Notes under the pieces: model-generated | Database searches by the model: none | What the model was told of the DNA's origin: nothing | The model's input: only the letters and a program-made list of their open reading frames with translations | Assembly (NCBI GenBank): GCA_050952725.1 | Contig: JBMNLN010000001.1 | Span: 415,638-479,637 of the forward strand | Source: Bacilli bacterium | GTDB lineage: Bacteria > Bacillota_I > Bacilli_A > RFN20 > CAG-826 | Length of the DNA: 64,000 nt | Reading direction: 5' to 3' | Shown: piece after piece, positions 1 to 64,000 of the stretch | Position numbering within the stretch: position 1 is the stretch's first letter | Layout: each line of letters begins with the position of its first letter | Translations under genes and position numbers: made by a program

Positions 1-320
1 CAGCACAAAAAATCTATCTATTATTAGGACGCGGAGAGAACGCTCAGGCGGAAGAGTACTTCATGAACACCATGGATAAAGAAATGCGGAAATTCATTGG
101 TAACGATTTAGCCCTCCCAACCCTTCGCGCTTATTTCTTGTATAGTGGACTCGTTTCCAAGTCGGTTTCAGAATGCGCTTTTGTCTTGGGACGCCTTAAA
201 AAAGCTCGTAGTCGCGAACAAAATGTTCATTTACGGGCCATTGAAGAGAAATTATTCAATGAAACACTTACTCGTGTTAAAGAAGCAAATCCCACTTGGG
301 AATTTGCCGATTTTGAATAA
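1..320 (+). CDS. 3' (C-terminal) fragment of an unknown protein; ORF open to the window start
   Basis: The reading frame of the 63..320 ORF stays open from nt 3 with no upstream stop, so the gene starts before the window. No recognisable domain. Confidence 0.4.
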   Translation, partial: AQKIYLLLGRGENAQAEEYFMNTMDKEMRKFIGNDLALPTLRAYFLYSGLVSKSVSECAFVLGRLKKARSREQNVHLRAIEEKLFNETLTRVKEANPTWEFADFE

Positions 321-462
321 AAAAACAGGTCGTCGATCTTTCAATCAACAGATTATTTTTTAAAAAATAACTCTGATAATTTTTGGTAAAAATTGCAAAA
401 AGTTTCTTTAATAGGAAAAATTAAATGAAAAAGCCAATAAAAAAGAGGATGAATCCGTATTT

Positions 463-1026
463 ATGATAGGAGCAGTGAGAAAAGAGACAAAAACTGAACT
501 TTTAATCGCTCTCCTTACCAAGATGCAAGCAGGTGACTTGTCCTCTTTTGATGAGTTTTTTGCATTGACGAAAAATCCTCTTTATTATTCGGTAATCGCC
601 GTTTTAAAAAATGAGACCGATACTGAAGATGTCATTCAAGAAGCTTATTTGCGCTTTTTAGAAAATCTTCCAAAAATCAATCCTAAACATAGCCCTCTCG
701 GCTATCTCCTGCGCATCGGCCGCAATCTAGCGATGGATGAGTTAAGAAATAGACAGAGAATCAATTACTTAAACGAAGAGGAAAATCCCGCCATCCTGAG
801 GATCGATGAAGAAAAAGTTGATGATGACTTTGCGCGTCTTCAGAAAAGAATGCGTGAAATTCTCCGTCCAGATGAGTACCAAATTGTCATTCTCCATGTT
901 CTGGAAGAACTTCCGCATCGCGAGGTCGCAAGAATTCTTGGGAAACCGCTTGGCACAATAACCTGGGCGTATAATAATGCGATTAAAAAACTTGAGAAAG
1001 GACTCCGTGATTATGTCGAAGATTGA
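463..1026 (+). CDS. ECF-type RNA polymerase sigma-70 family sigma factor
   Basis: 187 aa. Region 2-like segment (DVIQEAYLRFLENL ... LLRIGRNLAMDELRNR) and region 4 HTH (EYQIVILHVLEELPHREVARILGKPLGTITWAYNNAIKKL). Its end overlaps the next gene. Confidence 0.8.
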   Translation: MIGAVRKETKTELLIALLTKMQAGDLSSFDEFFALTKNPLYYSVIAVLKNETDTEDVIQEAYLRFLENLPKINPKHSPLGYLLRIGRNLAMDELRNRQRINYLNEEENPAILRIDEEKVDDDFARLQKRMREILRPDEYQIVILHVLEELPHREVARILGKPLGTITWAYNNAIKKLEKGLRDYVED

Positions 1027-2023
1027 TGATAAAAAAATCAAAGCTCTAATCAAAGAAAAACAAACTGATCCGAAAATCAATTTGACATCTGCGGAGATTT
1101 TAAAATTGCATAAAATTCGCCAAGAAGAAAAGAAAAAACGACAACTCTCCCAAAAGAAAAAGTCGCTTTGGCTCTTCCCCTCGAGTTTATTATTAGTGGC
1201 CTCGGCCGCAATTGCCGCGGTAATAATTATAAAACCTAATCAACCTGGATCATCTAGTAGTAGCGAAATCATTATTCCTCCCATTACCTATCAGGATAAA
1301 ATCCCCGGAGGTCAAAAAGGAGAATTCGCCTTTATGACCGCTTCCGCTTTAGCGTTTTCCGATACGGACAACATTCTTTTTAAGAAACCAGAAGTAATGT
1401 TTAACAACTCGAGTTCCATCGGTTCGATAGAGGATATTGAAACCACCCTCGATTATACGATGCCATTAATTGAGACCCTGACGGAGGTTAGTTCAGGTTT
1501 TAATTTTGAAGTGGAAGAAGGGGAATTTGAAGGGGAAATCAAGACATATGCCTATCGAATTCTTTTAACAGAAGAATTCTATATTTTATGCAATATGGAA
1601 TTTGAAGAAGATGAGGAAGAGACCGAAACCGAGATCGAAGGTGAACTTCATACCCCGAGTGCGTTCTATATGATTGAAGGCGAAAAAGAAGTGGATACCC
1701 TGACCCAGGAAACAGATTTAAGCATTAATGTTCATTTAAGTGAAAGTAAAATGATTGCTATTGAAAGCGAGCACGAGAATGACGAGCAAGAATTTATTTA
1801 TGAAATTTATGAAGATGATGAACTCGTCTTTTATTTAGAAATTGAAACCGAAGTTGAAGATGAACTCTTCTATATTTCAGTGTTAGTTGAACAAGACGGA
1901 GAAGAACTCGCTTTTATTGTCAAGGTTATCGATCAAGAGAATTATTATCTTGAAAGTGATCATTGGGTGATTACTGTCGAAGTCATTGGCCCTAAAACCT
2001 ATATTTATCATCGTGAAGAATAA
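1013..2023 (+). CDS. Anti-sigma-factor-like single-pass membrane protein with an acidic extracytoplasmic domain
   Basis: The in-frame ATG (MSKIDDKK) overlaps the sigma stop, suggesting translational coupling (the track start at 977 is further upstream). Lys-rich cytoplasmic N-terminus, one TM (LWLFPSSLLLVASAAIAAVIII), then a Glu/Asp-rich repetitive ectodomain. Confidence 0.45.
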   Translation: MSKIDDKKIKALIKEKQTDPKINLTSAEILKLHKIRQEEKKKRQLSQKKKSLWLFPSSLLLVASAAIAAVIIIKPNQPGSSSSSEIIIPPITYQDKIPGGQKGEFAFMTASALAFSDTDNILFKKPEVMFNNSSSIGSIEDIETTLDYTMPLIETLTEVSSGFNFEVEEGEFEGEIKTYAYRILLTEEFYILCNMEFEEDEEETETEIEGELHTPSAFYMIEGEKEVDTLTQETDLSINVHLSESKMIAIESEHENDEQEFIYEIYEDDELVFYLEIETEVEDELFYISVLVEQDGEELAFIVKVIDQENYYLESDHWVITVEVIGPKTYIYHREE

Positions 2024-2098
2024 AAAAATAAAAAAATCCAATAAAATCCTCCTGCTCCCCGTATTTATAGTGAAGGCAAAGAAAAGGAGGCCTAAAAA

Positions 2099-3064
2099 AT
2101 GAAAAAACAAATCACAACTCTCGGTATCACCTTCGCTGCAATCGCATTAGTCGGATGTAAGGGGGGGTCTAACAATCCTGTCGAAAATATCGACACCCTT
2201 GGCTTTGAAGCCGCAACTGCAATTTCTCTAATGACTGCTCCTAGTGGGGCCTTTGGACCTCAAGGAGCGATGAGGCGAGTTCCGTTATTCCTCAATGGAG
2301 GAAGTGAAGATTCAAGTGACACCACGGAAGTTAGCGATCCGAGTTCTCAACCGAATGATGTTACCGATCCATTCCTTGATCAATTGATTGTCCAACTTGA
2401 TTTTCTCTATTCTAATGGCAGTGGTTTTAAGAGCGAAACCAGTGAAAGCGATCGGGAAGATTATGCAAGGATGCAAACCATTTCGCTGACTGATGCGACG
2501 GGAAAAGAAGAAATTTACAAACTCTATTACAATGATGAAAAAGTTGAAATTGAAAACGATGATGACGATGATGATTCCGGATTAGATTATGAGATCAAAA
2601 CAAAAATCCGCGGAATTGCCATAGTCAATGATGTTGAATATCAATTTAAATCCAAAGTTGAAGTCGAAGTCGAAGCGGAAGATGATGAGTACGAAGAAGA
2701 AATGACTTTCCATCTCTTCCTTGATGATGATAACTATGTATTAGTCCAACAAGAAATCGAAATTGAAGCGGGTGAACGCGAAGAAGAATTCTTCTATCAA
2801 GTCGTCGTGGATGGAGAAACCGTCTATGAATATAATCTCGAAATTGAATTTGAAGACAATGACGAGGAAATGGAATTAGAAATTACGGTTAATGGCGACA
2901 CTTACAAACTTGAATACGAAGTTGATACAGGCGATAGCGACATCCTCGCCCATATCCAAGTTAAAGTTAATGGCGAATTAATTGCCACCTATGCGAAAGT
3001 GCTTGTGACTGACGCCGAAACTGGAGAAACCTCCATCGAATATCTCCTCATGGTCGAGGAATAA
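2099..3064 (+). CDS. Acidic lipoprotein, unknown function; its ectodomain resembles that of the anti-sigma-like protein
   Basis: Signal peptide plus lipobox (IALVGC), AAAGGAGG RBS, Glu/Asp-rich alternating hydrophobic-acidic repeats (YEYNLEIEFEDNDEEMELEITVNG). Confidence 0.6.
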   Translation: MKKQITTLGITFAAIALVGCKGGSNNPVENIDTLGFEAATAISLMTAPSGAFGPQGAMRRVPLFLNGGSEDSSDTTEVSDPSSQPNDVTDPFLDQLIVQLDFLYSNGSGFKSETSESDREDYARMQTISLTDATGKEEIYKLYYNDEKVEIENDDDDDDSGLDYEIKTKIRGIAIVNDVEYQFKSKVEVEVEAEDDEYEEEMTFHLFLDDDNYVLVQQEIEIEAGEREEEFFYQVVVDGETVYEYNLEIEFEDNDEEMELEITVNGDTYKLEYEVDTGDSDILAHIQVKVNGELIATYAKVLVTDAETGETSIEYLLMVEE

Positions 3065-3081
3065 AAGCCACATTAAATAAA

Positions 3082-3106
3082 AAGACCCCGGTCGGGTCTT
3101 TTTTTA
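3082..3106. terminator. Bidirectional rho-independent terminator between convergent genes
   Basis: AAGACCC-cggtc-GGGTCTT hairpin with an A-tract upstream and T7 downstream. Confidence 0.7.
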
Positions 3107-3155
3107 TATTAAAAGAACATTTAAGTAAAGATACGCCTTTTAATTTGAGGAAGAA

Positions 3156-3632
3156 TTATTTTTCTTTTTCTTTCAAGAGTTCGACGATTTCTTTTAATAA
3201 AATCGCTTCTTCACTGCTTTCAGGTTCTGGAGCTGGTTCTTCAACAACTTCCTCAACAACTTCTTCCGCCTTGACCTTATGTAATAAGGCTTCGCGAGCT
3301 TTAGCGGCTGCCATCGCTACTTTGATGATAATGAATAAGACCAGTGAAATAATTAAGAAGTCAATAATTGTTTGAATGAAATTACCATATCTTAAGATGA
3401 CTGCTTCTTGGATGACTTCACCTTCAACTTCACCAAGGACAGCGGGTTTAATCACCCAAACCCAGTCGGAAACATCTTTTCCGGCCACGGCCGAAATAAG
3501 GGGCATAATCAAGTCGGAGACTAATGAATTGACGATTGCCCGAAATGCCCCACCGATGATGATACCAACCGCCATATCAAGGACGTTACCTCGGGTGATG
3601 AATTCTTTAAATTCTCGAAAAAACTTTTTCAT
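3156..3632 (-). CDS. mscL: Large-conductance mechanosensitive channel MscL
   Basis: MKKFFREFKEFITRGNVLDMAVGIIIGGAF is the canonical MscL N-terminus. Two TM helices and an acidic C-terminal tail. Start trimmed from the track ORF to the conserved Met. Confidence 0.9.
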   Translation of the reverse strand: MKKFFREFKEFITRGNVLDMAVGIIIGGAFRAIVNSLVSDLIMPLISAVAGKDVSDWVWVIKPAVLGEVEGEVIQEAVILRYGNFIQTIIDFLIISLVLFIIIKVAMAAAKAREALLHKVKAEEVVEEVVEEPAPEPESSEEAILLKEIVELLKEKEK

Positions 3633-3731
3633 AATACAATCTACCTTTCTATTTTTTAATTGTATCACATTTATTAAACCCCAAAAGAATAAAGCCGTAG
3701 GAACCGAAGACTAAATAAAAAGCATCATTAA

Positions 3732-3760
3732 TTGAAGAAGCAATCATTTGTTGTTATAAT
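3732..3760 (+). promoter_or_regulatory. Sigma-A type promoter for degV
   Basis: TTGAAG, 17-nt spacer, TGtTATAAT (extended -10), about 25 nt before the AAGGAGAG RBS and ATG at 3786. Confidence 0.5.
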
Positions 3761-3785
3761 AACCCGGCAAGGAGAGCAAATGTTT

Positions 3786-4649
3786 ATGAGAAAAATTAAA
3801 TTTATCACCGATTCAACTTCGGATCTCACTCCTGAATTGTATCAACAATATGACATTGAAGTTTTACCTCTAAGCGTGATTTTAGATGGGACTGAATATC
3901 GCGATGGAGTAGACATTAACACCGATGAACTCAAGCTAAAAATTGAGGAAACAAAATCAATGCCAAAAACAGCGGCGATTTCACCAGGAGCATTTTTAGT
4001 TGCCTTTGAAAAATGGCTGGAACTTGGTTATGACATTATTTACATCGGAATTGGCTCAACTCTTTCTGCCACTTTCGCCAATGCAAATCTCGCTATTGAA
4101 GATATTGAGGTCGCCAAAGAGAGAATTCGCTTATTGGATTCCCGTAATTTATCAACCGGCATCAGCCTGACGCTTTTACATGGTATTGATTACGCTAAAA
4201 AAGGACATACCCTAGACGAAGTCGCGGCCGAAATGGAAAGAGTAATCCCTTTAGTCTTAGCGCAATTCGTCGTCGAAGATATGACTTATCTATATAAGGG
4301 CGGACGTTGCTCTGGACTTACTTATTTAATGGGAAAACTCGTGCGCGCGCGCCCATTTCTTCAAGTAATTAACGGTAAAATTGAAAATACTGCTGCTCCC
4401 AAAGGAAAAATGATCAAAGGTCTTAATCATCAATTAGATATCTTTATTCAGGATTATCAAGCTGGTATTTATCTTAATCGGGTTTTTGTCACTCATGCCC
4501 AAACCCCTGAAAGCGCGCAGTATTATATTGATGAAATTAAAAAAGTTGCCCCTGATGTGGAAATTGTTCTTACTCAAGCAGGATGCGTGATTTACTCGCA
4601 TTGTGGCCCAGGCGCAATAGGAATCTTGTACATCCGTAATCAAGTGTAA
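3786..4649 (+). CDS. DegV-family fatty-acid-binding protein
   Basis: Start MRKIKFITDSTSDL is typical of DegV/DUF194. Good RBS. The track ORF start at 3732 lies inside the promoter. Confidence 0.85.
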   Translation: MRKIKFITDSTSDLTPELYQQYDIEVLPLSVILDGTEYRDGVDINTDELKLKIEETKSMPKTAAISPGAFLVAFEKWLELGYDIIYIGIGSTLSATFANANLAIEDIEVAKERIRLLDSRNLSTGISLTLLHGIDYAKKGHTLDEVAAEMERVIPLVLAQFVVEDMTYLYKGGRCSGLTYLMGKLVRARPFLQVINGKIENTAAPKGKMIKGLNHQLDIFIQDYQAGIYLNRVFVTHAQTPESAQYYIDEIKKVAPDVEIVLTQAGCVIYSHCGPGAIGILYIRNQV

Positions 4650-4663
4650 AAAATATCAACTAA

Positions 4664-4711
4664 AAAAAGAAGGGAAATACGTGATTTATTATGTAAAAAT
4701 CCCTTCTTTTT
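4664..4711. terminator. Possible hairpin terminator between convergent degV and pmbA
   Basis: AAAAAGAAGGG ... CCCTTCTTTTT inverted repeat with a long (~25 nt) loop followed by T-rich sequence. Weak. Confidence 0.35.
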
Positions 4712-4735
4712 GTTTTAAAAAGTTAATTCAGATGA

Positions 4736-6061
4736 TTAGCTGGCCACCATTAGACCTTTAATTAAAATTGAAGGCGTACTTGTGGAAGAAAGCTGTAATT
4801 CAAGGTTGTTTCCTACCGCGACCACATCTTTAAAGACATCAAGGAGATTACCAGCGACAGTAATATGGGCGATGGGCTCGGCTAATTTGCCATTGCGAAT
4901 CGCAAAACCGCTTGCTTGGAGAGAGAAATTGCCACTAGTGGGATTTAATCCCGCGTGGAGCCCTTGGACCTCGGTGAGGTAAAAACCATCTTTTACTTTT
5001 TCAAAAAGCGCTTGTTCATCTAAACGACCAGGTTTTAAAACGAGGTTCGTGTAACCTGTGCCGATCTTTGAACCGCTTCCTTGGGCATTAGCGGTAGTTT
5101 CCACGCCTTCTTTAGCGGCGGTTGTTAAGTTATAAGCGTAGAGTTTTAAGACGCCTTTTTCGACAAAGGCTTTGTTATAAGTAGCGACCCCTTCAGCGTC
5201 AAAGTAGCTGTAGAAAATATTTTTGAGCAACGGCTTTTCTTCAATGGTTACTTTTTTGCTGGCGATTGGCGTATTTAATTTTCCCATAAAAAGCGAAGTG
5301 TTTTTCTGAACGTTTTCAGCGATAGCACTTTGCATATAAAAGTTGAGTAAACTCGCGGTCACTCGCGGGTTGATAACAGTTTTATAACGACCAGTCGGCA
5401 AAGGCTTGCCACCTAATTTTTCTAAAGCATTACTTAAAACTTCATCAACAAATTTGTCGATTGGGAATTCGGCAAAGTCATTATGCAAGAAAATGCGATA
5501 TCCCGTTTTGATTTCTTCGTCTTGTTTAACGACCACAGCAGCATAGATATAGAAGTAGTTATTGCGACTATGAAGATTTAGCCCATAAGAATTCATCAGC
5601 GCGTACTCCGAAAAAGATTCCTGATAAGTGACGCTGGAAACTTCGGTGACACGAGGGTCAGATGTTTTTAAGCGTTTTTCAATCTCAAATAGAAGAGCAA
5701 TTTTTTCATCAACGCTAACTTTTGCTAAATTCTTATCAAAAATATGTCGTTTTTGATATTTTGGTGAACCCGGAAAAATAATCGCTGGATCAACGTTTTC
5801 ATTAATTGTGGCACTGCTTGTAATTTTGTCGACTAAACCGACCAAACTTTGCTTATCGGTTTTTTCAGTACTAGCCGCGCCAAAGCGTTTTTGATAAATC
5901 CCGCGCGCGTTAACCACTTCTGAGTCATCAATCGAAAACCCAGTGACTTCAGAACGAAAGATTTCAATATTAAGAGAACGTGATTTAGTGCTTGAAAGTT
6001 CGCTTGCACTTAAACCGCGATTTTTGGCTTCTTCAAAGAAGGCGAGATATTTTTTCTTCAT
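4736..6061 (-). CDS. pmbA: PmbA/TldE-family metalloprotease partner
   Basis: 441 aa with PmbA_TldD-family features. 4-nt ATGA overlap with upstream tldD. Confidence 0.8.
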   Translation of the reverse strand: MKKKYLAFFEEAKNRGLSASELSSTKSRSLNIEIFRSEVTGFSIDDSEVVNARGIYQKRFGAASTEKTDKQSLVGLVDKITSSATINENVDPAIIFPGSPKYQKRHIFDKNLAKVSVDEKIALLFEIEKRLKTSDPRVTEVSSVTYQESFSEYALMNSYGLNLHSRNNYFYIYAAVVVKQDEEIKTGYRIFLHNDFAEFPIDKFVDEVLSNALEKLGGKPLPTGRYKTVINPRVTASLLNFYMQSAIAENVQKNTSLFMGKLNTPIASKKVTIEEKPLLKNIFYSYFDAEGVATYNKAFVEKGVLKLYAYNLTTAAKEGVETTANAQGSGSKIGTGYTNLVLKPGRLDEQALFEKVKDGFYLTEVQGLHAGLNPTSGNFSLQASGFAIRNGKLAEPIAHITVAGNLLDVFKDVVAVGNNLELQLSSTSTPSILIKGLMVAS

Positions 6062-7455
6062 TCTAATTTTCCTCCTCGTCCACCCACGGTAATTTCGCTC
6101 ACTAAAATGGTGGGTTGACCAACATCAGTCGGAATGTTTCCGGAAGCCGCCCCACACATTCCTTGGGATCGCCTCAAGTCGTTTCCAACCATCGTGATAT
6201 TCTTTAAAATTTCCGCTCCACTCCCAACTAAAGATGCTCCTTTAACCGGTTCGCAGACACGGCCATCACGGATAATGTAAGCTTCAGAACACGCAAAGTT
6301 AAATTCGCCGGTCGTCGGATTGACCGAACCGCCACCAAGCGATTTTGCATAGAGCCCGAGTTTAACGGAAGCGATAATTTCTTCGGGAGTCGATTTACCA
6401 TTAGCGATATAGGTATTGGTCATCCGACTCGTTGGTTCAAAGCGATAACTTTGTCTTCGGCTCGCGCCATTAGGCGCGGCGTTCATTCTCCGTCCGCTTA
6501 AAAGATCAATCATGTAATTTTGTAAAACGCCATCTTTAATTAAGACTTTCTTTTGGGAAGGAATACCTTCATCGTCAATGTTGATTGAACCCCAACCTTT
6601 TTCGATGGTGCCATCATCAATTGCGGTGACAACTGGGCTTGCGATTTGTTCGCCTAATTTACCTGCGAAGACCGATAACCCCTTCGAAACGCTCGAAGCT
6701 TCGAGTGAGTGTCCACAGGCTTCGTGGAAAATAACCCCACCAAAACCGTTGCCAATTACCACTGGCATCTTGCCGCTTGGACATTCTTTGGCGTTTAAAG
6801 TTCGCACAGCTTGCTCGGCAGTTTTTAAAGCGGTTTTCTTCGCGTCATGAATATCGGTAAAGAATTCCCAACCACCCATAGCACCAGGACCTTCGCCAGC
6901 TGTTTCCATGCCATTTGGACCAACCGCGATTGGCAGGAAGAACATTCTTAAACGTGGCCGGAGATCTTCAAATTGCCAACCATCAGAATTGAAGATGGTA
7001 ACTTTTTGTTCCGACTCGGCGAAAAAGACGCGGGCAATTTTAATCGATGGATCGTATTCCAACATTAAATTAGAACACTCTTTCATCAGGGCAATTTTTT
7101 CTTCCATGGGAACTTCCGCCAGCGGTTTTTCCGCAGGATAGTAATTGCGGCTGCGTTTTCTTTTGATTTTTTCGACAGTTTTCACGGGTGTTCCCACAAA
7201 GGAAGCTGAGAGTTGAGAAGCTAATTTCAATAAGCCCTTCTTTGAGAGATCATTCGTGGAACCGTAAACACTTTGAACGCCTTTGAGTAGGCGGATTCCC
7301 GCGCCATAAGTTAAAGCGCTATCGATTTCCTTGACTAACCCATTTTCGACTTGTAAAGCTAAAGTGGGCTTTTCTTCGAGGAAAATTTCGACAAAATCCG
7401 CTCCGGTCGTCAGACCGGCATTGAGCACTTGCAGAGCGAGATTTTTACTAATCAT
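6058..7455 (-). CDS. tldD: TldD-family zinc metalloprotease
   Basis: 465 aa, HExxxH motif (FHEACGHSLE), TldD-like N-terminus (LLxxGADFVEIFLE). Confidence 0.85.
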   Translation of the reverse strand: MISKNLALQVLNAGLTTGADFVEIFLEEKPTLALQVENGLVKEIDSALTYGAGIRLLKGVQSVYGSTNDLSKKGLLKLASQLSASFVGTPVKTVEKIKRKRSRNYYPAEKPLAEVPMEEKIALMKECSNLMLEYDPSIKIARVFFAESEQKVTIFNSDGWQFEDLRPRLRMFFLPIAVGPNGMETAGEGPGAMGGWEFFTDIHDAKKTALKTAEQAVRTLNAKECPSGKMPVVIGNGFGGVIFHEACGHSLEASSVSKGLSVFAGKLGEQIASPVVTAIDDGTIEKGWGSINIDDEGIPSQKKVLIKDGVLQNYMIDLLSGRRMNAAPNGASRRQSYRFEPTSRMTNTYIANGKSTPEEIIASVKLGLYAKSLGGGSVNPTTGEFNFACSEAYIIRDGRVCEPVKGASLVGSGAEILKNITMVGNDLRRSQGMCGAASGNIPTDVGQPTILVSEITVGGRGGKLE

Positions 7456-7562
7456 AGAACCTCCTTGAGTAATAAAAATTCAACAATGGTTATTTTATCA
7501 TAGTTTAATCGGCTTGAGACATCGATTTACCTGCTTTGGCAAAAATAAGGTAAAATAAAAAC

Positions 7563-8183
7563 ATGTTAAATCCCTCCTTAGACTTGTTAAGAGAAAGTCG
7601 CGAACATTTTACCAAGGTACGAAATTCTTTTGTTCAATCGGATATTAACTTCCTTCTTCGAAGAGAAAATTTTAAAGACCGGCTTCATGGTTTTTTAAAA
7701 CGCGATTATTATCAACGGGAAAAACTCTTTCGTGAGGGGCTAATTTTCTTCGCTTATACCTTTAAAAAATATCTGCCTCGTGCGAGTGAAGACGAATATT
7801 TTTTCACTTGGGCACTTTTTTCTTCGGAATTGATTTTTGAAAAAGAGCCGCACCTTTTAGGAGAAATTACTGAACGACTTTTAAGTGAATACAGCAACAA
7901 AAAACCTAAAGGTCGTGAAGAACGTCAAATTTATAATGCTTTACATGAAAAAATTTCAGAACCGCGTTATCTTCTCCTTCCTTTTGAATTGACTGAAGGA
8001 CATATGGTTTATCTGCAATTTATTGAAGGGTTCCCCGATCAAGTAATGAACTTTCAATTAGGGTATAACTTGATTATCGCCTTGCCTGGAAAGAGTAAAG
8101 AAGTTTTTTATCTCCCTAAACGTTATTGGTCAAAGAATTATAAAAAAAATTATGAGGAATCTCCTGAAACACCAAAAGAATAA
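7563..8183 (+). CDS. Hypothetical soluble protein
   Basis: 206-aa ORF with no recognisable motif and a Lys/Glu-rich tail. Overlaps the next ORF. Confidence 0.5.
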   Translation: MLNPSLDLLRESREHFTKVRNSFVQSDINFLLRRENFKDRLHGFLKRDYYQREKLFREGLIFFAYTFKKYLPRASEDEYFFTWALFSSELIFEKEPHLLGEITERLLSEYSNKKPKGREERQIYNALHEKISEPRYLLLPFELTEGHMVYLQFIEGFPDQVMNFQLGYNLIIALPGKSKEVFYLPKRYWSKNYKKNYEESPETPKE

Positions 8184-8682
8184 CATCATCGCAATCGCGA
8201 TTACTGAGGCAATTTCGCTTTTAATCTTGAGTATCTATCTCATCTTGCGACATTATTTTAAAACTGGCATCGGCAATACTTTTCGCATGATTTTTGCAGT
8301 CTTAACTTTAGGAATTTCTTTTGGTTCCTACTTAGTATTTTTCCTCTATAAAGGATTGAGAAAAAGCCAAAAAGAAAAGATGACGATTTTTGAATGGAAG
8401 AAGTATTATCGTGCGACCTTTATTGTGATTGCTATTTTTCTTTTGTTGTCAATAGGAGTTTATATTCTTGCTTGGAACTTTCCCCCCTATAACTACCCAC
8501 TTATAAAAGCTGCCTGCATTGTTTATGGGGTTATCATTATAATTGGCCTTTTATTATCCCCGCTTATTTATTTTACCATCATGGAACTGCTCGAACTTAA
8601 AAAGGATATTAATGAAACAATTGTTACTCGCAAAGAAGAACCACTTTGGCCAGAAGAAAGCGCAAAGAAAGAACTCGAATAA
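8152..8682 (+). CDS. Hypothetical integral membrane protein (about 4 TM helices)
   Basis: 176 aa with four hydrophobic segments, co-oriented with 7563..8183. Confidence 0.5.
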   Translation: MRNLLKHQKNNIIAIAITEAISLLILSIYLILRHYFKTGIGNTFRMIFAVLTLGISFGSYLVFFLYKGLRKSQKEKMTIFEWKKYYRATFIVIAIFLLLSIGVYILAWNFPPYNYPLIKAACIVYGVIIIIGLLLSPLIYFTIMELLELKKDINETIVTRKEEPLWPEESAKKELE

Positions 8683-8905
8683 TTACCAAACTTAATTAAA
8701 AGTAGTTTTTGTAATAATTCACCTGCAAAATCCCGATGTTTCTAGTTTAAATTTCTGTTTTTCTTTTTAAAAACTTATATTCCGCCTTAAATAGAAAAAA
8801 GTTTTATACTAAAGATAAGATACTCCCTAGAAAATATAACCTTATAAAACATCGACTGTCAGCAAGGCAAAACAGGAATAAACTTCTTAATTAAAGGAGG
8901 ACGAA

Positions 8906-10468
8906 ATGATTGATTTTAGAAAAACGGCAATCGGTATCGAGCTTGGTTCAACGAGAATCAAAGCCGTTTTAATTGATGAGAAAGGTCGAGTTTTATCCCA
9001 GGGCAGTTACGCTTGGGAGAACCAATTTATTAATAATTTTTGGACTTACCCAGTTGAAGATATTCATCGGGGGTTACAAACATGTTTTTTAAATCTCAAA
9101 AACAATTTTCAAAACCAATATGGAAAAAAACTGATTACCACAGGTTCCATCGGCATTTCGGCGATGATGCATGGCTATATGGTTTTTGATGAAAATGATC
9201 AGTTGCTAGTGCCATTTAGAACTTGGAGAAATATCAATGCGGAATCAGCCTCGAAACGGCTTACTAATCTTTTTGAATATCGCGTTCCCGCACGGTGGAG
9301 TATCTCCCATTTATATCAAGCGATCCTCGAGCAAGAAGCACATGTGAAAAAAATTAAATTCCAAACAACTCTAGAAGGATACATTCATTATCTTTTAACT
9401 GGACATAAGGTAATTGGGATTGGCGAGGCGAGCGGAATGTTCCCCATCGATACTAAAACAAATAATTATGATACAAAGAGTTTGAAAATATTTAATAGCA
9501 TTCTCGCTGATAATGGCTATGAGTTTACTTTAGAGCAAATTTTCCCCCGGGTTTTAGTCGCCGGCGAAGATGCGGGAAAACTCACTGAAAAAGGCGCTTT
9601 ATTCCTTGACCCAAGTGGAGAATTTCAAGCCGGGGTCATGCTTTGTCCTCCTGAAGGCGATGCGCAAACGGGCATGGTCGCTACAAATGCGATTAAACCT
9701 AATACGGGTAATATCTCCGCGGGAACTTCCATTTTTGGTATGATTGTCCTCGAAGAAAATTTAAAAACTGTCTATCCAGAAATTGACCTAGTTACAACTC
9801 CCATTGGCGATATGGTAGCCATGGTGCATTGCAATAATTGCACTTCTGAAATTAATGCCTGGGTCAGCATGGTTGATGAAATTTTAAAATTATTTGGAAC
9901 TCAGATTAATCAAGATGAAATTTATGAAAAATTATTTAAATGTTCCGTGGAAGGAAAAAATAACTGTGATGATATCATGGTTGTGAATTACCTTTCGGGC
10001 GAAAGCATTACTCAAATTGAAAACGGCAGACCTCTGGTGACAAGAAAAACAAAAAGCCAGTTGCGTTTGCGTGAGTTTATGCGTTCGCAGATTTATTCCT
10101 GTTTTGCGACCTTAAAACTCGGTTTTGAGATCCTGTTCAATGAGGGGGTAAGGCTTGATAAAATCGCTGCTCATGGGGGAATTTTTAAAACCGAAGGAGT
10201 GGCACAAAAATATTTAGCCGCCGCCCTAGATACTTCGGTATCCGTGATGAAAACCGCTGGAGAAGGTGGGGCTTGGGGGATGGCACTTTTGGCTCTTTTT
10301 GCGCAAAAAGGCGGTAATTTAATTGAGTTTTTAGATAGTTGTATTTTTAAAGGTCGCGAAGAACGCATAGAAAAACCCGATGTTGAAATCAAGAGAGGAT
10401 TTGATGAATATATGGAAAATTATAAGAAAGTTTTGATAGCAGAAGCGGTGCTTTCGGAGAAATTCTAA
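8906..10468 (+). CDS. araB: FGGY-family pentulose kinase, probable L-ribulokinase
   Basis: FGGY N-terminus (IGIELGSTRIKAVLID), AAAGGAGG RBS, directly followed by araD and araA. Confidence 0.7.
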   Translation: MIDFRKTAIGIELGSTRIKAVLIDEKGRVLSQGSYAWENQFINNFWTYPVEDIHRGLQTCFLNLKNNFQNQYGKKLITTGSIGISAMMHGYMVFDENDQLLVPFRTWRNINAESASKRLTNLFEYRVPARWSISHLYQAILEQEAHVKKIKFQTTLEGYIHYLLTGHKVIGIGEASGMFPIDTKTNNYDTKSLKIFNSILADNGYEFTLEQIFPRVLVAGEDAGKLTEKGALFLDPSGEFQAGVMLCPPEGDAQTGMVATNAIKPNTGNISAGTSIFGMIVLEENLKTVYPEIDLVTTPIGDMVAMVHCNNCTSEINAWVSMVDEILKLFGTQINQDEIYEKLFKCSVEGKNNCDDIMVVNYLSGESITQIENGRPLVTRKTKSQLRLREFMRSQIYSCFATLKLGFEILFNEGVRLDKIAAHGGIFKTEGVAQKYLAAALDTSVSVMKTAGEGGAWGMALLALFAQKGGNLIEFLDSCIFKGREERIEKPDVEIKRGFDEYMENYKKVLIAEAVLSEKF

Positions 10469-11166
10469 TGCTAGAAAAACTAAAAAAAAGAGTGTGGGAA
10501 CAAAATCTTCGTCTAAGAGAAAGTGGTCTTGTCACTTTAACTTGGGGCAATGTTTCTGCGATTGATCGAAGAAGCGGACTTGTGGTCATAAAACCTAGCG
10601 GAGTTCCTTATTGCGACATGAAAGCTGATGATATGGTAGTTACTGATTTGGATGGAAGGGTTGTCGAAGGTCAACATCGGCCTTCGTCTGATCTATTCAC
10701 CCATCTCGAACTTTACAAAGCTTTCAAAGAAATTGGTGGAGTTACCCATACGCATTCAACTTATGCGACTGCCTATGCGCAATCTGGAAAAGATATCACC
10801 GCCTATGGGACAACGCATGCGGATACCTTTTATGGTGATATCCCTTGCACGCGGGCGCTAACTGCAAAAGAAATTGAAACAGATTATGAATTAAACACTG
10901 GTAAAGTAATTGTTGAGACTTTTAAGAATAAAGATTATCAAGCGATTCCAGCGGTTATGATTAAAAATCACGGTCCGTTTACGTGGGGAACTTCTCCAGA
11001 AGAAGCGGTGGAAAATGCGATTATTTTAGAAGAAGTAGCCAAAATAGCTGCTTTAAGCGAAAGAATTAACCCGAATATCGAAAAAGTAGATGAACATCTT
11101 TTACGCAAACATTATGAAAGAAAACATGGAAAGGATGCCTATTATGGGCAAAAGAAGGATAAATGA
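10468..11166 (+). CDS. araD: L-ribulose-5-phosphate 4-epimerase (class II aldolase/adducin fold)
   Basis: TLTWGNVSAIDR ... VIKPSGVPY ... THTHSTYATAYAQ motifs. Start overlaps the araB stop (TAATG). Confidence 0.9.
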   Translation: MLEKLKKRVWEQNLRLRESGLVTLTWGNVSAIDRRSGLVVIKPSGVPYCDMKADDMVVTDLDGRVVEGQHRPSSDLFTHLELYKAFKEIGGVTHTHSTYATAYAQSGKDITAYGTTHADTFYGDIPCTRALTAKEIETDYELNTGKVIVETFKNKDYQAIPAVMIKNHGPFTWGTSPEEAVENAIILEEVAKIAALSERINPNIEKVDEHLLRKHYERKHGKDAYYGQKKDK

Positions 11167-11167
11167 G

Positions 11168-12562
11168 ATGAAAAAACTGTATTTTGTCGTTGGGAGCCAA
11201 CCATTATATGGCCAAGAAGTGTTAGAGCAAGTTGATCGCAATGCACAAGAAATGGCGAAATTCTTAAATAAGAAAATCAAAGGTGTAGAAGTAGTCGCCC
11301 TTCCGGTGGTGGAGTCCGCTACTAAAATTGAGGATACTCTCGTAAAAGCATCAGTGGATAAAGATTGCGTTGGAGTTATCACCTGGATGCACACCTTTTC
11401 GCCAGCGAAGATGTGGATTAAAGGTTTGCAAAAACTCCATAAACCTCTCCTGCATCTACATACGCAATACAATGAAAAACTTCCATATGACACAATCGAC
11501 ATGGATTTTATGAATTTAAACCAAGCAGCGCACGGAGATCGTGAATTTGGTTTTATTTGCACGCGGCTAGGTCTTAAACGAGCGATTGTCTCGGGATATT
11601 ATCGAAACGAAAACGTCATTAAGCGCATTCAAAGATTTGCCGATGTCGCTAAAGCGATTGCTTATTCCCGCAATCTGCGCGTGGCCTCATTTGGTAATAA
11701 TATGCGTGATGTGGCTGTCACCGATGGCGATCGCGTTGAAAGCGAAATTAAATATGGCTGGAATGTCAATTACTATGCGGTAGGTGACCTTGTTGAAATC
11801 ATAAAAACTATTTCTCCCGAAGAAATTCAAACGAAGATGAATGAATACCAAGAAAAATATGTTCTCAATACCACTCGCCTCGATGCGGTAAAAGAACAAG
11901 CAAAGTATGATATCGCCCTTCATAAATTCTTAGCGCAAGAAAGAATCTGCGCTTTTACGGATACTTTTCAAGATTTACATGGCTTAAGACAATTACCAGG
12001 TTTATCAGTACAAAATATTATGGCGGAAGGCATCGGCTTTGCCCCCGAAGGCGATTATAAAACTGCCGCTTTGATGGCCGTACTTTGCAAGATGAGCGAA
12101 GGAAGAGAAGGGGCGACGGGCTTCTTGGAGGATTACACCTATGATTTAACTGAAGGTGAAGAACTAGAATTAGCTTCGCATATGTTAGAGGTCTCCCCCG
12201 TCTTTGCGCAAAACCAACCCAAAATTGAAGTCCATCCCTTGGGCATCGGCGGTAAAGAAGATCCAGCCCGATTAGTTTTCGATGGCATTGAAGGCAAAGG
12301 AATCGCGGTTTCAATAGTCGATATGGGCACGCATTTTCGACTCATTTGTGCAGATATCGAATTAGTTAAACAGCCGAAACCGATGCCTAATTTACCCGTT
12401 GCCCGCGTGATGTGGAAAATCCTTCCTGATTTTGCTACGGGCACAGAAAAATGGATTGAAGCCGGTGGAGCCCATCATTTCGTCGTTTCCACCGCCATTA
12501 CGCGAGCGGATATTGAATTATTTGCCAAACTAACCGACACGGAATTAATTGTCATCGGCTAA
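11168..12562 (+). CDS. araA: L-arabinose isomerase
   Basis: MKKLYFVVGSQPLYGQEVLEQV is the canonical AraA start. Track ORF trimmed by 26 codons to the Met just after the araD stop. About 465 aa. Confidence 0.9.
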   Translation: MKKLYFVVGSQPLYGQEVLEQVDRNAQEMAKFLNKKIKGVEVVALPVVESATKIEDTLVKASVDKDCVGVITWMHTFSPAKMWIKGLQKLHKPLLHLHTQYNEKLPYDTIDMDFMNLNQAAHGDREFGFICTRLGLKRAIVSGYYRNENVIKRIQRFADVAKAIAYSRNLRVASFGNNMRDVAVTDGDRVESEIKYGWNVNYYAVGDLVEIIKTISPEEIQTKMNEYQEKYVLNTTRLDAVKEQAKYDIALHKFLAQERICAFTDTFQDLHGLRQLPGLSVQNIMAEGIGFAPEGDYKTAALMAVLCKMSEGREGATGFLEDYTYDLTEGEELELASHMLEVSPVFAQNQPKIEVHPLGIGGKEDPARLVFDGIEGKGIAVSIVDMGTHFRLICADIELVKQPKPMPNLPVARVMWKILPDFATGTEKWIEAGGAHHFVVSTAITRADIELFAKLTDTELIVIG

Positions 12563-12626
12563 GAAACATTTTAAATATCAATTATTTAAATACTCCCTAT
12601 CAATGTCCCAATCAGATAGAGGAAAA

Positions 12627-13493
12627 TTATTTACTCCGATATTTCTTGCGATATTGATGGGGAGTGATATTTTCAACACTTTTAAACAAATTAATCAGAT
12701 GAGCAGTGGATTTAATTGAGCAGAGATCACCGATATAATCAAGGGAATAATCAGTTTCTTCAAGATAACGCTTAATTACCTCCACCATTTTTAATTTACG
12801 GTCATCACGTGGGGTGATTTTAAAGAATTCTTTATATTTGATGCCAAAATACGTTTCGGTAAAACCGATTGCTGCTGCCATTTTTCTCACGGTGTATTCA
12901 ATCGGGTTCGCATACATCAAACTCCGCACATTAACGAAAGAGGCTCTTAGACTTGAAGAAGAAAGAGAGCGGTTCAAGTTTAAACAACAAATACTCAAAG
13001 TTTTAAAAATTTTATCAATATATTCAGGAATTTTAGGAACAAGTGATTCCGCGTACGGAGTATTGACGATATAAGAGAGGCGATCCATATCAAAAACAAT
13101 CTTTTCGGCATCCTCTTTAGAAAGAGCAATAATGGTGTCAAAAGGAATCTTATAAGGAGTAAAAAAGGATTCTTTTTCGTCGATATACATGAAACTATTT
13201 AAAACTGGTGTCCCTCCACTTCGATATGCTTGTAAAGTCCCAGGTTTATAAAGAATAGCGCTATTTGAGGGAATTTTAAAATAACTTTCCCCATCATAGG
13301 AAAAGAGCATATCAGTCTGAAAAATTACCAATAAAAAAGCGGTCCCTGGAATGATTACTTTTTGATTATAATCACTAGGTTCAATTTTATTTGTGAGGAC
13401 GATTATTTTATGTTCGCTATCCACAATTGTAATTTTAATAGAAAAAAAACAATTTTCAAGATATAGAAAAACAATAATTTCACATTGAAACAC
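12627..13493 (-). CDS. AraC/XylS-family transcriptional regulator
   Basis: C-terminal AraC-type HTH (MYANPIEYTVRKMAAAIGFTETYFGIKYKEFFKITPRDDRKLKM). The start is uncertain because the track start abuts the divergent promoter. Confidence 0.7.
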   Translation of the reverse strand: MFQCEIIVFLYLENCFFSIKITIVDSEHKIIVLTNKIEPSDYNQKVIIPGTAFLLVIFQTDMLFSYDGESYFKIPSNSAILYKPGTLQAYRSGGTPVLNSFMYIDEKESFFTPYKIPFDTIIALSKEDAEKIVFDMDRLSYIVNTPYAESLVPKIPEYIDKIFKTLSICCLNLNRSLSSSSLRASFVNVRSLMYANPIEYTVRKMAAAIGFTETYFGIKYKEFFKITPRDDRKLKMVEVIKRYLEETDYSLDYIGDLCSIKSTAHLINLFKSVENITPHQYRKKYRSK

Positions 13494-13497
13494 TGCA

Positions 13498-13526
13498 TTG
13501 AAAACGCTTTATTAACTTAATAAAAT
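13498..13526 (+). promoter_or_regulatory. Sigma-A type promoter for the 13538 lipoprotein operon
   Basis: TTGAAA, 17-nt spacer, TAAAAT, ending 11 nt before the ATG at 13538. Confidence 0.5.
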
Positions 13527-13537
13527 ATAGTTAAGAA

Positions 13538-16500
13538 ATGAAAAAGCGAAAATTATATCCTTTGTTTTTGGCGTTGTTAACCACTGTTTCTGGTTGCAAT
13601 AACGAGCGAAAAAGGACCGAAACGGCACCTTTTCTTGAGGCTATTAGTTACCATGCTGAAATGGTGAACCGCTATATTTTGGTTAATGAGCCTCTTGATT
13701 TCTCCCCATCTTATTTTTTGATGACTTATTCTGATGCAAGTACGGAAACGATTCCGTTTAACGAGTCGATAATCACAACCTACGATTCTTCTGTTTATGG
13801 CATTGATGAAGCTGAAGTTTGTTTGAATTTTGATGATTTAAACTATACCTTTGCTTTTGAGTATTTCGTGTTCGATAATGACAGCAATCGCACATTAATC
13901 AAAGCGATTGATGCTTTACCTTATCTCAACAAACTCACTACAGATGATGTTGAGACGATTATTGATCTCCTCAATACTTATATGCAATTAAGCGAAGGTG
14001 AAAAGGATTTTTTAATCAATCATTTTTCGATAAAAATCGAGCGACTTCGCCGCTCCGAAAAAGCACTTATCGATGCCTATTTTACGGAAAAGGAAAAAGA
14101 ATTATTCGATTTTTCCAATACGCTCAATGTTGGCGCTTATAGTGAGGAAGCTTTGGAGACAATCAGAAATTATTGTCTGGAATTCGCCGCAGGCGTCTAT
14201 ACTTCTCTTCAGGAAGTTGTCGATAAGTATGAAGAGGCTTTGCAAAAGATTAATGGCGTTGCCAAGAGAGAACTTTCTCTTGAAGAATATCGGGCGGAAA
14301 CAATTGCAGCCCTGAAGAATTGTTTTGTTATCTCCCTTAACTCCGTTGTAGAAGAAGCGGGAGTTTATTCATTTATTGAAACACCAAAAGATTACACCTT
14401 AGAAGCCCCAATTTCTAATATTGTGGTTTCCTTTGCAGACCAAGTAGCGATGATGGATGTTCCTGCGGAAATCGATGAGCTTTATACGGAAACTTATCGT
14501 GAAATCGAAGCAGTGCTCCTGCCGTTATTTATACCCGATGCAGTTACAAGTATTAATAATGTTTTCCTCAATACCAAAAACATTGAGGCGGACTTACTAA
14601 ATTCCTGGAACAGTATTACGATTTCTGTTTCTGGTCTCTATGACAACATCTTGGTTGATTACTTGGATGATAATCGGTGGTGGATTCCGGAAGCTTATCG
14701 CCCAAGTATCATTTTGGAAAAATCTGAAGATGAACTAAGGCTTAAAACATCGATAAGAACAGTGGTAGCTTCGTATAATGATTTGGTTTTTGAAATTTTG
14801 CGTGCGACATTAGAAAAGAACTTGGAGATGTTTTACGCGATTCATCGCAATCATAATCCCGCTTATGATACGACCGATGTTTTTTACTGGCATGTCATCT
14901 CTGATTATTTTGGTGATACCCCTCAACAGCAATTTATTTATGATGGTCCCTTAAGCGAATATAGAGGGGTCGCATATGGCAATTCGCGAAACAACACCTT
15001 CCGGCTTGTCGGCGCTTTTTACAATGATGCCTACCGCATGCGCACTTCGCCAGCCTTATTAGCAAAATATTTCGAATTAAGAACTAACATCGCCCCCGAT
15101 CCTCTTGCGGTTAAGGATATCAAAACCGATTTATCGCAGATGAAAACCGAGTACAACATCGGTGAAAATCTCGATTTGACAAACGGAAAGATTATCGTCA
15201 CTTATAACGATACCTCAACTTCTATCATCGAAATGAGTAATGAAATGATTCAGGGGGAGGTCGATATGGAAACTAGTGGTAACAAAACGATAACCCTGGA
15301 ATTCAAAGATGAAAAACTCAATGAAGACCAGACGGTTTCCTTCTCGATCGTGGTTTTATCAGATTCAGATGCCTTTAATGAGATTATTACCAAAATTACC
15401 GCTTTAAGAGAAATCGATCAAGCTAACGAAGAAGATATTGCCGATATTTTAGCGATTTTAACATTAATTAATCATCTCTCCAGTGATAATCAACAAAAAT
15501 TTGCTGAAGAATACCCCACTGAATATCAAAAATTGAAAAACTCTGAAAAAAAAGCCGCTAAATTATACGGTGAATTATCGATTAAGGAACCAATCCACGG
15601 ATACGAAACACTGAACTATTATGTCTATGATGCGACAAGCCGAGGTAATCTTGACACCTTATATCAACAAATGATTAATACCTCGATTACCAGTATAACC
15701 TTTGCGGCTATCGATAATGCAGTTCAAGCCTTTGATGATGAATATCAGGCCTTGACAATTGATGCCACTCTTAATTTGGAGCAATTCTTGAATGCGAGTC
15801 TAAATTCACTCAATCGCTTATGTGAATACCAAATTAATCAGTATGGCGGGACGATGGCGGCGGTCACCTTTGGCAATGTGACCAAAACCGTTAAAGATGA
15901 AACCAATGTTAAACCCTTATATGACGACTTGGTCAACGCCGTCAGCGCCGTCAGCAGCATTGAAGCAGCGACAGCAATTATTGCGGAAAATATCGAAGCG
16001 CTCTATAGCGAAATTATTACCGCCTATTCTGCAAACGCGAATGCAAACTTAAAACAAACGATGTATGATTTGCGCGCGACCATTTCGCCGTTATGGAACC
16101 AAGATGGCAATAGCGACATTATCGAAATGAACGGAGAAGGAAACGGCAAGATGACCACTGATTATCTTGATGATGATGGCTATTATTGTTGGTACGTCCC
16201 CAATGCGTTTCAAACTGGCAATCTCTACTCCAAGATTTCTGTAGGGATTTGCGCGAGTAAATATGAGATTTACAAGAAGTATGAATTTGCTTTAGTGGAT
16301 ATGTCGCGGGTGACGATGTATCGCAATATTATCCATGCTTGGTTATATGGGCATATGAGTGTCAATTGGTGGCAAATCATCTACTATTCCCCAGGATTTA
16401 CTTATGATGGATGTTTGCCAGAATATGAAGGCAATACCTATGCCGACAGTAGTTTCAGATTGTGGGGATGGGGTTGGCGACCTGGAAGTAAAGTGACAAC

Positions 16501-16552
16501 TGTCGCTGATTTAGTTGAAAAATACAATTACGATATCGCTCTTTATCTATAG
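13538..16552 (+). CDS. Giant surface lipoprotein (1004 aa), unknown function, first gene of a glycan-utilisation locus
   Basis: Lipobox LLTTVSGC. No recognisable catalytic motif. Confidence 0.6.
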   Translation: MKKRKLYPLFLALLTTVSGCNNERKRTETAPFLEAISYHAEMVNRYILVNEPLDFSPSYFLMTYSDASTETIPFNESIITTYDSSVYGIDEAEVCLNFDDLNYTFAFEYFVFDNDSNRTLIKAIDALPYLNKLTTDDVETIIDLLNTYMQLSEGEKDFLINHFSIKIERLRRSEKALIDAYFTEKEKELFDFSNTLNVGAYSEEALETIRNYCLEFAAGVYTSLQEVVDKYEEALQKINGVAKRELSLEEYRAETIAALKNCFVISLNSVVEEAGVYSFIETPKDYTLEAPISNIVVSFADQVAMMDVPAEIDELYTETYREIEAVLLPLFIPDAVTSINNVFLNTKNIEADLLNSWNSITISVSGLYDNILVDYLDDNRWWIPEAYRPSIILEKSEDELRLKTSIRTVVASYNDLVFEILRATLEKNLEMFYAIHRNHNPAYDTTDVFYWHVISDYFGDTPQQQFIYDGPLSEYRGVAYGNSRNNTFRLVGAFYNDAYRMRTSPALLAKYFELRTNIAPDPLAVKDIKTDLSQMKTEYNIGENLDLTNGKIIVTYNDTSTSIIEMSNEMIQGEVDMETSGNKTITLEFKDEKLNEDQTVSFSIVVLSDSDAFNEIITKITALREIDQANEEDIADILAILTLINHLSSDNQQKFAEEYPTEYQKLKNSEKKAAKLYGELSIKEPIHGYETLNYYVYDATSRGNLDTLYQQMINTSITSITFAAIDNAVQAFDDEYQALTIDATLNLEQFLNASLNSLNRLCEYQINQYGGTMAAVTFGNVTKTVKDETNVKPLYDDLVNAVSAVSSIEAATAIIAENIEALYSEIITAYSANANANLKQTMYDLRATISPLWNQDGNSDIIEMNGEGNGKMTTDYLDDDGYYCWYVPNAFQTGNLYSKISVGICASKYEIYKKYEFALVDMSRVTMYRNIIHAWLYGHMSVNWWQIIYYSPGFTYDGCLPEYEGNTYADSSFRLWGWGWRPGSKVTTVADLVEKYNYDIALYL

Positions 16553-16560
16553 GAGGTTGT

Positions 16561-18528
16561 ATGACGAGATTACCCAATAAAATTTATCACGGTGCCGCTT
16601 ATTATCCCGAAGTGTGGGATATCGAAACGATTCGCAAAGACATCGTCCAGATGAAAAAACTAGGAATTAATGTCGTGCGGATTGCTGAATTCGCTTGGTG
16701 TTTATTAGAGCCTGAAGAAGATGTTTTTAATATTGGCTTATTCGACGAAGCCATTGAAGAGTTCGCTAAAAACGGCATTGAAACTATTATGTGCACGCCC
16801 ACCGCCACTCCGCCTCGATGGTTCACGAAAAAATATCCAGAATCGCTAATTCTTGACCGCTGGATGAATCGGGCCCATCACGGTTCGCGCGAACACGTCT
16901 GTTTTAGTGATCCTGATTACTTAAGAAGAAGCAGGATTATCGTTAATAAACTAGGTGAACATTACGGAAAAAATCCCCATGTTATCGCTTGGCAATTACA
17001 TAATGAATATAACTGTCCTCCAGTGAGCGAGTGCGTCTGTGATAACTGCGAAAAAGCTTATCGCGAATGGTTGAAAAAGAAATATGGGACGATTGAAAAA
17101 TTGAATGAGGAATGGAACAGCACCATTTGGTCAACAAGATATAATTCCTTTGATTGCGTAATTGCCCCACGTCCAACCCCAAACGGTCACAGCGCCTCAA
17201 TGTCGACCAATTATACTCTGTTTACTTTTGACAATGTTTCTCGATATAACAAGATGCAAGTTGACATCCTAAAAAAATATGTCAAAGTTCCGATTACACA
17301 TAATACTAATCGCGTTTTCCACATCGACCAAGAGGATATTTTTAAAGAATTGGATTTTGTCTCTTTTGATAGTTATGTGACGCAAGATCGATATCCAGAA
17401 ATTTGTTTTGAAGTGGAAATGAGTCGTTGCTTAATTCCTGGTGTGCCTTTTTGGGAAATGGAAACTAGTTGCGGAACGAGTGCCAATCTCCATGGAAGAA
17501 GCCCACTTCATAAACCTGGTTTTGTCAAAGCGACAGCGGTCAATCAATTTTTGGCGGGTTCCCAAGGTTTTTCCTACTGGCTTTTCCGGCAACATCGCGG
17601 TGGAACCGAAATGCCTCATGCCCACGTTGTCACTTCTTTCGGAACCTTAAGTGCAACAGCGGTAAATGTTCTCGATGTGAAAAATGAAATTGAAAAACTA
17701 ACCCCCTTCTTAACTACAACGCAAACCAAACAGGCAGAAGTGGCCCTCCTTTATACCGATAAAGGAAGAGCGTTTGTCACCAATGAAACCTTAGGAGGAA
17801 ATAATTATCTCAACGACATGGTGAGTGTTTATGACTCATTATTAAAAACCTCGATTTATCGCGATATTATTTATCCTCATAACTCATTCAAGGGATACCA
17901 AGTCATCATCATTCCTTATGTTGCTCACTTGACCGATGAATTGGTCCAAAAAATTGTGGATGCCGCTAAAGAAGGAGCGACGGTAATTGTTGGTCCGTAT
18001 TCAGGTTATCGGACCAATAGCCATGCTTATTACACGAAAAATGCTTTCGGCCCGATTGAAAAGTATTTTAAAGAAGCAATCATTGATTGGGATCATACCC
18101 TTGGACAAGATGCGACCTATGAAGCTTTTGGTCTCTCGGTTCCTTTAGAAAATTATGCATGCGTGATTGAAAAAGGCGTTGGTGAAATTAAGGGGGGATA
18201 TTTTACTGGCAAATCGCTTATTAGTGAAAACGCCATTGGACTCGGGAAAATCGTTTTCGTCGGCACGCGGTTTCATCAAGAATTGCAAGATAAGCTAGTC
18301 GAGCATTACCTAACTGAAAAAATCAATAAGAAAGTCATGGCCGAAAAATCAATTATCGTCTATGAACGCCAAGATGAAAAAGATGAATATCTTTGTTTAA
18401 TCAACATGGGTTTTGAAGAAGCGAAGTTTGAGATTATCAAAGGGGTTTTTGAAGATTGTTTCAATCAAAACATCATTAAAAAAGGCTCTTTGGCACCTTG
18501 TGATTATTTGATTTTAAGAAAGAGATAA
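16561..18528 (+). CDS. Glycoside hydrolase family 42 beta-galactosidase
   Basis: GH42 N-terminus (YHGAAYYPEVWDIETIRKDIVQMKKLGINVVRIAEFAW), about 655 aa, no signal peptide (cytoplasmic), RBS AGGAGG. Confidence 0.85.
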   Translation: MTRLPNKIYHGAAYYPEVWDIETIRKDIVQMKKLGINVVRIAEFAWCLLEPEEDVFNIGLFDEAIEEFAKNGIETIMCTPTATPPRWFTKKYPESLILDRWMNRAHHGSREHVCFSDPDYLRRSRIIVNKLGEHYGKNPHVIAWQLHNEYNCPPVSECVCDNCEKAYREWLKKKYGTIEKLNEEWNSTIWSTRYNSFDCVIAPRPTPNGHSASMSTNYTLFTFDNVSRYNKMQVDILKKYVKVPITHNTNRVFHIDQEDIFKELDFVSFDSYVTQDRYPEICFEVEMSRCLIPGVPFWEMETSCGTSANLHGRSPLHKPGFVKATAVNQFLAGSQGFSYWLFRQHRGGTEMPHAHVVTSFGTLSATAVNVLDVKNEIEKLTPFLTTTQTKQAEVALLYTDKGRAFVTNETLGGNNYLNDMVSVYDSLLKTSIYRDIIYPHNSFKGYQVIIIPYVAHLTDELVQKIVDAAKEGATVIVGPYSGYRTNSHAYYTKNAFGPIEKYFKEAIIDWDHTLGQDATYEAFGLSVPLENYACVIEKGVGEIKGGYFTGKSLISENAIGLGKIVFVGTRFHQELQDKLVEHYLTEKINKKVMAEKSIIVYERQDEKDEYLCLINMGFEEAKFEIIKGVFEDCFNQNIIKKGSLAPCDYLILRKR

Positions 18529-18538
18529 AGAAGAAGAA

Positions 18539-19495
18539 ATGACAGCGACCACTCTGAAACGACATAAGCTTAATAAGAATTCGTTTGCTTATAAAATCAA
18601 AAAAGACTTTAAGAATAACCGCGGGTTGTATGCTTTGATTATCCCTGGATTTTTACTTTTAATTCTCTTTTCGTTCGTGCCGCTTTATGGTATTACGATG
18701 GCGTTTCAAAGATATGACTCCTCGTTAGGCGTCTTTGGTTCCCCTTTTATTGGTTTTGAAAACTTTCGCAGGTTTTTTAGCAGTCCTTATTTCTCAGAAA
18801 TTTTTAGAAACACTCTGCTTATCAGTCTTTTTTCCTTAGTGGTTGGTTTCGTTTTCCCTTTAATCTTCGCCCTGAGTTTGAATAGTGTAGAAAACTTACG
18901 CTTTAAAAAGTTTGTCCAGATGATTAGTTATGCCCCCTACTTTATTTCGGTGGTAGTTATCGTGGCGATGATTAATATTTTCTTTGATGGCGATAATAGT
19001 GTCTTTGCTAATTTTGTCCGGCTCTTTGGTGGGGAAGTGAAAAATAATCCTATAACCGATCCAAAGTCTTTCTACTCGCTTTATGTCTGGTCGGGGCTGT
19101 GGCAAATCTTGGGCTGGAATTCAATTATCTATGTCAGTGCGCTTTCCAGTGTATCCCCCGAACTATATGAGGCGGCAACTTTAGAAGGAGCCACTAAACT
19201 ACAGAAAATTTGGTATATCGAACTCCCGACGATTCTCCCGACAATTGTCACTTTATTAATCTTATCGGCAGGAAGTATCTTAGGGGTCGGATTTGAAAAG
19301 GTCTATTTAATGCAAAACGCAGATAATTTGGAAACTAGTGAAGTGATCTCGACTTATGTTTATAAAAAAGGCATTTTATCTTCGGATTACGGTCTTGGCA
19401 CCGCGGTTGGATTATTTAACTCGGTGATTAGTTTTTTGATGTTGATGATTGTTAATTTCTTCGCGAAAAAATTCACCAAGTATAGCGTGATTTAG
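18539..19495 (+). CDS. Carbohydrate ABC transporter permease (LplB/YtcP-like)
   Basis: 318 aa with multiple TM segments and the typical LplB N-terminus. Confidence 0.8.
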   Translation: MTATTLKRHKLNKNSFAYKIKKDFKNNRGLYALIIPGFLLLILFSFVPLYGITMAFQRYDSSLGVFGSPFIGFENFRRFFSSPYFSEIFRNTLLISLFSLVVGFVFPLIFALSLNSVENLRFKKFVQMISYAPYFISVVVIVAMINIFFDGDNSVFANFVRLFGGEVKNNPITDPKSFYSLYVWSGLWQILGWNSIIYVSALSSVSPELYEAATLEGATKLQKIWYIELPTILPTIVTLLILSAGSILGVGFEKVYLMQNADNLETSEVISTYVYKKGILSSDYGLGTAVGLFNSVISFLMLMIVNFFAKKFTKYSVI

Positions 19496-19497
19496 GA

Positions 19498-20442
19498 GTG
19501 GTTATGAATAACAGAGTAAAAATTAGCCCTTCTAATCCAGTGAAACGCAAGGGCAAAATTCAAAAATGTAAGCAGGATAAAATATTTAATGTGGTCAACA
19601 TTAGTATTCTTGTACTCTGCACGATAATCTTTCTTTATCCATTGATTTTTGTGGTTTCAGCCTCTTTTACCAAACCAAGTGATGTTCTAGCAGGGAGAAT
19701 GTTCCTTTTCCCAACTTCCTTATACTTCGAAGGTTACGAAGAAATTTTTAAATATGAAGGTTTGTGGAAAGGATTCATAAACTCGGTGATTATTGTCGTG
19801 TTTGGTAGCGCCCTCAATATGGCGGTGACTTTCACAGTAGGTTACGCATTAAGCAGAAGAGATTTCTATGGCAGAAAATTCTTTTTATTCTTCTTTATTT
19901 TCGCAATGTTTTTCTCGGGGGGATTGATACCTTTCTACTTGTTGGTAGCAAACACTTTAAGAATGAATGATTCCTTACTCGCTTTGATTATTCCAAGTGC
20001 AGTTAGCGTTTGGAACATTATTTTAGCGAAGACCTATTTCTCAAGTTCCTTATCCGAAGAATTATTAGAGGCGGCAAAAATTGATGGCTGTAGTAATCTT
20101 CGTTTCTTCTTTAGGATTGCACTCCCGCTTGCAAAACCGATTATTGCTGTCATTCTTCTCTATAACGTAGTTGGAAGATGGAATTCTTATTTTGATGCGC
20201 TAATTTTCTTACAAAATCCTGACAAATATCCCTTACAACTCGTAATTCGTAATTTGATTAGCCAAAACGATATTAGCACCATTGATCCTGGTGCTGGACA
20301 AATTACAATCGATAATATGTATCGGGTCGAAGGGATGAAATATGGAGTGATTATTCTCTCGACGATTCCGATGCTGGTTATATATCCATTTGTACAAAAG
20401 TACTTTATCAAAGGTATTATGGTGGGCTCACTTAAGGGCTAA
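19498..20442 (+). CDS. Carbohydrate ABC transporter permease (LplC/YteP-like)
   Basis: 314 aa. EAA-like loop (LLEAAKIDGCSNLRFFFRIALPLAKP). Confidence 0.8.
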   Translation: MVMNNRVKISPSNPVKRKGKIQKCKQDKIFNVVNISILVLCTIIFLYPLIFVVSASFTKPSDVLAGRMFLFPTSLYFEGYEEIFKYEGLWKGFINSVIIVVFGSALNMAVTFTVGYALSRRDFYGRKFFLFFFIFAMFFSGGLIPFYLLVANTLRMNDSLLALIIPSAVSVWNIILAKTYFSSSLSEELLEAAKIDGCSNLRFFFRIALPLAKPIIAVILLYNVVGRWNSYFDALIFLQNPDKYPLQLVIRNLISQNDISTIDPGAGQITIDNMYRVEGMKYGVIILSTIPMLVIYPFVQKYFIKGIMVGSLKG

Positions 20443-20448
20443 AGGAGA

Positions 20449-22053
20449 TTGATTATGAAACAGATGAAAATTTTAATTCCGAGTGCGGTTTTACTGGCGA
20501 CTTTATGTGCGTGTACTGGTCAGACCTCACAAAAATTACATTCGCATCCCGAAGTTTTAACTGAACCGGGCACTTTTCCGATCATCAAGGAAGAATATCG
20601 CGGCGAAGTCTCTTTAAAAATTATGGGAGCAAGCAACGCGGCGATTAATCCTGATTGGTCGAAGAACAAGTTCTTTATTAGGTTTAGCGAAGAAACTGGA
20701 GTTGATTTCACCTTCAATGTCTATGGCGATGGGATGTACAATGACAAGAAAGCTTTTGCTTTAGCGACCAATAATAATTTACCCGACATCTTTTTTAAAG
20801 CAGCGCTCAATAACTATGACGAAGTAACTTATGGGGGAAAAACCCTTCGCCCTTTAAATGATTTAATCGATGAATATGCCCCGAATATCAAACAATTATT
20901 AGAAGATAATCCGATTGTCAAAAAATCAATTACGACCACGGATGGAAATATTTATGCCCTTCCTACCATCTATACCAATCTTCCGAATAATACGACATCA
21001 AATATGCGCGGTTTCTTTTGGATTAATAAAGATTGGATGGGAACCACCCCGATGCCTAAAACACCCGCAGAATATAAAGCAATTTTACAAACCTTTCGAC
21101 AAGAACGATTAAAAATCCGCGACTCCTATCCTTTAGTGGTCGCGGGAATTGACGATTTGCTCAAAATTTTCAATTTCTTTGGACTCGATCTAGTCAACTA
21201 CTGGGTTCAAGGTGATGAAGATGGTCAATTAGTTTTTGGCCCGAAAACCGACAATTTCAAACAAGGATTAGCTTTTATCAAATCGTTAATTGATGACAAT
21301 TTGATGAACGCTAACTGGTCGACCATGGAAGCAGCCGAAATCAATGCCCGCGGAGCAAGCGGTGATTATTACGGCAGTTTCGTCCAAGCTGGTCCCCAAT
21401 TTGCAGTAGGGTTTAACAAGATGCGGCAATATACGACCCTTGATCCGCTTTCGGTCACTGGTGAAGGCGGTTTCTGGGGAGCAAAAAACCCATTGCAAAG
21501 AGGATGTTTTGCTTTGACTTATGAATGCAAATATCCGGAAGCGGCTATCCGTATGATGGATGCTTTATATGATATTGATGCCCCTTATGGCCTTTGGTCA
21601 TCAATCGGTAAAGAAAACGAAGAATGGCAATGGCTTGACGAAGAGCATACAGCTTGGAAATCGACAATTAGTGATAATCAATATTCAGAAGTGATGTCGA
21701 CCACCATTATCCAAACTGGTGATGGAATGCCTTATGCGATTGATGAGTCTTTTTGGGAAAAACAAGCAACAGAAACTGATACTTATACCCGACCGTTAAG
21801 AAATCGCCAGATGACATTTGGTAAAGTGGGCTACCCCGATGTTTATTTTGATTCAGTTCAATTGACGGAAATGGCAGATTTATCGACTGACATCAATACA
21901 CATATTACCCGTTATATTGCTGGTGTTTTAAACGGCTCAAAAAATCTCGAGGGTGATTGGGAGACCTTTATCAAATTTTCTCGTCTTAATCTCGATCGCT
22001 ATTTAGAAATTCTGCAAGAGCGTTACGATGATTTTAATCAAGCGATTCAATGA
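20449..22053 (+). CDS. Extracellular solute-binding lipoprotein (LplA-type, family 1 SBP)
   Basis: 534 aa, signal peptide ending in a Cys-containing lipobox region (LLATLCAC), size and composition typical of LplA-like SBPs. Confidence 0.7.
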   Translation: MIMKQMKILIPSAVLLATLCACTGQTSQKLHSHPEVLTEPGTFPIIKEEYRGEVSLKIMGASNAAINPDWSKNKFFIRFSEETGVDFTFNVYGDGMYNDKKAFALATNNNLPDIFFKAALNNYDEVTYGGKTLRPLNDLIDEYAPNIKQLLEDNPIVKKSITTTDGNIYALPTIYTNLPNNTTSNMRGFFWINKDWMGTTPMPKTPAEYKAILQTFRQERLKIRDSYPLVVAGIDDLLKIFNFFGLDLVNYWVQGDEDGQLVFGPKTDNFKQGLAFIKSLIDDNLMNANWSTMEAAEINARGASGDYYGSFVQAGPQFAVGFNKMRQYTTLDPLSVTGEGGFWGAKNPLQRGCFALTYECKYPEAAIRMMDALYDIDAPYGLWSSIGKENEEWQWLDEEHTAWKSTISDNQYSEVMSTTIIQTGDGMPYAIDESFWEKQATETDTYTRPLRNRQMTFGKVGYPDVYFDSVQLTEMADLSTDINTHITRYIAGVLNGSKNLEGDWETFIKFSRLNLDRYLEILQERYDDFNQAIQ

Positions 22054-24896
22054 GGCAAATTATGAAAAGGAAATTGCGATTATTTCTATTATTACCAATG
22101 ACAATTCTCGCTAGCTGCAATCAAAAAAAAGTTGGTTCAGAAAATTTTGCCTTGTCGTATAAAAAGGGTAGTAATGGTTATTTCATTGTTTTGAGTCGAC
22201 ATAACCAAACTTATACAACTGAGGGGGGATCGCTTGGAGTGCGTTTTGATAAAAATGAATTCCGAGCTGATGATCCGATTTTTAAGGACTATACCACGGT
22301 TGAAGAAGTGAATGGAGTTCTCTTAGCAAAAGGACAAGTAGCTTCTAATTATGGAACGACTATCGATTTTATTGATTCTTTCAAGGTGGTTTCAAATCGG
22401 CTCTTAGTCAATCGCGAATTCTCGGTTACTAATGCGGGTGAAGATTTTGGCTTCATGGTGGAACAAAAATGGTTAGATACCAAAGAAGGCAAAATTCATG
22501 ACCGTGAAGGGTTTATTCCTGCTTCCTATTATGTCAATGGCAATCGCTCCTTCAATGATTGTTCTACGCGGATGTTTTTCGGTGGGGATTTGCTGGTGAT
22601 TCCTAGTGATGCCGTCTCCGTTTTAATGGCGAGTTCCTTTAAGGATGGTGTGGCTTTTGCGATGCTTGATACTTCGAGTGGCTATCGCGAGACCTCGATC
22701 GTTGATCGTTATACAGTTGATTCAGCTTATTTACACATTGATGAGAATTTTAATTTTTCTGGCATTGCTCTTAGTAATGAAGAGAATAATCGCATCGCTT
22801 ATAATTACCTTTACCCTGCTTATAAAAATGCGAACGAAGATAGTTTTAATTATCGGCTCCTTCCAGTCGAAAAAGGCTTAAAACGCAAAGTGTCGTATTC
22901 GCTCTTTATCGATAAATTTAATTCCTACAACGAGATGTATACTTCAATGTGGCGAAGTGCCTACGATGTATATCGCTACCTTGATAAGCGTTATCAGATG
23001 CCTGAGGTTTATGAAACCCTTTTAAAATATGTTCGCGATTCTTATTCAGATAACAACATTTGGGGGCCGATTCCCTTATATTTCACCAATGCTGATCATT
23101 ATCATCCAGATAGCGGTTTCCTTTTCCGTAATCTGGAAATGGGAATGTTCATGATTAAATATGGGCGAAAAACTAATGATCAAACCACGATTGATAATGC
23201 TTTAAAGGTCATAAATTATCAATTAGACAATGATAGTATTGATGCGCGGTTACAACTCTATACGCGCGATAGCAGCGTCTTTAAGCGCACGATGTTTGAC
23301 GGCTTAACTAGCACAGTTAATTTATATGCTTATTTAAAAACGACATCTTTTGGTGATGAAGTGATGAAAACCTTGATGGAGAAACTCTTTAATTACATCA
23401 CCGTGAAAGCGGAATTGTATAAAAATGAAACTAGTTTAATGGCGCTATCTTTTTATTCTCGCCTCTACCAGTTAAAGGACTTATTGTTTCTCGATTACGA
23501 TCAGGTCGCATTGAGATTGGCGGAGGCCGCGATTGCCCAAACCAAAGAATACTCAGGCTACTTTGGTGCAATCGAAAATAAGGATACGCGAATTTCCGTC
23601 GCTGAAGATTATATGCTTTTACTACGAGGGTTGATGACAATTTATGAAACCAATCATAACACCCGTTATTTACGCGAAGCGATTCGCTTAGCGAATTATT
23701 TAGAAACATTTAATGTTTTGACCCCCATGAATATGAATCCAGTTGGCGCCACTGGGGCCGAAGGATATAACTTTGGTTTTATTGGCAATGAGCGATTTCT
23801 TGGTAATGGTTATGCTTTTAACAATACTAACCATGGAATTCTTGATTGCCCCACCTCAAGTACTGTGGTGGAGTATATGAAACTTTATAAATATACTGGT
23901 GATCAGCATTATTTAGATTTTGCGGAATTCAAATTTATCAACTCTCTCCTTTATGTCAACATGGGAGATAAAGTTGGTCATATGGATGATCCCCTTCACT
24001 CTTCGGGCAATGGATTTATCAATGAGTTTTGCGGGAATGCGACCACGATTGAAGGATATCGCGATGGCGGTATGCGCGGAGCGGTTCATGATTCGATTAT
24101 CCCGTGGAATGTATACGAATTACTCGTGGGATTTGAATATTTAAAAGAGAATAATTATCCAGGATTTGCTGAAGATTATTCCTTAAGTCATAATCTTGCC
24201 CGGAACAAAGTTGTTACAATTGCGAATGACAATCTCGCTCATTCAGTCGCTGAAGCCTTTGATAATTTAGAGGATTCTTTCTACTTCGCAAATGAAGCTA
24301 GTGAATTTATCCTTGATTTGAATGAACAATGTCATATTGATTCGATTGAAATCGAGGCGGAAAAGAATTTAAATGTCTATCAATCGAGTAACAACATCGA
24401 TTTTGAAGAAATAACTAATTTAACCAACCTCGAATTAAAAACTCGATATATCAAATTTGTCACTGAAGCCAATAACAAAATCAATAATATTCAAGTTAAC
24501 GGCTACCCAGTTCACTATCAAGATTTAGCGGTGGATAGTTTGGTTTTAAATAATGCTGGTTCGATGAGAAATGCGATTGATAAATCCAATTATCAAACAA
24601 TTTGGAATGCGGGAAGTAGTCAAGAAACGCACATTCTAACTCTAGATTTACTAAGTGAATGCGAAATCTATCAAACTGCACTTATGTTTTCGGAAATTTC
24701 TTCAACCGCTTTTAAAATTGAAACCTCGCTCAATGGTGAAAATTATGTTGAATACGCGCTCGAAGCAGGCGACCAAGATAAATATATCTTCGTCAATCGC
24801 GGCTACCAAAAGGCCCGTTATGTGCGATTAACCATCTTGTCCTCTTCGTTAGAAAACATTTTGGTAAGAGACTTTAAGGTATTAGGGAGCCGATAA
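22050..24896 (+). CDS. Large surface lipoprotein (948 aa), unknown function, possibly glycan-active
   Basis: Lipobox (TILASC) after a short N-terminal extension, ATGA overlap with the SBP gene. No motif I can name with confidence. Confidence 0.55.
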   Translation: MRQIMKRKLRLFLLLPMTILASCNQKKVGSENFALSYKKGSNGYFIVLSRHNQTYTTEGGSLGVRFDKNEFRADDPIFKDYTTVEEVNGVLLAKGQVASNYGTTIDFIDSFKVVSNRLLVNREFSVTNAGEDFGFMVEQKWLDTKEGKIHDREGFIPASYYVNGNRSFNDCSTRMFFGGDLLVIPSDAVSVLMASSFKDGVAFAMLDTSSGYRETSIVDRYTVDSAYLHIDENFNFSGIALSNEENNRIAYNYLYPAYKNANEDSFNYRLLPVEKGLKRKVSYSLFIDKFNSYNEMYTSMWRSAYDVYRYLDKRYQMPEVYETLLKYVRDSYSDNNIWGPIPLYFTNADHYHPDSGFLFRNLEMGMFMIKYGRKTNDQTTIDNALKVINYQLDNDSIDARLQLYTRDSSVFKRTMFDGLTSTVNLYAYLKTTSFGDEVMKTLMEKLFNYITVKAELYKNETSLMALSFYSRLYQLKDLLFLDYDQVALRLAEAAIAQTKEYSGYFGAIENKDTRISVAEDYMLLLRGLMTIYETNHNTRYLREAIRLANYLETFNVLTPMNMNPVGATGAEGYNFGFIGNERFLGNGYAFNNTNHGILDCPTSSTVVEYMKLYKYTGDQHYLDFAEFKFINSLLYVNMGDKVGHMDDPLHSSGNGFINEFCGNATTIEGYRDGGMRGAVHDSIIPWNVYELLVGFEYLKENNYPGFAEDYSLSHNLARNKVVTIANDNLAHSVAEAFDNLEDSFYFANEASEFILDLNEQCHIDSIEIEAEKNLNVYQSSNNIDFEEITNLTNLELKTRYIKFVTEANNKINNIQVNGYPVHYQDLAVDSLVLNNAGSMRNAIDKSNYQTIWNAGSSQETHILTLDLLSECEIYQTALMFSEISSTAFKIETSLNGENYVEYALEAGDQDKYIFVNRGYQKARYVRLTILSSSLENILVRDFKVLGSR

Positions 24897-24897
24897 T

Positions 24898-25758
24898 ATG
24901 ACGATTAAAGATATTTATATGCGCGATCCATTTGTTTTTGTGGAGAACGGAACCGCCTACTTAATCGGTACAAGTGATGAAAATATTTGGAGTGGAAAAG
25001 CCGATAGTTTTCTCGGCTATAAATCAACGGATTTAGTAAATTTTGAAGGACCTTATGTTTTATTTAAAAACACCGATGATTTTTGGGCGGATGAAAATTT
25101 TTGGGCGCCTGAACTGCACAAAATCGATGGGAAATATTATATATTTGCTTCTTTTAAAAACGTTGATCGCCCTCGCGCTTCCCAAGCTTTAGTTGCCTCA
25201 ACTCCTTTTGGAAAATATACTCCACTTGCAAAACCTTTTACTCCGAAAGACTGGGAATGTTTAGATGCGACTTACTTCGAAGAAAATGGTCGAAAATATA
25301 GCATTTTTTGCCGAGAATGGCTCCAAGTTCACGATGGTGAAATTTGTGTTGGAGAATTAAATGATGATTTAACCGAACTTAAAAACATTAAAAAACTCTT
25401 TAAAGCAAGTGACGCCCAATGGGCCCAATATTTCTATAACGGAGATGATAAAAACAAAAAGTATGTCACTGATGGTCCATTTATTTATCAATGTGAAAAT
25501 GGGCGATTATTGATGCTTTGGTCATCAAATGGAAAAGAAGGATATGCCCTTGGAGTCGCTTATAGCGATAACGGAATTTTAGGAGAATGGAAACAATTAG
25601 AGGAACCACTCTTCAAAGATGATGGTGGTCATGGAATGATTTTTTCTTTTCAGGGAAAGAAATATCTCATTCTCCATACCTCGAATAAAACGCCGCTCTC
25701 TGAACGTCCCTACCTTATTGAAGTTATCGAAGAAAATAACATGATTAAAATTAAATAG
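24898..25758 (+). CDS. Glycoside hydrolase family 43 enzyme (arabinofuranosidase/xylosidase-type), cytoplasmic
   Basis: 286 aa. GH43 five-bladed propeller signatures (RDPFVF ... FWAPELHKIDGKYYIF ... DGPF). No signal peptide. Confidence 0.75.
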   Translation: MTIKDIYMRDPFVFVENGTAYLIGTSDENIWSGKADSFLGYKSTDLVNFEGPYVLFKNTDDFWADENFWAPELHKIDGKYYIFASFKNVDRPRASQALVASTPFGKYTPLAKPFTPKDWECLDATYFEENGRKYSIFCREWLQVHDGEICVGELNDDLTELKNIKKLFKASDAQWAQYFYNGDDKNKKYVTDGPFIYQCENGRLLMLWSSNGKEGYALGVAYSDNGILGEWKQLEEPLFKDDGGHGMIFSFQGKKYLILHTSNKTPLSERPYLIEVIEENNMIKIK

Positions 25759-25769
25759 GAGCGAATAAC

Positions 25770-28700
25770 ATGCTGAAAATTAAAAAAAACCTCATGATCT
25801 TTTTATTTATCGGGTTGATATCGAGTTGTGGTGGCGGATCAAGCGCGATAGACAGCATTGTTATTGATGATATTGATTATACAGTTTCATATTACTTTGA
25901 AACTCTACAAGGGGAGTATGTTATCAATGACGAGTACACCTTGAATAAAACCGGAAAAGAGGGTAGTCCCATCAATATTGATATTCGCGAGTTTGAAGGT
26001 TTTACCTTTGATGAATATCATCCTTCAAATAAAACAGAAGGCACTTTATCTAGCGGAACATCGATTTTTGCTCTTTATTATTTACGAAATTCATACGATG
26101 TTGTGGTTTTGGGCGGCGAAGCCTCTAAGGCTATCGCTAAATTCGAAGAGACCATTACTATTACCCCATATCTTGGTGGGACTTCCATCACTTTAAATGA
26201 CAATTCCAAAGCCACACTCAATGGTCATGAGCTGACCCTAGGAGCAGAAGATGTCACAGTCATGTGTTTAACTCAAAATAAATATTCACTCAGCGATACC
26301 CTTCTTACTAAAGAGCGAGATTATTCAGCAAGTGTCAATCTTACTGTAAAAGAAAAAGACAACATTCAAGGCTTGGTGTTTAGTTTTATTTCTAAAAATC
26401 TCTCTGATGATGGACACGAGCAATTCTACCTCTTTGGCACCCGCAATGATGAAGTTGGTTTTTATCGTTATTCGGGCGGTTCGCTCAATCTAATTAAATC
26501 AAAAGTTATGACTGAGTTTGAACTCGGAAGCCACAAATATGCGATTAACTTTATGGAAACAGGAAGTATTAGATGTTTTATTGATGATATTAGCATCTTT
26601 AATGTCACCCAAGATGAAATCGTAAACCAAGGCTTTGCCCCAATTGATAGTTATGGAAGAGTAGGGGTTTACTCGCAAAAACAGTATTTTGAATATCAAA
26701 ATTTAATCGCGGAAAATCAAGTGGTCAGTTTAGAAGAAGCAAAGCAATATTACATCGACAAATATAATAAATTTATTTTTTCCCAACATGTTTTTGACAC
26801 CGCGACTTACACAATGAATGATGGAGATGTTCAGATTGACATTAAAGATGTCAAAGGATATGCCTTAAATGCCATCGAACTAGAGGAGAACATCAACGCG
26901 GCAAATAATCTACAAGAAATTGATACTGCTCTTGATGGTTATAACGAAATTAGAATAGCTGCAGCAAAAGCATACACCCAAACGCATTTACTTGAACTTC
27001 TTTACGATGTTCATTATGCCACCATCATGCTTTATGCAACCAAACATCAAACAAAATATTATGATTCGGCCACTACATTAGATCTTAGTTATTTAGTACG
27101 AGATGAAAGACAATACGTTCCTAGTGCTTACAAACTACGCGGAAGTGAAGGTGAAACTTGTCTTTTAGATCAATTGGATGTCGATCTTAATAAAGCGAAA
27201 ACCGAGCGAGAAATATATGTGATTTCTAACAAATATGCACTCGATTTAGTGCGAGCTTTGAGTTTTAGAAATTATGAATTCTATTATTGGAATCAATATC
27301 ATCAGTATCCCGGTTCTAATTATCAAGTTTGGGATATGCATTTTTATAATTATTTTGGTGCTGCTGGAAGTGGATTTAAGTATGTTGGAAAAGTATTTGA
27401 AGGTTTTACTTGGTCCAAAGATTTCCGTTTGAATCGCTTCCTTTTTAATCCCGATGAACCTAACTATGCAAAGACGATTCAAGAAGTTATCGGCATGACT
27501 GATTGGATGATTAAACACCAAACAATTCGGTCGCGACCTTATATAGTTACTTTGAATGCTGACGGGGGCACGTTAACAAACTATGAGTTAAATGGAACTT
27601 CGGCCAATGCACTCGTCCTACCAACTCCAAGCAAGGAAGGACATGTTTTTGATGGATGGTATCTCAACCGTCTTTTAAAAGGGACGAAACTCACTTCGGT
27701 GCCGCAAGGAAATTTGGAAGATAAAACCTTGTATGCTGCGTGGAAAAAAGATGGTGTTCGAGTCGAAAGCGTTATTCAACCTGCAGCCTACATTACGGAA
27801 AATATGATTATCCAACAAAATCAAGATATTGTTTTTTCAGGAAAAGGGAAAGATGGCGTTAATGTCACGGTCAGTTTCGATGGTGAAAACAAAACCACAG
27901 TGATTAGCGATTCAAAGTGGCAAGTTACTTTTACACCACGTCAGGCCGCATTTGATCCAAAGATTATCTCGATTAGCGGTGGCGGCGTAACTTATGCCTT
28001 TAAAAATGTTCTCGTGGGCGAAGTTTGGCTCTGCGCTGGCCAAAGCAATATGGAAATGCTCGCCTGCTGGCTCAATGGTCGGGGGGTGAAATACGCAGGA
28101 CAATACGGTGACTTTGATAATCTCGACAAAATCAGAGTATTTAGACAATATATCGATGATTTAGATCCTTTCGCTCAATTAAATGCTGATAACGATCGCT
28201 GGTGCATTCCAACTCGCGCTATGGATTTGGCGGATAAATCAATTTTATCAGTCGCCTTTGCTTGTAATTTACAAAAAGAACTCAACATCCCTGTTGGCGT
28301 TTTAACAAGTGCGCGTGGTGGCACCTATATTGAAGAATGGCTAAGCGAGGAAAATGTTAACCTGACAGGCAATACAATTCCTGCCCCCCATCAAGATATC
28401 GCTTCCCGCTATTATGAACAGATGACAGTTGATTTAATTAATGCGCGTTTGGCCGGGGTTATCTGGTATCAAGGTGAAAATAACTGGCCATATCCAGAAA
28501 TCTACAAAGGTCAATATAAGGCATTGGTTAGTCAATACCGAGACGTATTCAATAACCCGAACCTGCCAGTAATCGCCCAACAAATTGTTGATTATGGTGA
28601 AAATGATGCTGATTTTTCTGACATTAGAATTGCCCAATGGGAAGTGGCAGGAGAAATCGCAAACGCTTATTGCTCAGTAGCCATTGATACGGGGGAAAAG

Positions 28701-29081
28701 TATGACATTCATCCGATTGACAAACTAACTCTCGGTAGAAGAATGGGAAAAATTGCTCTTGAATTCGCCTATGGAGTGGGCAGCGATTCATTATCTTACG
28801 CTCCCATCAAGGCCGAAGTAATCGAAGGAAAGATTCGCATTTCCTTCAAAGAGGGTCAAATTATTCAATCGGGTGAAGAACTGCAGTTTTTCAAATTAAA
28901 AAAAGTCGACGGCACCTTCGTTTCGGTCACGGCGACATTAGAAAACAATCAAATTGTAATCGAAGATATCGATGATGCAGAGATGGTTTATTATGCGCAT
29001 CAACATTGGTTAGGACATGTCACCCTTTACGGGGGGAATGACTTGCCAATAACTCCGTTTAAAATCAATATTACAAGATGA
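25770..29081 (+). CDS. Giant lipoprotein paralog A: Listeria-Bacteroides (Flg_new) repeat plus SASA/DUF303-type carbohydrate esterase domain
   Basis: Lipobox LISSCGGGSS. Flg_new repeat (TLNADGGTL ... PTPSKEGHVFDGWY ... TLYAAWKKD). Esterase block VWLCAGQSNMEM at about aa 745. Confidence 0.75.
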   Translation: MLKIKKNLMIFLFIGLISSCGGGSSAIDSIVIDDIDYTVSYYFETLQGEYVINDEYTLNKTGKEGSPINIDIREFEGFTFDEYHPSNKTEGTLSSGTSIFALYYLRNSYDVVVLGGEASKAIAKFEETITITPYLGGTSITLNDNSKATLNGHELTLGAEDVTVMCLTQNKYSLSDTLLTKERDYSASVNLTVKEKDNIQGLVFSFISKNLSDDGHEQFYLFGTRNDEVGFYRYSGGSLNLIKSKVMTEFELGSHKYAINFMETGSIRCFIDDISIFNVTQDEIVNQGFAPIDSYGRVGVYSQKQYFEYQNLIAENQVVSLEEAKQYYIDKYNKFIFSQHVFDTATYTMNDGDVQIDIKDVKGYALNAIELEENINAANNLQEIDTALDGYNEIRIAAAKAYTQTHLLELLYDVHYATIMLYATKHQTKYYDSATTLDLSYLVRDERQYVPSAYKLRGSEGETCLLDQLDVDLNKAKTEREIYVISNKYALDLVRALSFRNYEFYYWNQYHQYPGSNYQVWDMHFYNYFGAAGSGFKYVGKVFEGFTWSKDFRLNRFLFNPDEPNYAKTIQEVIGMTDWMIKHQTIRSRPYIVTLNADGGTLTNYELNGTSANALVLPTPSKEGHVFDGWYLNRLLKGTKLTSVPQGNLEDKTLYAAWKKDGVRVESVIQPAAYITENMIIQQNQDIVFSGKGKDGVNVTVSFDGENKTTVISDSKWQVTFTPRQAAFDPKIISISGGGVTYAFKNVLVGEVWLCAGQSNMEMLACWLNGRGVKYAGQYGDFDNLDKIRVFRQYIDDLDPFAQLNADNDRWCIPTRAMDLADKSILSVAFACNLQKELNIPVGVLTSARGGTYIEEWLSEENVNLTGNTIPAPHQDIASRYYEQMTVDLINARLAGVIWYQGENNWPYPEIYKGQYKALVSQYRDVFNNPNLPVIAQQIVDYGENDADFSDIRIAQWEVAGEIANAYCSVAIDTGEKYDIHPIDKLTLGRRMGKIALEFAYGVGSDSLSYAPIKAEVIEGKIRISFKEGQIIQSGEELQFFKLKKVDGTFVSVTATLENNQIVIEDIDDAEMVYYAHQHWLGHVTLYGGNDLPITPFKINITR

Positions 29082-29175
29082 TAAATAAGTAACATCGATA
29101 AGTTGATAAGGTTTTTTAAAAAACACAAGCAATCCTGACAACGTAGAAGCAAATAACAGATAGGGAGGAATTGGT

Positions 29176-32100
29176 ATGTCGAAATCTAAAAAGCATTGGA
29201 CAATATTTTTGCTTATTGGTCTGCTATCAAGTTGTGGTGGCACAAGCACGATTGATAGCGTGGTCCTTAATAATGTAGATTATACAGTTTCTCATTATTT
29301 TGAAACTCTAGAGGGAGAATATGTCATAAATGATGAGTATACACTTCATCGAACAGGAAAAGCGGGCAGTAAAATCACTGCGGATATTCGAGAATTCGAA
29401 GGTTTCACGTTTGATGAATATCATCCTCTAAATAAAACCGAAGGCATTTTATCTAATGAAGGATCTACTTTTTCCCTTTACTACTTAAGAAATTCATATA
29501 ACATTGTGGTTTTCGGTGGTGAAAGTTCAAAAACTACGGCTAAATTTGAAGAAACAGTTACCATTACCCCATATCTAGGCGGAAGTTCGATTACCTTGAA
29601 TGATAATGCTAAAGCTACGCTTAATGGTAACGAATTAACTCTAGGAGCGGAGGATGTAACCGTCATGTGTTTAATCGAAAATAAATATTCACTCAGCCCC
29701 ACCATTCTCACCAAAGAAAATGATTTTTTAGCCAGTGTAGATATTAACGTGAAGGAAAAGAGCAATTTACAAGGACTAGTTTTCAGTTTTGTCTCTAGAA
29801 TTTTTTCCAAGGAAGGGCAAGATCAATATTATCTTTTAGGAACGAATAATAATGAAGTTGGTTTTTATTATCATTCGGGTGGTTCGCTCAATTTAATTAA
29901 GTCTAAGGCTCTAGTCGATTTTGAACTGGGAAATCATAAATACGCGATTAATTTTATGGCGAATGGAAATATAAGATGTTTCCTCGATGATATTAATATC
30001 TTAAGCGTTACCCAAGAGGAAATTATCGCTCAAGGCTTTGAGCCCATCGGTGATTATGGACGAGTTGGGGTTTATTCTAATAAACGCTATTTTGAATATC
30101 AAAATCTAAGCGCAGAAAATCAAGTGGTCGGTTTGGAAGAGGCCAAGGAATATTACATTAACAAATACAATAAATTTACCTTTTCTCAACACGCTTTCAG
30201 TTCAATAGATTACAAAGTTAGCGAAGGCGATGTTCAGATCGACATTAAAGATGTCAAAGAGTATGCCTTAAATGCGATCGAGCTCGAGAATAGCATTCAC
30301 ATGGCGAATAATTTACAAGAAATTGATGCCGCTTTTGATGGTTATCACACCATTCGAATGGCCGCGGCAAAAGTTTATACGAAGACGCATTTGCTCGAAC
30401 TGCTTTATGATATTCATTACGCTACCGTTATGCTCTATGCGACTAAACATCAAACTCAATATTTTAATTTTACCCAAACATTAGATCTTGATTATTTAGC
30501 AAGAGATGAGAGAAGTTTTGTACCAAGCGCTTATAAACTTCGGGGGAGCGAAGATGAAGTGTGTCTCTTGGATCAATTAGAAATCGATCTCAACAAAGCA
30601 AAAACCGAACGGGAAATATATGAGATTTCCGACAAATATGCGCTCGATTTAGTACGAGCGATGTGTTTTCGAGATTATGAATTTTATTATTGGAATCAGC
30701 ATCATCAATATCCCGACTCCAATTATCCAGTTTGGGGGGTACATTTCTATAACTATTATGGGGCTAATGGTTCAGGCTTCAAATATGTCGGAAGAGTATT
30801 TGAAGGATTTAGATGGAACAAAGATTTCCGTTTGAATAAATTTCTTTTCAATCCTGATGAGCCGAATTTTGCCACCACGATTAAGGGAATAATCAACATG
30901 GTCGATTGGATGATTAGAAACCAAACCATTAAAGCTCGTCCCTACACCGTAACTTTAAACGCTGATGGTGGCACCCTTGAAAACTATGAACTAAGTGGCA
31001 CTTCAGAAAACGCCTTGCCCCTCCCTACTCCTAGTAAGGAGGGTTACACCTTTGATGGGTGGTATCTCAACCGGCTGTTTGTGGGAACGAAATACACCTC
31101 TATTCCTAAAGGTAATTTGGAAAACAAAACTTTGTATGCCGCTTGGAAAAAAGATGGGGTAAGAGCAGAAAGCATGATTCAACCAGCGGCTTATATCACA
31201 GAAAACATGATTATCCAGAGGAATCAAGAAATTATTTTCTCAGGTAAAGGTCAAAACGGCATTAGTATCAATGTGAATTTTGACGGAGAAAATAAAACCA
31301 CAGTTGTCAATGATGCGAAGTGGAGCGTTACTTTTTCAGCCCGTCAAGCTTCCTTTGAGCCAAAGGTTATCACAATCACTGGTGCAGGTATCACTTACAC
31401 CTTTAACAATGTTATTATTGGCGAAGTGTGGCTTTGCACGGGGCAAAGTAATATGGAAATGCTCGCCTGTTGGCTCAATGGGCGCGGAACTAAATATATA
31501 GGACAATATGGCGAATTTGACAATTTGGCTAAAATTAGGATGTTTAGACAATTTGTCGATGATGTCAATCCCTTTGAACAAAGCAATGGCGATAATGATC
31601 GCTGGTGCATTCCCACACGGGCGATTGACTTATCAGACAAGTCCATCTTAGCGGCTGCCTTTGCCTGTAATTTACAAAAAGCACTCGATATTCCCGTCGG
31701 GGTTCTCATCAGTTCTCGTGGCGGAACATTTATCGAAGAATGGCTCAGTCAGGAAAATGTCAATCTTACAGGTAATACGATTCCCGCAAGTCATCAACAC
31801 ATTACTTCGCGGTACTATCAACAAATGACTCTAGATCTTATCAATGCGCGTTTTGCTGGGGTTATTTGGTATCAAGGCGCTAATAATTGGGCTCATGCCG
31901 AAACGTATAAAGGACAATATAAAGCGCTTGTTAATCAATTCAGGGAAATGTTTGGTGCGAACTTACCGATTATCGCCCAACAAGATGTGGATTGTGGTGT
32001 TACTTCTCACGATAAAAAAGATATCAGAATCACCCAATGGGAAGTGGCAGGAGAAATTGAAAATGCTTATTGCTCAGTGTCTATCGATACTGGAGAAAAA

Positions 32101-32481
32101 GATGATGTCCACCCAATTGATAAATTGACTCTCGGTAGGAGAATTTGTAATATTGCGTTAGAATTTGTTTATGGTATTGGTAATGACTCCCTATCTTATG
32201 CTCCAATTAAAACTGAAGTGATTGAAGGGAAGATTTATGTTTCTTTCAAAGAGGGACAAACCATTAAATCAAATGGAGAATTGCAGTATTTTAAACTGAA
32301 AAAAGCTGATGGCGAATTCATCTCAGTACCAGCCATTTTAGAGAACAATAAAATCGTGATTGATGATGTTGAGGGGGCAGTCATGGTTTATTACGCCTAT
32401 CAACAGTGGCTAGGAAATATCACACTCTACGGAGGAAATGACTTACCGATTACTCCGTTTAGAATAAACATCACAAGGTAA
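29176..32481 (+). CDS. Giant lipoprotein paralog B (tandem duplicate of 25770..29081)
   Basis: Collinear with paralog A over about 1100 aa, with the same lipobox, Flg_new repeat and GQSNMEM block. RBS AGGGAGG. Confidence 0.75.
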   Translation: MSKSKKHWTIFLLIGLLSSCGGTSTIDSVVLNNVDYTVSHYFETLEGEYVINDEYTLHRTGKAGSKITADIREFEGFTFDEYHPLNKTEGILSNEGSTFSLYYLRNSYNIVVFGGESSKTTAKFEETVTITPYLGGSSITLNDNAKATLNGNELTLGAEDVTVMCLIENKYSLSPTILTKENDFLASVDINVKEKSNLQGLVFSFVSRIFSKEGQDQYYLLGTNNNEVGFYYHSGGSLNLIKSKALVDFELGNHKYAINFMANGNIRCFLDDINILSVTQEEIIAQGFEPIGDYGRVGVYSNKRYFEYQNLSAENQVVGLEEAKEYYINKYNKFTFSQHAFSSIDYKVSEGDVQIDIKDVKEYALNAIELENSIHMANNLQEIDAAFDGYHTIRMAAAKVYTKTHLLELLYDIHYATVMLYATKHQTQYFNFTQTLDLDYLARDERSFVPSAYKLRGSEDEVCLLDQLEIDLNKAKTEREIYEISDKYALDLVRAMCFRDYEFYYWNQHHQYPDSNYPVWGVHFYNYYGANGSGFKYVGRVFEGFRWNKDFRLNKFLFNPDEPNFATTIKGIINMVDWMIRNQTIKARPYTVTLNADGGTLENYELSGTSENALPLPTPSKEGYTFDGWYLNRLFVGTKYTSIPKGNLENKTLYAAWKKDGVRAESMIQPAAYITENMIIQRNQEIIFSGKGQNGISINVNFDGENKTTVVNDAKWSVTFSARQASFEPKVITITGAGITYTFNNVIIGEVWLCTGQSNMEMLACWLNGRGTKYIGQYGEFDNLAKIRMFRQFVDDVNPFEQSNGDNDRWCIPTRAIDLSDKSILAAAFACNLQKALDIPVGVLISSRGGTFIEEWLSQENVNLTGNTIPASHQHITSRYYQQMTLDLINARFAGVIWYQGANNWAHAETYKGQYKALVNQFREMFGANLPIIAQQDVDCGVTSHDKKDIRITQWEVAGEIENAYCSVSIDTGEKDDVHPIDKLTLGRRICNIALEFVYGIGNDSLSYAPIKTEVIEGKIYVSFKEGQTIKSNGELQYFKLKKADGEFISVPAILENNKIVIDDVEGAVMVYYAYQQWLGNITLYGGNDLPITPFRINITR

Positions 32482-32496
32482 AGGGAGATTCAGTGT

Positions 32497-33984
32497 ATGG
32501 CAACATTAAAATTTATTGACGTCAATAAGATTTACCCAAATAATGTACATGCGGTTTTCGATTTTAATTTGGAAGTAAAGGATAAAGATTTTATCGTTTT
32601 TGTGGGGCCTTCGGGCTGCGGAAAATCCACGACCTTACGGATGGTCGCTGGGCTAGAAGAAATTACCTCAGGCGAAATTTATATCGATGATGTGCTCATC
32701 AATGAAGTTCCTCCTAAAGATCGCAATATCGCGATGGTCTTCCAAAACTATGCACTTTATCCCCATATGACCGTTTTCGATAATATGGCTTTTTCTCTTA
32801 AGTTACGAAAAGAAGAATTTCCAGTGATTGATATCGACTATGATAATCCTGACTATCAAAGAAGGTATCAGGAATTAGTCGCGGCTTTGCAAAAAGAAAC
32901 GGATGAAGGGGTTGCCGAAATCAAAAAAGAAGGCGATAGTAAAAAGCGCAAAAGTACCAAAGACCAAATTAAAGAATATGTCTTTATCCAAAGTAATAAA
33001 TTACTAGCGGAAACGAAGAAACTTCAAGATGAATATTCATCGCAACGGATGACTTATGATGAAGAAAAAGTTAATCAATTAATGGAAGAATACCGCGCGT
33101 TAGTCACTGCTCAAGAAAAAGATGAAGTGGCAATTGCCGCCAAAATTAATGAGATCAAAACCGCCAAAGAAGAAAGGGTAAAACCTAAATTTATCACTCG
33201 GCGTTACAGCAAGGATGAAATTGCCGAAAAAGTTGCCAACGCGGCCGACATTCTTGGATTAACCCCTTACTTAAAGAGAAAACCTGCCGCATTAAGCGGA
33301 GGGCAAAGACAACGAGTGGCCCTCGGTCGCGCCATCGTGCGCAACCCGAAAGTGTTTTTAATGGATGAACCCTTATCCAACCTCGATGCAAAACTACGCG
33401 TACAAATGCGCAGTGAAATCGCCAAAATCCACAAATTCGTCGGAGCGACCACCATTTATGTAACTCATGACCAAACCGAAGCGATGACCATGGCAAGTCG
33501 CATCGTCTGTATGAAAGATGGATACATTCAACAAATTGGCACCCCGAAGGAATTATTTAATACTCCAGCCAATATGTTTGTCGCGTCATTTATCGGCAAT
33601 CCAGCGACCAACCTTATTCATGGAAAATTTGATGGTAAAAGTTTTGTGGTCGAAGGTGAAGATTTCAAAATTGATTTGCCCCCAGAAATGATTAAAAAAC
33701 TCAAAAAGTACGTTAATAAGGAAATCGTTTTAGGAGCAAGACCAGAAGATATCTATGTTTTTGATGATGAAGCGGTGAAAAATCCATCCAACATTTTCGA
33801 ATTAACTTGTGATATTTCTGAACTTCTCGGAAGAGAATTAGTTATTTATAACCAAATTGGCGACCAAAGGATTATCATTAAGACGACAAAAAGGGATGAT
33901 ATCGTTTCGGATAGCAAAGAAAAATATGTGCTCGATTTATCATTGATTCACTTCTTTGATCCTGAGACCACGAATCGCATCTAA
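32497..33984 (+). CDS. MsmX/MalK-like sugar ABC transporter ATPase with a ~140-aa charged insertion
   Basis: Walker A GPSGCGKST, Q-loop MVFQNYALYPHMTV, signature LSGGQRQRVALGRA, Walker B FLMDEPLSNLD, H-loop VTHDQ, C-terminal MalK-like regulatory domain. A Lys/Glu-rich insert lies between the Q-loop and the signature. Confidence 0.85.
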   Translation: MATLKFIDVNKIYPNNVHAVFDFNLEVKDKDFIVFVGPSGCGKSTTLRMVAGLEEITSGEIYIDDVLINEVPPKDRNIAMVFQNYALYPHMTVFDNMAFSLKLRKEEFPVIDIDYDNPDYQRRYQELVAALQKETDEGVAEIKKEGDSKKRKSTKDQIKEYVFIQSNKLLAETKKLQDEYSSQRMTYDEEKVNQLMEEYRALVTAQEKDEVAIAAKINEIKTAKEERVKPKFITRRYSKDEIAEKVANAADILGLTPYLKRKPAALSGGQRQRVALGRAIVRNPKVFLMDEPLSNLDAKLRVQMRSEIAKIHKFVGATTIYVTHDQTEAMTMASRIVCMKDGYIQQIGTPKELFNTPANMFVASFIGNPATNLIHGKFDGKSFVVEGEDFKIDLPPEMIKKLKKYVNKEIVLGARPEDIYVFDDEAVKNPSNIFELTCDISELLGRELVIYNQIGDQRIIIKTTKRDDIVSDSKEKYVLDLSLIHFFDPETTNRI

Positions 33985-33986
33985 CC

Positions 33987-34313
33987 ATGTTGGCTCTATT
34001 TGAAAAGTATTCGCAAACCAGCGAAGAAAGAAAACACAAAATTCATCCTCTCTTAATCAATAAGAGTGCTTATTTAGTCTTTGATAAAATTGCCAAATAT
34101 CTCGCAGAAGAAGGGTATGCAAATCTTACCCTCAACAAGAACTTTTTAGAAATCTACTGCACGGATTACGGTTTTGAAATCACAGTTATCGTTTCCAGTG
34201 AAGATGAGGCTACTGCTTTAGTCAATGCCTCGGTTTATGGGGAAAAGAAACGCGGTAGAACCAGAAGCAGGCTCAAGAAATTCATCTTAGAGATTGATCG
34301 GTTATTCGTTTAA
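33987..34313 (+). CDS. Hypothetical 108-aa protein co-transcribed with the ATPase
   Basis: The ORF starts 3 nt after the ATPase stop and a terminator follows. No motif. Confidence 0.45.
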   Translation: MLALFEKYSQTSEERKHKIHPLLINKSAYLVFDKIAKYLAEEGYANLTLNKNFLEIYCTDYGFEITVIVSSEDEATALVNASVYGEKKRGRTRSRLKKFILEIDRLFV

Positions 34314-34316
34314 GAA

Positions 34317-34350
34317 AAACGCGAACCCCGTTAAAGGTTCGCGTTTTTTT
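34317..34350. terminator. Bidirectional rho-independent terminator
   Basis: AACGCGAACC-ccgttaaa-GGTTCGCGTT perfect 10-bp stem followed by T7, with an A-tract upstream. Sits between convergent genes. Confidence 0.85.
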
Positions 34351-34369
34351 AATGGGTTTTAACTAGTGA

Positions 34370-35515
34370 TTAAACGCCTTCAAAAATGGCAGAGATTTGT
34401 TTTTTAATTAACCAGTTGCCCGCGCCTAAAATTGTCGCTAATGGCTTTACTTCGCCCGTACCTGAATCGAGTGAATCAGGTCCAGAAACAGCGCTACAAA
34501 GCCGATAATTTGTACAAGAGGCCGGATCGAATTTGGCGGGGGGCATCACGCCAGTATATGCATAACCGCTCGCACCATAATAGGTCCACAAAAACCACCA
34601 TTCACTGCCGATGTGTTGACCTTGCGACTCTGCATAATGGAATTCGGCTTCAGCGATGAATTGAAGCGAACTTCTCGCCACATCAACCATGAATTTATCA
34701 AGAGTCGCGGTCGCCTCTTCGAGGCTGGTATATGTCGCTTTTAATTCATCGGCATAATCGATGATGTTTTTAGCGACAAAAGGATAAGGATTCCACCAGC
34801 GATTATCAGTACTTCCCCAAGTGGTATTTAAGGGGTCGATACTTACCCATTGGGCTGCTGCGGCGGAACCAACAGTAATCCAGTTCCCGCTTTGAATAAC
34901 CGTTCCTAGAATCCCGTTTTTAACGGTCCCATAGAAAGTTGTTAAACTGTTGAGAACTTGCGTATGAATATTCACGCCGTATCTTCCAATCAAGGTGGAA
35001 ATAAATTGGTTTTTGGCAGTTGCATCAAGATGAGCGGTATTTTCATCAACACCAGCCATCACAGCGTTGTAAGCGGCAGCCACATCGGCATCGGTAGCGA
35101 TCATATCCACCGTTCCAATGTCAAAACCGATTTCGTAAGTTTGTTTCGTGGCGTAATACAACTTTGGCGTATAGTATTTGACCTTTGCCATCTCTTGCAA
35201 TTCTTCGGCTTCCGAAGGAAGGTAAGCCAGATGCCCTTTAGCAATCCCGCCACTCATCAGAGCTGGAGTTCCTTCTTCCCAAGTGCCAACGAGTGGTTGA
35301 ACGAGGAATTTCTCGTGGCAAGTACAACAAGCCCAGAATTCCTGGTGACCTGGAACGATTGCTTTAGCCGCTTTGGCTGCGTAGTGATATCCATGGTGTT
35401 GACAACCTTCACCGAAAACGGGAAGATCTTGATGATTCTCTCCCATAAGGGCAACCGAAGCGCTAGCAAAACAAAAAACACTGGTTAACAAAATTAAGAA
35501 ATGTTTCTTTTTCAT
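34370..35515 (-). CDS. Secreted protein with Cys/His-rich N-terminal motif, unknown function
   Basis: Signal peptide (MKKKHFLILLTSVFCFASASVA), then GCQHHGYHY ... HQEFWACCTCHEKF (contains a C-x-x-C-H pattern), then an Ala/Trp-rich domain. Monocistronic. Confidence 0.55.
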   Translation of the reverse strand: MKKKHFLILLTSVFCFASASVALMGENHQDLPVFGEGCQHHGYHYAAKAAKAIVPGHQEFWACCTCHEKFLVQPLVGTWEEGTPALMSGGIAKGHLAYLPSEAEELQEMAKVKYYTPKLYYATKQTYEIGFDIGTVDMIATDADVAAAYNAVMAGVDENTAHLDATAKNQFISTLIGRYGVNIHTQVLNSLTTFYGTVKNGILGTVIQSGNWITVGSAAAAQWVSIDPLNTTWGSTDNRWWNPYPFVAKNIIDYADELKATYTSLEEATATLDKFMVDVARSSLQFIAEAEFHYAESQGQHIGSEWWFLWTYYGASGYAYTGVMPPAKFDPASCTNYRLCSAVSGPDSLDSGTGEVKPLATILGAGNWLIKKQISAIFEGV

Positions 35516-35759
35516 GATATTATTCTCCCTTATATTAATATATTACTATATCCATTTGGATATAAAATACTCCTATTATCAAAGAAAATATCTTTTTTCT
35601 ATATGTGAGCCAGTCAGGTATCTTTTATTAAGTTTTGGGGTTAAAATACTAAATAGAGCAGAAATAATACGACAATTAACACTTTCCATTGAAATTTAAC
35701 GGAATTTAAACGCGCATTTCCGCAAGAAAATATATGAAAAAAGGAGGCACCAACTGATC

Positions 35760-37241
35760 ATGAAATACATCGGCTTAGATATTGGGACCTCGATGGTTAA
35801 AGGACAATTACTCGATAGTGACGGAAGCGTTTTGCACACTTGTGAATTTGAATCACCGACTTACGCTCAGGACGGAGTTTTTTATTTACGGGCTCAGGAA
35901 TTAAAGCAAATTATCTTTGCTATTATCAAAGAGTTAGCCAAAAAAGCTAACGGAAAAATCAAAGCTATCTGTCCTTCTTCCTTAGGCGAATCTTTTGTGC
36001 TCATCGATAAAAAAGGTGAACCAATCAATGATTTTATTCTTTTCGTCAGCAATTTAGGCGAAGAGGAAAAAGATGAATTATTGCAGAAGATTGATCCTAT
36101 TACCGTTGCCCGAATTACTGGCGCATATCCGAATAAAATGTTTTCTTTTTCCAAATTAATGTGGATGAAGAAGGAATGGCAAGAAAAATATAGTAAAGCC
36201 GATAAACTCCTTTTAGTGACGGGTTTTGTCGCGTATTTATTAACTGGAGCTAAGGTTAGTGATTATTCCCTCGCCGCCCGGACAATGCTTTTCGATCTTA
36301 AAGAAAAGCGGTGGTCCCAAGAACTAATCGCCTTATGCGGCCTCCAAGAATCTTTATTTCCTCGCTTAGTCAAGGCTGATGAAGTAGTAGGCACCGTTCA
36401 AGAAGAGATTGCCGTTGAACTTGGTCTTAATCAAGACTGCCAAGTTCTGGCTGGGGGGCATGATCAATTTATGGCGGCGATTGGTGCGGGTTTAATCAAG
36501 CCAGGAATGGCTAATGATGGAACGGGGACTTCTCAATGTGTGACCACAATTTTTAAAGCAATCCCCCAAGATGAAAGATTCTACGAAAACAATTTCTGTG
36601 TCATTCCTTATATTATCGAAGGAACTTACATCACCTATGCCTTTTTAAACACAGGTGGAGCCTTGCTTAAATGGCATCGCGATCATCTTTCTCCTTTGGA
36701 AAAAGAACAATTAAAAGAAGATTATTATTCTTTCTACTCTGGACGTGATATTCAACTTCCCACCTCATTGTTAATCCTTCCTCATTTTGCCGGAAGCGGC
36801 ACCCCACATGTTTGTGGTGAGGATGTTGGGGCAATAATTGGTCTCACCAAAGAAACCACCAAAGAGGAAATCTATTTTGCCTTGATGGAAGCAGCCACAT
36901 ATGAGATGAAAGCCAATTTTGATTTGCTCAAAAATTCCGGAGTTAAGATTTCAGAATTAAGCGCTACTGGTGGGGGAAGCAAATCGCCGAGTTGGCTGAA
37001 GATTAAAGCGAATATCTATAATCAAAAAGTCAAAACTTTAACTACGCCCGAAGGAGGGATATATGGGTGTTTTCTGCTCATGAAACATCACGATAGTCGC
37101 CTCTCCTACGAAGTTTTGATGGAAAAATATATCAAAACTGGAAAAGTTTATAAACCAAACAAAGAGCTAGTTGCTAAATATAAACAACAGTATCGAAAAT
37201 ACAAAAAAATCGATCCGTTAGTTAGAAAAATTTGGAGGTAA
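35760..37241 (+). CDS. FGGY-family carbohydrate kinase (xylulokinase-like)
   Basis: MKYIGLDIGTSMVKGQLLD N-terminus, 493 aa, RBS AAAGGAGG. Confidence 0.8.
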   Translation: MKYIGLDIGTSMVKGQLLDSDGSVLHTCEFESPTYAQDGVFYLRAQELKQIIFAIIKELAKKANGKIKAICPSSLGESFVLIDKKGEPINDFILFVSNLGEEEKDELLQKIDPITVARITGAYPNKMFSFSKLMWMKKEWQEKYSKADKLLLVTGFVAYLLTGAKVSDYSLAARTMLFDLKEKRWSQELIALCGLQESLFPRLVKADEVVGTVQEEIAVELGLNQDCQVLAGGHDQFMAAIGAGLIKPGMANDGTGTSQCVTTIFKAIPQDERFYENNFCVIPYIIEGTYITYAFLNTGGALLKWHRDHLSPLEKEQLKEDYYSFYSGRDIQLPTSLLILPHFAGSGTPHVCGEDVGAIIGLTKETTKEEIYFALMEAATYEMKANFDLLKNSGVKISELSATGGGSKSPSWLKIKANIYNQKVKTLTTPEGGIYGCFLLMKHHDSRLSYEVLMEKYIKTGKVYKPNKELVAKYKQQYRKYKKIDPLVRKIWR

Positions 37242-37245
37242 GGAG

Positions 37246-38097
37246 ATGCTGGTTAATTTAAAAGAGGTCTTAGCTGAAGGGCGAAAAAGAGGGGTGGCTG
37301 TTCCTTCGATTAACACCCCGAATTTAGAATCGATTCTCGCGGCGATTCAAGAGGCGGAAGCCCAGAATATTCCGCTAATTATCGCTCATGCTGAATTACA
37401 TGAAAGTGTGATTAGCATGGATGTAATCGGTCCGGTGATGCTTCTTTTTGCGCAAAGAGCCAAAGTTCCCGTTTGTGTCCATCTCGATCATGGGGAATCC
37501 TTTGCGGCGTGTAAACGGGCGATTGATCTAGGTTTTACCGGGGTGATGATCGATGCTTCAACTCTTCCTTATGAGGAGAATATCAAGGTGACCAAAAAAG
37601 TTGTTGAATACGCCCATCAACGCGGTGTTGGGGTCGAAGCTGAACTGGGTTGTTTGCCCAATCGCGAAACTGGGGGCGAAACTGTAGGCGATCCCAAACT
37701 TCTATATACGGAACCGCACTTGGTTCCCGATTTTGTTAAAAGAACGGGGGTAGATGCGCTGGCGATTGCTTTTGGTACCGCCCATGGAATCTATAAAGTT
37801 AAACCCGTTTTATCGATTGATGTCATCCGCGCAGTGCGCCAAGTAAGCGATATCTATCTGGTGATGCATGGAGGGAGCGGGTTGTCTCCCGATGATTACC
37901 GCGGGGTAATCGCAGCGGGAATTGACAAGATTAATTACTATACCTATATGGCTTATGCGGGGTATGATGCGGCTAAAAAACTTATTGAAAAAGAGCCGAC
38001 TGGCTTTTATCACGATCTTTGCACCGTCGCAACTCAAGCTCAACAAAAGCGATTGAAAGAAATGTTTACTCTTTTTGCGGAGGGACGTCATGAATAA
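37246..38097 (+). CDS. Class II ketose-bisphosphate aldolase (fructose/tagatose-bisphosphate aldolase family)
   Basis: VHLDHGESF zinc-binding motif, HGGSG near the C-terminus, 283 aa. Confidence 0.85.
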   Translation: MLVNLKEVLAEGRKRGVAVPSINTPNLESILAAIQEAEAQNIPLIIAHAELHESVISMDVIGPVMLLFAQRAKVPVCVHLDHGESFAACKRAIDLGFTGVMIDASTLPYEENIKVTKKVVEYAHQRGVGVEAELGCLPNRETGGETVGDPKLLYTEPHLVPDFVKRTGVDALAIAFGTAHGIYKVKPVLSIDVIRAVRQVSDIYLVMHGGSGLSPDDYRGVIAAGIDKINYYTYMAYAGYDAAKKLIEKEPTGFYHDLCTVATQAQQKRLKEMFTLFAEGRHE

Positions 38098-39037
38098 AGA
38101 TTATTTCTCTCACCTTCGAGATGCAATTGGGGCGACAAGGCTCACTTTTCAAGAGGGCAAAGCCAAAGGTATGGAGGTGATCATCGCCCATAATGGTGTT
38201 TTGACAATGTATATCTTGCCAGAACGCGGCATGGATCTTTATCGCCTGGAATATAAGGGGGAAAACGTCGCTTATATCAGTCCCAATGGTCCAGTAAGCC
38301 CCTTTTATTTAGGGAGTGAAGGAAACCCTTTCGCTGCGACTTTTATCGGCGGTTTTCTTTTAACTTGTGGTTTGGATAATGTGATGGGACCAGAAGAGAA
38401 AAACGGAAAAACATTAGTGCAGCACGGATCATATACCTATATCCCAGCTCGCGATCTAAAAATTGACACTATCGAAGAAGATGAAATACGTTTGGAAATC
38501 AGCGGGAAAATGGAGATGACTGCCATTTTTGGCACAAGAATCACTCTCAAGAGAACGATTATCTTAAACTATGGTGAACCCACATTTACTTTAAGAGATG
38601 AGATTAGTAACGAAGGCGATCAAGAGGATGAATACATGGTGATGTATCATCATAATTTAGGCTACCCCCTCTTTAATGAAAGAAGTGTTCTCAAAGTAGA
38701 TAATCATAAAATAAGCAAAATTAGCGATAATGCAATAATCGATCAATTTGATGTGTTTGATTTGCCTAAGCGCAACATCGAAGAAGAAGTCTTTCTCCAT
38801 TCAATTAATAAAGGAGAGAAAGAACACGTCTCATTAGAAAACGAAAATTATCGATTAACAATTGCCTGGAACCAAAAACATCTTCCCTACATGGTGCAAT
38901 GGAAATGTCTGCAAAAAAACAATTATGTTCTGGGATTAGAGCCAGCGATGTCCCCTTATCCGCAGAAAAAATATCGTCAAATAAAACCAGAAGAAAAACA
39001 CGAATATCAATTAAAATACCAATTTACTGATAAATAA
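38090..39037 (+). CDS. DUF4432/aldose-1-epimerase-like protein
   Basis: ATG (MNKDYFSHL) 5 codons inside the TTG-initiated track ORF, overlapping the aldolase stop. Mutarotase-like beta-sandwich composition. Confidence 0.5.
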   Translation: MNKDYFSHLRDAIGATRLTFQEGKAKGMEVIIAHNGVLTMYILPERGMDLYRLEYKGENVAYISPNGPVSPFYLGSEGNPFAATFIGGFLLTCGLDNVMGPEEKNGKTLVQHGSYTYIPARDLKIDTIEEDEIRLEISGKMEMTAIFGTRITLKRTIILNYGEPTFTLRDEISNEGDQEDEYMVMYHHNLGYPLFNERSVLKVDNHKISKISDNAIIDQFDVFDLPKRNIEEEVFLHSINKGEKEHVSLENENYRLTIAWNQKHLPYMVQWKCLQKNNYVLGLEPAMSPYPQKKYRQIKPEEKHEYQLKYQFTDK

Positions 39038-39073
39038 GACATCTAATCAAAAAATAAAAACATCACCGCGAAG

Positions 39074-39116
39074 CATTGACAATCCGCTCTTTTTTGCGAG
39101 TAATCAAATTGTCAAT
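39074..39116. promoter_or_regulatory. Inverted repeat (9-bp arms) in the leader of the defence-like gene, candidate operator
   Basis: ATTGACAAT (39075..39083) ... ATTGTCAAT (39108..39116), reverse complements 24 nt apart. Not terminator-like because there is no GC stem or T-run. Confidence 0.3.
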
Positions 39117-39296
39117 TATCGCGCGGTTACTTTTGATGAAAAAGTTTTTTAAGGAACACTTAATTTAAAAAACAAACTATTTGTTTTTGAAAAACAAAGA
39201 TAATCGAATGAATAAGAATAACTGACATTAGTTATCACAATTGCAGTTAAGCAACTTTTTCTGGATCAGAAGATCTTGAGCTGCTAATCTAATAGT

Positions 39297-40526
39297 ATGC
39301 TAAAAGAATTATTTGGATTTGTATTAAATAATTACATTAATGAGTACAAAAAAGCGGAAAAATCCGACCCGAACTACAATGTTTTAATGCAGCAAATTCC
39401 CGCAGCGCTTAACGCACTTTTTCCAATGCGCAAGGATTTGCTCATCTCGGGATCTTGTGGGATTGGACAAAAAACCGACTACCCGTGGGTGGCGATTTTT
39501 AATCGTAACCTTACCACCACGGCCCAAAGAGGGCTATATATGGTTTATTTGTTTAAAAAAGATATGTCAGGCTTTTATTTATCTTTGCATCAAGGGATTA
39601 CTTATTTTGAAAAGCGCTTTAAACGTAAAAGATATCAATATGCAAGAAAAGTCGCCGATTATTTCCGTAGTGAAATCGGAGATGAATATTTCGATCGCGG
39701 TGAGATTGATTTACTCGCTTCATCAGCGTCGCTTGGTCGGGGATATCAAGAAACGAATATTCTTTCGAAATACTACGCGAAAGATTCATTCACTAGTGAA
39801 GAAATAGAGAAAGATCTATTGAAAATGCTTGCCATTTACGATGAGTTGGTCGGAGTTCTCGGTGAAGATAACTACGATTATAATAACGCGATTAATAAGA
39901 TTGTCTTTGATGTTCAAGACGCCTTTGAAGATGCAGTTTCAGGGATTGATAATATCAAAAAAGCAATTAGTTCCCCGAAAGATGTCAATGTTATTCGAAC
40001 ACTCCGATATATTGAGCCGCAAGAGAAGAGAACGAAAAAGTACTCCAAGATTAGAAGCACGGGTTCGGTAAGAAAAATCGACTATATTGAGAAAGCGAAA
40101 ACCGATGCCGAAGTTGGACTATTGGGGGAGATGCTCGCTCTTTCTTATGAACGGGAAAGGTTGATTAGGGAAGGTCACAGCGATTTAGCGGATAAAGTTC
40201 GTCATGTCGCCTCGGTTTCGGATGCCTTTGGTTACGATATCATCTCCTATCAATTAATCGGTTTAGAAATGAAAGAAGTTTATATCGAAGTTAAAACGAC
40301 AACCAACAAGTTGGATGTCGATTTTCCGGTGAGCAAAAATGAAGTTTTAACCTCGAACGAGAAGAAAGATCGTTATTGTATCTTTAGAATTTATGATGCG
40401 AAAAGCGTGACTCCTTTGTTTTATAAAGTATTTGGCAAAATTGAAGAACACTTTGAATTAGACCCCGTATCTTATATGGCTAGATATGTTGGTAAAAGAC
40501 AAACAATTAAGCAAATACCGCTATAA
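39297..40526 (+). CDS. DUF3578 (McrB/MrcB N-terminal-like DNA-binding domain) plus DUF3883 fusion protein, candidate modification-dependent restriction/defence protein
   Basis: N-terminal SGSCGIGQKTDYPWVAIFNRN ... GLYMVYLF matches the MrcB_N/DUF3578 core. C-terminal GLLGEMLALSYERERL ... FGYDIISYQ ... YIEVKTTTNKLDVDFPVSKNEV ... YCIFRIYD matches DUF3883. No SD sequence; AT-rich leader. Confidence 0.7.
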   Translation: MLKELFGFVLNNYINEYKKAEKSDPNYNVLMQQIPAALNALFPMRKDLLISGSCGIGQKTDYPWVAIFNRNLTTTAQRGLYMVYLFKKDMSGFYLSLHQGITYFEKRFKRKRYQYARKVADYFRSEIGDEYFDRGEIDLLASSASLGRGYQETNILSKYYAKDSFTSEEIEKDLLKMLAIYDELVGVLGEDNYDYNNAINKIVFDVQDAFEDAVSGIDNIKKAISSPKDVNVIRTLRYIEPQEKRTKKYSKIRSTGSVRKIDYIEKAKTDAEVGLLGEMLALSYERERLIREGHSDLADKVRHVASVSDAFGYDIISYQLIGLEMKEVYIEVKTTTNKLDVDFPVSKNEVLTSNEKKDRYCIFRIYDAKSVTPLFYKVFGKIEEHFELDPVSYMARYVGKRQTIKQIPL

Positions 40527-40540
40527 AACGATGTTGAAGA

Positions 40541-41050
40541 TTAACGATGATTAAAATCAATAAATTTATTTCGGACGTGAAAGTTATCGCATAAGGTCGG
40601 TTCAAGGGCGAGTAAAATGTAATTGGATTTTATCCCCTTGGTTTCAATTCGATAAACATTGTGTTTTATATTTTGATAATCAGCGAAAGCAGTTAGATCG
40701 ATTCTAATTTCAACTTCGTAGTCGTCACCTTCAATTTTGCTTTTGGCAAAGAAAAAGTCTTTTTTGATAAACTCAAGGTGGTCATGGTATTTTTTTGCAA
40801 CAAAAGTCGCACCATTAGGGGCGACTTCAAATTCATAATAGAAGTCTGGATCGCCAAGGTCGAGAAAAACTTCAACCACATCACCGCGATATAATTCATC
40901 GTTATCAATCTCGGAATAACTATTGAGGGAAGAATCAAAGGCTTTAATTTTATAAATTAAAACATCAGCTTCTCTTCGAAAGGAAACCAGCGTTTTAACT
41001 TGAGGTTCTCCCCCAGTGCGACTATCTTGAAGAAGCTTCATATGAATCAT
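40541..41050 (-). CDS. Cytoplasmic CBM9/DOMON-like beta-sandwich protein, unknown role
   Basis: 169 aa, no signal peptide. GDVVEVFLDLGDPDFYYEFEVAPNG resembles the CBM9-like fold. Convergent with the defence-like gene, gap 14 nt. Confidence 0.4.
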   Translation of the reverse strand: MIHMKLLQDSRTGGEPQVKTLVSFRREADVLIYKIKAFDSSLNSYSEIDNDELYRGDVVEVFLDLGDPDFYYEFEVAPNGATFVAKKYHDHLEFIKKDFFFAKSKIEGDDYEVEIRIDLTAFADYQNIKHNVYRIETKGIKSNYILLALEPTLCDNFHVRNKFIDFNHR

Positions 41051-41254
41051 ATTAGAGGAATTTGCGAAGAGATAGAAGATTTTTGAAAAGGTTTTAAATG
41101 TTTAATAAGTTTTTATTCCGCATTCCTTTTGATCACGATTGCGGTAATAATGTCTTAGTTTATAAATTATGACATATAGATTATTTCTCAGAGATGCAAT
41201 TGGAGCGGCTTTTCTTTTTGCAAATGCCTTATAATATTAAGCGAGGTAATTGAT

Positions 41255-41512
41255 ATGAAAAAAATCGTGCTATTAGGCGATTCAATCCGCATGATTGGCT
41301 ATGGAACGATAATCCAAGAATATCTTCCAAAAGACCTTGAAGTTTGGCAAGAATATGAAAAAATAGTCTCCAAAGAAGATGACAATGTCCGCATTGAGAT
41401 GCTTGAAAGATTCGCCTTTTATGAACGCGCTAAAAAGGCTTATGTGGTAATTGCTACGGGTGAAGAGAGAACTTATACAAACATCGTCTTAAAGAAAGGT
41501 GTGATTAAATAA
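41255..41512 (+). CDS. 85-aa protein with SGNH/GDSL block-I-like N-terminus; possible remnant of an SGNH hydrolase gene
   Basis: MKKIVLLGDSI resembles the GDS(I) block of the two SGNH hydrolases at 43396 and 44077 but lacks blocks III and V. A -10-like TATAAT lies upstream. Confidence 0.3.
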   Translation: MKKIVLLGDSIRMIGYGTIIQEYLPKDLEVWQEYEKIVSKEDDNVRIEMLERFAFYERAKKAYVVIATGEERTYTNIVLKKGVIK

Positions 41513-41513
41513 A

Positions 41514-42470
41514 ATGATTGCGATTGGCATTGATATCGGTGGCACCTCGATTAAAGGGGCGGCGATTACAGAGAAAGGAAAAGTATTAGAAGTTTTTTCC
41601 TTACCCGTTATCGCTGGTGATAGCCAAGAAACAACAATTAACAATTTAATTGCCACGGTGAAAAAATACATCGTAGAACAAGGGTTCAAGCAAGAAGAAA
41701 TCCTCGGAATTGGCTTGGGTGTTCCTGGAAGTATCGATTCAGTGCGCGGCTATTGCGATTATTCCAATAATTTAAAATGGTCCAATCTTCCGATTGTGAA
41801 GATGTTTGAAAAAGAATTTGCTTTGCCGATTAAAATTACCAATGATGCCAATGCGGCTGCCTTAGGTGAAGCGAAATTTGGTGCAGGCAGAAAATTTAAA
41901 AACATGATTCTTCTCACCTTGGGCACCGGTGTCGGCGGCGGGATTATCATCGATGGTAAACTCTATGAAGGAAACGCGGGGAAAGGGGCCGAATTAGGCC
42001 ACACTGTCACCAAAATGAATGGGAGAAAATGCACTTGTGGTCGCAAAGGTTGCTTAGAAGCATATGCTTCGGCGACTGGATTGATTTTTGATACTAAACA
42101 AGCAATGAAAAAAGATAACAAATCTTTAATGTGGAAAATAAGTAAAGAACTCGGCATCATCGATGCTCGCGTGGCCTTTGAGGCGGCAAAACAAGGCGAT
42201 CAAACCGCACAAAAGGTCGTGGATAATTACATTATGTATTTAGGAGAAGGGCTATTGAACTTCTTTAATATTTTCCGTCCTGAGGCCGTGGTACTCTCGG
42301 GAGGAATTGCAAATCAAGGCGAATATCTCTTCGGTCGCTTAGATGCGTATTGCCAAGAAAGAAAATACGGCTTTGAATGTACGCCTGCAGTTAAAATTCT
42401 CGGTTCAGAATTAGGCTATGATTCAGGCAAGATTGGGGCAGCAGCCTTGTTTTTCCAAGGAGATTTTTAA
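41514..42470 (+). CDS. glcK: ROK-family glucokinase
   Basis: IGIDIGGTSIKGA ... GIGLGVPG ... zinc motif CTCGRKGCLEAY. 318 aa. Confidence 0.85.
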   Translation: MIAIGIDIGGTSIKGAAITEKGKVLEVFSLPVIAGDSQETTINNLIATVKKYIVEQGFKQEEILGIGLGVPGSIDSVRGYCDYSNNLKWSNLPIVKMFEKEFALPIKITNDANAAALGEAKFGAGRKFKNMILLTLGTGVGGGIIIDGKLYEGNAGKGAELGHTVTKMNGRKCTCGRKGCLEAYASATGLIFDTKQAMKKDNKSLMWKISKELGIIDARVAFEAAKQGDQTAQKVVDNYIMYLGEGLLNFFNIFRPEAVVLSGGIANQGEYLFGRLDAYCQERKYGFECTPAVKILGSELGYDSGKIGAAALFFQGDF

Positions 42471-43384
42471 TGAAATTAATCAAACTCACACCCGCGGTTA
42501 AATCTTATCTTTGGGGAGGGGACTTCTTTCAAAAATACGGCAAATTTCCAGAGACGAAGATTATTTCTGAACTTTGGGAATTATCAGTTCGCCCCGGAAA
42601 CTCATCGCTGATCGCCTCAGGCGCATTTAGAGGAAAACCACTCGCGGAAGTTTTAACCACAAAAGAAGTCGGTCGAGCGTCTGAACGCTTTCCTTTTTTT
42701 CCAATCCTGATTAAATTAATTGACGCCAAAGAGAATTTATCCGTCCAAGTTCATCCAAATGATGAATATGCGCTCAAACATGAAAACTCTTTTGGCAAAT
42801 CAGAAATGTGGTATATTATCTCGGCCGACGAAGGTGCAGGACTTTATGTTGGCTTTAATGATGATTACGCCCCAAAAGAAATTGAAGAACATTTAAACAA
42901 AGGGACCATTCTTCAAACTCTAAATTTCTTCAAAGTAAAACCAGGCGATTGTTTTATTATTAATCCTGGAACGATTCATGCGATTGGCCAAGGAGTGCGC
43001 TTGCTGGAAATTCAACAAAATTCCGACTTGACCTATCGCCTTTATGATTATAATCGCACAGAAAAAGATGGTAAACCACGAGAACTTCATATTCAAAAAG
43101 CACTCAAAGTCTTAAATTATTCTAAGTATGTCCATCATAAAACTTCAAGTTCCGTTCTTGCGGATAATCAATATTTCACGGTGGAACATCACCCAATTAA
43201 ACAAGAATTAATCATTAATAAATCGAATTCTTTTGTTGCTTTCACTTTTCTATCAGGAGAAGGAAAAGTTGACGACTTGGAATATCGTTCATTTGATACA
43301 TTCTTTTTACCAGCGGGCCAAACTTGCAAAATTAATGGTCATGGCGAGATAATCATGACTTATATTACTGACGATAAAAAATAA
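42470..43384 (+). CDS. manA: Mannose-6-phosphate isomerase, class I (cupin)
   Basis: QVHPNDEYA and GTIHAIGQGV motifs of Bacillus-type PMI. Start overlaps the glcK stop. Confidence 0.8.
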   Translation: MKLIKLTPAVKSYLWGGDFFQKYGKFPETKIISELWELSVRPGNSSLIASGAFRGKPLAEVLTTKEVGRASERFPFFPILIKLIDAKENLSVQVHPNDEYALKHENSFGKSEMWYIISADEGAGLYVGFNDDYAPKEIEEHLNKGTILQTLNFFKVKPGDCFIINPGTIHAIGQGVRLLEIQQNSDLTYRLYDYNRTEKDGKPRELHIQKALKVLNYSKYVHHKTSSSVLADNQYFTVEHHPIKQELIINKSNSFVAFTFLSGEGKVDDLEYRSFDTFFLPAGQTCKINGHGEIIMTYITDDKK

Positions 43385-43418
43385 AAAAGGCTCCATTATT
43401 TGAAGCCTTTTTTGGTAA
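43384..43418. terminator. Bidirectional terminator between convergent manA and the SGNH hydrolase
   Basis: AAAAAGGCT-ccattatttga-AGCCTTTTT plus T-run. The loop overlaps the stop of the minus-strand gene. Confidence 0.5.
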
Positions 43419-44043
43419 GATAAGCGATTAGTTCATCAGCGATGACTTGATGGCCTTTATCGTTAGGATGAAGACCATCATGAAAGAATTCACTTGGTTG
43501 CTGGGTATCGGGCATGGGAATTCCTTCAATTACGAGATAATCAATTCCATAATGTCCACAGACTTGTTTGATGGCCTGGCGATATTCTTTTAAGCGAGGT
43601 ACCGTGCGGTTAAGAGGATGGTGATCACTTTTGGGATTATTTTCGTTATAGCGATACAGCGGTAAGATAAAGCAAATTTTTTCTTTGGGAAGCTTACCGA
43701 CAATCAACAGATAATCGATAAGTTGTTTAAGCGCTCCATAAAAAGTGTAAGGAGTAACATCACCAAACTTTCCTAAAGGGGCATCACCATGTCCCCAGTC
43801 ATTGGTGCCTCCAAACACAAAAAGCATGTCGCAAGTATAGTCAATCCATCGCGCTCTTAAAATAAAATCTTCATCAGGATTAGTGGGAACATGAACCCTT
43901 TGACGGGCAATCCGCGTACCCGAAACCCCATAATTTAATTCTTTAGCATTGAAATGTTTACAAACTAATTCGGGATATCTTTTGTTGTTGATTTTAAAAA
44001 CTAAATTATCAGTAATTGAGTCGCCTAAGAATACTATTTTCAT
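43396..44043 (-). CDS. SGNH/GDSL hydrolase (probable carbohydrate acetylesterase)
   Basis: MKIVFLGDSITDN (block I), GTND (block III), DGLHPNDKGH (block V). Confidence 0.8.
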   Translation of the reverse strand: MKIVFLGDSITDNLVFKINNKRYPELVCKHFNAKELNYGVSGTRIARQRVHVPTNPDEDFILRARWIDYTCDMLFVFGGTNDWGHGDAPLGKFGDVTPYTFYGALKQLIDYLLIVGKLPKEKICFILPLYRYNENNPKSDHHPLNRTVPRLKEYRQAIKQVCGHYGIDYLVIEGIPMPDTQQPSEFFHDGLHPNDKGHQVIADELIAYLTKKGFK

Positions 44044-44076
44044 GATTTACCTTTCTTTCCATGTATCAATGCTTAT

Positions 44077-44685
44077 TCAGATATTTTTAACTAAGTCAAT
44101 TAAATATTCGCCATGAATTTCGCCAATAAATTCATGTCCTTTTGGCGATAAATGTAAACCATCAACAAAGTAAGATTTAGGATCGTTACTTAGATAGGCA
44201 TTGAAAAACAAGCCATCAAGAGGGATAAAAGCATCAGCGTATTTCAACATCTCTAAACGAATAATTTCCTGAAACTCAATAAGAGTTGGTCGTGCTTCAT
44301 AACGCTTATAAATATCAACGGGACAAAGATAGGGTTCGACCACAATAAGACGGGCTTCGTATTGTTTAATCAATTTTAAAATTGCTGTGTAGTTTTCCTG
44401 GAAAAAAAGAGGAGTATAATTTGCTCGAGAATCGTTTACGCCAATAAAAAGCGAGACGATATCAGGTTGATATTTTATTAGTTCTCTTTCAAGCCTTTTG
44501 CGCACATCATCGGTTTTACTGCCCGCTACCGCCTCATTAAAAAAGACGAATTCAATATTTGGGAAAGCGGTTATAACTTTGTTGGCACTGATAAAAGGAT
44601 AGCCCTTTCCAAGCGAAGCATCGGTTTTTTCAAATGAATTAGCTGTGAGGCTATCACCTTCGAATAAAATGGTTATTTTTTTCAT
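44077..44685 (-). CDS. SGNH/GDSL hydrolase (second copy)
   Basis: LFEGDSLTAN, GVNDS, DGLHLSPKGH blocks. Confidence 0.8.
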   Translation of the reverse strand: MKKITILFEGDSLTANSFEKTDASLGKGYPFISANKVITAFPNIEFVFFNEAVAGSKTDDVRKRLERELIKYQPDIVSLFIGVNDSRANYTPLFFQENYTAILKLIKQYEARLIVVEPYLCPVDIYKRYEARPTLIEFQEIIRLEMLKYADAFIPLDGLFFNAYLSNDPKSYFVDGLHLSPKGHEFIGEIHGEYLIDLVKNI

Positions 44686-44729
44686 ATTTAAATAATAGCA
44701 AATTTAATCATCGAGTTAATGTTTTGGTC

Positions 44730-46010
44730 TCATATCTTCACATTTAGAATATCGAAAACAGTAGCATTGGAGTTATGGAAAGTTTCTGCACCATTAAGAG
44801 CAATGCGGAGCACTAGATATAATTTGTCTTTTTCAATGAAGAATGAAGGGTATTGAACCCCGTTTAAATCTTTATCAAGATGAGTGATATCATCGATTAT
44901 TTTTACTTCATCCCATTTTTCTAAGTCGCAAGACCGATATAATTTCATTACTTGTCTTGGGAAGCAAGTGGTGTTTCCCATCGCATAATAATAACCTTGA
45001 TATTTTTCTATGTAGAACTTGCACCACCCACACTCCATATCTATTGTTTTTTCAAAGCGAAGTTCGTTTGATTGCAGGTCATAATGCAAAACAAGAGCGG
45101 TTTGATAAGCAAAGCGCAGAAAGACATATATTTGATTATTATATTCGACAATATTTCCTTCCTCCGCATAGCGCATCGTTTGATCACCGCCCCAAGCAAA
45201 ATCGGGAACAATTTCATTGGAAATGCGCCACGAAGCAGGATGCATTAATCCAGAGCGAATATTACCGCTTGCCACTTTAACATGGGATTCATTGTCTCCA
45301 ACCACGCCGCGGAAAGCAAAAACAATATATTTATCGTCGACTAATATTTGAGTAGGTGATGTTCTACCTTCTTCAACAATGGTTACCGATTCTCCCCAAT
45401 TAAAACCATCGTTAGATTTAATTAGGTCAATGGAGTTATCGAATAAATTGCTGCCATAGAAATAAAGTTCATTGTTAACTACAAATAATCTTCCCCATTG
45501 GGAGGGGACAAAATCGCAGACAAATTGCCAAGATTTTCCTTCATCTTCTGAGACAAATAACATGGTCGCGGTATGACCATTGTCTTTGGTTCCACCATTT
45601 TTAAAGATGTCCATCGTCACCCATAATTTTCCTTGAAAACGGATGATAAAAGGTGAACCTAAGAAGTTCCCACTATGGGCATATTGGGTTTCTTCTTTGT
45701 CGACATAATTGATAACATCATGGAGAAAATCCCCAGTATGAAATTTTCTAATTGCGCTTTTGTTCTTTTTAGAGATGATTTGAACTGTTAACTCCGACTG
45801 TTCAGGGAGATGATTAATCGTAACGCTTTTTTCTTGCGTTGTTACTTTCTGAAATATCTTTTTATTTTTGCGAACTATAATAGTGAAGTCTTGATCTTCA
45901 CTTGCAAAGTTGACAGTCACTGAATTTTTACCAGGCGCTAAACGGTTAATAAAAATGCCATATTCAAAATCATCTTGTTTATAGGGTTTATAACACTTTA
46001 AGGGATTCAT
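44730..46010 (-). CDS. BNR/Asp-box beta-propeller protein (sialidase-like fold), cytoplasmic
   Basis: Asp-box SEDEGKSW and other propeller-like repeats. No signal peptide. 426 aa. Confidence 0.45.
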   Translation of the reverse strand: MNPLKCYKPYKQDDFEYGIFINRLAPGKNSVTVNFASEDQDFTIIVRKNKKIFQKVTTQEKSVTINHLPEQSELTVQIISKKNKSAIRKFHTGDFLHDVINYVDKEETQYAHSGNFLGSPFIIRFQGKLWVTMDIFKNGGTKDNGHTATMLFVSEDEGKSWQFVCDFVPSQWGRLFVVNNELYFYGSNLFDNSIDLIKSNDGFNWGESVTIVEEGRTSPTQILVDDKYIVFAFRGVVGDNESHVKVASGNIRSGLMHPASWRISNEIVPDFAWGGDQTMRYAEEGNIVEYNNQIYVFLRFAYQTALVLHYDLQSNELRFEKTIDMECGWCKFYIEKYQGYYYAMGNTTCFPRQVMKLYRSCDLEKWDEVKIIDDITHLDKDLNGVQYPSFFIEKDKLYLVLRIALNGAETFHNSNATVFDILNVKI

Positions 46011-46118
46011 ATGTTTATTTTCTCATTTAATTTTTTGAGAATTCTCCTTTTTGAAAATAATTGGGATTTGTGCAGGAATTTCCTCTAAAACCGCATAGTT
46101 TTCTAGATTATAGGGAGA

Positions 46119-47561
46119 TTATGCAATTCGATATGGACAATCGCCGTCCTCGTTTTCATAACTTTCACAGTCAAGGCATGTATAGGAATATAAATGTGCG
46201 CGGAACATCTTGAATTTAAAACGATGATTTTTCTTTGACGGCAATTCGGCCATGTCTTTGGCCCAAGTCACTCGGTAACGAAGTTCATCGATGGGTTCGA
46301 CTTTACAATCATCAAAGCCAAAACCTTCGTAAGGTGTATTTTCTTCGTTGGTAATCGCTACTTTGATATACGCTTTTAGCCCGATATCAGCATTGAGAAT
46401 CAGTCCTTTGCCAACGTTTAGGGGAATGGTGGTAAATCCTCCATGTGATTCTGCATAAAGAGAAGTATAACCATCCTCGCGATAAATCATTCGCCAAGTA
46501 CCAGGTTTTCCCTCGGTGCCGAAACCACCACCATTATGACCGCCTTTAAATTTTGTTAAATAGTGGATGTATTTATTGTCCTCGGCGACAAAACCAAAAC
46601 TGACATAATGCCCCATATAACCATCCGTTTCTTGATTGATTAACGGCATATTCTCGTGCGGGATGGTCCAGGTATTTAAGTCTCTAGAGAAGGCAATAAC
46701 TGGTTTTACTGTATCTTCGGTGCGATGAAAAATTGAGGGCATCATGACAAATGCCGTTTCTCCAGTTCCGGGCCAAGCCCAAAAAGGCGAAGTATAGTAA
46801 TCAGTATCTGGTTTATCATTCATGGAACCATTCAACAAAATTGTTCCTTGATTCCAATTGATAAAATCTGGACTTTCAAAAGCCACAATCGTCCGTCTAA
46901 TCAAATGATTGGAAAATTGCGCTTTGGTCATGGCCACATATTTGCCGCTTTCTTTTAAATAAATCAAACCCGGGAAAGAGTCGCCTCCTTTAAAGGCCTG
47001 ACGATAGTTTTTCCAATGAATTCCATCCGCAGAGGTCGCAGTGTAATTATCAACGCTTTCCACGACTTTACCGCTGTATTTCACTCGGGTAAAGAGCAGT
47101 TTGAAACGCTCATTTTTCGGCGCGTGCTCATCATAGTAAACAATATCTCCTTCGTCGACCCAAGGCATTCCTGGTTTCCCTTCCATGCGCACGATATTGT
47201 TTTCTTTCTTGCCTTGGAATTCCACCAAACCTAAATTGGGTTTGACCCAATTAACCCCGTCATCACTAGTTGCATAGCAAAGCATAATCCATTCGGGAGT
47301 TCGATTGATGGCCTCATACCACATATGATATTGACCATTGATTTTTATTACCGAACTCATGCCGGCTCTACCGATATCCCAAGGTTTATCAGGCTCGAGG
47401 ATTGGTGTGGACTCAAGGAAAGGTTTATGAGCGACGATTTTCACTCCATAAGGACTGCCATCTAAAGGTTGATATCCAGTTAGATCTACACCATAACCAG
47501 GATCGACTTCATACCAATCGACAAAGACGTGTTTTTTATTTTTAACAGTTTTTTTCGCCAT
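46119..47561 (-). CDS. Five-bladed beta-propeller glycoside hydrolase/phosphorylase-like protein (GH130/GH43/GH32 clan), cytoplasmic
   Basis: 480 aa with repeated W/D-rich blade motifs and no signal peptide. C-terminal Cys cluster CLDCESYENEDGDC. Family assignment uncertain. Confidence 0.4.
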   Translation of the reverse strand: MAKKTVKNKKHVFVDWYEVDPGYGVDLTGYQPLDGSPYGVKIVAHKPFLESTPILEPDKPWDIGRAGMSSVIKINGQYHMWYEAINRTPEWIMLCYATSDDGVNWVKPNLGLVEFQGKKENNIVRMEGKPGMPWVDEGDIVYYDEHAPKNERFKLLFTRVKYSGKVVESVDNYTATSADGIHWKNYRQAFKGGDSFPGLIYLKESGKYVAMTKAQFSNHLIRRTIVAFESPDFINWNQGTILLNGSMNDKPDTDYYTSPFWAWPGTGETAFVMMPSIFHRTEDTVKPVIAFSRDLNTWTIPHENMPLINQETDGYMGHYVSFGFVAEDNKYIHYLTKFKGGHNGGGFGTEGKPGTWRMIYREDGYTSLYAESHGGFTTIPLNVGKGLILNADIGLKAYIKVAITNEENTPYEGFGFDDCKVEPIDELRYRVTWAKDMAELPSKKNHRFKFKMFRAHLYSYTCLDCESYENEDGDCPYRIA

Positions 47562-47575
47562 AAGGATATCTCCAA

Positions 47576-49312
47576 TTATTTTAAATCTTGCGTAGCTTTG
47601 ATTTGATTTGCATCAACTTTGGCTTCGTGGTCGTGATCGAGCAAACCATTTACTTCCTGTTCCACATCACTGACTTGGGTGTAGCAATAACCCGCCAAAT
47701 AAGGAAGGTTTTGCAGAGATTTTATTAAAGAACAGACACGTTCGATATATTGTTTATCATTTACGACAGCTTCCCCATAGCCCCAATTTTTATCATCCAC
47801 ATTCTTTTTAAAGGCGGTGCCCCCGAATTCAGAGAAAATAATCGGCTGCCCTTGATAATGATAACCTTGAGCAAAAGCCCCTTTCCAATGCGACTGCCAA
47901 ACTTCGGTTAAAGCTTTTTCTTGGTCTTGGTAGTAGGAGAAGAGTTTATCAGCATCTTGTTCGTAATGATGAAACGTAATAATATCTGAAATTGTATGTT
48001 CCCAACCATCATTAGAGATGACAAACCGATACGGGTCATAAGCTTTGGTCAATTGATACGCACGAACCGTAAAATCTTGTATTTCTTGATTAGTTAAGAT
48101 ATCTCTAATCCCCCATGATTCATTAAAGAGGGTCCAAGTAATAACACAGGGGTGATTATAATTTTGTTTCAAGATGTGAGGTAATTCATGCATGTAGTTA
48201 TCCATCATCGCTTGCGAGAATTCATAAGCGGATGGAACTTCTACCCAGGTAATAAACCCAAGGACATCCGCCAGAAAAAGAAATCTTTCTTCCTCGATTT
48301 TCTGGTGTTTCCGGCATCCGTTAAAACCAAAAGCCTGCATTTTTTTAATATCGTCCTCTAACGCTTGAACATTGGGCGCAGTTAAGTTGGTGTGTTTCCA
48401 GTAACCTTGATCAAGGACGAGTTTTTGATAGAATTCTTGACCGTTAAGATAAACCTTAGCCTTTTTAGCATTTATGGAACGGAAACCACAATAAGAGAAA
48501 ACCTGATCGATAATTTGCCCACCTTCTTTAATGATGAACTCTAAATCGTATAAAAAAGGATGCTCAGGTGACCAAGGAGTCACCTGCTTCAAAGAAGTAG
48601 CAATTTTAATAACGTCTTTGTCGATGATTGTTTCATTAGATGCAATGAGGACATTATCCGATAAAACCCTCACCATAAATGTTTTTCCTACTGCATTATC
48701 CGTTTCGACTTCCAACTCTAAAGTTTTAGTGGTTAAATGCGGATCAATTCTCACGTGCGAGATGTAACTTAAAGGCACTTTTTCCAACCACACATCTTTA
48801 TAGATGCCAGTGGTGGGAACGTAAAAACACTCATAACTTTCATCGCGACTTCGCTGTTTGCCGCGAAGTTTTTCCTTGGAATAGTCATCTTCACATTTAA
48901 TCACTAGTAAATTGCGACCTTCATGTACAAAGTCAGTAATTTCAAGGGTGTGTCTAAAATAAGCCCCCTTGGTTTTACCGACAAGTTTTCCATTGAGGAA
49001 GATTTTACCGATGTAATCAAGTCCTTCTAGATGCAGAAGAAGCCGTTCATTCTCATTTTTAGAAATTTCAAGATATCTTTGATACCAGAGATAGTCGTGC
49101 CGAGTTTGATCGTTGACTAAAGAAGCAGCGGTTTCAAAAGTGAAAGGAACAAGAATATCTTTTTGCTTATTAAAACCATGATTGTAATTGAGGGATTCGC
49201 CCTTATTTTGATCATCAAAGGCGAAACCCCATAATCCGTTTAAAAGCACAAAATTCTCGCGGAAAAGCGATGGTCGCGGACATTTTAATCGCTTGTTGTA
49301 GAGGCTGATCAT
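47576..49312 (-). CDS. Glycoside hydrolase family 2 enzyme (beta-mannosidase/beta-galactosidase type), cytoplasmic
   Basis: GH2 sugar-binding, Ig-like and TIM-barrel order. Acid/base region NHPCVITWTLFNESWG. 578 aa. Confidence 0.75.
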   Translation of the reverse strand: MISLYNKRLKCPRPSLFRENFVLLNGLWGFAFDDQNKGESLNYNHGFNKQKDILVPFTFETAASLVNDQTRHDYLWYQRYLEISKNENERLLLHLEGLDYIGKIFLNGKLVGKTKGAYFRHTLEITDFVHEGRNLLVIKCEDDYSKEKLRGKQRSRDESYECFYVPTTGIYKDVWLEKVPLSYISHVRIDPHLTTKTLELEVETDNAVGKTFMVRVLSDNVLIASNETIIDKDVIKIATSLKQVTPWSPEHPFLYDLEFIIKEGGQIIDQVFSYCGFRSINAKKAKVYLNGQEFYQKLVLDQGYWKHTNLTAPNVQALEDDIKKMQAFGFNGCRKHQKIEEERFLFLADVLGFITWVEVPSAYEFSQAMMDNYMHELPHILKQNYNHPCVITWTLFNESWGIRDILTNQEIQDFTVRAYQLTKAYDPYRFVISNDGWEHTISDIITFHHYEQDADKLFSYYQDQEKALTEVWQSHWKGAFAQGYHYQGQPIIFSEFGGTAFKKNVDDKNWGYGEAVVNDKQYIERVCSLIKSLQNLPYLAGYCYTQVSDVEQEVNGLLDHDHEAKVDANQIKATQDLK

Positions 49313-51081
49313 AAGACGATATCCTCAAAGAGAGGATTGCTTTGAATTTCAGCAATCGCTGCCTCATCATAAAGTTCTTTCAAACCGATAATTTGGGTCG
49401 AAGCTGCCGCCCATGACCCCATATAAACGCCAAACATATACGAATCACCTTCATGAAAGCGCGGTTGCAGGGTTGCAGGATCTTTCGGCATGAAGAAAGT
49501 TGTATCAGTATAGAACACGGTCACTAACACCTCATCGATATAGACATAGAAACAATCGTTAGCAAGAACCACGGTTAAATCGCGATCTTGATCGTTGATT
49601 AAGGTCGGATTATCATCTTTGGCCACCTTATCATAGTAAAGAGCTTCACATTGTGGCGCGTCGCTAATTTCGGCAGCCCGGGCATAGGCGTGTTGATCGA
49701 TATTGTTGGAAGTTTTTAAACCTTTGACATGAAGACCGATATCCATGGCTACCCAATCACCAGGTTTTCTTAATCCGACCGTATGGCCTTCAGGTAAGGT
49801 AGTCCCATTGGTAAAAGTAATTCCGCCACAGGGTTGACTCCCACCAAGGGTGATGATTTCTTTGGGAACTCGAACTGAGAAAACAGCGGTGGTCGCAAAA
49901 GTCCCACACATTAAATAGCCATAAGGAACCGAGTTATCCAATTGTTTGGTAAGTTGGTAAACCCCATTGGTTCGCCGCATAAAGCTGCAAATCCGCGATG
50001 AAACCCGATAGCAAACCCGAAGTTCGAGTTCGCCATCATTAACTCCAGTAACCATTGAGTCGGAGGCGGCATATTCATAATCATCTTTATAACCATCCAC
50101 GGGAAGATTGGCGTCACTGGGGAGATTTTTCTCTTCCTCTGACAAGGTGATCACATCATAAAAGTCTGCAGTTAAACCCGTAATCTGCTTAATCAGTTGA
50201 TAATTGGCGTCGGCATCCATCGCGTAGTATGAAATGGTATAGGTCGGATTAGAGATGAAGTATAAACGAAAGACCGCTTCATCATTAGCCCGCGCATAAC
50301 CTTCGGTGTTGCTTTTTAATTTCATAAAGACATAACCAGGTTTGTCGGGCACAGTGATTTCAATTTTTGCATTGTAGGTTGCCATTTTGGTTTCGCGACT
50401 AACTAAAACCTCATCGAGATAAGTTTCAATGTAATATTTGACGTTTTCCGCTGTAGTCGCGTAAGAAGTAATCAATGCGCCCGCGGCTTCGCGCACTTCA
50501 GCAGTGAGAAATTCATTATCCACGGTTTCTTCCGCTAAATTAATTAAGGAAGTGGAGTTGTGATTGGCTTGGGCGAGGCGATGGACGTTAACCCCAAATA
50601 AATTAGCTTTGATAAAGGAAATGCCAGTGTATTCTAAATCGACTGCCCCGTATAACCGCACATCAAATTTGCCATTTACTTCGACATTATGCGCGGTTAG
50701 TTTGGTGAGCGAATCCACGCTATAAATTGTTACTTTTCCCGTCTCGGTTTGATTAATCACATAAGTTGGATTACTTCCAAAGACCGATTCGACCGTTACT
50801 TCGCCATATTCGGCGACATAATAGGTGGGGAAAACCAGCGTTCCCAAGGAGATATTTTGATATTTTTGTTTAATTTGTTCGTATTCTCTTCTTAGCATAT
50901 AGCCGTGGAATGAAAGTTCTTGCTCGGCAGTAAAGCGCACTCCCTTTTCCATGACAAATTCGCAGTCATAGAAACTATCGTAATTTTCATCGATGACGGC
51001 AACTGCATTTCGCGGTCCACTTGTGGCCATAGAAGTAAGTAGAAGACCCGAAACCAAGATGGTCAAAGCAATCTTTTTCAT
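49309..51081 (-). CDS. Secreted 590-aa protein, unknown function
   Basis: Signal peptide without lipobox Cys (MKKIALTILVSGLLLTSMATSG). Overlaps the GH2 start. Confidence 0.5.
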   Translation of the reverse strand: MKKIALTILVSGLLLTSMATSGPRNAVAVIDENYDSFYDCEFVMEKGVRFTAEQELSFHGYMLRREYEQIKQKYQNISLGTLVFPTYYVAEYGEVTVESVFGSNPTYVINQTETGKVTIYSVDSLTKLTAHNVEVNGKFDVRLYGAVDLEYTGISFIKANLFGVNVHRLAQANHNSTSLINLAEETVDNEFLTAEVREAAGALITSYATTAENVKYYIETYLDEVLVSRETKMATYNAKIEITVPDKPGYVFMKLKSNTEGYARANDEAVFRLYFISNPTYTISYYAMDADANYQLIKQITGLTADFYDVITLSEEEKNLPSDANLPVDGYKDDYEYAASDSMVTGVNDGELELRVCYRVSSRICSFMRRTNGVYQLTKQLDNSVPYGYLMCGTFATTAVFSVRVPKEIITLGGSQPCGGITFTNGTTLPEGHTVGLRKPGDWVAMDIGLHVKGLKTSNNIDQHAYARAAEISDAPQCEALYYDKVAKDDNPTLINDQDRDLTVVLANDCFYVYIDEVLVTVFYTDTTFFMPKDPATLQPRFHEGDSYMFGVYMGSWAAASTQIIGLKELYDEAAIAEIQSNPLFEDIVL

Positions 51082-51082
51082 A

Positions 51083-53677
51083 TTAAATCACCTCCGGATA
51101 AAGGGCGCTAAAATCGGATAGGAATTGTAAAGCCTCATGGTTGTAGAACTCTTTGACGATTTTGGCTTTAATGCCAGAACTTTGGTTGTTGGTGAAGTTA
51201 ACCCCAAACATCACGGGGAGATCATTGGCGAATGAATACTCGTAAGAGGTACCATCTTGATCTTTAAAACTATAGAGGAAGCGATTGGAATTAAGAGCCT
51301 CGCTATACATGAAAGCGCCGTCAAGATAGTAGTATAGCACGTTATCTTTTAAGATGACCGTGAATTCACGTGTATGCGGGTTAGTTCCACCAATTGCGGC
51401 CTCAGCGGTGAATTTGTGGGTAATGAAATCCAGTGGACCGAGGTTAGTTTGAAGGCCGGTGTGCGACATCCCGACGTGAACTCCATAATACTCGTTGCCA
51501 GGATTATTGTATGGCCGAACCATGTTATTGTTAAATGGTTCAACGATTCCTGTGATGTCACTAGACATTAAATCGCCTTGTGTCATGATGACGCCGACGT
51601 TATAACTCCATCCGGGATAACCCCAAGAGCCAATTTCTGAGGCGGATTCAATTTCAACCGAATAGATCGCAGTATTGGCAAAAGTTCCGCTATATTCATA
51701 GCCGCTATGCTTGAAGTTGTTCGCCCTCGAATAGTAGACATATCCACCATCTTCAAACACCTTATCGATATTGAGATTCATACATAGGTTCGGTGCGGTA
51801 AATGGATCGAGTTCAATGCGCGCCCCCGCATCAGCAGGGACCTCAACTTGCCCGACAAGAATCGGGAAATTAGATTGTTCGATATAGAGATCATAGACGC
51901 CGCTGACTACTAACTGCTTACCACCAATTTCGTAGGTGCCAGCTTTTGGAAGAACCATCACCACCCCACCAGCTGATCCAGTCATACTCGAGAAATAGAG
52001 GCGTTTATCGTTTCCTTTAAACGAGAACTTCGCGTTAGAAATCGGTAACCCCGTTTTTTCATCGACAATCGAGGTAAGGATGCGTGAAGTCGCAGGGGGT
52101 AATTGTTCAAACTTCACATTGATGATGAGTTTTTCGGTGACATTTGCGATGAAAAGTTGACCATCGATGACATTATTTAAATAGTAATCCAAATTAACTA
52201 CTTCACCATTACGGGTGATAATTTGACCACTTGCATCGGTGACATAGAAGTCTGACAAGATGTTCCCGCTAATTGGAGCGACGGTCACAGTGGTCCCCTT
52301 ACCCGAGACGACTGCGCTCGGCGTCGCAACGGCGGTGCCATCACCAGTGACTTCGACCTTAATCGGATAGGCATGTTTCATGATTTCCTGTTCTAGACCT
52401 TCATCATCACCTTCGTAATCGATCGCGTAATAATCAAAATAGAGCGCTTCGCAGCCCAAAGTATAAAGACCAGGGCAACTACCGCCTTCCCCAAAGTGAG
52501 CGATGTTTTCCGAACCTAGATAATTATCATTGATAATGTAATGGAAAGTTAGACCATCGCGAATCACTTTCATGGTGATGATTTGGTAACCGGGGTTGGT
52601 CACCGAAAAGAGTGTCTTATCAACCCAACCGGCGCGTCCATTATTATCAAGGCTTAAATGGTGAACAGCCCATGAGGGGGAATTATTGAGTACATCAACC
52701 CCTGTGATGTGGAAGGTATCAAAAATAATTTCATTTTGGGCGTTGCAGACCCCCGCACTTGGATAAGTGTCATGAATCCCCCCGATAATCTTCATCTTTG
52801 TTTCAAACACGTATTGGGTCGAATAGATATCTTTAAAGAAAATCGCTTGGGAGTGCGGGCCATCGGAAGTCACTGAGCCGATATCGAGTTTGGAAAGGTC
52901 CCAACCATCCGATTTGGAGATTCCATTTTTGGCGTTGCCAAGAATCGCCCCAGGAAGATCGGCATTAATATATCCATCTGGTCCAAAGCGCCCACTGGTG
53001 TTGTGGCGCCCGTTATCTTCAAAGAAGAAGAGCGGACGAACCCAGTCATTAGCAGCACTTTTGGCCGCTTCCACATAGCGATAATGCGGGTTGACGCGGA
53101 TGACATCGGGATAATCTTGGCCCGCGGGAATCTCGACATGAAGTTCATCCCACGACATAAAGAACTCCACCGTCATCACCGATGCCCCTTGACCAATCGG
53201 CTGATCGGTGACAGCCTTGGCGACAAAGCGGTTTAAATTTCGTGACACGGCGTTATAGGGATCGACAAAAATATTAAAAACTTCGGTCGAGTGGGTATAC
53301 ACTTGGTCAACTTGTTTAATATTGAACCAAAAACTTGAATTATTTTGGAAAAAGAGACGAGAAAACCATTTAATTCCAGGATCTCTGGCAATCCCCGCCA
53401 GATAAAACCCGCGCTTCGTGAAATAAGAGGTAAAGGATAATGAAATCCCCTTATCGGTATGGTGCAACCATTTCCGATTTTGCCAAACAGGTTCATCTAG
53501 ATAACCATCGATTAACATATAGGGATCATATTCATCGACGTTTTCCGGTTCATAAACCCATCCGTATTCGTGATCATTTTCCACCAGAAGCAAATTGTCT
53601 TTGCTGGTGCATCCTCCTAAAGCGGTGAGTGCCAACAAGCACGTTAGTGAAAGAAATAGAGTTTTGGTCTTTTTCAT
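51083..53677 (-). CDS. Surface lipoprotein, 864 aa, unknown function
   Basis: Lipobox LTALGGC. No catalytic motif recognised. Confidence 0.55.
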   Translation of the reverse strand: MKKTKTLFLSLTCLLALTALGGCTSKDNLLLVENDHEYGWVYEPENVDEYDPYMLIDGYLDEPVWQNRKWLHHTDKGISLSFTSYFTKRGFYLAGIARDPGIKWFSRLFFQNNSSFWFNIKQVDQVYTHSTEVFNIFVDPYNAVSRNLNRFVAKAVTDQPIGQGASVMTVEFFMSWDELHVEIPAGQDYPDVIRVNPHYRYVEAAKSAANDWVRPLFFFEDNGRHNTSGRFGPDGYINADLPGAILGNAKNGISKSDGWDLSKLDIGSVTSDGPHSQAIFFKDIYSTQYVFETKMKIIGGIHDTYPSAGVCNAQNEIIFDTFHITGVDVLNNSPSWAVHHLSLDNNGRAGWVDKTLFSVTNPGYQIITMKVIRDGLTFHYIINDNYLGSENIAHFGEGGSCPGLYTLGCEALYFDYYAIDYEGDDEGLEQEIMKHAYPIKVEVTGDGTAVATPSAVVSGKGTTVTVAPISGNILSDFYVTDASGQIITRNGEVVNLDYYLNNVIDGQLFIANVTEKLIINVKFEQLPPATSRILTSIVDEKTGLPISNAKFSFKGNDKRLYFSSMTGSAGGVVMVLPKAGTYEIGGKQLVVSGVYDLYIEQSNFPILVGQVEVPADAGARIELDPFTAPNLCMNLNIDKVFEDGGYVYYSRANNFKHSGYEYSGTFANTAIYSVEIESASEIGSWGYPGWSYNVGVIMTQGDLMSSDITGIVEPFNNNMVRPYNNPGNEYYGVHVGMSHTGLQTNLGPLDFITHKFTAEAAIGGTNPHTREFTVILKDNVLYYYLDGAFMYSEALNSNRFLYSFKDQDGTSYEYSFANDLPVMFGVNFTNNQSSGIKAKIVKEFYNHEALQFLSDFSALYPEVI

Positions 53678-53685
53678 AATCTCAC

Positions 53686-55638
53686 CTACTTTCCTAACAC
53701 CCAGATATCAGAAATTTTGATATCGGTTCTCGCGGTTGAATATTTACCGGATACTTTGATTTTGATGAAGTTAACAGTGATATCATCAAATGACGCTAAG
53801 CAGGATCCACCAGGACGCATGCTGTTTTGTCCCGTGATAAAATCACTGGAGAATTCGATATTCGAAACGCGGGCGCGGTTTACCAAGGCATCGCCTTGAT
53901 ACCAACTCGGCGGTTCAGCCAGCCCAAATTCGATATAATCAAGTTTTTTAAAGGCGTAATTGTAATCATAGGAGTTATAGACCATCACCGCGCCAACTGT
54001 CTGCGGTTCGTCAAAAGCAATTGTAATGATTGTGTCATTGCTCACTTGCGTTTCCCAATTTTTGTAATATTCGTGGGAAACAAACATCCCATCATTGATA
54101 TAATCCTTACCCGAGACGAGATTAGTGAGAGTGAAAGTACCCTTCGGGGCTACATTGCGATAACCTGAAACATCGGCCAGTTTAGGCTGGCACGATTTAG
54201 TCGGCCCGTTACCATACATCAGTTTTCCATATTCGGTATCAACAAGGAACAAACGGTCAAAAGCACCAACTCGGCCCGCACCTTGTTGAACTTCGCCTCT
54301 CCAAGGGGTGTTTGAGGTATCAAGGGGATCGCCTTGCACCCAGTAGTAACAGAAGAGCTCATCACCTGAAGGGGATTTCACAAAGGCCGAATGCCCTGTC
54401 CCTGTCATAAAGTCATTGTTATCATTAGCGCCAATGACTGCTGAAGGCCGTAGTGGTGGTTTAGTGAAAGGACCTAAAGGATGAGTGCCGTAACTTTGTG
54501 AAGTGTCATAAAAAACATCGTTATAGCCCCGTGCGGAATACATCAGAAGGTAACGATTATTGGCCACCTTATAGACATAAGGCGCTTCGTTACCGCCACC
54601 TTCCCACTTATAACCTTCAGCGGTAATTTTACCAGTGTCGAAAGGGGCGTTAAAATCATCTTCACAATGATAAGCCTCATATGACCAGCGCTGATCAGCC
54701 CAATTAGCTTTTTTGGTCACTTGTTTGCAATTGGGATAAAGGAGCATCGTTAAAGTATCGTAATCGGGGGTAATCATATCTTTCATTTTCATCCCCCAGA
54801 TAGAAACGATGGAGTTTCCCGTGCAAACGTGGCGCGCAAAATAAAGGTAGAGATCGCCATTTTCATCAAAGAAAGGCGAAGCATCAATCACCCCGAATAA
54901 TTCTCCAGAGTTAAAGTGATATTTGATATTAATTTGCGGATTTAAAGTAGTGACGATTTCACCATTTGGATTGGCTTGGTTGGGGTCACCATAATAATTT
55001 GCACTTGTGGCGACACGGAAAGGTCCTACCGGAGTATCGGATACGAGAATACAAAGGTAGAAGCGATCGTAGTTATTTCCGGTGTTCCCCTCGTAATGAT
55101 AAGTCGCGTATTCGGCACTGGTGGAGCCATCGATATAATGCGGATTGATTTTCGAAGAGGCGTTATAATACATAAAATACTTTTCGCTGACTGGGTCATA
55201 GATGACTTCAGGCGCCCAAGTCGCTGTTGTACACCAATCGGTTTCCTTATCGATGTAAGCGGCAAAACCATTATTAACCGCTCCGACTAATTCCCAGTCA
55301 TTTAAGTCTTTCGACCTGACGACAGGAATCGTCGCATAATAGGTTCCATAGTCTTGAGCGTACATATTATCGTTTCCAGAATGATAGAGATAATAGTAAC
55401 CGCCATAAACCGGATCCTGTTCCTCGCTGACGTAGATTACCCCAGCATCCCCGCCAAAATTTTTCAAATCATTGCGATAGAAGAACTTGGAGTCGTAAGG
55501 ATCGTTCATCGAGTTGTTGGTAAAGGCCGACATCTCAAGGTACTCTTTGGTGAGTTTTTGGGTAATCGCCCGATTGTCGACACAGGCGCTTAATGCCAAA
55601 ATAGCAATCGCAGTTAGAGAAAAAAACTTTTTATCCAT
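53686..55638 (-). CDS. GH43-like surface lipoprotein with C-terminal accessory domain
   Basis: Lipobox ILALSAC. GH43 blade motifs (WAPEVIYDPVSEKYFMYYNASS; DASPFFDENGDLYLYF). 650 aa. Confidence 0.65.
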   Translation of the reverse strand: MDKKFFSLTAIAILALSACVDNRAITQKLTKEYLEMSAFTNNSMNDPYDSKFFYRNDLKNFGGDAGVIYVSEEQDPVYGGYYYLYHSGNDNMYAQDYGTYYATIPVVRSKDLNDWELVGAVNNGFAAYIDKETDWCTTATWAPEVIYDPVSEKYFMYYNASSKINPHYIDGSTSAEYATYHYEGNTGNNYDRFYLCILVSDTPVGPFRVATSANYYGDPNQANPNGEIVTTLNPQINIKYHFNSGELFGVIDASPFFDENGDLYLYFARHVCTGNSIVSIWGMKMKDMITPDYDTLTMLLYPNCKQVTKKANWADQRWSYEAYHCEDDFNAPFDTGKITAEGYKWEGGGNEAPYVYKVANNRYLLMYSARGYNDVFYDTSQSYGTHPLGPFTKPPLRPSAVIGANDNNDFMTGTGHSAFVKSPSGDELFCYYWVQGDPLDTSNTPWRGEVQQGAGRVGAFDRLFLVDTEYGKLMYGNGPTKSCQPKLADVSGYRNVAPKGTFTLTNLVSGKDYINDGMFVSHEYYKNWETQVSNDTIITIAFDEPQTVGAVMVYNSYDYNYAFKKLDYIEFGLAEPPSWYQGDALVNRARVSNIEFSSDFITGQNSMRPGGSCLASFDDITVNFIKIKVSGKYSTARTDIKISDIWVLGK

Positions 55639-55642
55639 ATGT

Positions 55643-56512
55643 TTACCCTTTTAGCCCACTGGTGATGGCTAATCCTTTCGTAAGCAATTTTTGTGAACAA
55701 ATATAGAGAATAATTAACGGGCTCATCCCCACCACACATCCCGCCATTAAAGCGGGATAGTTTTGCGCATAAGGCCCCCTTAGCATTGTCAAGGCAATTT
55801 GTAAGGTGTAATATCGATCGTTTTGGGCGAAAATCAAAGCCCCCATGTAATCATTATAAGAAGTGATAAACATCAAGATGAATTGAGTCAATAAAGCGGG
55901 AATGGAGATTTTAATCATCAAGCGATTAAAAATTCCCAACGGAGTTAAACCATCAATCTTGGCTTGATCGATCAAATCGTTTGGAATCGTTAAGTAATAT
56001 TGCCTTAAGAAGAAGACCGCGGAAATATTACCAAACATCGGTGGAATCATCAGAGGCAGCGGAGTTCCCATCCATCCCAAGGCGTCAAAGATAATCACTT
56101 GAGCGATAATCGCCAATGTATTCGGCAGCATCAAGGTAAACATCAACACCGAAAACATGAATTTCTTCGATCTGAACTTCAGTTTGGCAAAGGCGAAAGC
56201 CGACATGGCTGACATATAGAGACCAACGATAATCCCGGGAGTGTAAATCCAAAGCGTATTCGCTAAACTGCGAAAGATATTAACTCCTGTAGTATTTTTA
56301 AAAACCGTCATATAGCCCTGAGTGGAGAAACCAAGCGAGGGCCACAGGCGAAAAGTGGCCAAATTGGCCTCTTGTTCGGTCATAAACGAGGTTAAAAGCA
56401 AAATATAAAAAGGAAAGAGAACATATAAAATTGCGATGATGACTAAAACATAATCAATCACGCGCGGGCGCTCAACTAAATTGGTGCGAAATTTTCTCAT
56501 AGGGGCATCCAT
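55643..56512 (-). CDS. Carbohydrate ABC transporter permease (MalG-like)
   Basis: 289 aa, 6 TM, EAA loop (DQAKIDGLTPLGIFNRLMIKISIPAL). Confidence 0.8.
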   Translation of the reverse strand: MDAPMRKFRTNLVERPRVIDYVLVIIAILYVLFPFYILLLTSFMTEQEANLATFRLWPSLGFSTQGYMTVFKNTTGVNIFRSLANTLWIYTPGIIVGLYMSAMSAFAFAKLKFRSKKFMFSVLMFTLMLPNTLAIIAQVIIFDALGWMGTPLPLMIPPMFGNISAVFFLRQYYLTIPNDLIDQAKIDGLTPLGIFNRLMIKISIPALLTQFILMFITSYNDYMGALIFAQNDRYYTLQIALTMLRGPYAQNYPALMAGCVVGMSPLIILYICSQKLLTKGLAITSGLKG

Positions 56513-57484
56513 CTAGTTATCGTAGGTGACAAGTTTATCACCGACTTTGAAGAGAATACGGGAGAAGAGAAGAATAAAGATACAAGTAACCCAAGAGAGG
56601 GCACTGGCAATCCCAAACCCTTCAATATTTGTTTGGGTAAAGGCCATCCGGTAAATGTAGTTGGTCAACGTCATCGCGGCAAAGTTAGGCCCGACGTCAC
56701 TATTAGCGATCAGTGACATAATCGCCATTTCTTGGAAAGCGGCGATATACGACATGACAATTACGTAAAAGAGAGTGGGGGAAATCGCCGGCAAAGTAAC
56801 CTTTAAGAAGATTTTTCGTTTGCTAGCTCCATCGATTGTCGCAGCTTCCACCAAAGTTTTATTAACATTGGATAAAGCGGATTGAAGTTGCATGATATTC
56901 GTCCCGCGCATCCACACAGCAATAAAGATACAAAGGGGCATAAACCAAGTATCGGTGGTCATAAACAAAATCGCCTCTCCTCCAAGGCGTGTGATAATCG
57001 TGTTAACTAAACCAAACTCAGAAAAAATCCACTGCCACATTAAAGTAACTGCGACCGCGGAGGTGACACTGGGCAGATATAAAATCACGCGCGCTACTTC
57101 TTTACCTTTAAGCGGTTTGGAAAGCAGATTCGCCAGGAAAAGCGACATTAAGACAGTGATTGGCACCCCCAGGGAGAAGTAGAGGGTGTTGCGAATGGCG
57201 ATATAAACCCATTTTTTAGAAAACAGGGAGATATAATTGTCAAACCCAATCCATTCAGCTTTATAGATATTAAAGGATTTGAGATCGCAAAAGGAAATAT
57301 AAAGCGAGATAAACATCGGCAAGAGACCAAAAATAAGATAGCCGATAAACGGCATACAGGCCATCAAAGTCCCCGCCAGATTCTCATGCCTCTTCGCATC
57401 TTTCATGCTGCTGTTTCTATCGAGGCTTTTGAAGGCTTTATCTCGGACTTTTAAAATATAATTTTTACTTCCTAGAGCAATCAT
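56513..57484 (-). CDS. Carbohydrate ABC transporter permease (MalF-like)
   Basis: 323 aa, TM-rich, EAA loop (VEAATIDGASKRKIFLKVTLPAISP). Confidence 0.8.
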   Translation of the reverse strand: MIALGSKNYILKVRDKAFKSLDRNSSMKDAKRHENLAGTLMACMPFIGYLIFGLLPMFISLYISFCDLKSFNIYKAEWIGFDNYISLFSKKWVYIAIRNTLYFSLGVPITVLMSLFLANLLSKPLKGKEVARVILYLPSVTSAVAVTLMWQWIFSEFGLVNTIITRLGGEAILFMTTDTWFMPLCIFIAVWMRGTNIMQLQSALSNVNKTLVEAATIDGASKRKIFLKVTLPAISPTLFYVIVMSYIAAFQEMAIMSLIANSDVGPNFAAMTLTNYIYRMAFTQTNIEGFGIASALSWVTCIFILLFSRILFKVGDKLVTYDN

Positions 57485-59322
57485 ACACTTAACCAGTATT
57501 TTTCCCTTAATTCTCGATTAGAGTCATCAACGACACGGTTTTTCCATGATTCATAGGTTTCTTTGTCATTGCGAACATTAGCATTTAAGGTATTAGCCCA
57601 TAAATCCACCCAAGTATAGTTGCGTAGATACCACCAGTCGCCTGGGCCTTCAAACTCTAGATGTTCAAAGAAACAATCGACATTTCTTGCCTGCGAACCG
57701 GCATAGATAATTTCATCCTTAAGTGAGACTTGGTTAGGGAAGAAGCCATAACGCGCTTTCACTCGTTGGCCTTCTTTGGAAGCGCACCAAGCGATGAATT
57801 TAGCGACGCTTTCTTTCTTATCGCACATTTCTCGGGTCACCAAACATTTCGAATTGGAGTGCCCCGCGGCTTTTCCGCGTGCCACCACCGTATCATTGCT
57901 TGGTTCAAAGGGATCTTCATACTCTTTAAATTGTGCAAGTGGGGCAATATCCCATTCATAGTTTACCGCTTGGCATTGTTGGGAAACCGTTTGCATATAG
58001 GCCGAAGATTCGACTAAAAGGGCGATTTTTCCCGAATAGAAATACATTGTCGGAGTCCGGTTAGAGAAAGTCGCTGGGTTGGGCGAAATGGCTAAACCGT
58101 ATTTTCCTTCGACTTCAGAAGATTTCGAAATACCAGTCTTTAAGTAACGGCAAAACGCTTCTCGCGTGGAGGGGAGTTCAGCTAAAATTCCATTATTGGC
58201 CGCATCTTTAACCGTTTGCCGGATGGTTGCATCACCATTATCGTAAGAATAATTCCCATTGCTCATCGCAACGAGTTTCTTGGTGATGCTGCATTCATAC
58301 TTATCCTTAATGTCAAGAGTTTCCCCTTTAATGTAGTGTTTTCCGGTAAATGTTCCTTCAAAGCCTTCATCGCTGACCACGATATAATTTTTAGCAGGAT
58401 CAAGAAGCGAGAAGTTAAATTCGCCAGTGCCGCTTAAATCGGCTAAGCAGTCGCCGCCGACTGACCAACCGTAGTTAAACCACCATTCGGTAAAATAGCC
58501 ATAAGCGAGCGTTTGGGAAATGTTTTTGTAATTAGGATTATATGAAGGGGTAAAAAGCATGGCTAAATCTTCGATTTCATCCCAGTTACAGGCGATGCGA
58601 TTGTTGAAGACCATGATTTCATTGCTTTGAGGCATCGACCAAGAGTAACCAGAGACATAGGGGTTAATGCTCCGATAAAAACCTTTTTTGGGAATGGTGA
58701 TACTAGCAATCTTGGGAAAGTCAGATTTTTTCTTGCCACGGCGATCGGCAATTTCCCCGCGATTCCAAGCCTCCATATCCTCTTCATCGACGGAGATGAC
58801 GATAATTCCCGCTTTTTTCATGAAGGTTTCATTGTAATAAAGCGCGGTGGCCTTGGTATCAATGGGCATCCCATATTGAGGTTCGCCGCGAGCGCTAGAA
58901 TTCGTCTCTTTGTTATATCTTGTTCTCAACAAGACATTTTCAGGGATATCGGAGAAATCGATATCGGTAATCGCATTGAATTCATCAGTCAATGGATAAA
59001 CGATATCCATATCCACCCATTTTTTAAATTCATTTTCCGTCACCATGAAAATATCAGGGCCTGATTTTGAGGAAGCGGTATATTGAATTACCTGTGTATA
59101 ACCGCTACCGACAGGCTTGGTGGAGGTTTGGACTTTGATATCATGTTCTAAACCGTAGGTTTTGTTGAATTCGTCGACCATCTTGTTATAGGAATCGAGT
59201 TCATTGGCGTCACCATAAATCCAAAATTCTAAAACACTGGAGTCGCGCGCACATGAGGCTAAAGAAGAGAATAGCCCGAGAACAAGTGGTAATAACAAGA
59301 GATTGGATAATTTTTTCTTCAT
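57481..59322 (-). CDS. Extracellular solute-binding lipoprotein of the ABC importer
   Basis: Start trimmed to MKKKLSNLLLLPLVLGLFSSLASC (lipobox). About 613 aa. Confidence 0.7.
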   Translation of the reverse strand: MKKKLSNLLLLPLVLGLFSSLASCARDSSVLEFWIYGDANELDSYNKMVDEFNKTYGLEHDIKVQTSTKPVGSGYTQVIQYTASSKSGPDIFMVTENEFKKWVDMDIVYPLTDEFNAITDIDFSDIPENVLLRTRYNKETNSSARGEPQYGMPIDTKATALYYNETFMKKAGIIVISVDEEDMEAWNRGEIADRRGKKKSDFPKIASITIPKKGFYRSINPYVSGYSWSMPQSNEIMVFNNRIACNWDEIEDLAMLFTPSYNPNYKNISQTLAYGYFTEWWFNYGWSVGGDCLADLSGTGEFNFSLLDPAKNYIVVSDEGFEGTFTGKHYIKGETLDIKDKYECSITKKLVAMSNGNYSYDNGDATIRQTVKDAANNGILAELPSTREAFCRYLKTGISKSSEVEGKYGLAISPNPATFSNRTPTMYFYSGKIALLVESSAYMQTVSQQCQAVNYEWDIAPLAQFKEYEDPFEPSNDTVVARGKAAGHSNSKCLVTREMCDKKESVAKFIAWCASKEGQRVKARYGFFPNQVSLKDEIIYAGSQARNVDCFFEHLEFEGPGDWWYLRNYTWVDLWANTLNANVRNDKETYESWKNRVVDDSNRELREKYWLSV

Positions 59323-59349
59323 GCTTTTTCCCTCTGTATCTTTAATCAT

Positions 59350-60627
59350 TTATTCAATGTTAATCATTTTAAATTCACCGTCTCTTAAAGATTCGTCCGC
59401 CTTGTACACGCAGATATGCGAGGCGATGGAATCATCGATTTTGGTCGTGGAAATACTCGGTTCTTCCTTTCTTAAGATGCGGACAAAATCTTCCATTAAG
59501 AGCGAATCGCCGCCACCATGGCCGACGGTTTTATCGACAAGATCGTTAACGTCTACTTCCCTTTTATCATACCATGAGGTCTGGAAATTTTGCTTTCTCA
59601 CCACGTAGGTTCCCGATTCAAAGAAGCCCTCGATTTCTCCCTTTGTGCCGATGAGATGAATCGATCTTCCAGGACGTGGAACTGCCGAGATCATCGAGTG
59701 AACCGCTGTCGACCCATTCTCGAATTTAACAATCAGGCTTTGGTGATCGACCACATCAGCGGTGGTTTTGTAAATGCACTCTCCGAAAGGATCATCAGTT
59801 TTAAGCGCCTCAATTTTTTCTTTCATCGTGATTTGATCATGCGGCTTATCAATTCCCGCGAAGGAATAATGCGGGAAGAGATCATTGAGAAGGTAGAGTG
59901 ATTTGGCGCTGTAAATACAAGTGTCGACATGGGGACAATCTAAGCAGCGAGCGGTGGAGTCTACGGGGGCGTTTTCTTTAACTAAATTATTTCTTCCACC
60001 CATACTGACGACTGAGACCGGTGTGGTTTGATTATTCAACCAACAGATTAAGTCCAAGTCGTGGCAGCATTTAGCAAGGAGCATCGAGGAGCCACATTCC
60101 TTTTCATTTTTCCATTTGCCGCGTGCGTACGAACAAGAAGTATGCGAGATACCGACGAACTCATTGGTTTGCATATGGATGATTTTCCCGATGGCTCCAT
60201 TGAGAACTTCTTGTTTAATCGCGGTGTAAAATGGGGTATAGCGCAGGACATGACCCACCATCATGAATAGACCTTTAGCGGCAGCTAAATCGCGAAGTTC
60301 AAGCAATTCCTTTTCATTATTTACCACCGGCTTTTCAATCAGCATATGATAGCCCTTTTCTAGGCAAGATTTGCCGTGATAATAGTGCAATTCATCCATC
60401 GTTGCGACAATGGTTGCATCGGCAAATTTATCTTTGGCGATGAATTCTTCAAACGAGGTGAAAAGTTGCTCATCACGGAGATGGAATCTTTCTTTAGCGA
60501 GATTTAATTTGAATTCATTGGGATCGACAACGGCTTTTATTTCTAATAACTCGGGATGATCAACGGCGTACTTTCCATAGATACTACCGCGATCTCCATA
60601 ACCGACAATCACTGCTGAAACTACCAT
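59350..60627 (-). CDS. Gfo/Idh/MocA-family NAD(P)-dependent oxidoreductase
   Basis: Start trimmed to MVVSAVIVGYGDRGS (Rossmann GxGxxG) preceded by GAAGAAGG. The track ORF begins at an upstream TTG. Confidence 0.75.
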   Translation of the reverse strand: MVVSAVIVGYGDRGSIYGKYAVDHPELLEIKAVVDPNEFKLNLAKERFHLRDEQLFTSFEEFIAKDKFADATIVATMDELHYYHGKSCLEKGYHMLIEKPVVNNEKELLELRDLAAAKGLFMMVGHVLRYTPFYTAIKQEVLNGAIGKIIHMQTNEFVGISHTSCSYARGKWKNEKECGSSMLLAKCCHDLDLICWLNNQTTPVSVVSMGGRNNLVKENAPVDSTARCLDCPHVDTCIYSAKSLYLLNDLFPHYSFAGIDKPHDQITMKEKIEALKTDDPFGECIYKTTADVVDHQSLIVKFENGSTAVHSMISAVPRPGRSIHLIGTKGEIEGFFESGTYVVRKQNFQTSWYDKREVDVNDLVDKTVGHGGGDSLLMEDFVRILRKEEPSISTTKIDDSIASHICVYKADESLRDGEFKMINIE

Positions 60628-60675
60628 AATTAACAACCTTCTTCTCCGAGTAATGTTTGCTTTCAATCAGTGCCC

Positions 60676-63636
60676 TTACTTCAAATTCATCGAAGCATCA
60701 TAATGAACATCGATATAATCCAAGGCGGCTTGATCATAAATTGCTTTGACCAAGGTAAGAGAAGCACCGATTGGAGCAGAGCATTGTTTGTAAATTCCAA
60801 ACATGAATTTATCCGCTGATGAACCGAAGTTTTGAGCTGGAACCACACAGGTATAAACGCTAGTTGAATAAATTAACTTATCATCGATGTACATATAGAA
60901 TCTCTTGTTCAACAAGATAATCGTTAAGTTGTGTGATGAACTGCCATCCTTTAAAGGGGCGGTATGATTGACTTTATCGTATTCAAACTCTGGAACGGGT
61001 CCAGCATTTGTCGCCCGCAAGTATTGCCGTGAGACAAGATTGGTCGAGAAGATAAGCCCATTAGCTGCAATCCCGTATTCATGTGATTTCGGTCTCCCAT
61101 CAGTTTGCAGGGTGCCATCGGTAATTGTAATGCCGCCATAGGAGTGGTTGAGTTCAACTCCGGGGATGCTGTGATCGGGAATGGTGACTTCGATAATGGC
61201 GGTCGAGGCCATCACATGTAAATAGTGGTACATGCCATTGCCAAAGTATGTACAACTTTCTGTAGTGGTGAAGATGTTTCCGTTGCGTTTCATCCCCCAG
61301 ACTGAATCGATGTCATAAGTAGGATCAAAATACAGTTTTAGCGTGAGTTTCCCTTCCGAAACGACAAATCCAGTAGTTGTGGAGCGGTCTTGATTAATCG
61401 CCCACCCTTTTGCATAAGCGTTAGGGATGGGCTGATCAGTAAGTTCACTAGGAATGTCTGTGGGGGCAGTCACTAGGTCACCAGCCGAAAATGGAGCACT
61501 CGGTGTTGATTCGACGGTCTTGATGTAGGAACTCTTGAAGTATTCATTTTCATTGGTTTGGAAATAATATTCCACCTTATATGAAGCGGGGACGCGGGTG
61601 GCAAAGTAAATATTGAAAGTTGTATCGCCATTGACTTCTTTGCGCAAGACGTTGATTGCATCATCTGTGCCTTCGGGAACAATCTTTTCCGCCATTAAAT
61701 CCGCGGCTCTTTCGCCAATTAATAACATATCGTCAGATGAGAAGTGGTATTTGTCGTAACAACCCGGCTTGGGTTCTTTAGTAATCGGGTCGCAAATTTC
61801 ATATGTTTCAAGCGCGTAGACATCATTCATCTTGGCGGCGATTCTCTCTTGTTCATCGCGAACATTGGAAACGCCGAGATGACCGCCAGCAAAGGTTGAA
61901 GAAATCTTCCCGACAATAAATGGGGCAGTTACCGCATTGTAATCAAAGATGGCATTGAAATCTTCCCGCAAATCGTTGATTAAGGCTTCTAAATGGATGC
62001 CATAATCGCCCGAGTTAGCTTGCGATGATTCTTGTTCACCTTGAATCCAGAGCATTCCGCCTAAGCGCACCATATAGCCACTATCTTTATAATGCTCAAC
62101 CGCATTACTAATCGTGGCCATGAAAGAATCATAGGCTTTACCAGTAATCGTCGGATTAGCACCCGCCCCTCGCATTGAGGGAGAACACCAGTTGCCATAT
62201 GTTTTTGAGACATTATCATCTTGATAGTCATAGAGCCAACTACCGCCAAAAGCGGTTTTGACAATAGTCGACATCCCACTTGGATTATTTCTTTCAATAA
62301 TCCTGCCCATCCCCACTTCGGGACCGAAGTGATTGGCGCTTGGACCAAGGCCGAATTTAACTGGGGTCGACATATTACTCACCACGTTCGCATCGGCGCG
62401 TCCATAATAGGTAACATGGGTAGTTTCGGGATAGTTATCAGCTTTATCTCCCGTAACTCCACTAACCAAAGAATAGCCAGCAGCATTTGATTGACCAGCG
62501 ATGAGATAAATATCAGCAATTGTGCTCGATTTAAGTTCGTAATCCTCGGGATTTTTATCCGTGGCTAAGATTTGGTGGAATCGCGGTTCAACCGTATAGG
62601 TGGTGTGATTGGGGACTTGGAATGATTCAGTATAAGCTGGAGTGGTTTCATCATCGATAAATTGATTGATGGTCACCGTAGCTGGATAAAGAGGTTCTCT
62701 AGTGTAAACCGCGGTATAGGAAGCGTTTTTAGTCACGGCGACCAATTCTGGAGTCCAACTATCAAAGGTATAAGTCCACGTGTTATCGTCTGGTCTAGTT
62801 GGGGGTTGCCCTTGATAGACGGGAATTTCACCGTAAGCAGTGGGAATATTAGCAATTAAAGCCCCGTTATAATTTAAAAACCGAATATCGTATAACCTAG
62901 CTGCTTCGGAAAATTGGGCAATATACTCGGTGTCTTCGTAGATGATTCCAAGTTCTGGCAACCATCCTGAAAAACTGTAAGTTTTATCAACAGTGGACGG
63001 CTTGGTGGGTTCAGCTCCCTTGTAGACTGGTTTGGTCCCACTTCCCGCTAGGGTTTCGGCAAGGATGGACCCATCATAATTTTTGAAGACGACATTTAAA
63101 GGAGTAGTTTCGGTAAAGTAAGCCACAAGCGTGACATCTGCTTTAACGATATCCGTATCAAAGTCCCATAATGTGGTTGTACCCTTGATAACCCAACCTT
63201 CAAAGTAGTAGTAAACATCACCTTCAAGATAACTTTCCAATGGCGTTGGTCTTTCAATTAATGAGCCATATTCATACTCGGTTGGCGGACCATCATCGAT
63301 GATTACGATATAGGTATTAGTGCTAGTTGTATAAACCGCGGTATAAGTTTGATCGGAATCAGCGGGATGGAGCGCAGGATCCCAACCGCCGAAGCGATAG
63401 GTATATTGGGCATCAGCTGCCCGCGTGGGAGTTGGACCTCCATAGGCGGGCATTGCTCCTTTTTTCGTCTTTGTTTCATATAAAAGGCTGTCATCATAAT
63501 TGACAAAGCGAATATCATATTCTGACTTTTCTAAATCAGAAACGCTGCTCGAACTATCACAACCTGATGCAGTGCCAGTAACAAAAAATGAGATTAAGGC
63601 AAAAATCATTGATTTGGCTAATTTGTTTTTTTTCAT
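60676..63636 (-). CDS. Giant lipoprotein (986 aa) with three N-terminal Listeria-Bacteroides (Flg_new) repeats and a SASA/DUF303-type esterase domain
   Basis: Lipobox VTGTASGC. Repeats end in YTYRFGGWDP..YTAVY, YSFSGWLPE..YIAQF and YTFDSWTPE..YTAVYT. Esterase block DIYLIAGQSNAAGYS. Confidence 0.75.
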   Translation of the reverse strand: MKKNKLAKSMIFALISFFVTGTASGCDSSSSVSDLEKSEYDIRFVNYDDSLLYETKTKKGAMPAYGGPTPTRAADAQYTYRFGGWDPALHPADSDQTYTAVYTTSTNTYIVIIDDGPPTEYEYGSLIERPTPLESYLEGDVYYYFEGWVIKGTTTLWDFDTDIVKADVTLVAYFTETTPLNVVFKNYDGSILAETLAGSGTKPVYKGAEPTKPSTVDKTYSFSGWLPELGIIYEDTEYIAQFSEAARLYDIRFLNYNGALIANIPTAYGEIPVYQGQPPTRPDDNTWTYTFDSWTPELVAVTKNASYTAVYTREPLYPATVTINQFIDDETTPAYTESFQVPNHTTYTVEPRFHQILATDKNPEDYELKSSTIADIYLIAGQSNAAGYSLVSGVTGDKADNYPETTHVTYYGRADANVVSNMSTPVKFGLGPSANHFGPEVGMGRIIERNNPSGMSTIVKTAFGGSWLYDYQDDNVSKTYGNWCSPSMRGAGANPTITGKAYDSFMATISNAVEHYKDSGYMVRLGGMLWIQGEQESSQANSGDYGIHLEALINDLREDFNAIFDYNAVTAPFIVGKISSTFAGGHLGVSNVRDEQERIAAKMNDVYALETYEICDPITKEPKPGCYDKYHFSSDDMLLIGERAADLMAEKIVPEGTDDAINVLRKEVNGDTTFNIYFATRVPASYKVEYYFQTNENEYFKSSYIKTVESTPSAPFSAGDLVTAPTDIPSELTDQPIPNAYAKGWAINQDRSTTTGFVVSEGKLTLKLYFDPTYDIDSVWGMKRNGNIFTTTESCTYFGNGMYHYLHVMASTAIIEVTIPDHSIPGVELNHSYGGITITDGTLQTDGRPKSHEYGIAANGLIFSTNLVSRQYLRATNAGPVPEFEYDKVNHTAPLKDGSSSHNLTIILLNKRFYMYIDDKLIYSTSVYTCVVPAQNFGSSADKFMFGIYKQCSAPIGASLTLVKAIYDQAALDYIDVHYDASMNLK

Positions 63637-63824
63637 ACCTTCTCCATCCAGTGAATTATTTTCACGAACTTGGATTTATGATTTTAATTATGTAATTTGT
63701 CTTATCCTATCTAAATTTTACTAGACGTGTCCAACACATTAAATAGCAGAGTTTGTTGTATAATTTTCAAAAAATGATTATTATGGTAGTGTAACCAATT
63801 AAAAAAGGCAAAAAATGAGATATT

Positions 63825-64000
63825 ATGAATGGTATTTATGAATCGCTTGCCGACGATAAAGAATACTTGCTTTTGAACTTTTACGAGAGTACAGAAATTT
63901 TTTCTCACTATCACAAAAGTTATGAATTTGTTTATTGTCTCGAAGGAAAAACTGAATTTTTTATCGATGGAAACACCATTATTTTGCATCCACACGAAAT
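63825..64000 (+). CDS. AraC-family regulator, N-terminal cupin part; runs off the window end
   Basis: MNGIYESLADDKEYLLLNFYESTEIFSHYHKSYEFVYCLEGKTEFFIDGNTIILHPHE is an AraC-type ligand-binding cupin. Divergent from the 20-kb glycan cluster. Not in the ORF track because it is under 60 aa inside the window. Confidence 0.55.
   Translation, partial: MNGIYESLADDKEYLLLNFYESTEIFSHYHKSYEFVYCLEGKTEFFIDGNTIILHPHE

Follow-up and report, generated by a model that had tools for sequence, protein, structure and literature searches.

A conserved sugar-harvesting gene cluster of uncultured gut bacteria with a predicted furanosidase-type GH2 enzyme and a sialidase-fold protein

The stretch of DNA analysed here (64,000 nucleotides, referred to as the window) contains a cluster of surface, transport, and cytoplasmic sugar-processing genes about 20 kb long. 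An ORF scan recovered all 15 genes of the cluster exactly where the initial annotation had placed them, and the gene order given there was borne out in coordinates, families, and cellular locations by the ORFs, by Pfam and NCBIfam searches, and by reading of export signals. In seven loci from MAGs of Christensenellaceae and other Clostridia, genes for a binding protein of ~620 aa and for one or more permeases lie beside a homologue of the gene for a 426-aa cluster protein; subsets of the seven add the oxidoreductase, the GH43-like protein, the 864-aa-type protein, the 480-aa protein, and SGNH or SASA esterases. Because the same gene set recurs in other lineages, its arrangement is not due to chance. 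We conclude that the ~20-kb sugar-harvesting cluster is genuine and is conserved in uncultured gut bacteria. The genes described below lie on the minus strand unless noted.

Apart from the binding protein of the importer, four products carry export signals, read from their N-termini, and belong to the cell surface or are secreted. The gene at 60676..63636 codes for a 986-aa lipoprotein (lipobox ASGC) with N-terminal Listeria-Bacteroides-type repeats followed by a sialate-O-acetylesterase-family (SASA) domain (Pfam, 3.5e-20; residues 375-648); its GQSN motif lies within GQSNAAG, and orthologues are present in loci L012 and L013. A 650-aa lipoprotein (53686..55638; lipobox LSAC) matched Pfam GH43 (PF04616) with 60.5 bits against a cutoff of 32.2 (2.2e-16). 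Its Asp/Asp/Glu triad (D64, D252, and E351) is intact, resides in GH43-typical motifs, and is invariant in four orthologues. The catalytic domain is divergent (the best solved relative, 4qqs, was matched at 1e-17), GH43 subfamily assignment was tried without success, and the C-terminus forms a conserved domain outside recognised families. An 864-aa lipoprotein (51083..53677; lipobox LGGC) had no family match, no recognised catalytic domain, and no Pfam or PDB sequence match. Its family is rare (15 relatives among 5.8 billion clustered sequences), CarboxypepD_reg and InlB-repeat domains are seen in relatives, and in L003, L012, L013, and L014 the 864-aa-type gene always adjoins the GH43-like gene. 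A 590-aa secreted protein (49309..51081), whose signal peptide is without a Cys, gave no Pfam match even at E <= 5; a 1120-aa relative is found in L013. A C-terminal module is common to the esterase (nt 60721-61632), the 590-aa protein (~310 residues; nt 49354-50286), and the 864-aa protein (nt 51128-51751). Residues 669-972 of the esterase match residues 266-576 of the 590-aa protein (blastp, 8e-17), and the module of the 864-aa protein matches the 590-aa C-terminus at 3.6e-4. The 864-aa protein is predicted to be a glycan-binding protein, which we consider probable.

The binding protein of an ABC importer (57481..59349) is a lipoprotein (lipobox LASC) of unusual size, ~613-622 aa, with Pfam SBP_bac_1 and SBP_bac_8 matches; orthologues with 48-52% identity occur in L003, L009, L010, L012, L013, L014, and L016. 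Two permeases of 323 and 289 aa (55643..57484), both matching BPD_transp_1, have orthologues with 50-59% identity in related loci. No ATPase gene was found in the cluster itself. A divergent plus-strand gene, whose first 58 codons (63825..64000) precede the end of the window, codes for a putative AraC-type regulator. The 58 codons show weak similarity to AraC N-termini (E 0.06-0.6), but L003, L009, L010, L012, and L013 each have an AraC gene in the corresponding place.

The remaining proteins of the cluster (two SGNH esterases, an oxidoreductase, a GH2 enzyme, and the 480-aa and 426-aa proteins) have no discernible signal peptide and are taken to be cytoplasmic. The SGNH/GDSL esterases, of 202 and 215 aa (44077-44685 and 43396-44043, respectively), matched Pfam Lipase_GDSL_2 (6e-21 and 2.7e-22) and contain the GDS, ND, and DxxH blocks of SGNH esterases; SGNH genes were also found in L003, L011, L012, and L013. 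Their presumed role is the de-O-acetylation of oligosaccharides after import. The 438-aa NAD(P)-dependent sugar oxidoreductase of the Gfo/Idh/MocA type (59350..60666), identified by Pfam GFO_IDH_MocA and C-terminal domains, likely starts at Met14 of the listed ORF. Its PDB and NCBIfam matches were generic and far under cutoffs (inositol, levoglucosan, and glucuronide-3 dehydrogenases, with YjhC/NanOx at 1e-6). An orthologue with 58% identity occupies the same slot in L013, and those of L003 and L012 are 34% identical.

The GH2 enzyme (47576..49312; Pfam GH2) was compared with solved structures. The best PDB matches were 7XYR (GH2_19; 1.6e-87), 7SF2 (3e-63), and the galactofuranosidase ORF1110 (9J6N; 8e-59), while all remaining GH2 structures scored 7e-25 or weaker, and no chain named beta-mannosidase was present among the best 60 matches. 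GH2 group III (GH2_18/19) comprises furanosidases, while beta-mannosidases are found in GH2_13/17 and have a conserved active-site His replaced by Trp (PMC12243196). In the cluster enzyme, the His is kept (His336, in "RKH"). Residues K152, Y164, H336, N397/E398, E495, and E553 align with K212, Y228, H401, N463/E464, E530, and E594 of ORF1110 (PMC11627007), and Y551 probably has its counterpart in Y512, at an alignment shift of four residues. The enzyme retains seven, and probably all eight, active-site residues of the galactofuranose-specific enzyme, among them the nucleophile and those binding O2, O3, O5, and O6 of Galf. Streptomyces ORF1110 (9J6M/9J6N, GH2_18) and 7XYR have the same three-domain GH2 architecture and NE acid/base motif, and ~90% of GH2_19 proteins are cytoplasmic, as is the cluster enzyme; identity to ORF1110 is only moderate, and the cluster enzyme has no CBM42 domain. 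As judged by sequence, the enzyme is a GH2_19-like member of the furanosidase clade (GH2_18/19) and not of the beta-mannosidase clade. The retained His336 and the group III closest relatives both argue against a beta-mannosidase of GH2_13/GH2_17. The predicted activity is that of an exo-beta-D-galactofuranosidase or an alpha-L-arabinofuranosidase; in group III, Galf versus Araf specificity is not readable from sequence (PMC12243196).

The 480-aa protein (46119..47561) gave sub-threshold GH32N and GH130-type matches. Its AlphaFold model (pLDDT 91.5) contains a five-bladed beta-propeller followed by a C-terminal beta-sandwich, which confirms the five-bladed propeller called earlier. The fold is closest to GH130 structures, and the nearest solved relatives are GH130 beta-1,2-mannoside phosphorylases (12-16% identity). 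The best structural and profile matches, Teth514_1788/Teth514_1789 (9FJ8, 7FIP), are likewise cytoplasmic five-bladed propellers; in contrast to them, the 480-aa protein carries an additional segment at its N-terminus as well as the beta-sandwich. Pfam GH130 (PF04041) did not match at E <= 0.01, and the NCBIfam beta-1,2-mannobiose phosphorylase model scored 24.5 bits against a cutoff of 450. The "EDPR" motif, which contains the catalytic Asp of GH130 enzymes, was searched for in the 480-aa protein and not found. D144 (79%) and R152, K154, and R223 (100%) are conserved and are candidate catalytic or phosphate-binding residues, with blade 1 alone aligning by sequence. We conclude that the 480-aa protein, a distant relative of GH130, belongs not to that family but to an uncharacterised one. 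The earlier guess of a GH130-type phosphorylase was therefore partly right: the distant relationship stands, while membership is not supported by the family models.

The cluster converges, as initially annotated, on a separate plus-strand unit (41255..43384; profile matches), and the two meet at a bidirectional intrinsic-terminator hairpin (43383..43413; a 13-bp stem between an A-run and a T-run). The unit consists of an RbsD/FucU mutarotase gene that is truncated (85 aa, C-terminal half only), a ROK kinase gene, glcK (41514-42470; ROK 247 bits; TIGR00744 glucokinase 239 bits versus a cutoff of 260), and a type I mannose-6-P isomerase gene, manA (42470-43384; TIGR00218, 125.9 versus 116.2). 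A search of the 87 other loci found no ROK or mannose-6-P isomerase homologue within 10 kb. Thus, glcK and manA adjoin the cluster but are not a conserved part of the system.

These observations bear on the proposal, made in the initial annotation, that the locus serves acetylated gluco- or galactomannan. Such a system would have a GH2 beta-mannosidase, a GH130 beta-1,4-mannobiose phosphorylase (the 480-aa protein), esterases acting on acetyl-mannan, and glcK and manA finishing the pathway. The esterases, the adjoining kinase and isomerase genes, and the GH130 mannoside phosphorylases nearest to the 480-aa protein are all in keeping with it. However, the best-matching GH130 relatives are beta-1,2-specific, Pfam searches detected no endo-beta-mannanase (GH26, GH5, GH113, or GH134) in the cluster, with E-values relaxed for the 864-aa and 590-aa proteins, and no GH36/alpha-galactosidase, epimerase, or phosphomannomutase was found in the cluster. 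Moreover, the oxidoreductase and the BNR protein, for which that scheme had no obvious place, proved to be parts of the conserved core of related loci. Sequence-level evidence argues strongly against a mannan system, and we reject it because of the clade of the GH2 enzyme, the missing mannanase, GH36, and epimerase, the separate glcK-manA unit, and the conserved oxidoreductase and BNR core; we regard it as highly improbable.

The BNR protein (44730..46010; 426 aa) gave sub-threshold BNR_2 (15.9 bits versus a cutoff of 31.4) and GH43 matches only. Its AlphaFold model (pLDDT 94.4) has an N-terminal Ig-like domain followed by a six-bladed propeller with Asp-boxes, i.e., a sialidase fold, in agreement with the BNR call. 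The family is large (~600 clusters at 50% identity), and some distant multidomain relatives pass BNR_2 (e.g., P0253 at 44.2 bits). Residues E284, R299, R352, and Y387 are 98-100% conserved, with E-to-R and R-to-Y spacings of 15 and 35, similar to the GH33 spacing; they are candidates for the Glu/Tyr nucleophile pair and the two further Arg residues of GH33 enzymes. The Arg of the (F/Y)RIP motif of GH33 is missing: in a profile alignment, P120 falls on the RIP proline and is preceded by G118-S119; the invariant R88 and R402 might act as substitutes. A pyruvate aldolase gene adjoins the 426-aa-family gene in ~33 of 77 loci, and therefore a 2-keto-3-deoxy (ulosonic) sugar is implicated. The aldolase that usually accompanies the 426-aa family belongs to the DHDPS family but is very divergent (43 bits to DapA, 27 to NanA), and neither nanE nor nanK is linked. 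The GH33 exo-sialidases and KDNases (e.g., NanA 2VVZ, M. viridifaciens 1EUR, and A. fumigatus KDNase 4M4N) have nanA, yhcH, and nanOx as catabolic partners; the 426-aa protein differs from them in lacking the RIP Arg, in its sub-threshold BNR_2 score, in its cytoplasmic location, and in its own Ig-like N-domain. We consider it a candidate ulosonic-acid (Kdo/Dha/KDN/sialic-type) glycosidase of a large uncharacterised family.

A sialidase fold and a SASA family name also fit, loosely, the host-glycan alternative of the initial annotation. Host sialoglycans with O-acetylated sialic acids would then be the target: the SASA and SGNH enzymes would de-O-acetylate, the 426-aa protein would be a cytoplasmic sialidase, the ROK kinase NanK, and the oxidoreductase a NanOx/YjhC-like enzyme acting on anhydro- or dehydro-sialic acid. 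Sialic-acid clusters include NanOx, YhcH, and esterases as standard (PMC10017367). The PDB matches of the oxidoreductase include YjhC and RgNanOx (~1e-6), but the enzyme matches NanOx no better than a dozen other dehydrogenases, and the ROK protein, best classified as a glucokinase, is far under the NanK cutoffs of NCBIfam. In L011, a NanA-like lyase scored 162 bits to N-acetylneuraminate lyase; in the window, NanA, NanE, NagA, and NagB are absent, no DHDPS-family gene is present among the scanned ORFs, and GH20, GH29, GH95, GH101, and other mucin or N-glycan enzymes were not found. The missing RIP Arg likewise counts against a sialidase, the surface enzyme is of the GH43 type and the GH2 enzyme of the furanosidase type, and mammalian glycans are not known to contain furanoses. 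A sialoglycan target is thus quite improbable.

The 426-aa and 480-aa proteins recall another system, the RG-II enzyme BT1020 of Bacteroides thetaiotaomicron, described as a Dha hydrolase of sialidase-like type with a fused beta-L-arabinofuranosidase. PDB entry 5MQS bears the title "Sialidase BT_1020". BT1020 combines a sialidase-like propeller with a partner of the furanosidase type, and in the present cluster the genes for the 426-aa and 480-aa proteins are neighbours. In L011 and L012, these two genes share a cluster with a rhamnosidase gene, directly adjacent in L011, a neighbourhood that recalls the Araf-Dha and Rha-Kdo side chains of RG-II. The same proteins can be read in terms of plant arabinan, arabinogalactan, or pectic RG-I side chains. 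The GH43-like, GH2_19 (alpha-L-arabinofuranosidase), and GH3 enzymes would then cleave off Araf or Xyl, the 426-aa protein would be a propeller enzyme for neutral sugars, such as a GH93-like exo-arabinanase, the 480-aa protein a divergent GH43/GH137-type arabinofuranosidase, and the esterases would strip acetyl groups from pectin or hemicellulose, with the aldolases of related loci serving rhamnose catabolism. We consider an arabinan, arabinogalactan, or RG-I target unlikely.

Known Gram-positive PULs with ABC importers include the mannan locus of Roseburia intestinalis and the yes (RG-I) cluster of Bacillus subtilis. The logic is common to all three: lipoprotein or anchored surface enzymes, a binding protein with two permeases, cytoplasmic exo-enzymes, SGNH-type esterases, and an AraC-type regulator. 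The present cluster differs in being without the enzymes specific to mannan or RG-I (GH26, GH113, GH36, epimerase, PL11, and GH105). The initial recognition of a surface-to-cytoplasm glycan utilisation cluster with acetylesterases was right. In the reading we favour, with somewhat better than even confidence, the locus is a Gram-positive PUL (polysaccharide-utilisation locus) for an O-acetylated complex heteroglycan, not plant beta-mannan, conserved among uncultured gut Bacillota. The glycan would contain furanoses and, probably, an ulosonic sugar akin to sialic acid.

The pathway steps were inferred from family, location, and synteny. Outside the cell, the SASA esterase lipoprotein would take off acetyl groups and the GH43-like lipoprotein, its triad intact, would release oligosaccharides, while the 864-aa and 590-aa proteins may hold the polymer through the C-terminal module they have in common with the esterase. 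The binding protein and two permeases would bring in the fragments with an ATPase encoded elsewhere, probably by the MalK-like gene at 32497-33984. The later steps would be cytoplasmic. The two SGNH esterases would complete deacetylation, and the GH2_19-type enzyme would act on terminal residues, either beta-D-galactofuranose or alpha-L-arabinofuranose. Another residue, which may be a beta-mannoside, would be removed by the GH130-like 480-aa protein acting as a hydrolase or a phosphorylase, and the sialidase-fold 426-aa protein would free an ulosonic (2-keto-3-deoxy) acid sugar. The Gfo/Idh/MocA enzyme would oxidise or isomerise one freed or anhydro sugar, and the ROK kinase and mannose-6-P isomerase may pass freed hexose to glycolysis; the operon would be under control of the AraC-type regulator. 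The substrate most likely belongs to one of two kinds: glycans of microbial cell surfaces (bacterial capsules or EPS, or fungal glycans), or pectic side chains of the RG-II type bearing a furanoside joined to an ulosonic acid. Several enzymes of the cluster are members of unstudied families, and its core holds three unassigned enzyme families together with the rare 864-aa surface protein.

The initial annotation listed the genes of the leftward cluster correctly, and its coordinates coincide exactly with open reading frame boundaries. Leftward from position 63636, the surface and import part encodes a 986-aa SASA-domain lipoprotein, a Gfo/Idh/MocA oxidoreductase (59350-60666, minus strand), a large solute-binding lipoprotein (57481-59349, minus strand) and two permeases. 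A GH43 lipoprotein and two secreted proteins of 864 aa (51083-53677, minus strand) and 590 aa (49309-51081, minus strand), which lack a family match, come next; the cytoplasmic part consists of a GH2 enzyme (47576-49312, minus strand), proteins of 480 aa (46119-47561, minus strand) and 426 aa (44730-46010, minus strand) with sub-threshold matches only, and two SGNH esterases. Only 58 codons of the divergent regulator gene fall inside the window; the MAG locus tags for the source DNA are ACOX3K_02160 and ACOX3K_02165. For two genes the true start probably lies downstream of the listed one: the listed oxidoreductase opens at a TTG codon and has 13 extra residues ahead of the Rossmann sequence MVVSAVIVGYG (its orthologues have 423-426 aa), and the signal peptide of the binding protein begins at Met10, the public record calling a product of 613 aa. 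The oxidoreductase also contains a Cys-rich insert, CLDCPHVDTC, which to our knowledge is not found in typical family members. Its scores against NanOx, levoglucosan dehydrogenase, BT2158/9-type 3-dehydrogenases and inositol dehydrogenase were all far below the cutoffs.

All cluster proteins were compared by tblastn with 87 other loci encoding a relative of the 480-aa or the 426-aa protein. The ROK kinase (glcK) and mannose-6-P isomerase (manA) genes, previously counted as members, have no homologue in any of these loci. They form, with a truncated RbsD/FucU gene, a separate rightward unit that is transcribed towards the cluster, and exactly at the junction is a hairpin of 13 bp between an A-run and a T-run (43383-43413). 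We place glcK and manA outside the conserved system. The RbsD/FucU mutarotase gene itself (41255-41512, plus strand; 85 aa) matches only positions 77-138 of the 138-position profile, and is probably truncated or decayed, since it lacks the N-terminal half, which is not supplied by any open reading frame upstream.

The genes that could not be placed initially are the core of the system. Seven loci encode, near a counterpart of the 426-aa protein (37-44% identity), the ca. 620-aa binding protein at 48-52% and one or both permeases at 50-59%; these loci come from a Clostridia MAG of roe-deer caecum (L003/L012), from Christensenellaceae or Clostridia, including Hadza human gut (L009, L010 and L016), and from Christensenellaceae (L013), the seventh being L014. 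Subsets of the seven share further genes: those for SGNH and SASA esterases, an AraC gene, and those for the oxidoreductase at 34-58% identity, the GH43-like enzyme at 44-49%, a protein of the 864-aa type at 31-33% and the 480-aa protein at 48-53%. In these loci a GH3 gene occupies the place of the GH2 gene of the window, and two loci, L011 and L012, additionally carry a GH78-type rhamnosidase, an RpiB-like isomerase and a pyruvate aldolase.

The GH2 enzyme had been taken as a hallmark of mannan utilisation. Its closest solved relatives are 7XYR (1.6e-87), 7SF2 (3e-63) and ORF1110, a Streptomyces beta-D-galactofuranosidase (8e-59), all remaining GH2 structures scoring 7e-25 or weaker. In the 2025 subdivision of GH2, 7XYR (GH2_19, ca. 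90% of whose members are non-secreted) and ORF1110 (GH2_18) jointly form 'group III', the sole GH2 group in which furanosidases (alpha-L-Araf and beta-D-Galf) occur, while beta-mannosidases (GH2_13/17) have a Trp in place of a conserved His (PMC12243196). The window enzyme retains the ORF1110 residues (ORF1110 numbers in brackets) K152 (K212), Y164 (Y228), H336 (H401), N397/E398 (N463/E464), E495 (E530) and E553 (E594), and its Y512 probably corresponds to Y551 after a small alignment shift; the retained set, which thus includes the His, takes in the Lys, Tyr and Glu that bind galactofuranose O5 and O6. These relatives and residues argue strongly against a beta-mannosidase, so the mannan reading loses a hallmark and a furanose (Galf or Araf) has to be considered. 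Classical beta-mannan as the substrate is a weak alternative. Plain arabinan or pectin is a serious one. An N-glycan substrate was rejected, as no GH18/85, GH20, GH38 or GH92 is present.

What would still speak for a mannoside is the 480-aa protein, whose confident AF2 model (pLDDT 91.5) consists of a five-bladed propeller and a beta-sandwich. Single-sequence PDB searches with this protein and with the 426-aa protein gave nothing useful, and profiles and AF2 models were needed. GH130 beta-1,2-mannoside phosphorylases were then at or near the top by three methods, including Foldseek (7fip, 2.9e-12) and profile HMM search (6n1a first, 1.8e-11; 7fip next, 3e-11). The four distant homologues that carry PF04041 cannot be used as a bridge to GH130, because none has the GH130 'EDPR' catalytic motif. 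A fructan reading was discarded: the GH32N match of the 480-aa protein was sub-threshold, and GH130 was ahead of GH32 in every structure search. Several 480-aa homologues (L005-L008) lie in unrelated or housekeeping genome contexts, which were uninformative.

An exhaustive profile search with the 426-aa family yielded 615, 1446 and 2956 clusters (50% identity) at E <= 1e-30, 1e-10 and 1e-3, respectively; at the distant end of the family the proteins are multidomain and carry Laminin_G_3, sialidase-N and BNR_2 domains. When species-representative genomes were scanned, 80 loci with a homologue emerged, nearly all in gut Clostridia MAGs. A DHDPS/NanA-family gene directly adjoins the homologue in 31 of 77 loci, usually in a two-gene operon, aldolase then propeller gene, with a divergent AraC gene. 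In two loci (L024 and L063) the aldolase slot is filled by an HpcH/HpaI pyruvate aldolase, which is not homologous to the DHDPS type. The recruitment of two unrelated pyruvate aldolases beside the same gene argues, by association, that the product of the propeller enzyme is a 2-keto-3-deoxy sugar acid; among glycan constituents these are the ulosonic acids, for example Kdo, Dha, KDN or a sialic acid. Genes for YhcH (sialate-anomerase-like) and Gfo/Idh/MocA proteins occur near the homologues in seven and eight loci, respectively; no such aldolase gene is present among the open reading frames scanned across the window. Mammalian sialoglycan is a weak candidate for the substrate.

In some gut Clostridia MAGs (L037, L046, L048 and L052), the 426-aa family is represented by two or three paralogues in tandem, beside an ABC importer and an aldolase, which suggests that specificity has diversified within the family. 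In one lineage (L069, L077, L079 and L088), the homologue stands alone and has no sugar genes nearby; its conserved surroundings include a URO-D-like gene and four other conserved neighbours. Literature on Kdo/KDN hydrolases, RG-II and Christensenellaceae PULs yielded no published description of this locus or of the 426-aa and 480-aa families.

For the two large proteins of the cell surface part (864 aa and 590 aa), Pfam yielded no match even at E <= 5, NCBIfam none, and the PDB none when searched with a 16-sequence profile. The family of the 864-aa protein comprises as few as 15 proteins in 5.8 billion clustered sequences, and no catalytic domain was recognised in it. The C-termini of the esterase, the 590-aa and the 864-aa proteins are homologous (8e-17 and 3.6e-4), which suggests a common, putative glycan-binding module. 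The GH43-like enzyme has an intact Asp/Asp/Glu triad and is far from all solved GH43 enzymes.

A second PUL of the same design runs rightward upstream of the cluster (12627-33984, and 8906-12562). Its importer genes encode two permeases and a 534-aa binding protein, and its AraC gene is divergent. The other products are a surface protein of 1004 aa, a GH42 beta-galactosidase, a GH43 enzyme, a GH127-like protein (948 aa) that carries an F5/8 domain, and two tandem 1100-aa SASA esterases (mutually 74% identical, with Listeria-Bacteroides repeats). With an araB-araD-araA L-arabinose operon ahead of it, this PUL looks like an arabinogalactan or arabinan locus. At its end lies a 495-aa MalK-type ABC ATPase (32497-33984, plus strand; ABC_tran and OB_MalK), ca. 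120 residues longer than the usual MalK/MsmK. Since the cluster has no ATPase of its own, this protein may energise the importers of both PULs. At 35760-39037 (plus strand), one operon encodes a DUF4432 protein, a class II ketose-bisphosphate aldolase and a kinase of the FGGY family that resembles xylulokinase (275 bits, below cutoff); it looks like a small module for the catabolism of a pentulose or hexulose. Between it and the glcK-manA unit are genes for a McrB-N-like and NOV_C protein of restriction or defence type (39297-40526, plus strand) and for a cytoplasmic protein of 169 aa that is weakly similar to CBM9 (40541-41050, minus strand).

The observation made initially holds, and its interpretation is partly supported. 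Of the readings considered, a conserved Gram-positive PUL acting on an O-acetylated heteroglycan fits the locus best; this glycan would carry furanosides, probably an ulosonic acid and perhaps a beta-mannoside. Microbial surface glycans, where Galf, Kdo, KDN, Rha and O-acetyl groups are common, are one candidate source; the Araf-Dha and Rha-Kdo side chains of RG-II-type glycans are another. More tentatively, the 426-aa protein could represent a new GH family (ca. 600 clusters at 50% identity, mostly from uncultured gut Clostridia) of cytoplasmic sialidase-fold enzymes acting on glycans to free an ulosonic acid other than sialic acid (Kdo, Dha or KDN), which a dedicated, very divergent DHDPS- or HpcH-type pyruvate aldolase would then cleave. 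The locus would be the full polysaccharide-level version of this pathway, and two further novelties would go with it: a GH130-related family, to which the 480-aa protein belongs, and a glycan-binding module of the cell surface. If true, this would name gut organisms that eat Kdo/Dha-type sugars from pectic RG-II or from the capsules of other bacteria; according to a 2026 preprint, a gut consumption route for Kdo is as yet unconfirmed.

Christensenellaceae, Oscillospiraceae and related uncultured Bacillota abound in the gut and are linked to health, but little is known of their glycan diets. The locus is a compact conserved system whose core enzymes lie outside current family thresholds: a GH33-like family of hundreds of sequence clusters, a GH130-like family and a far-diverged GH43, together with a rare surface-binding protein. 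Should the substrate prove to be mere debris of arabinan or pectin, better annotation would be the whole gain. Otherwise the substrate, once found, could add new CAZy families, and could also reveal a Gram-positive gut route for ulosonic-acid/furanose glycans of microbial capsules, fungal walls or RG-II side chains.
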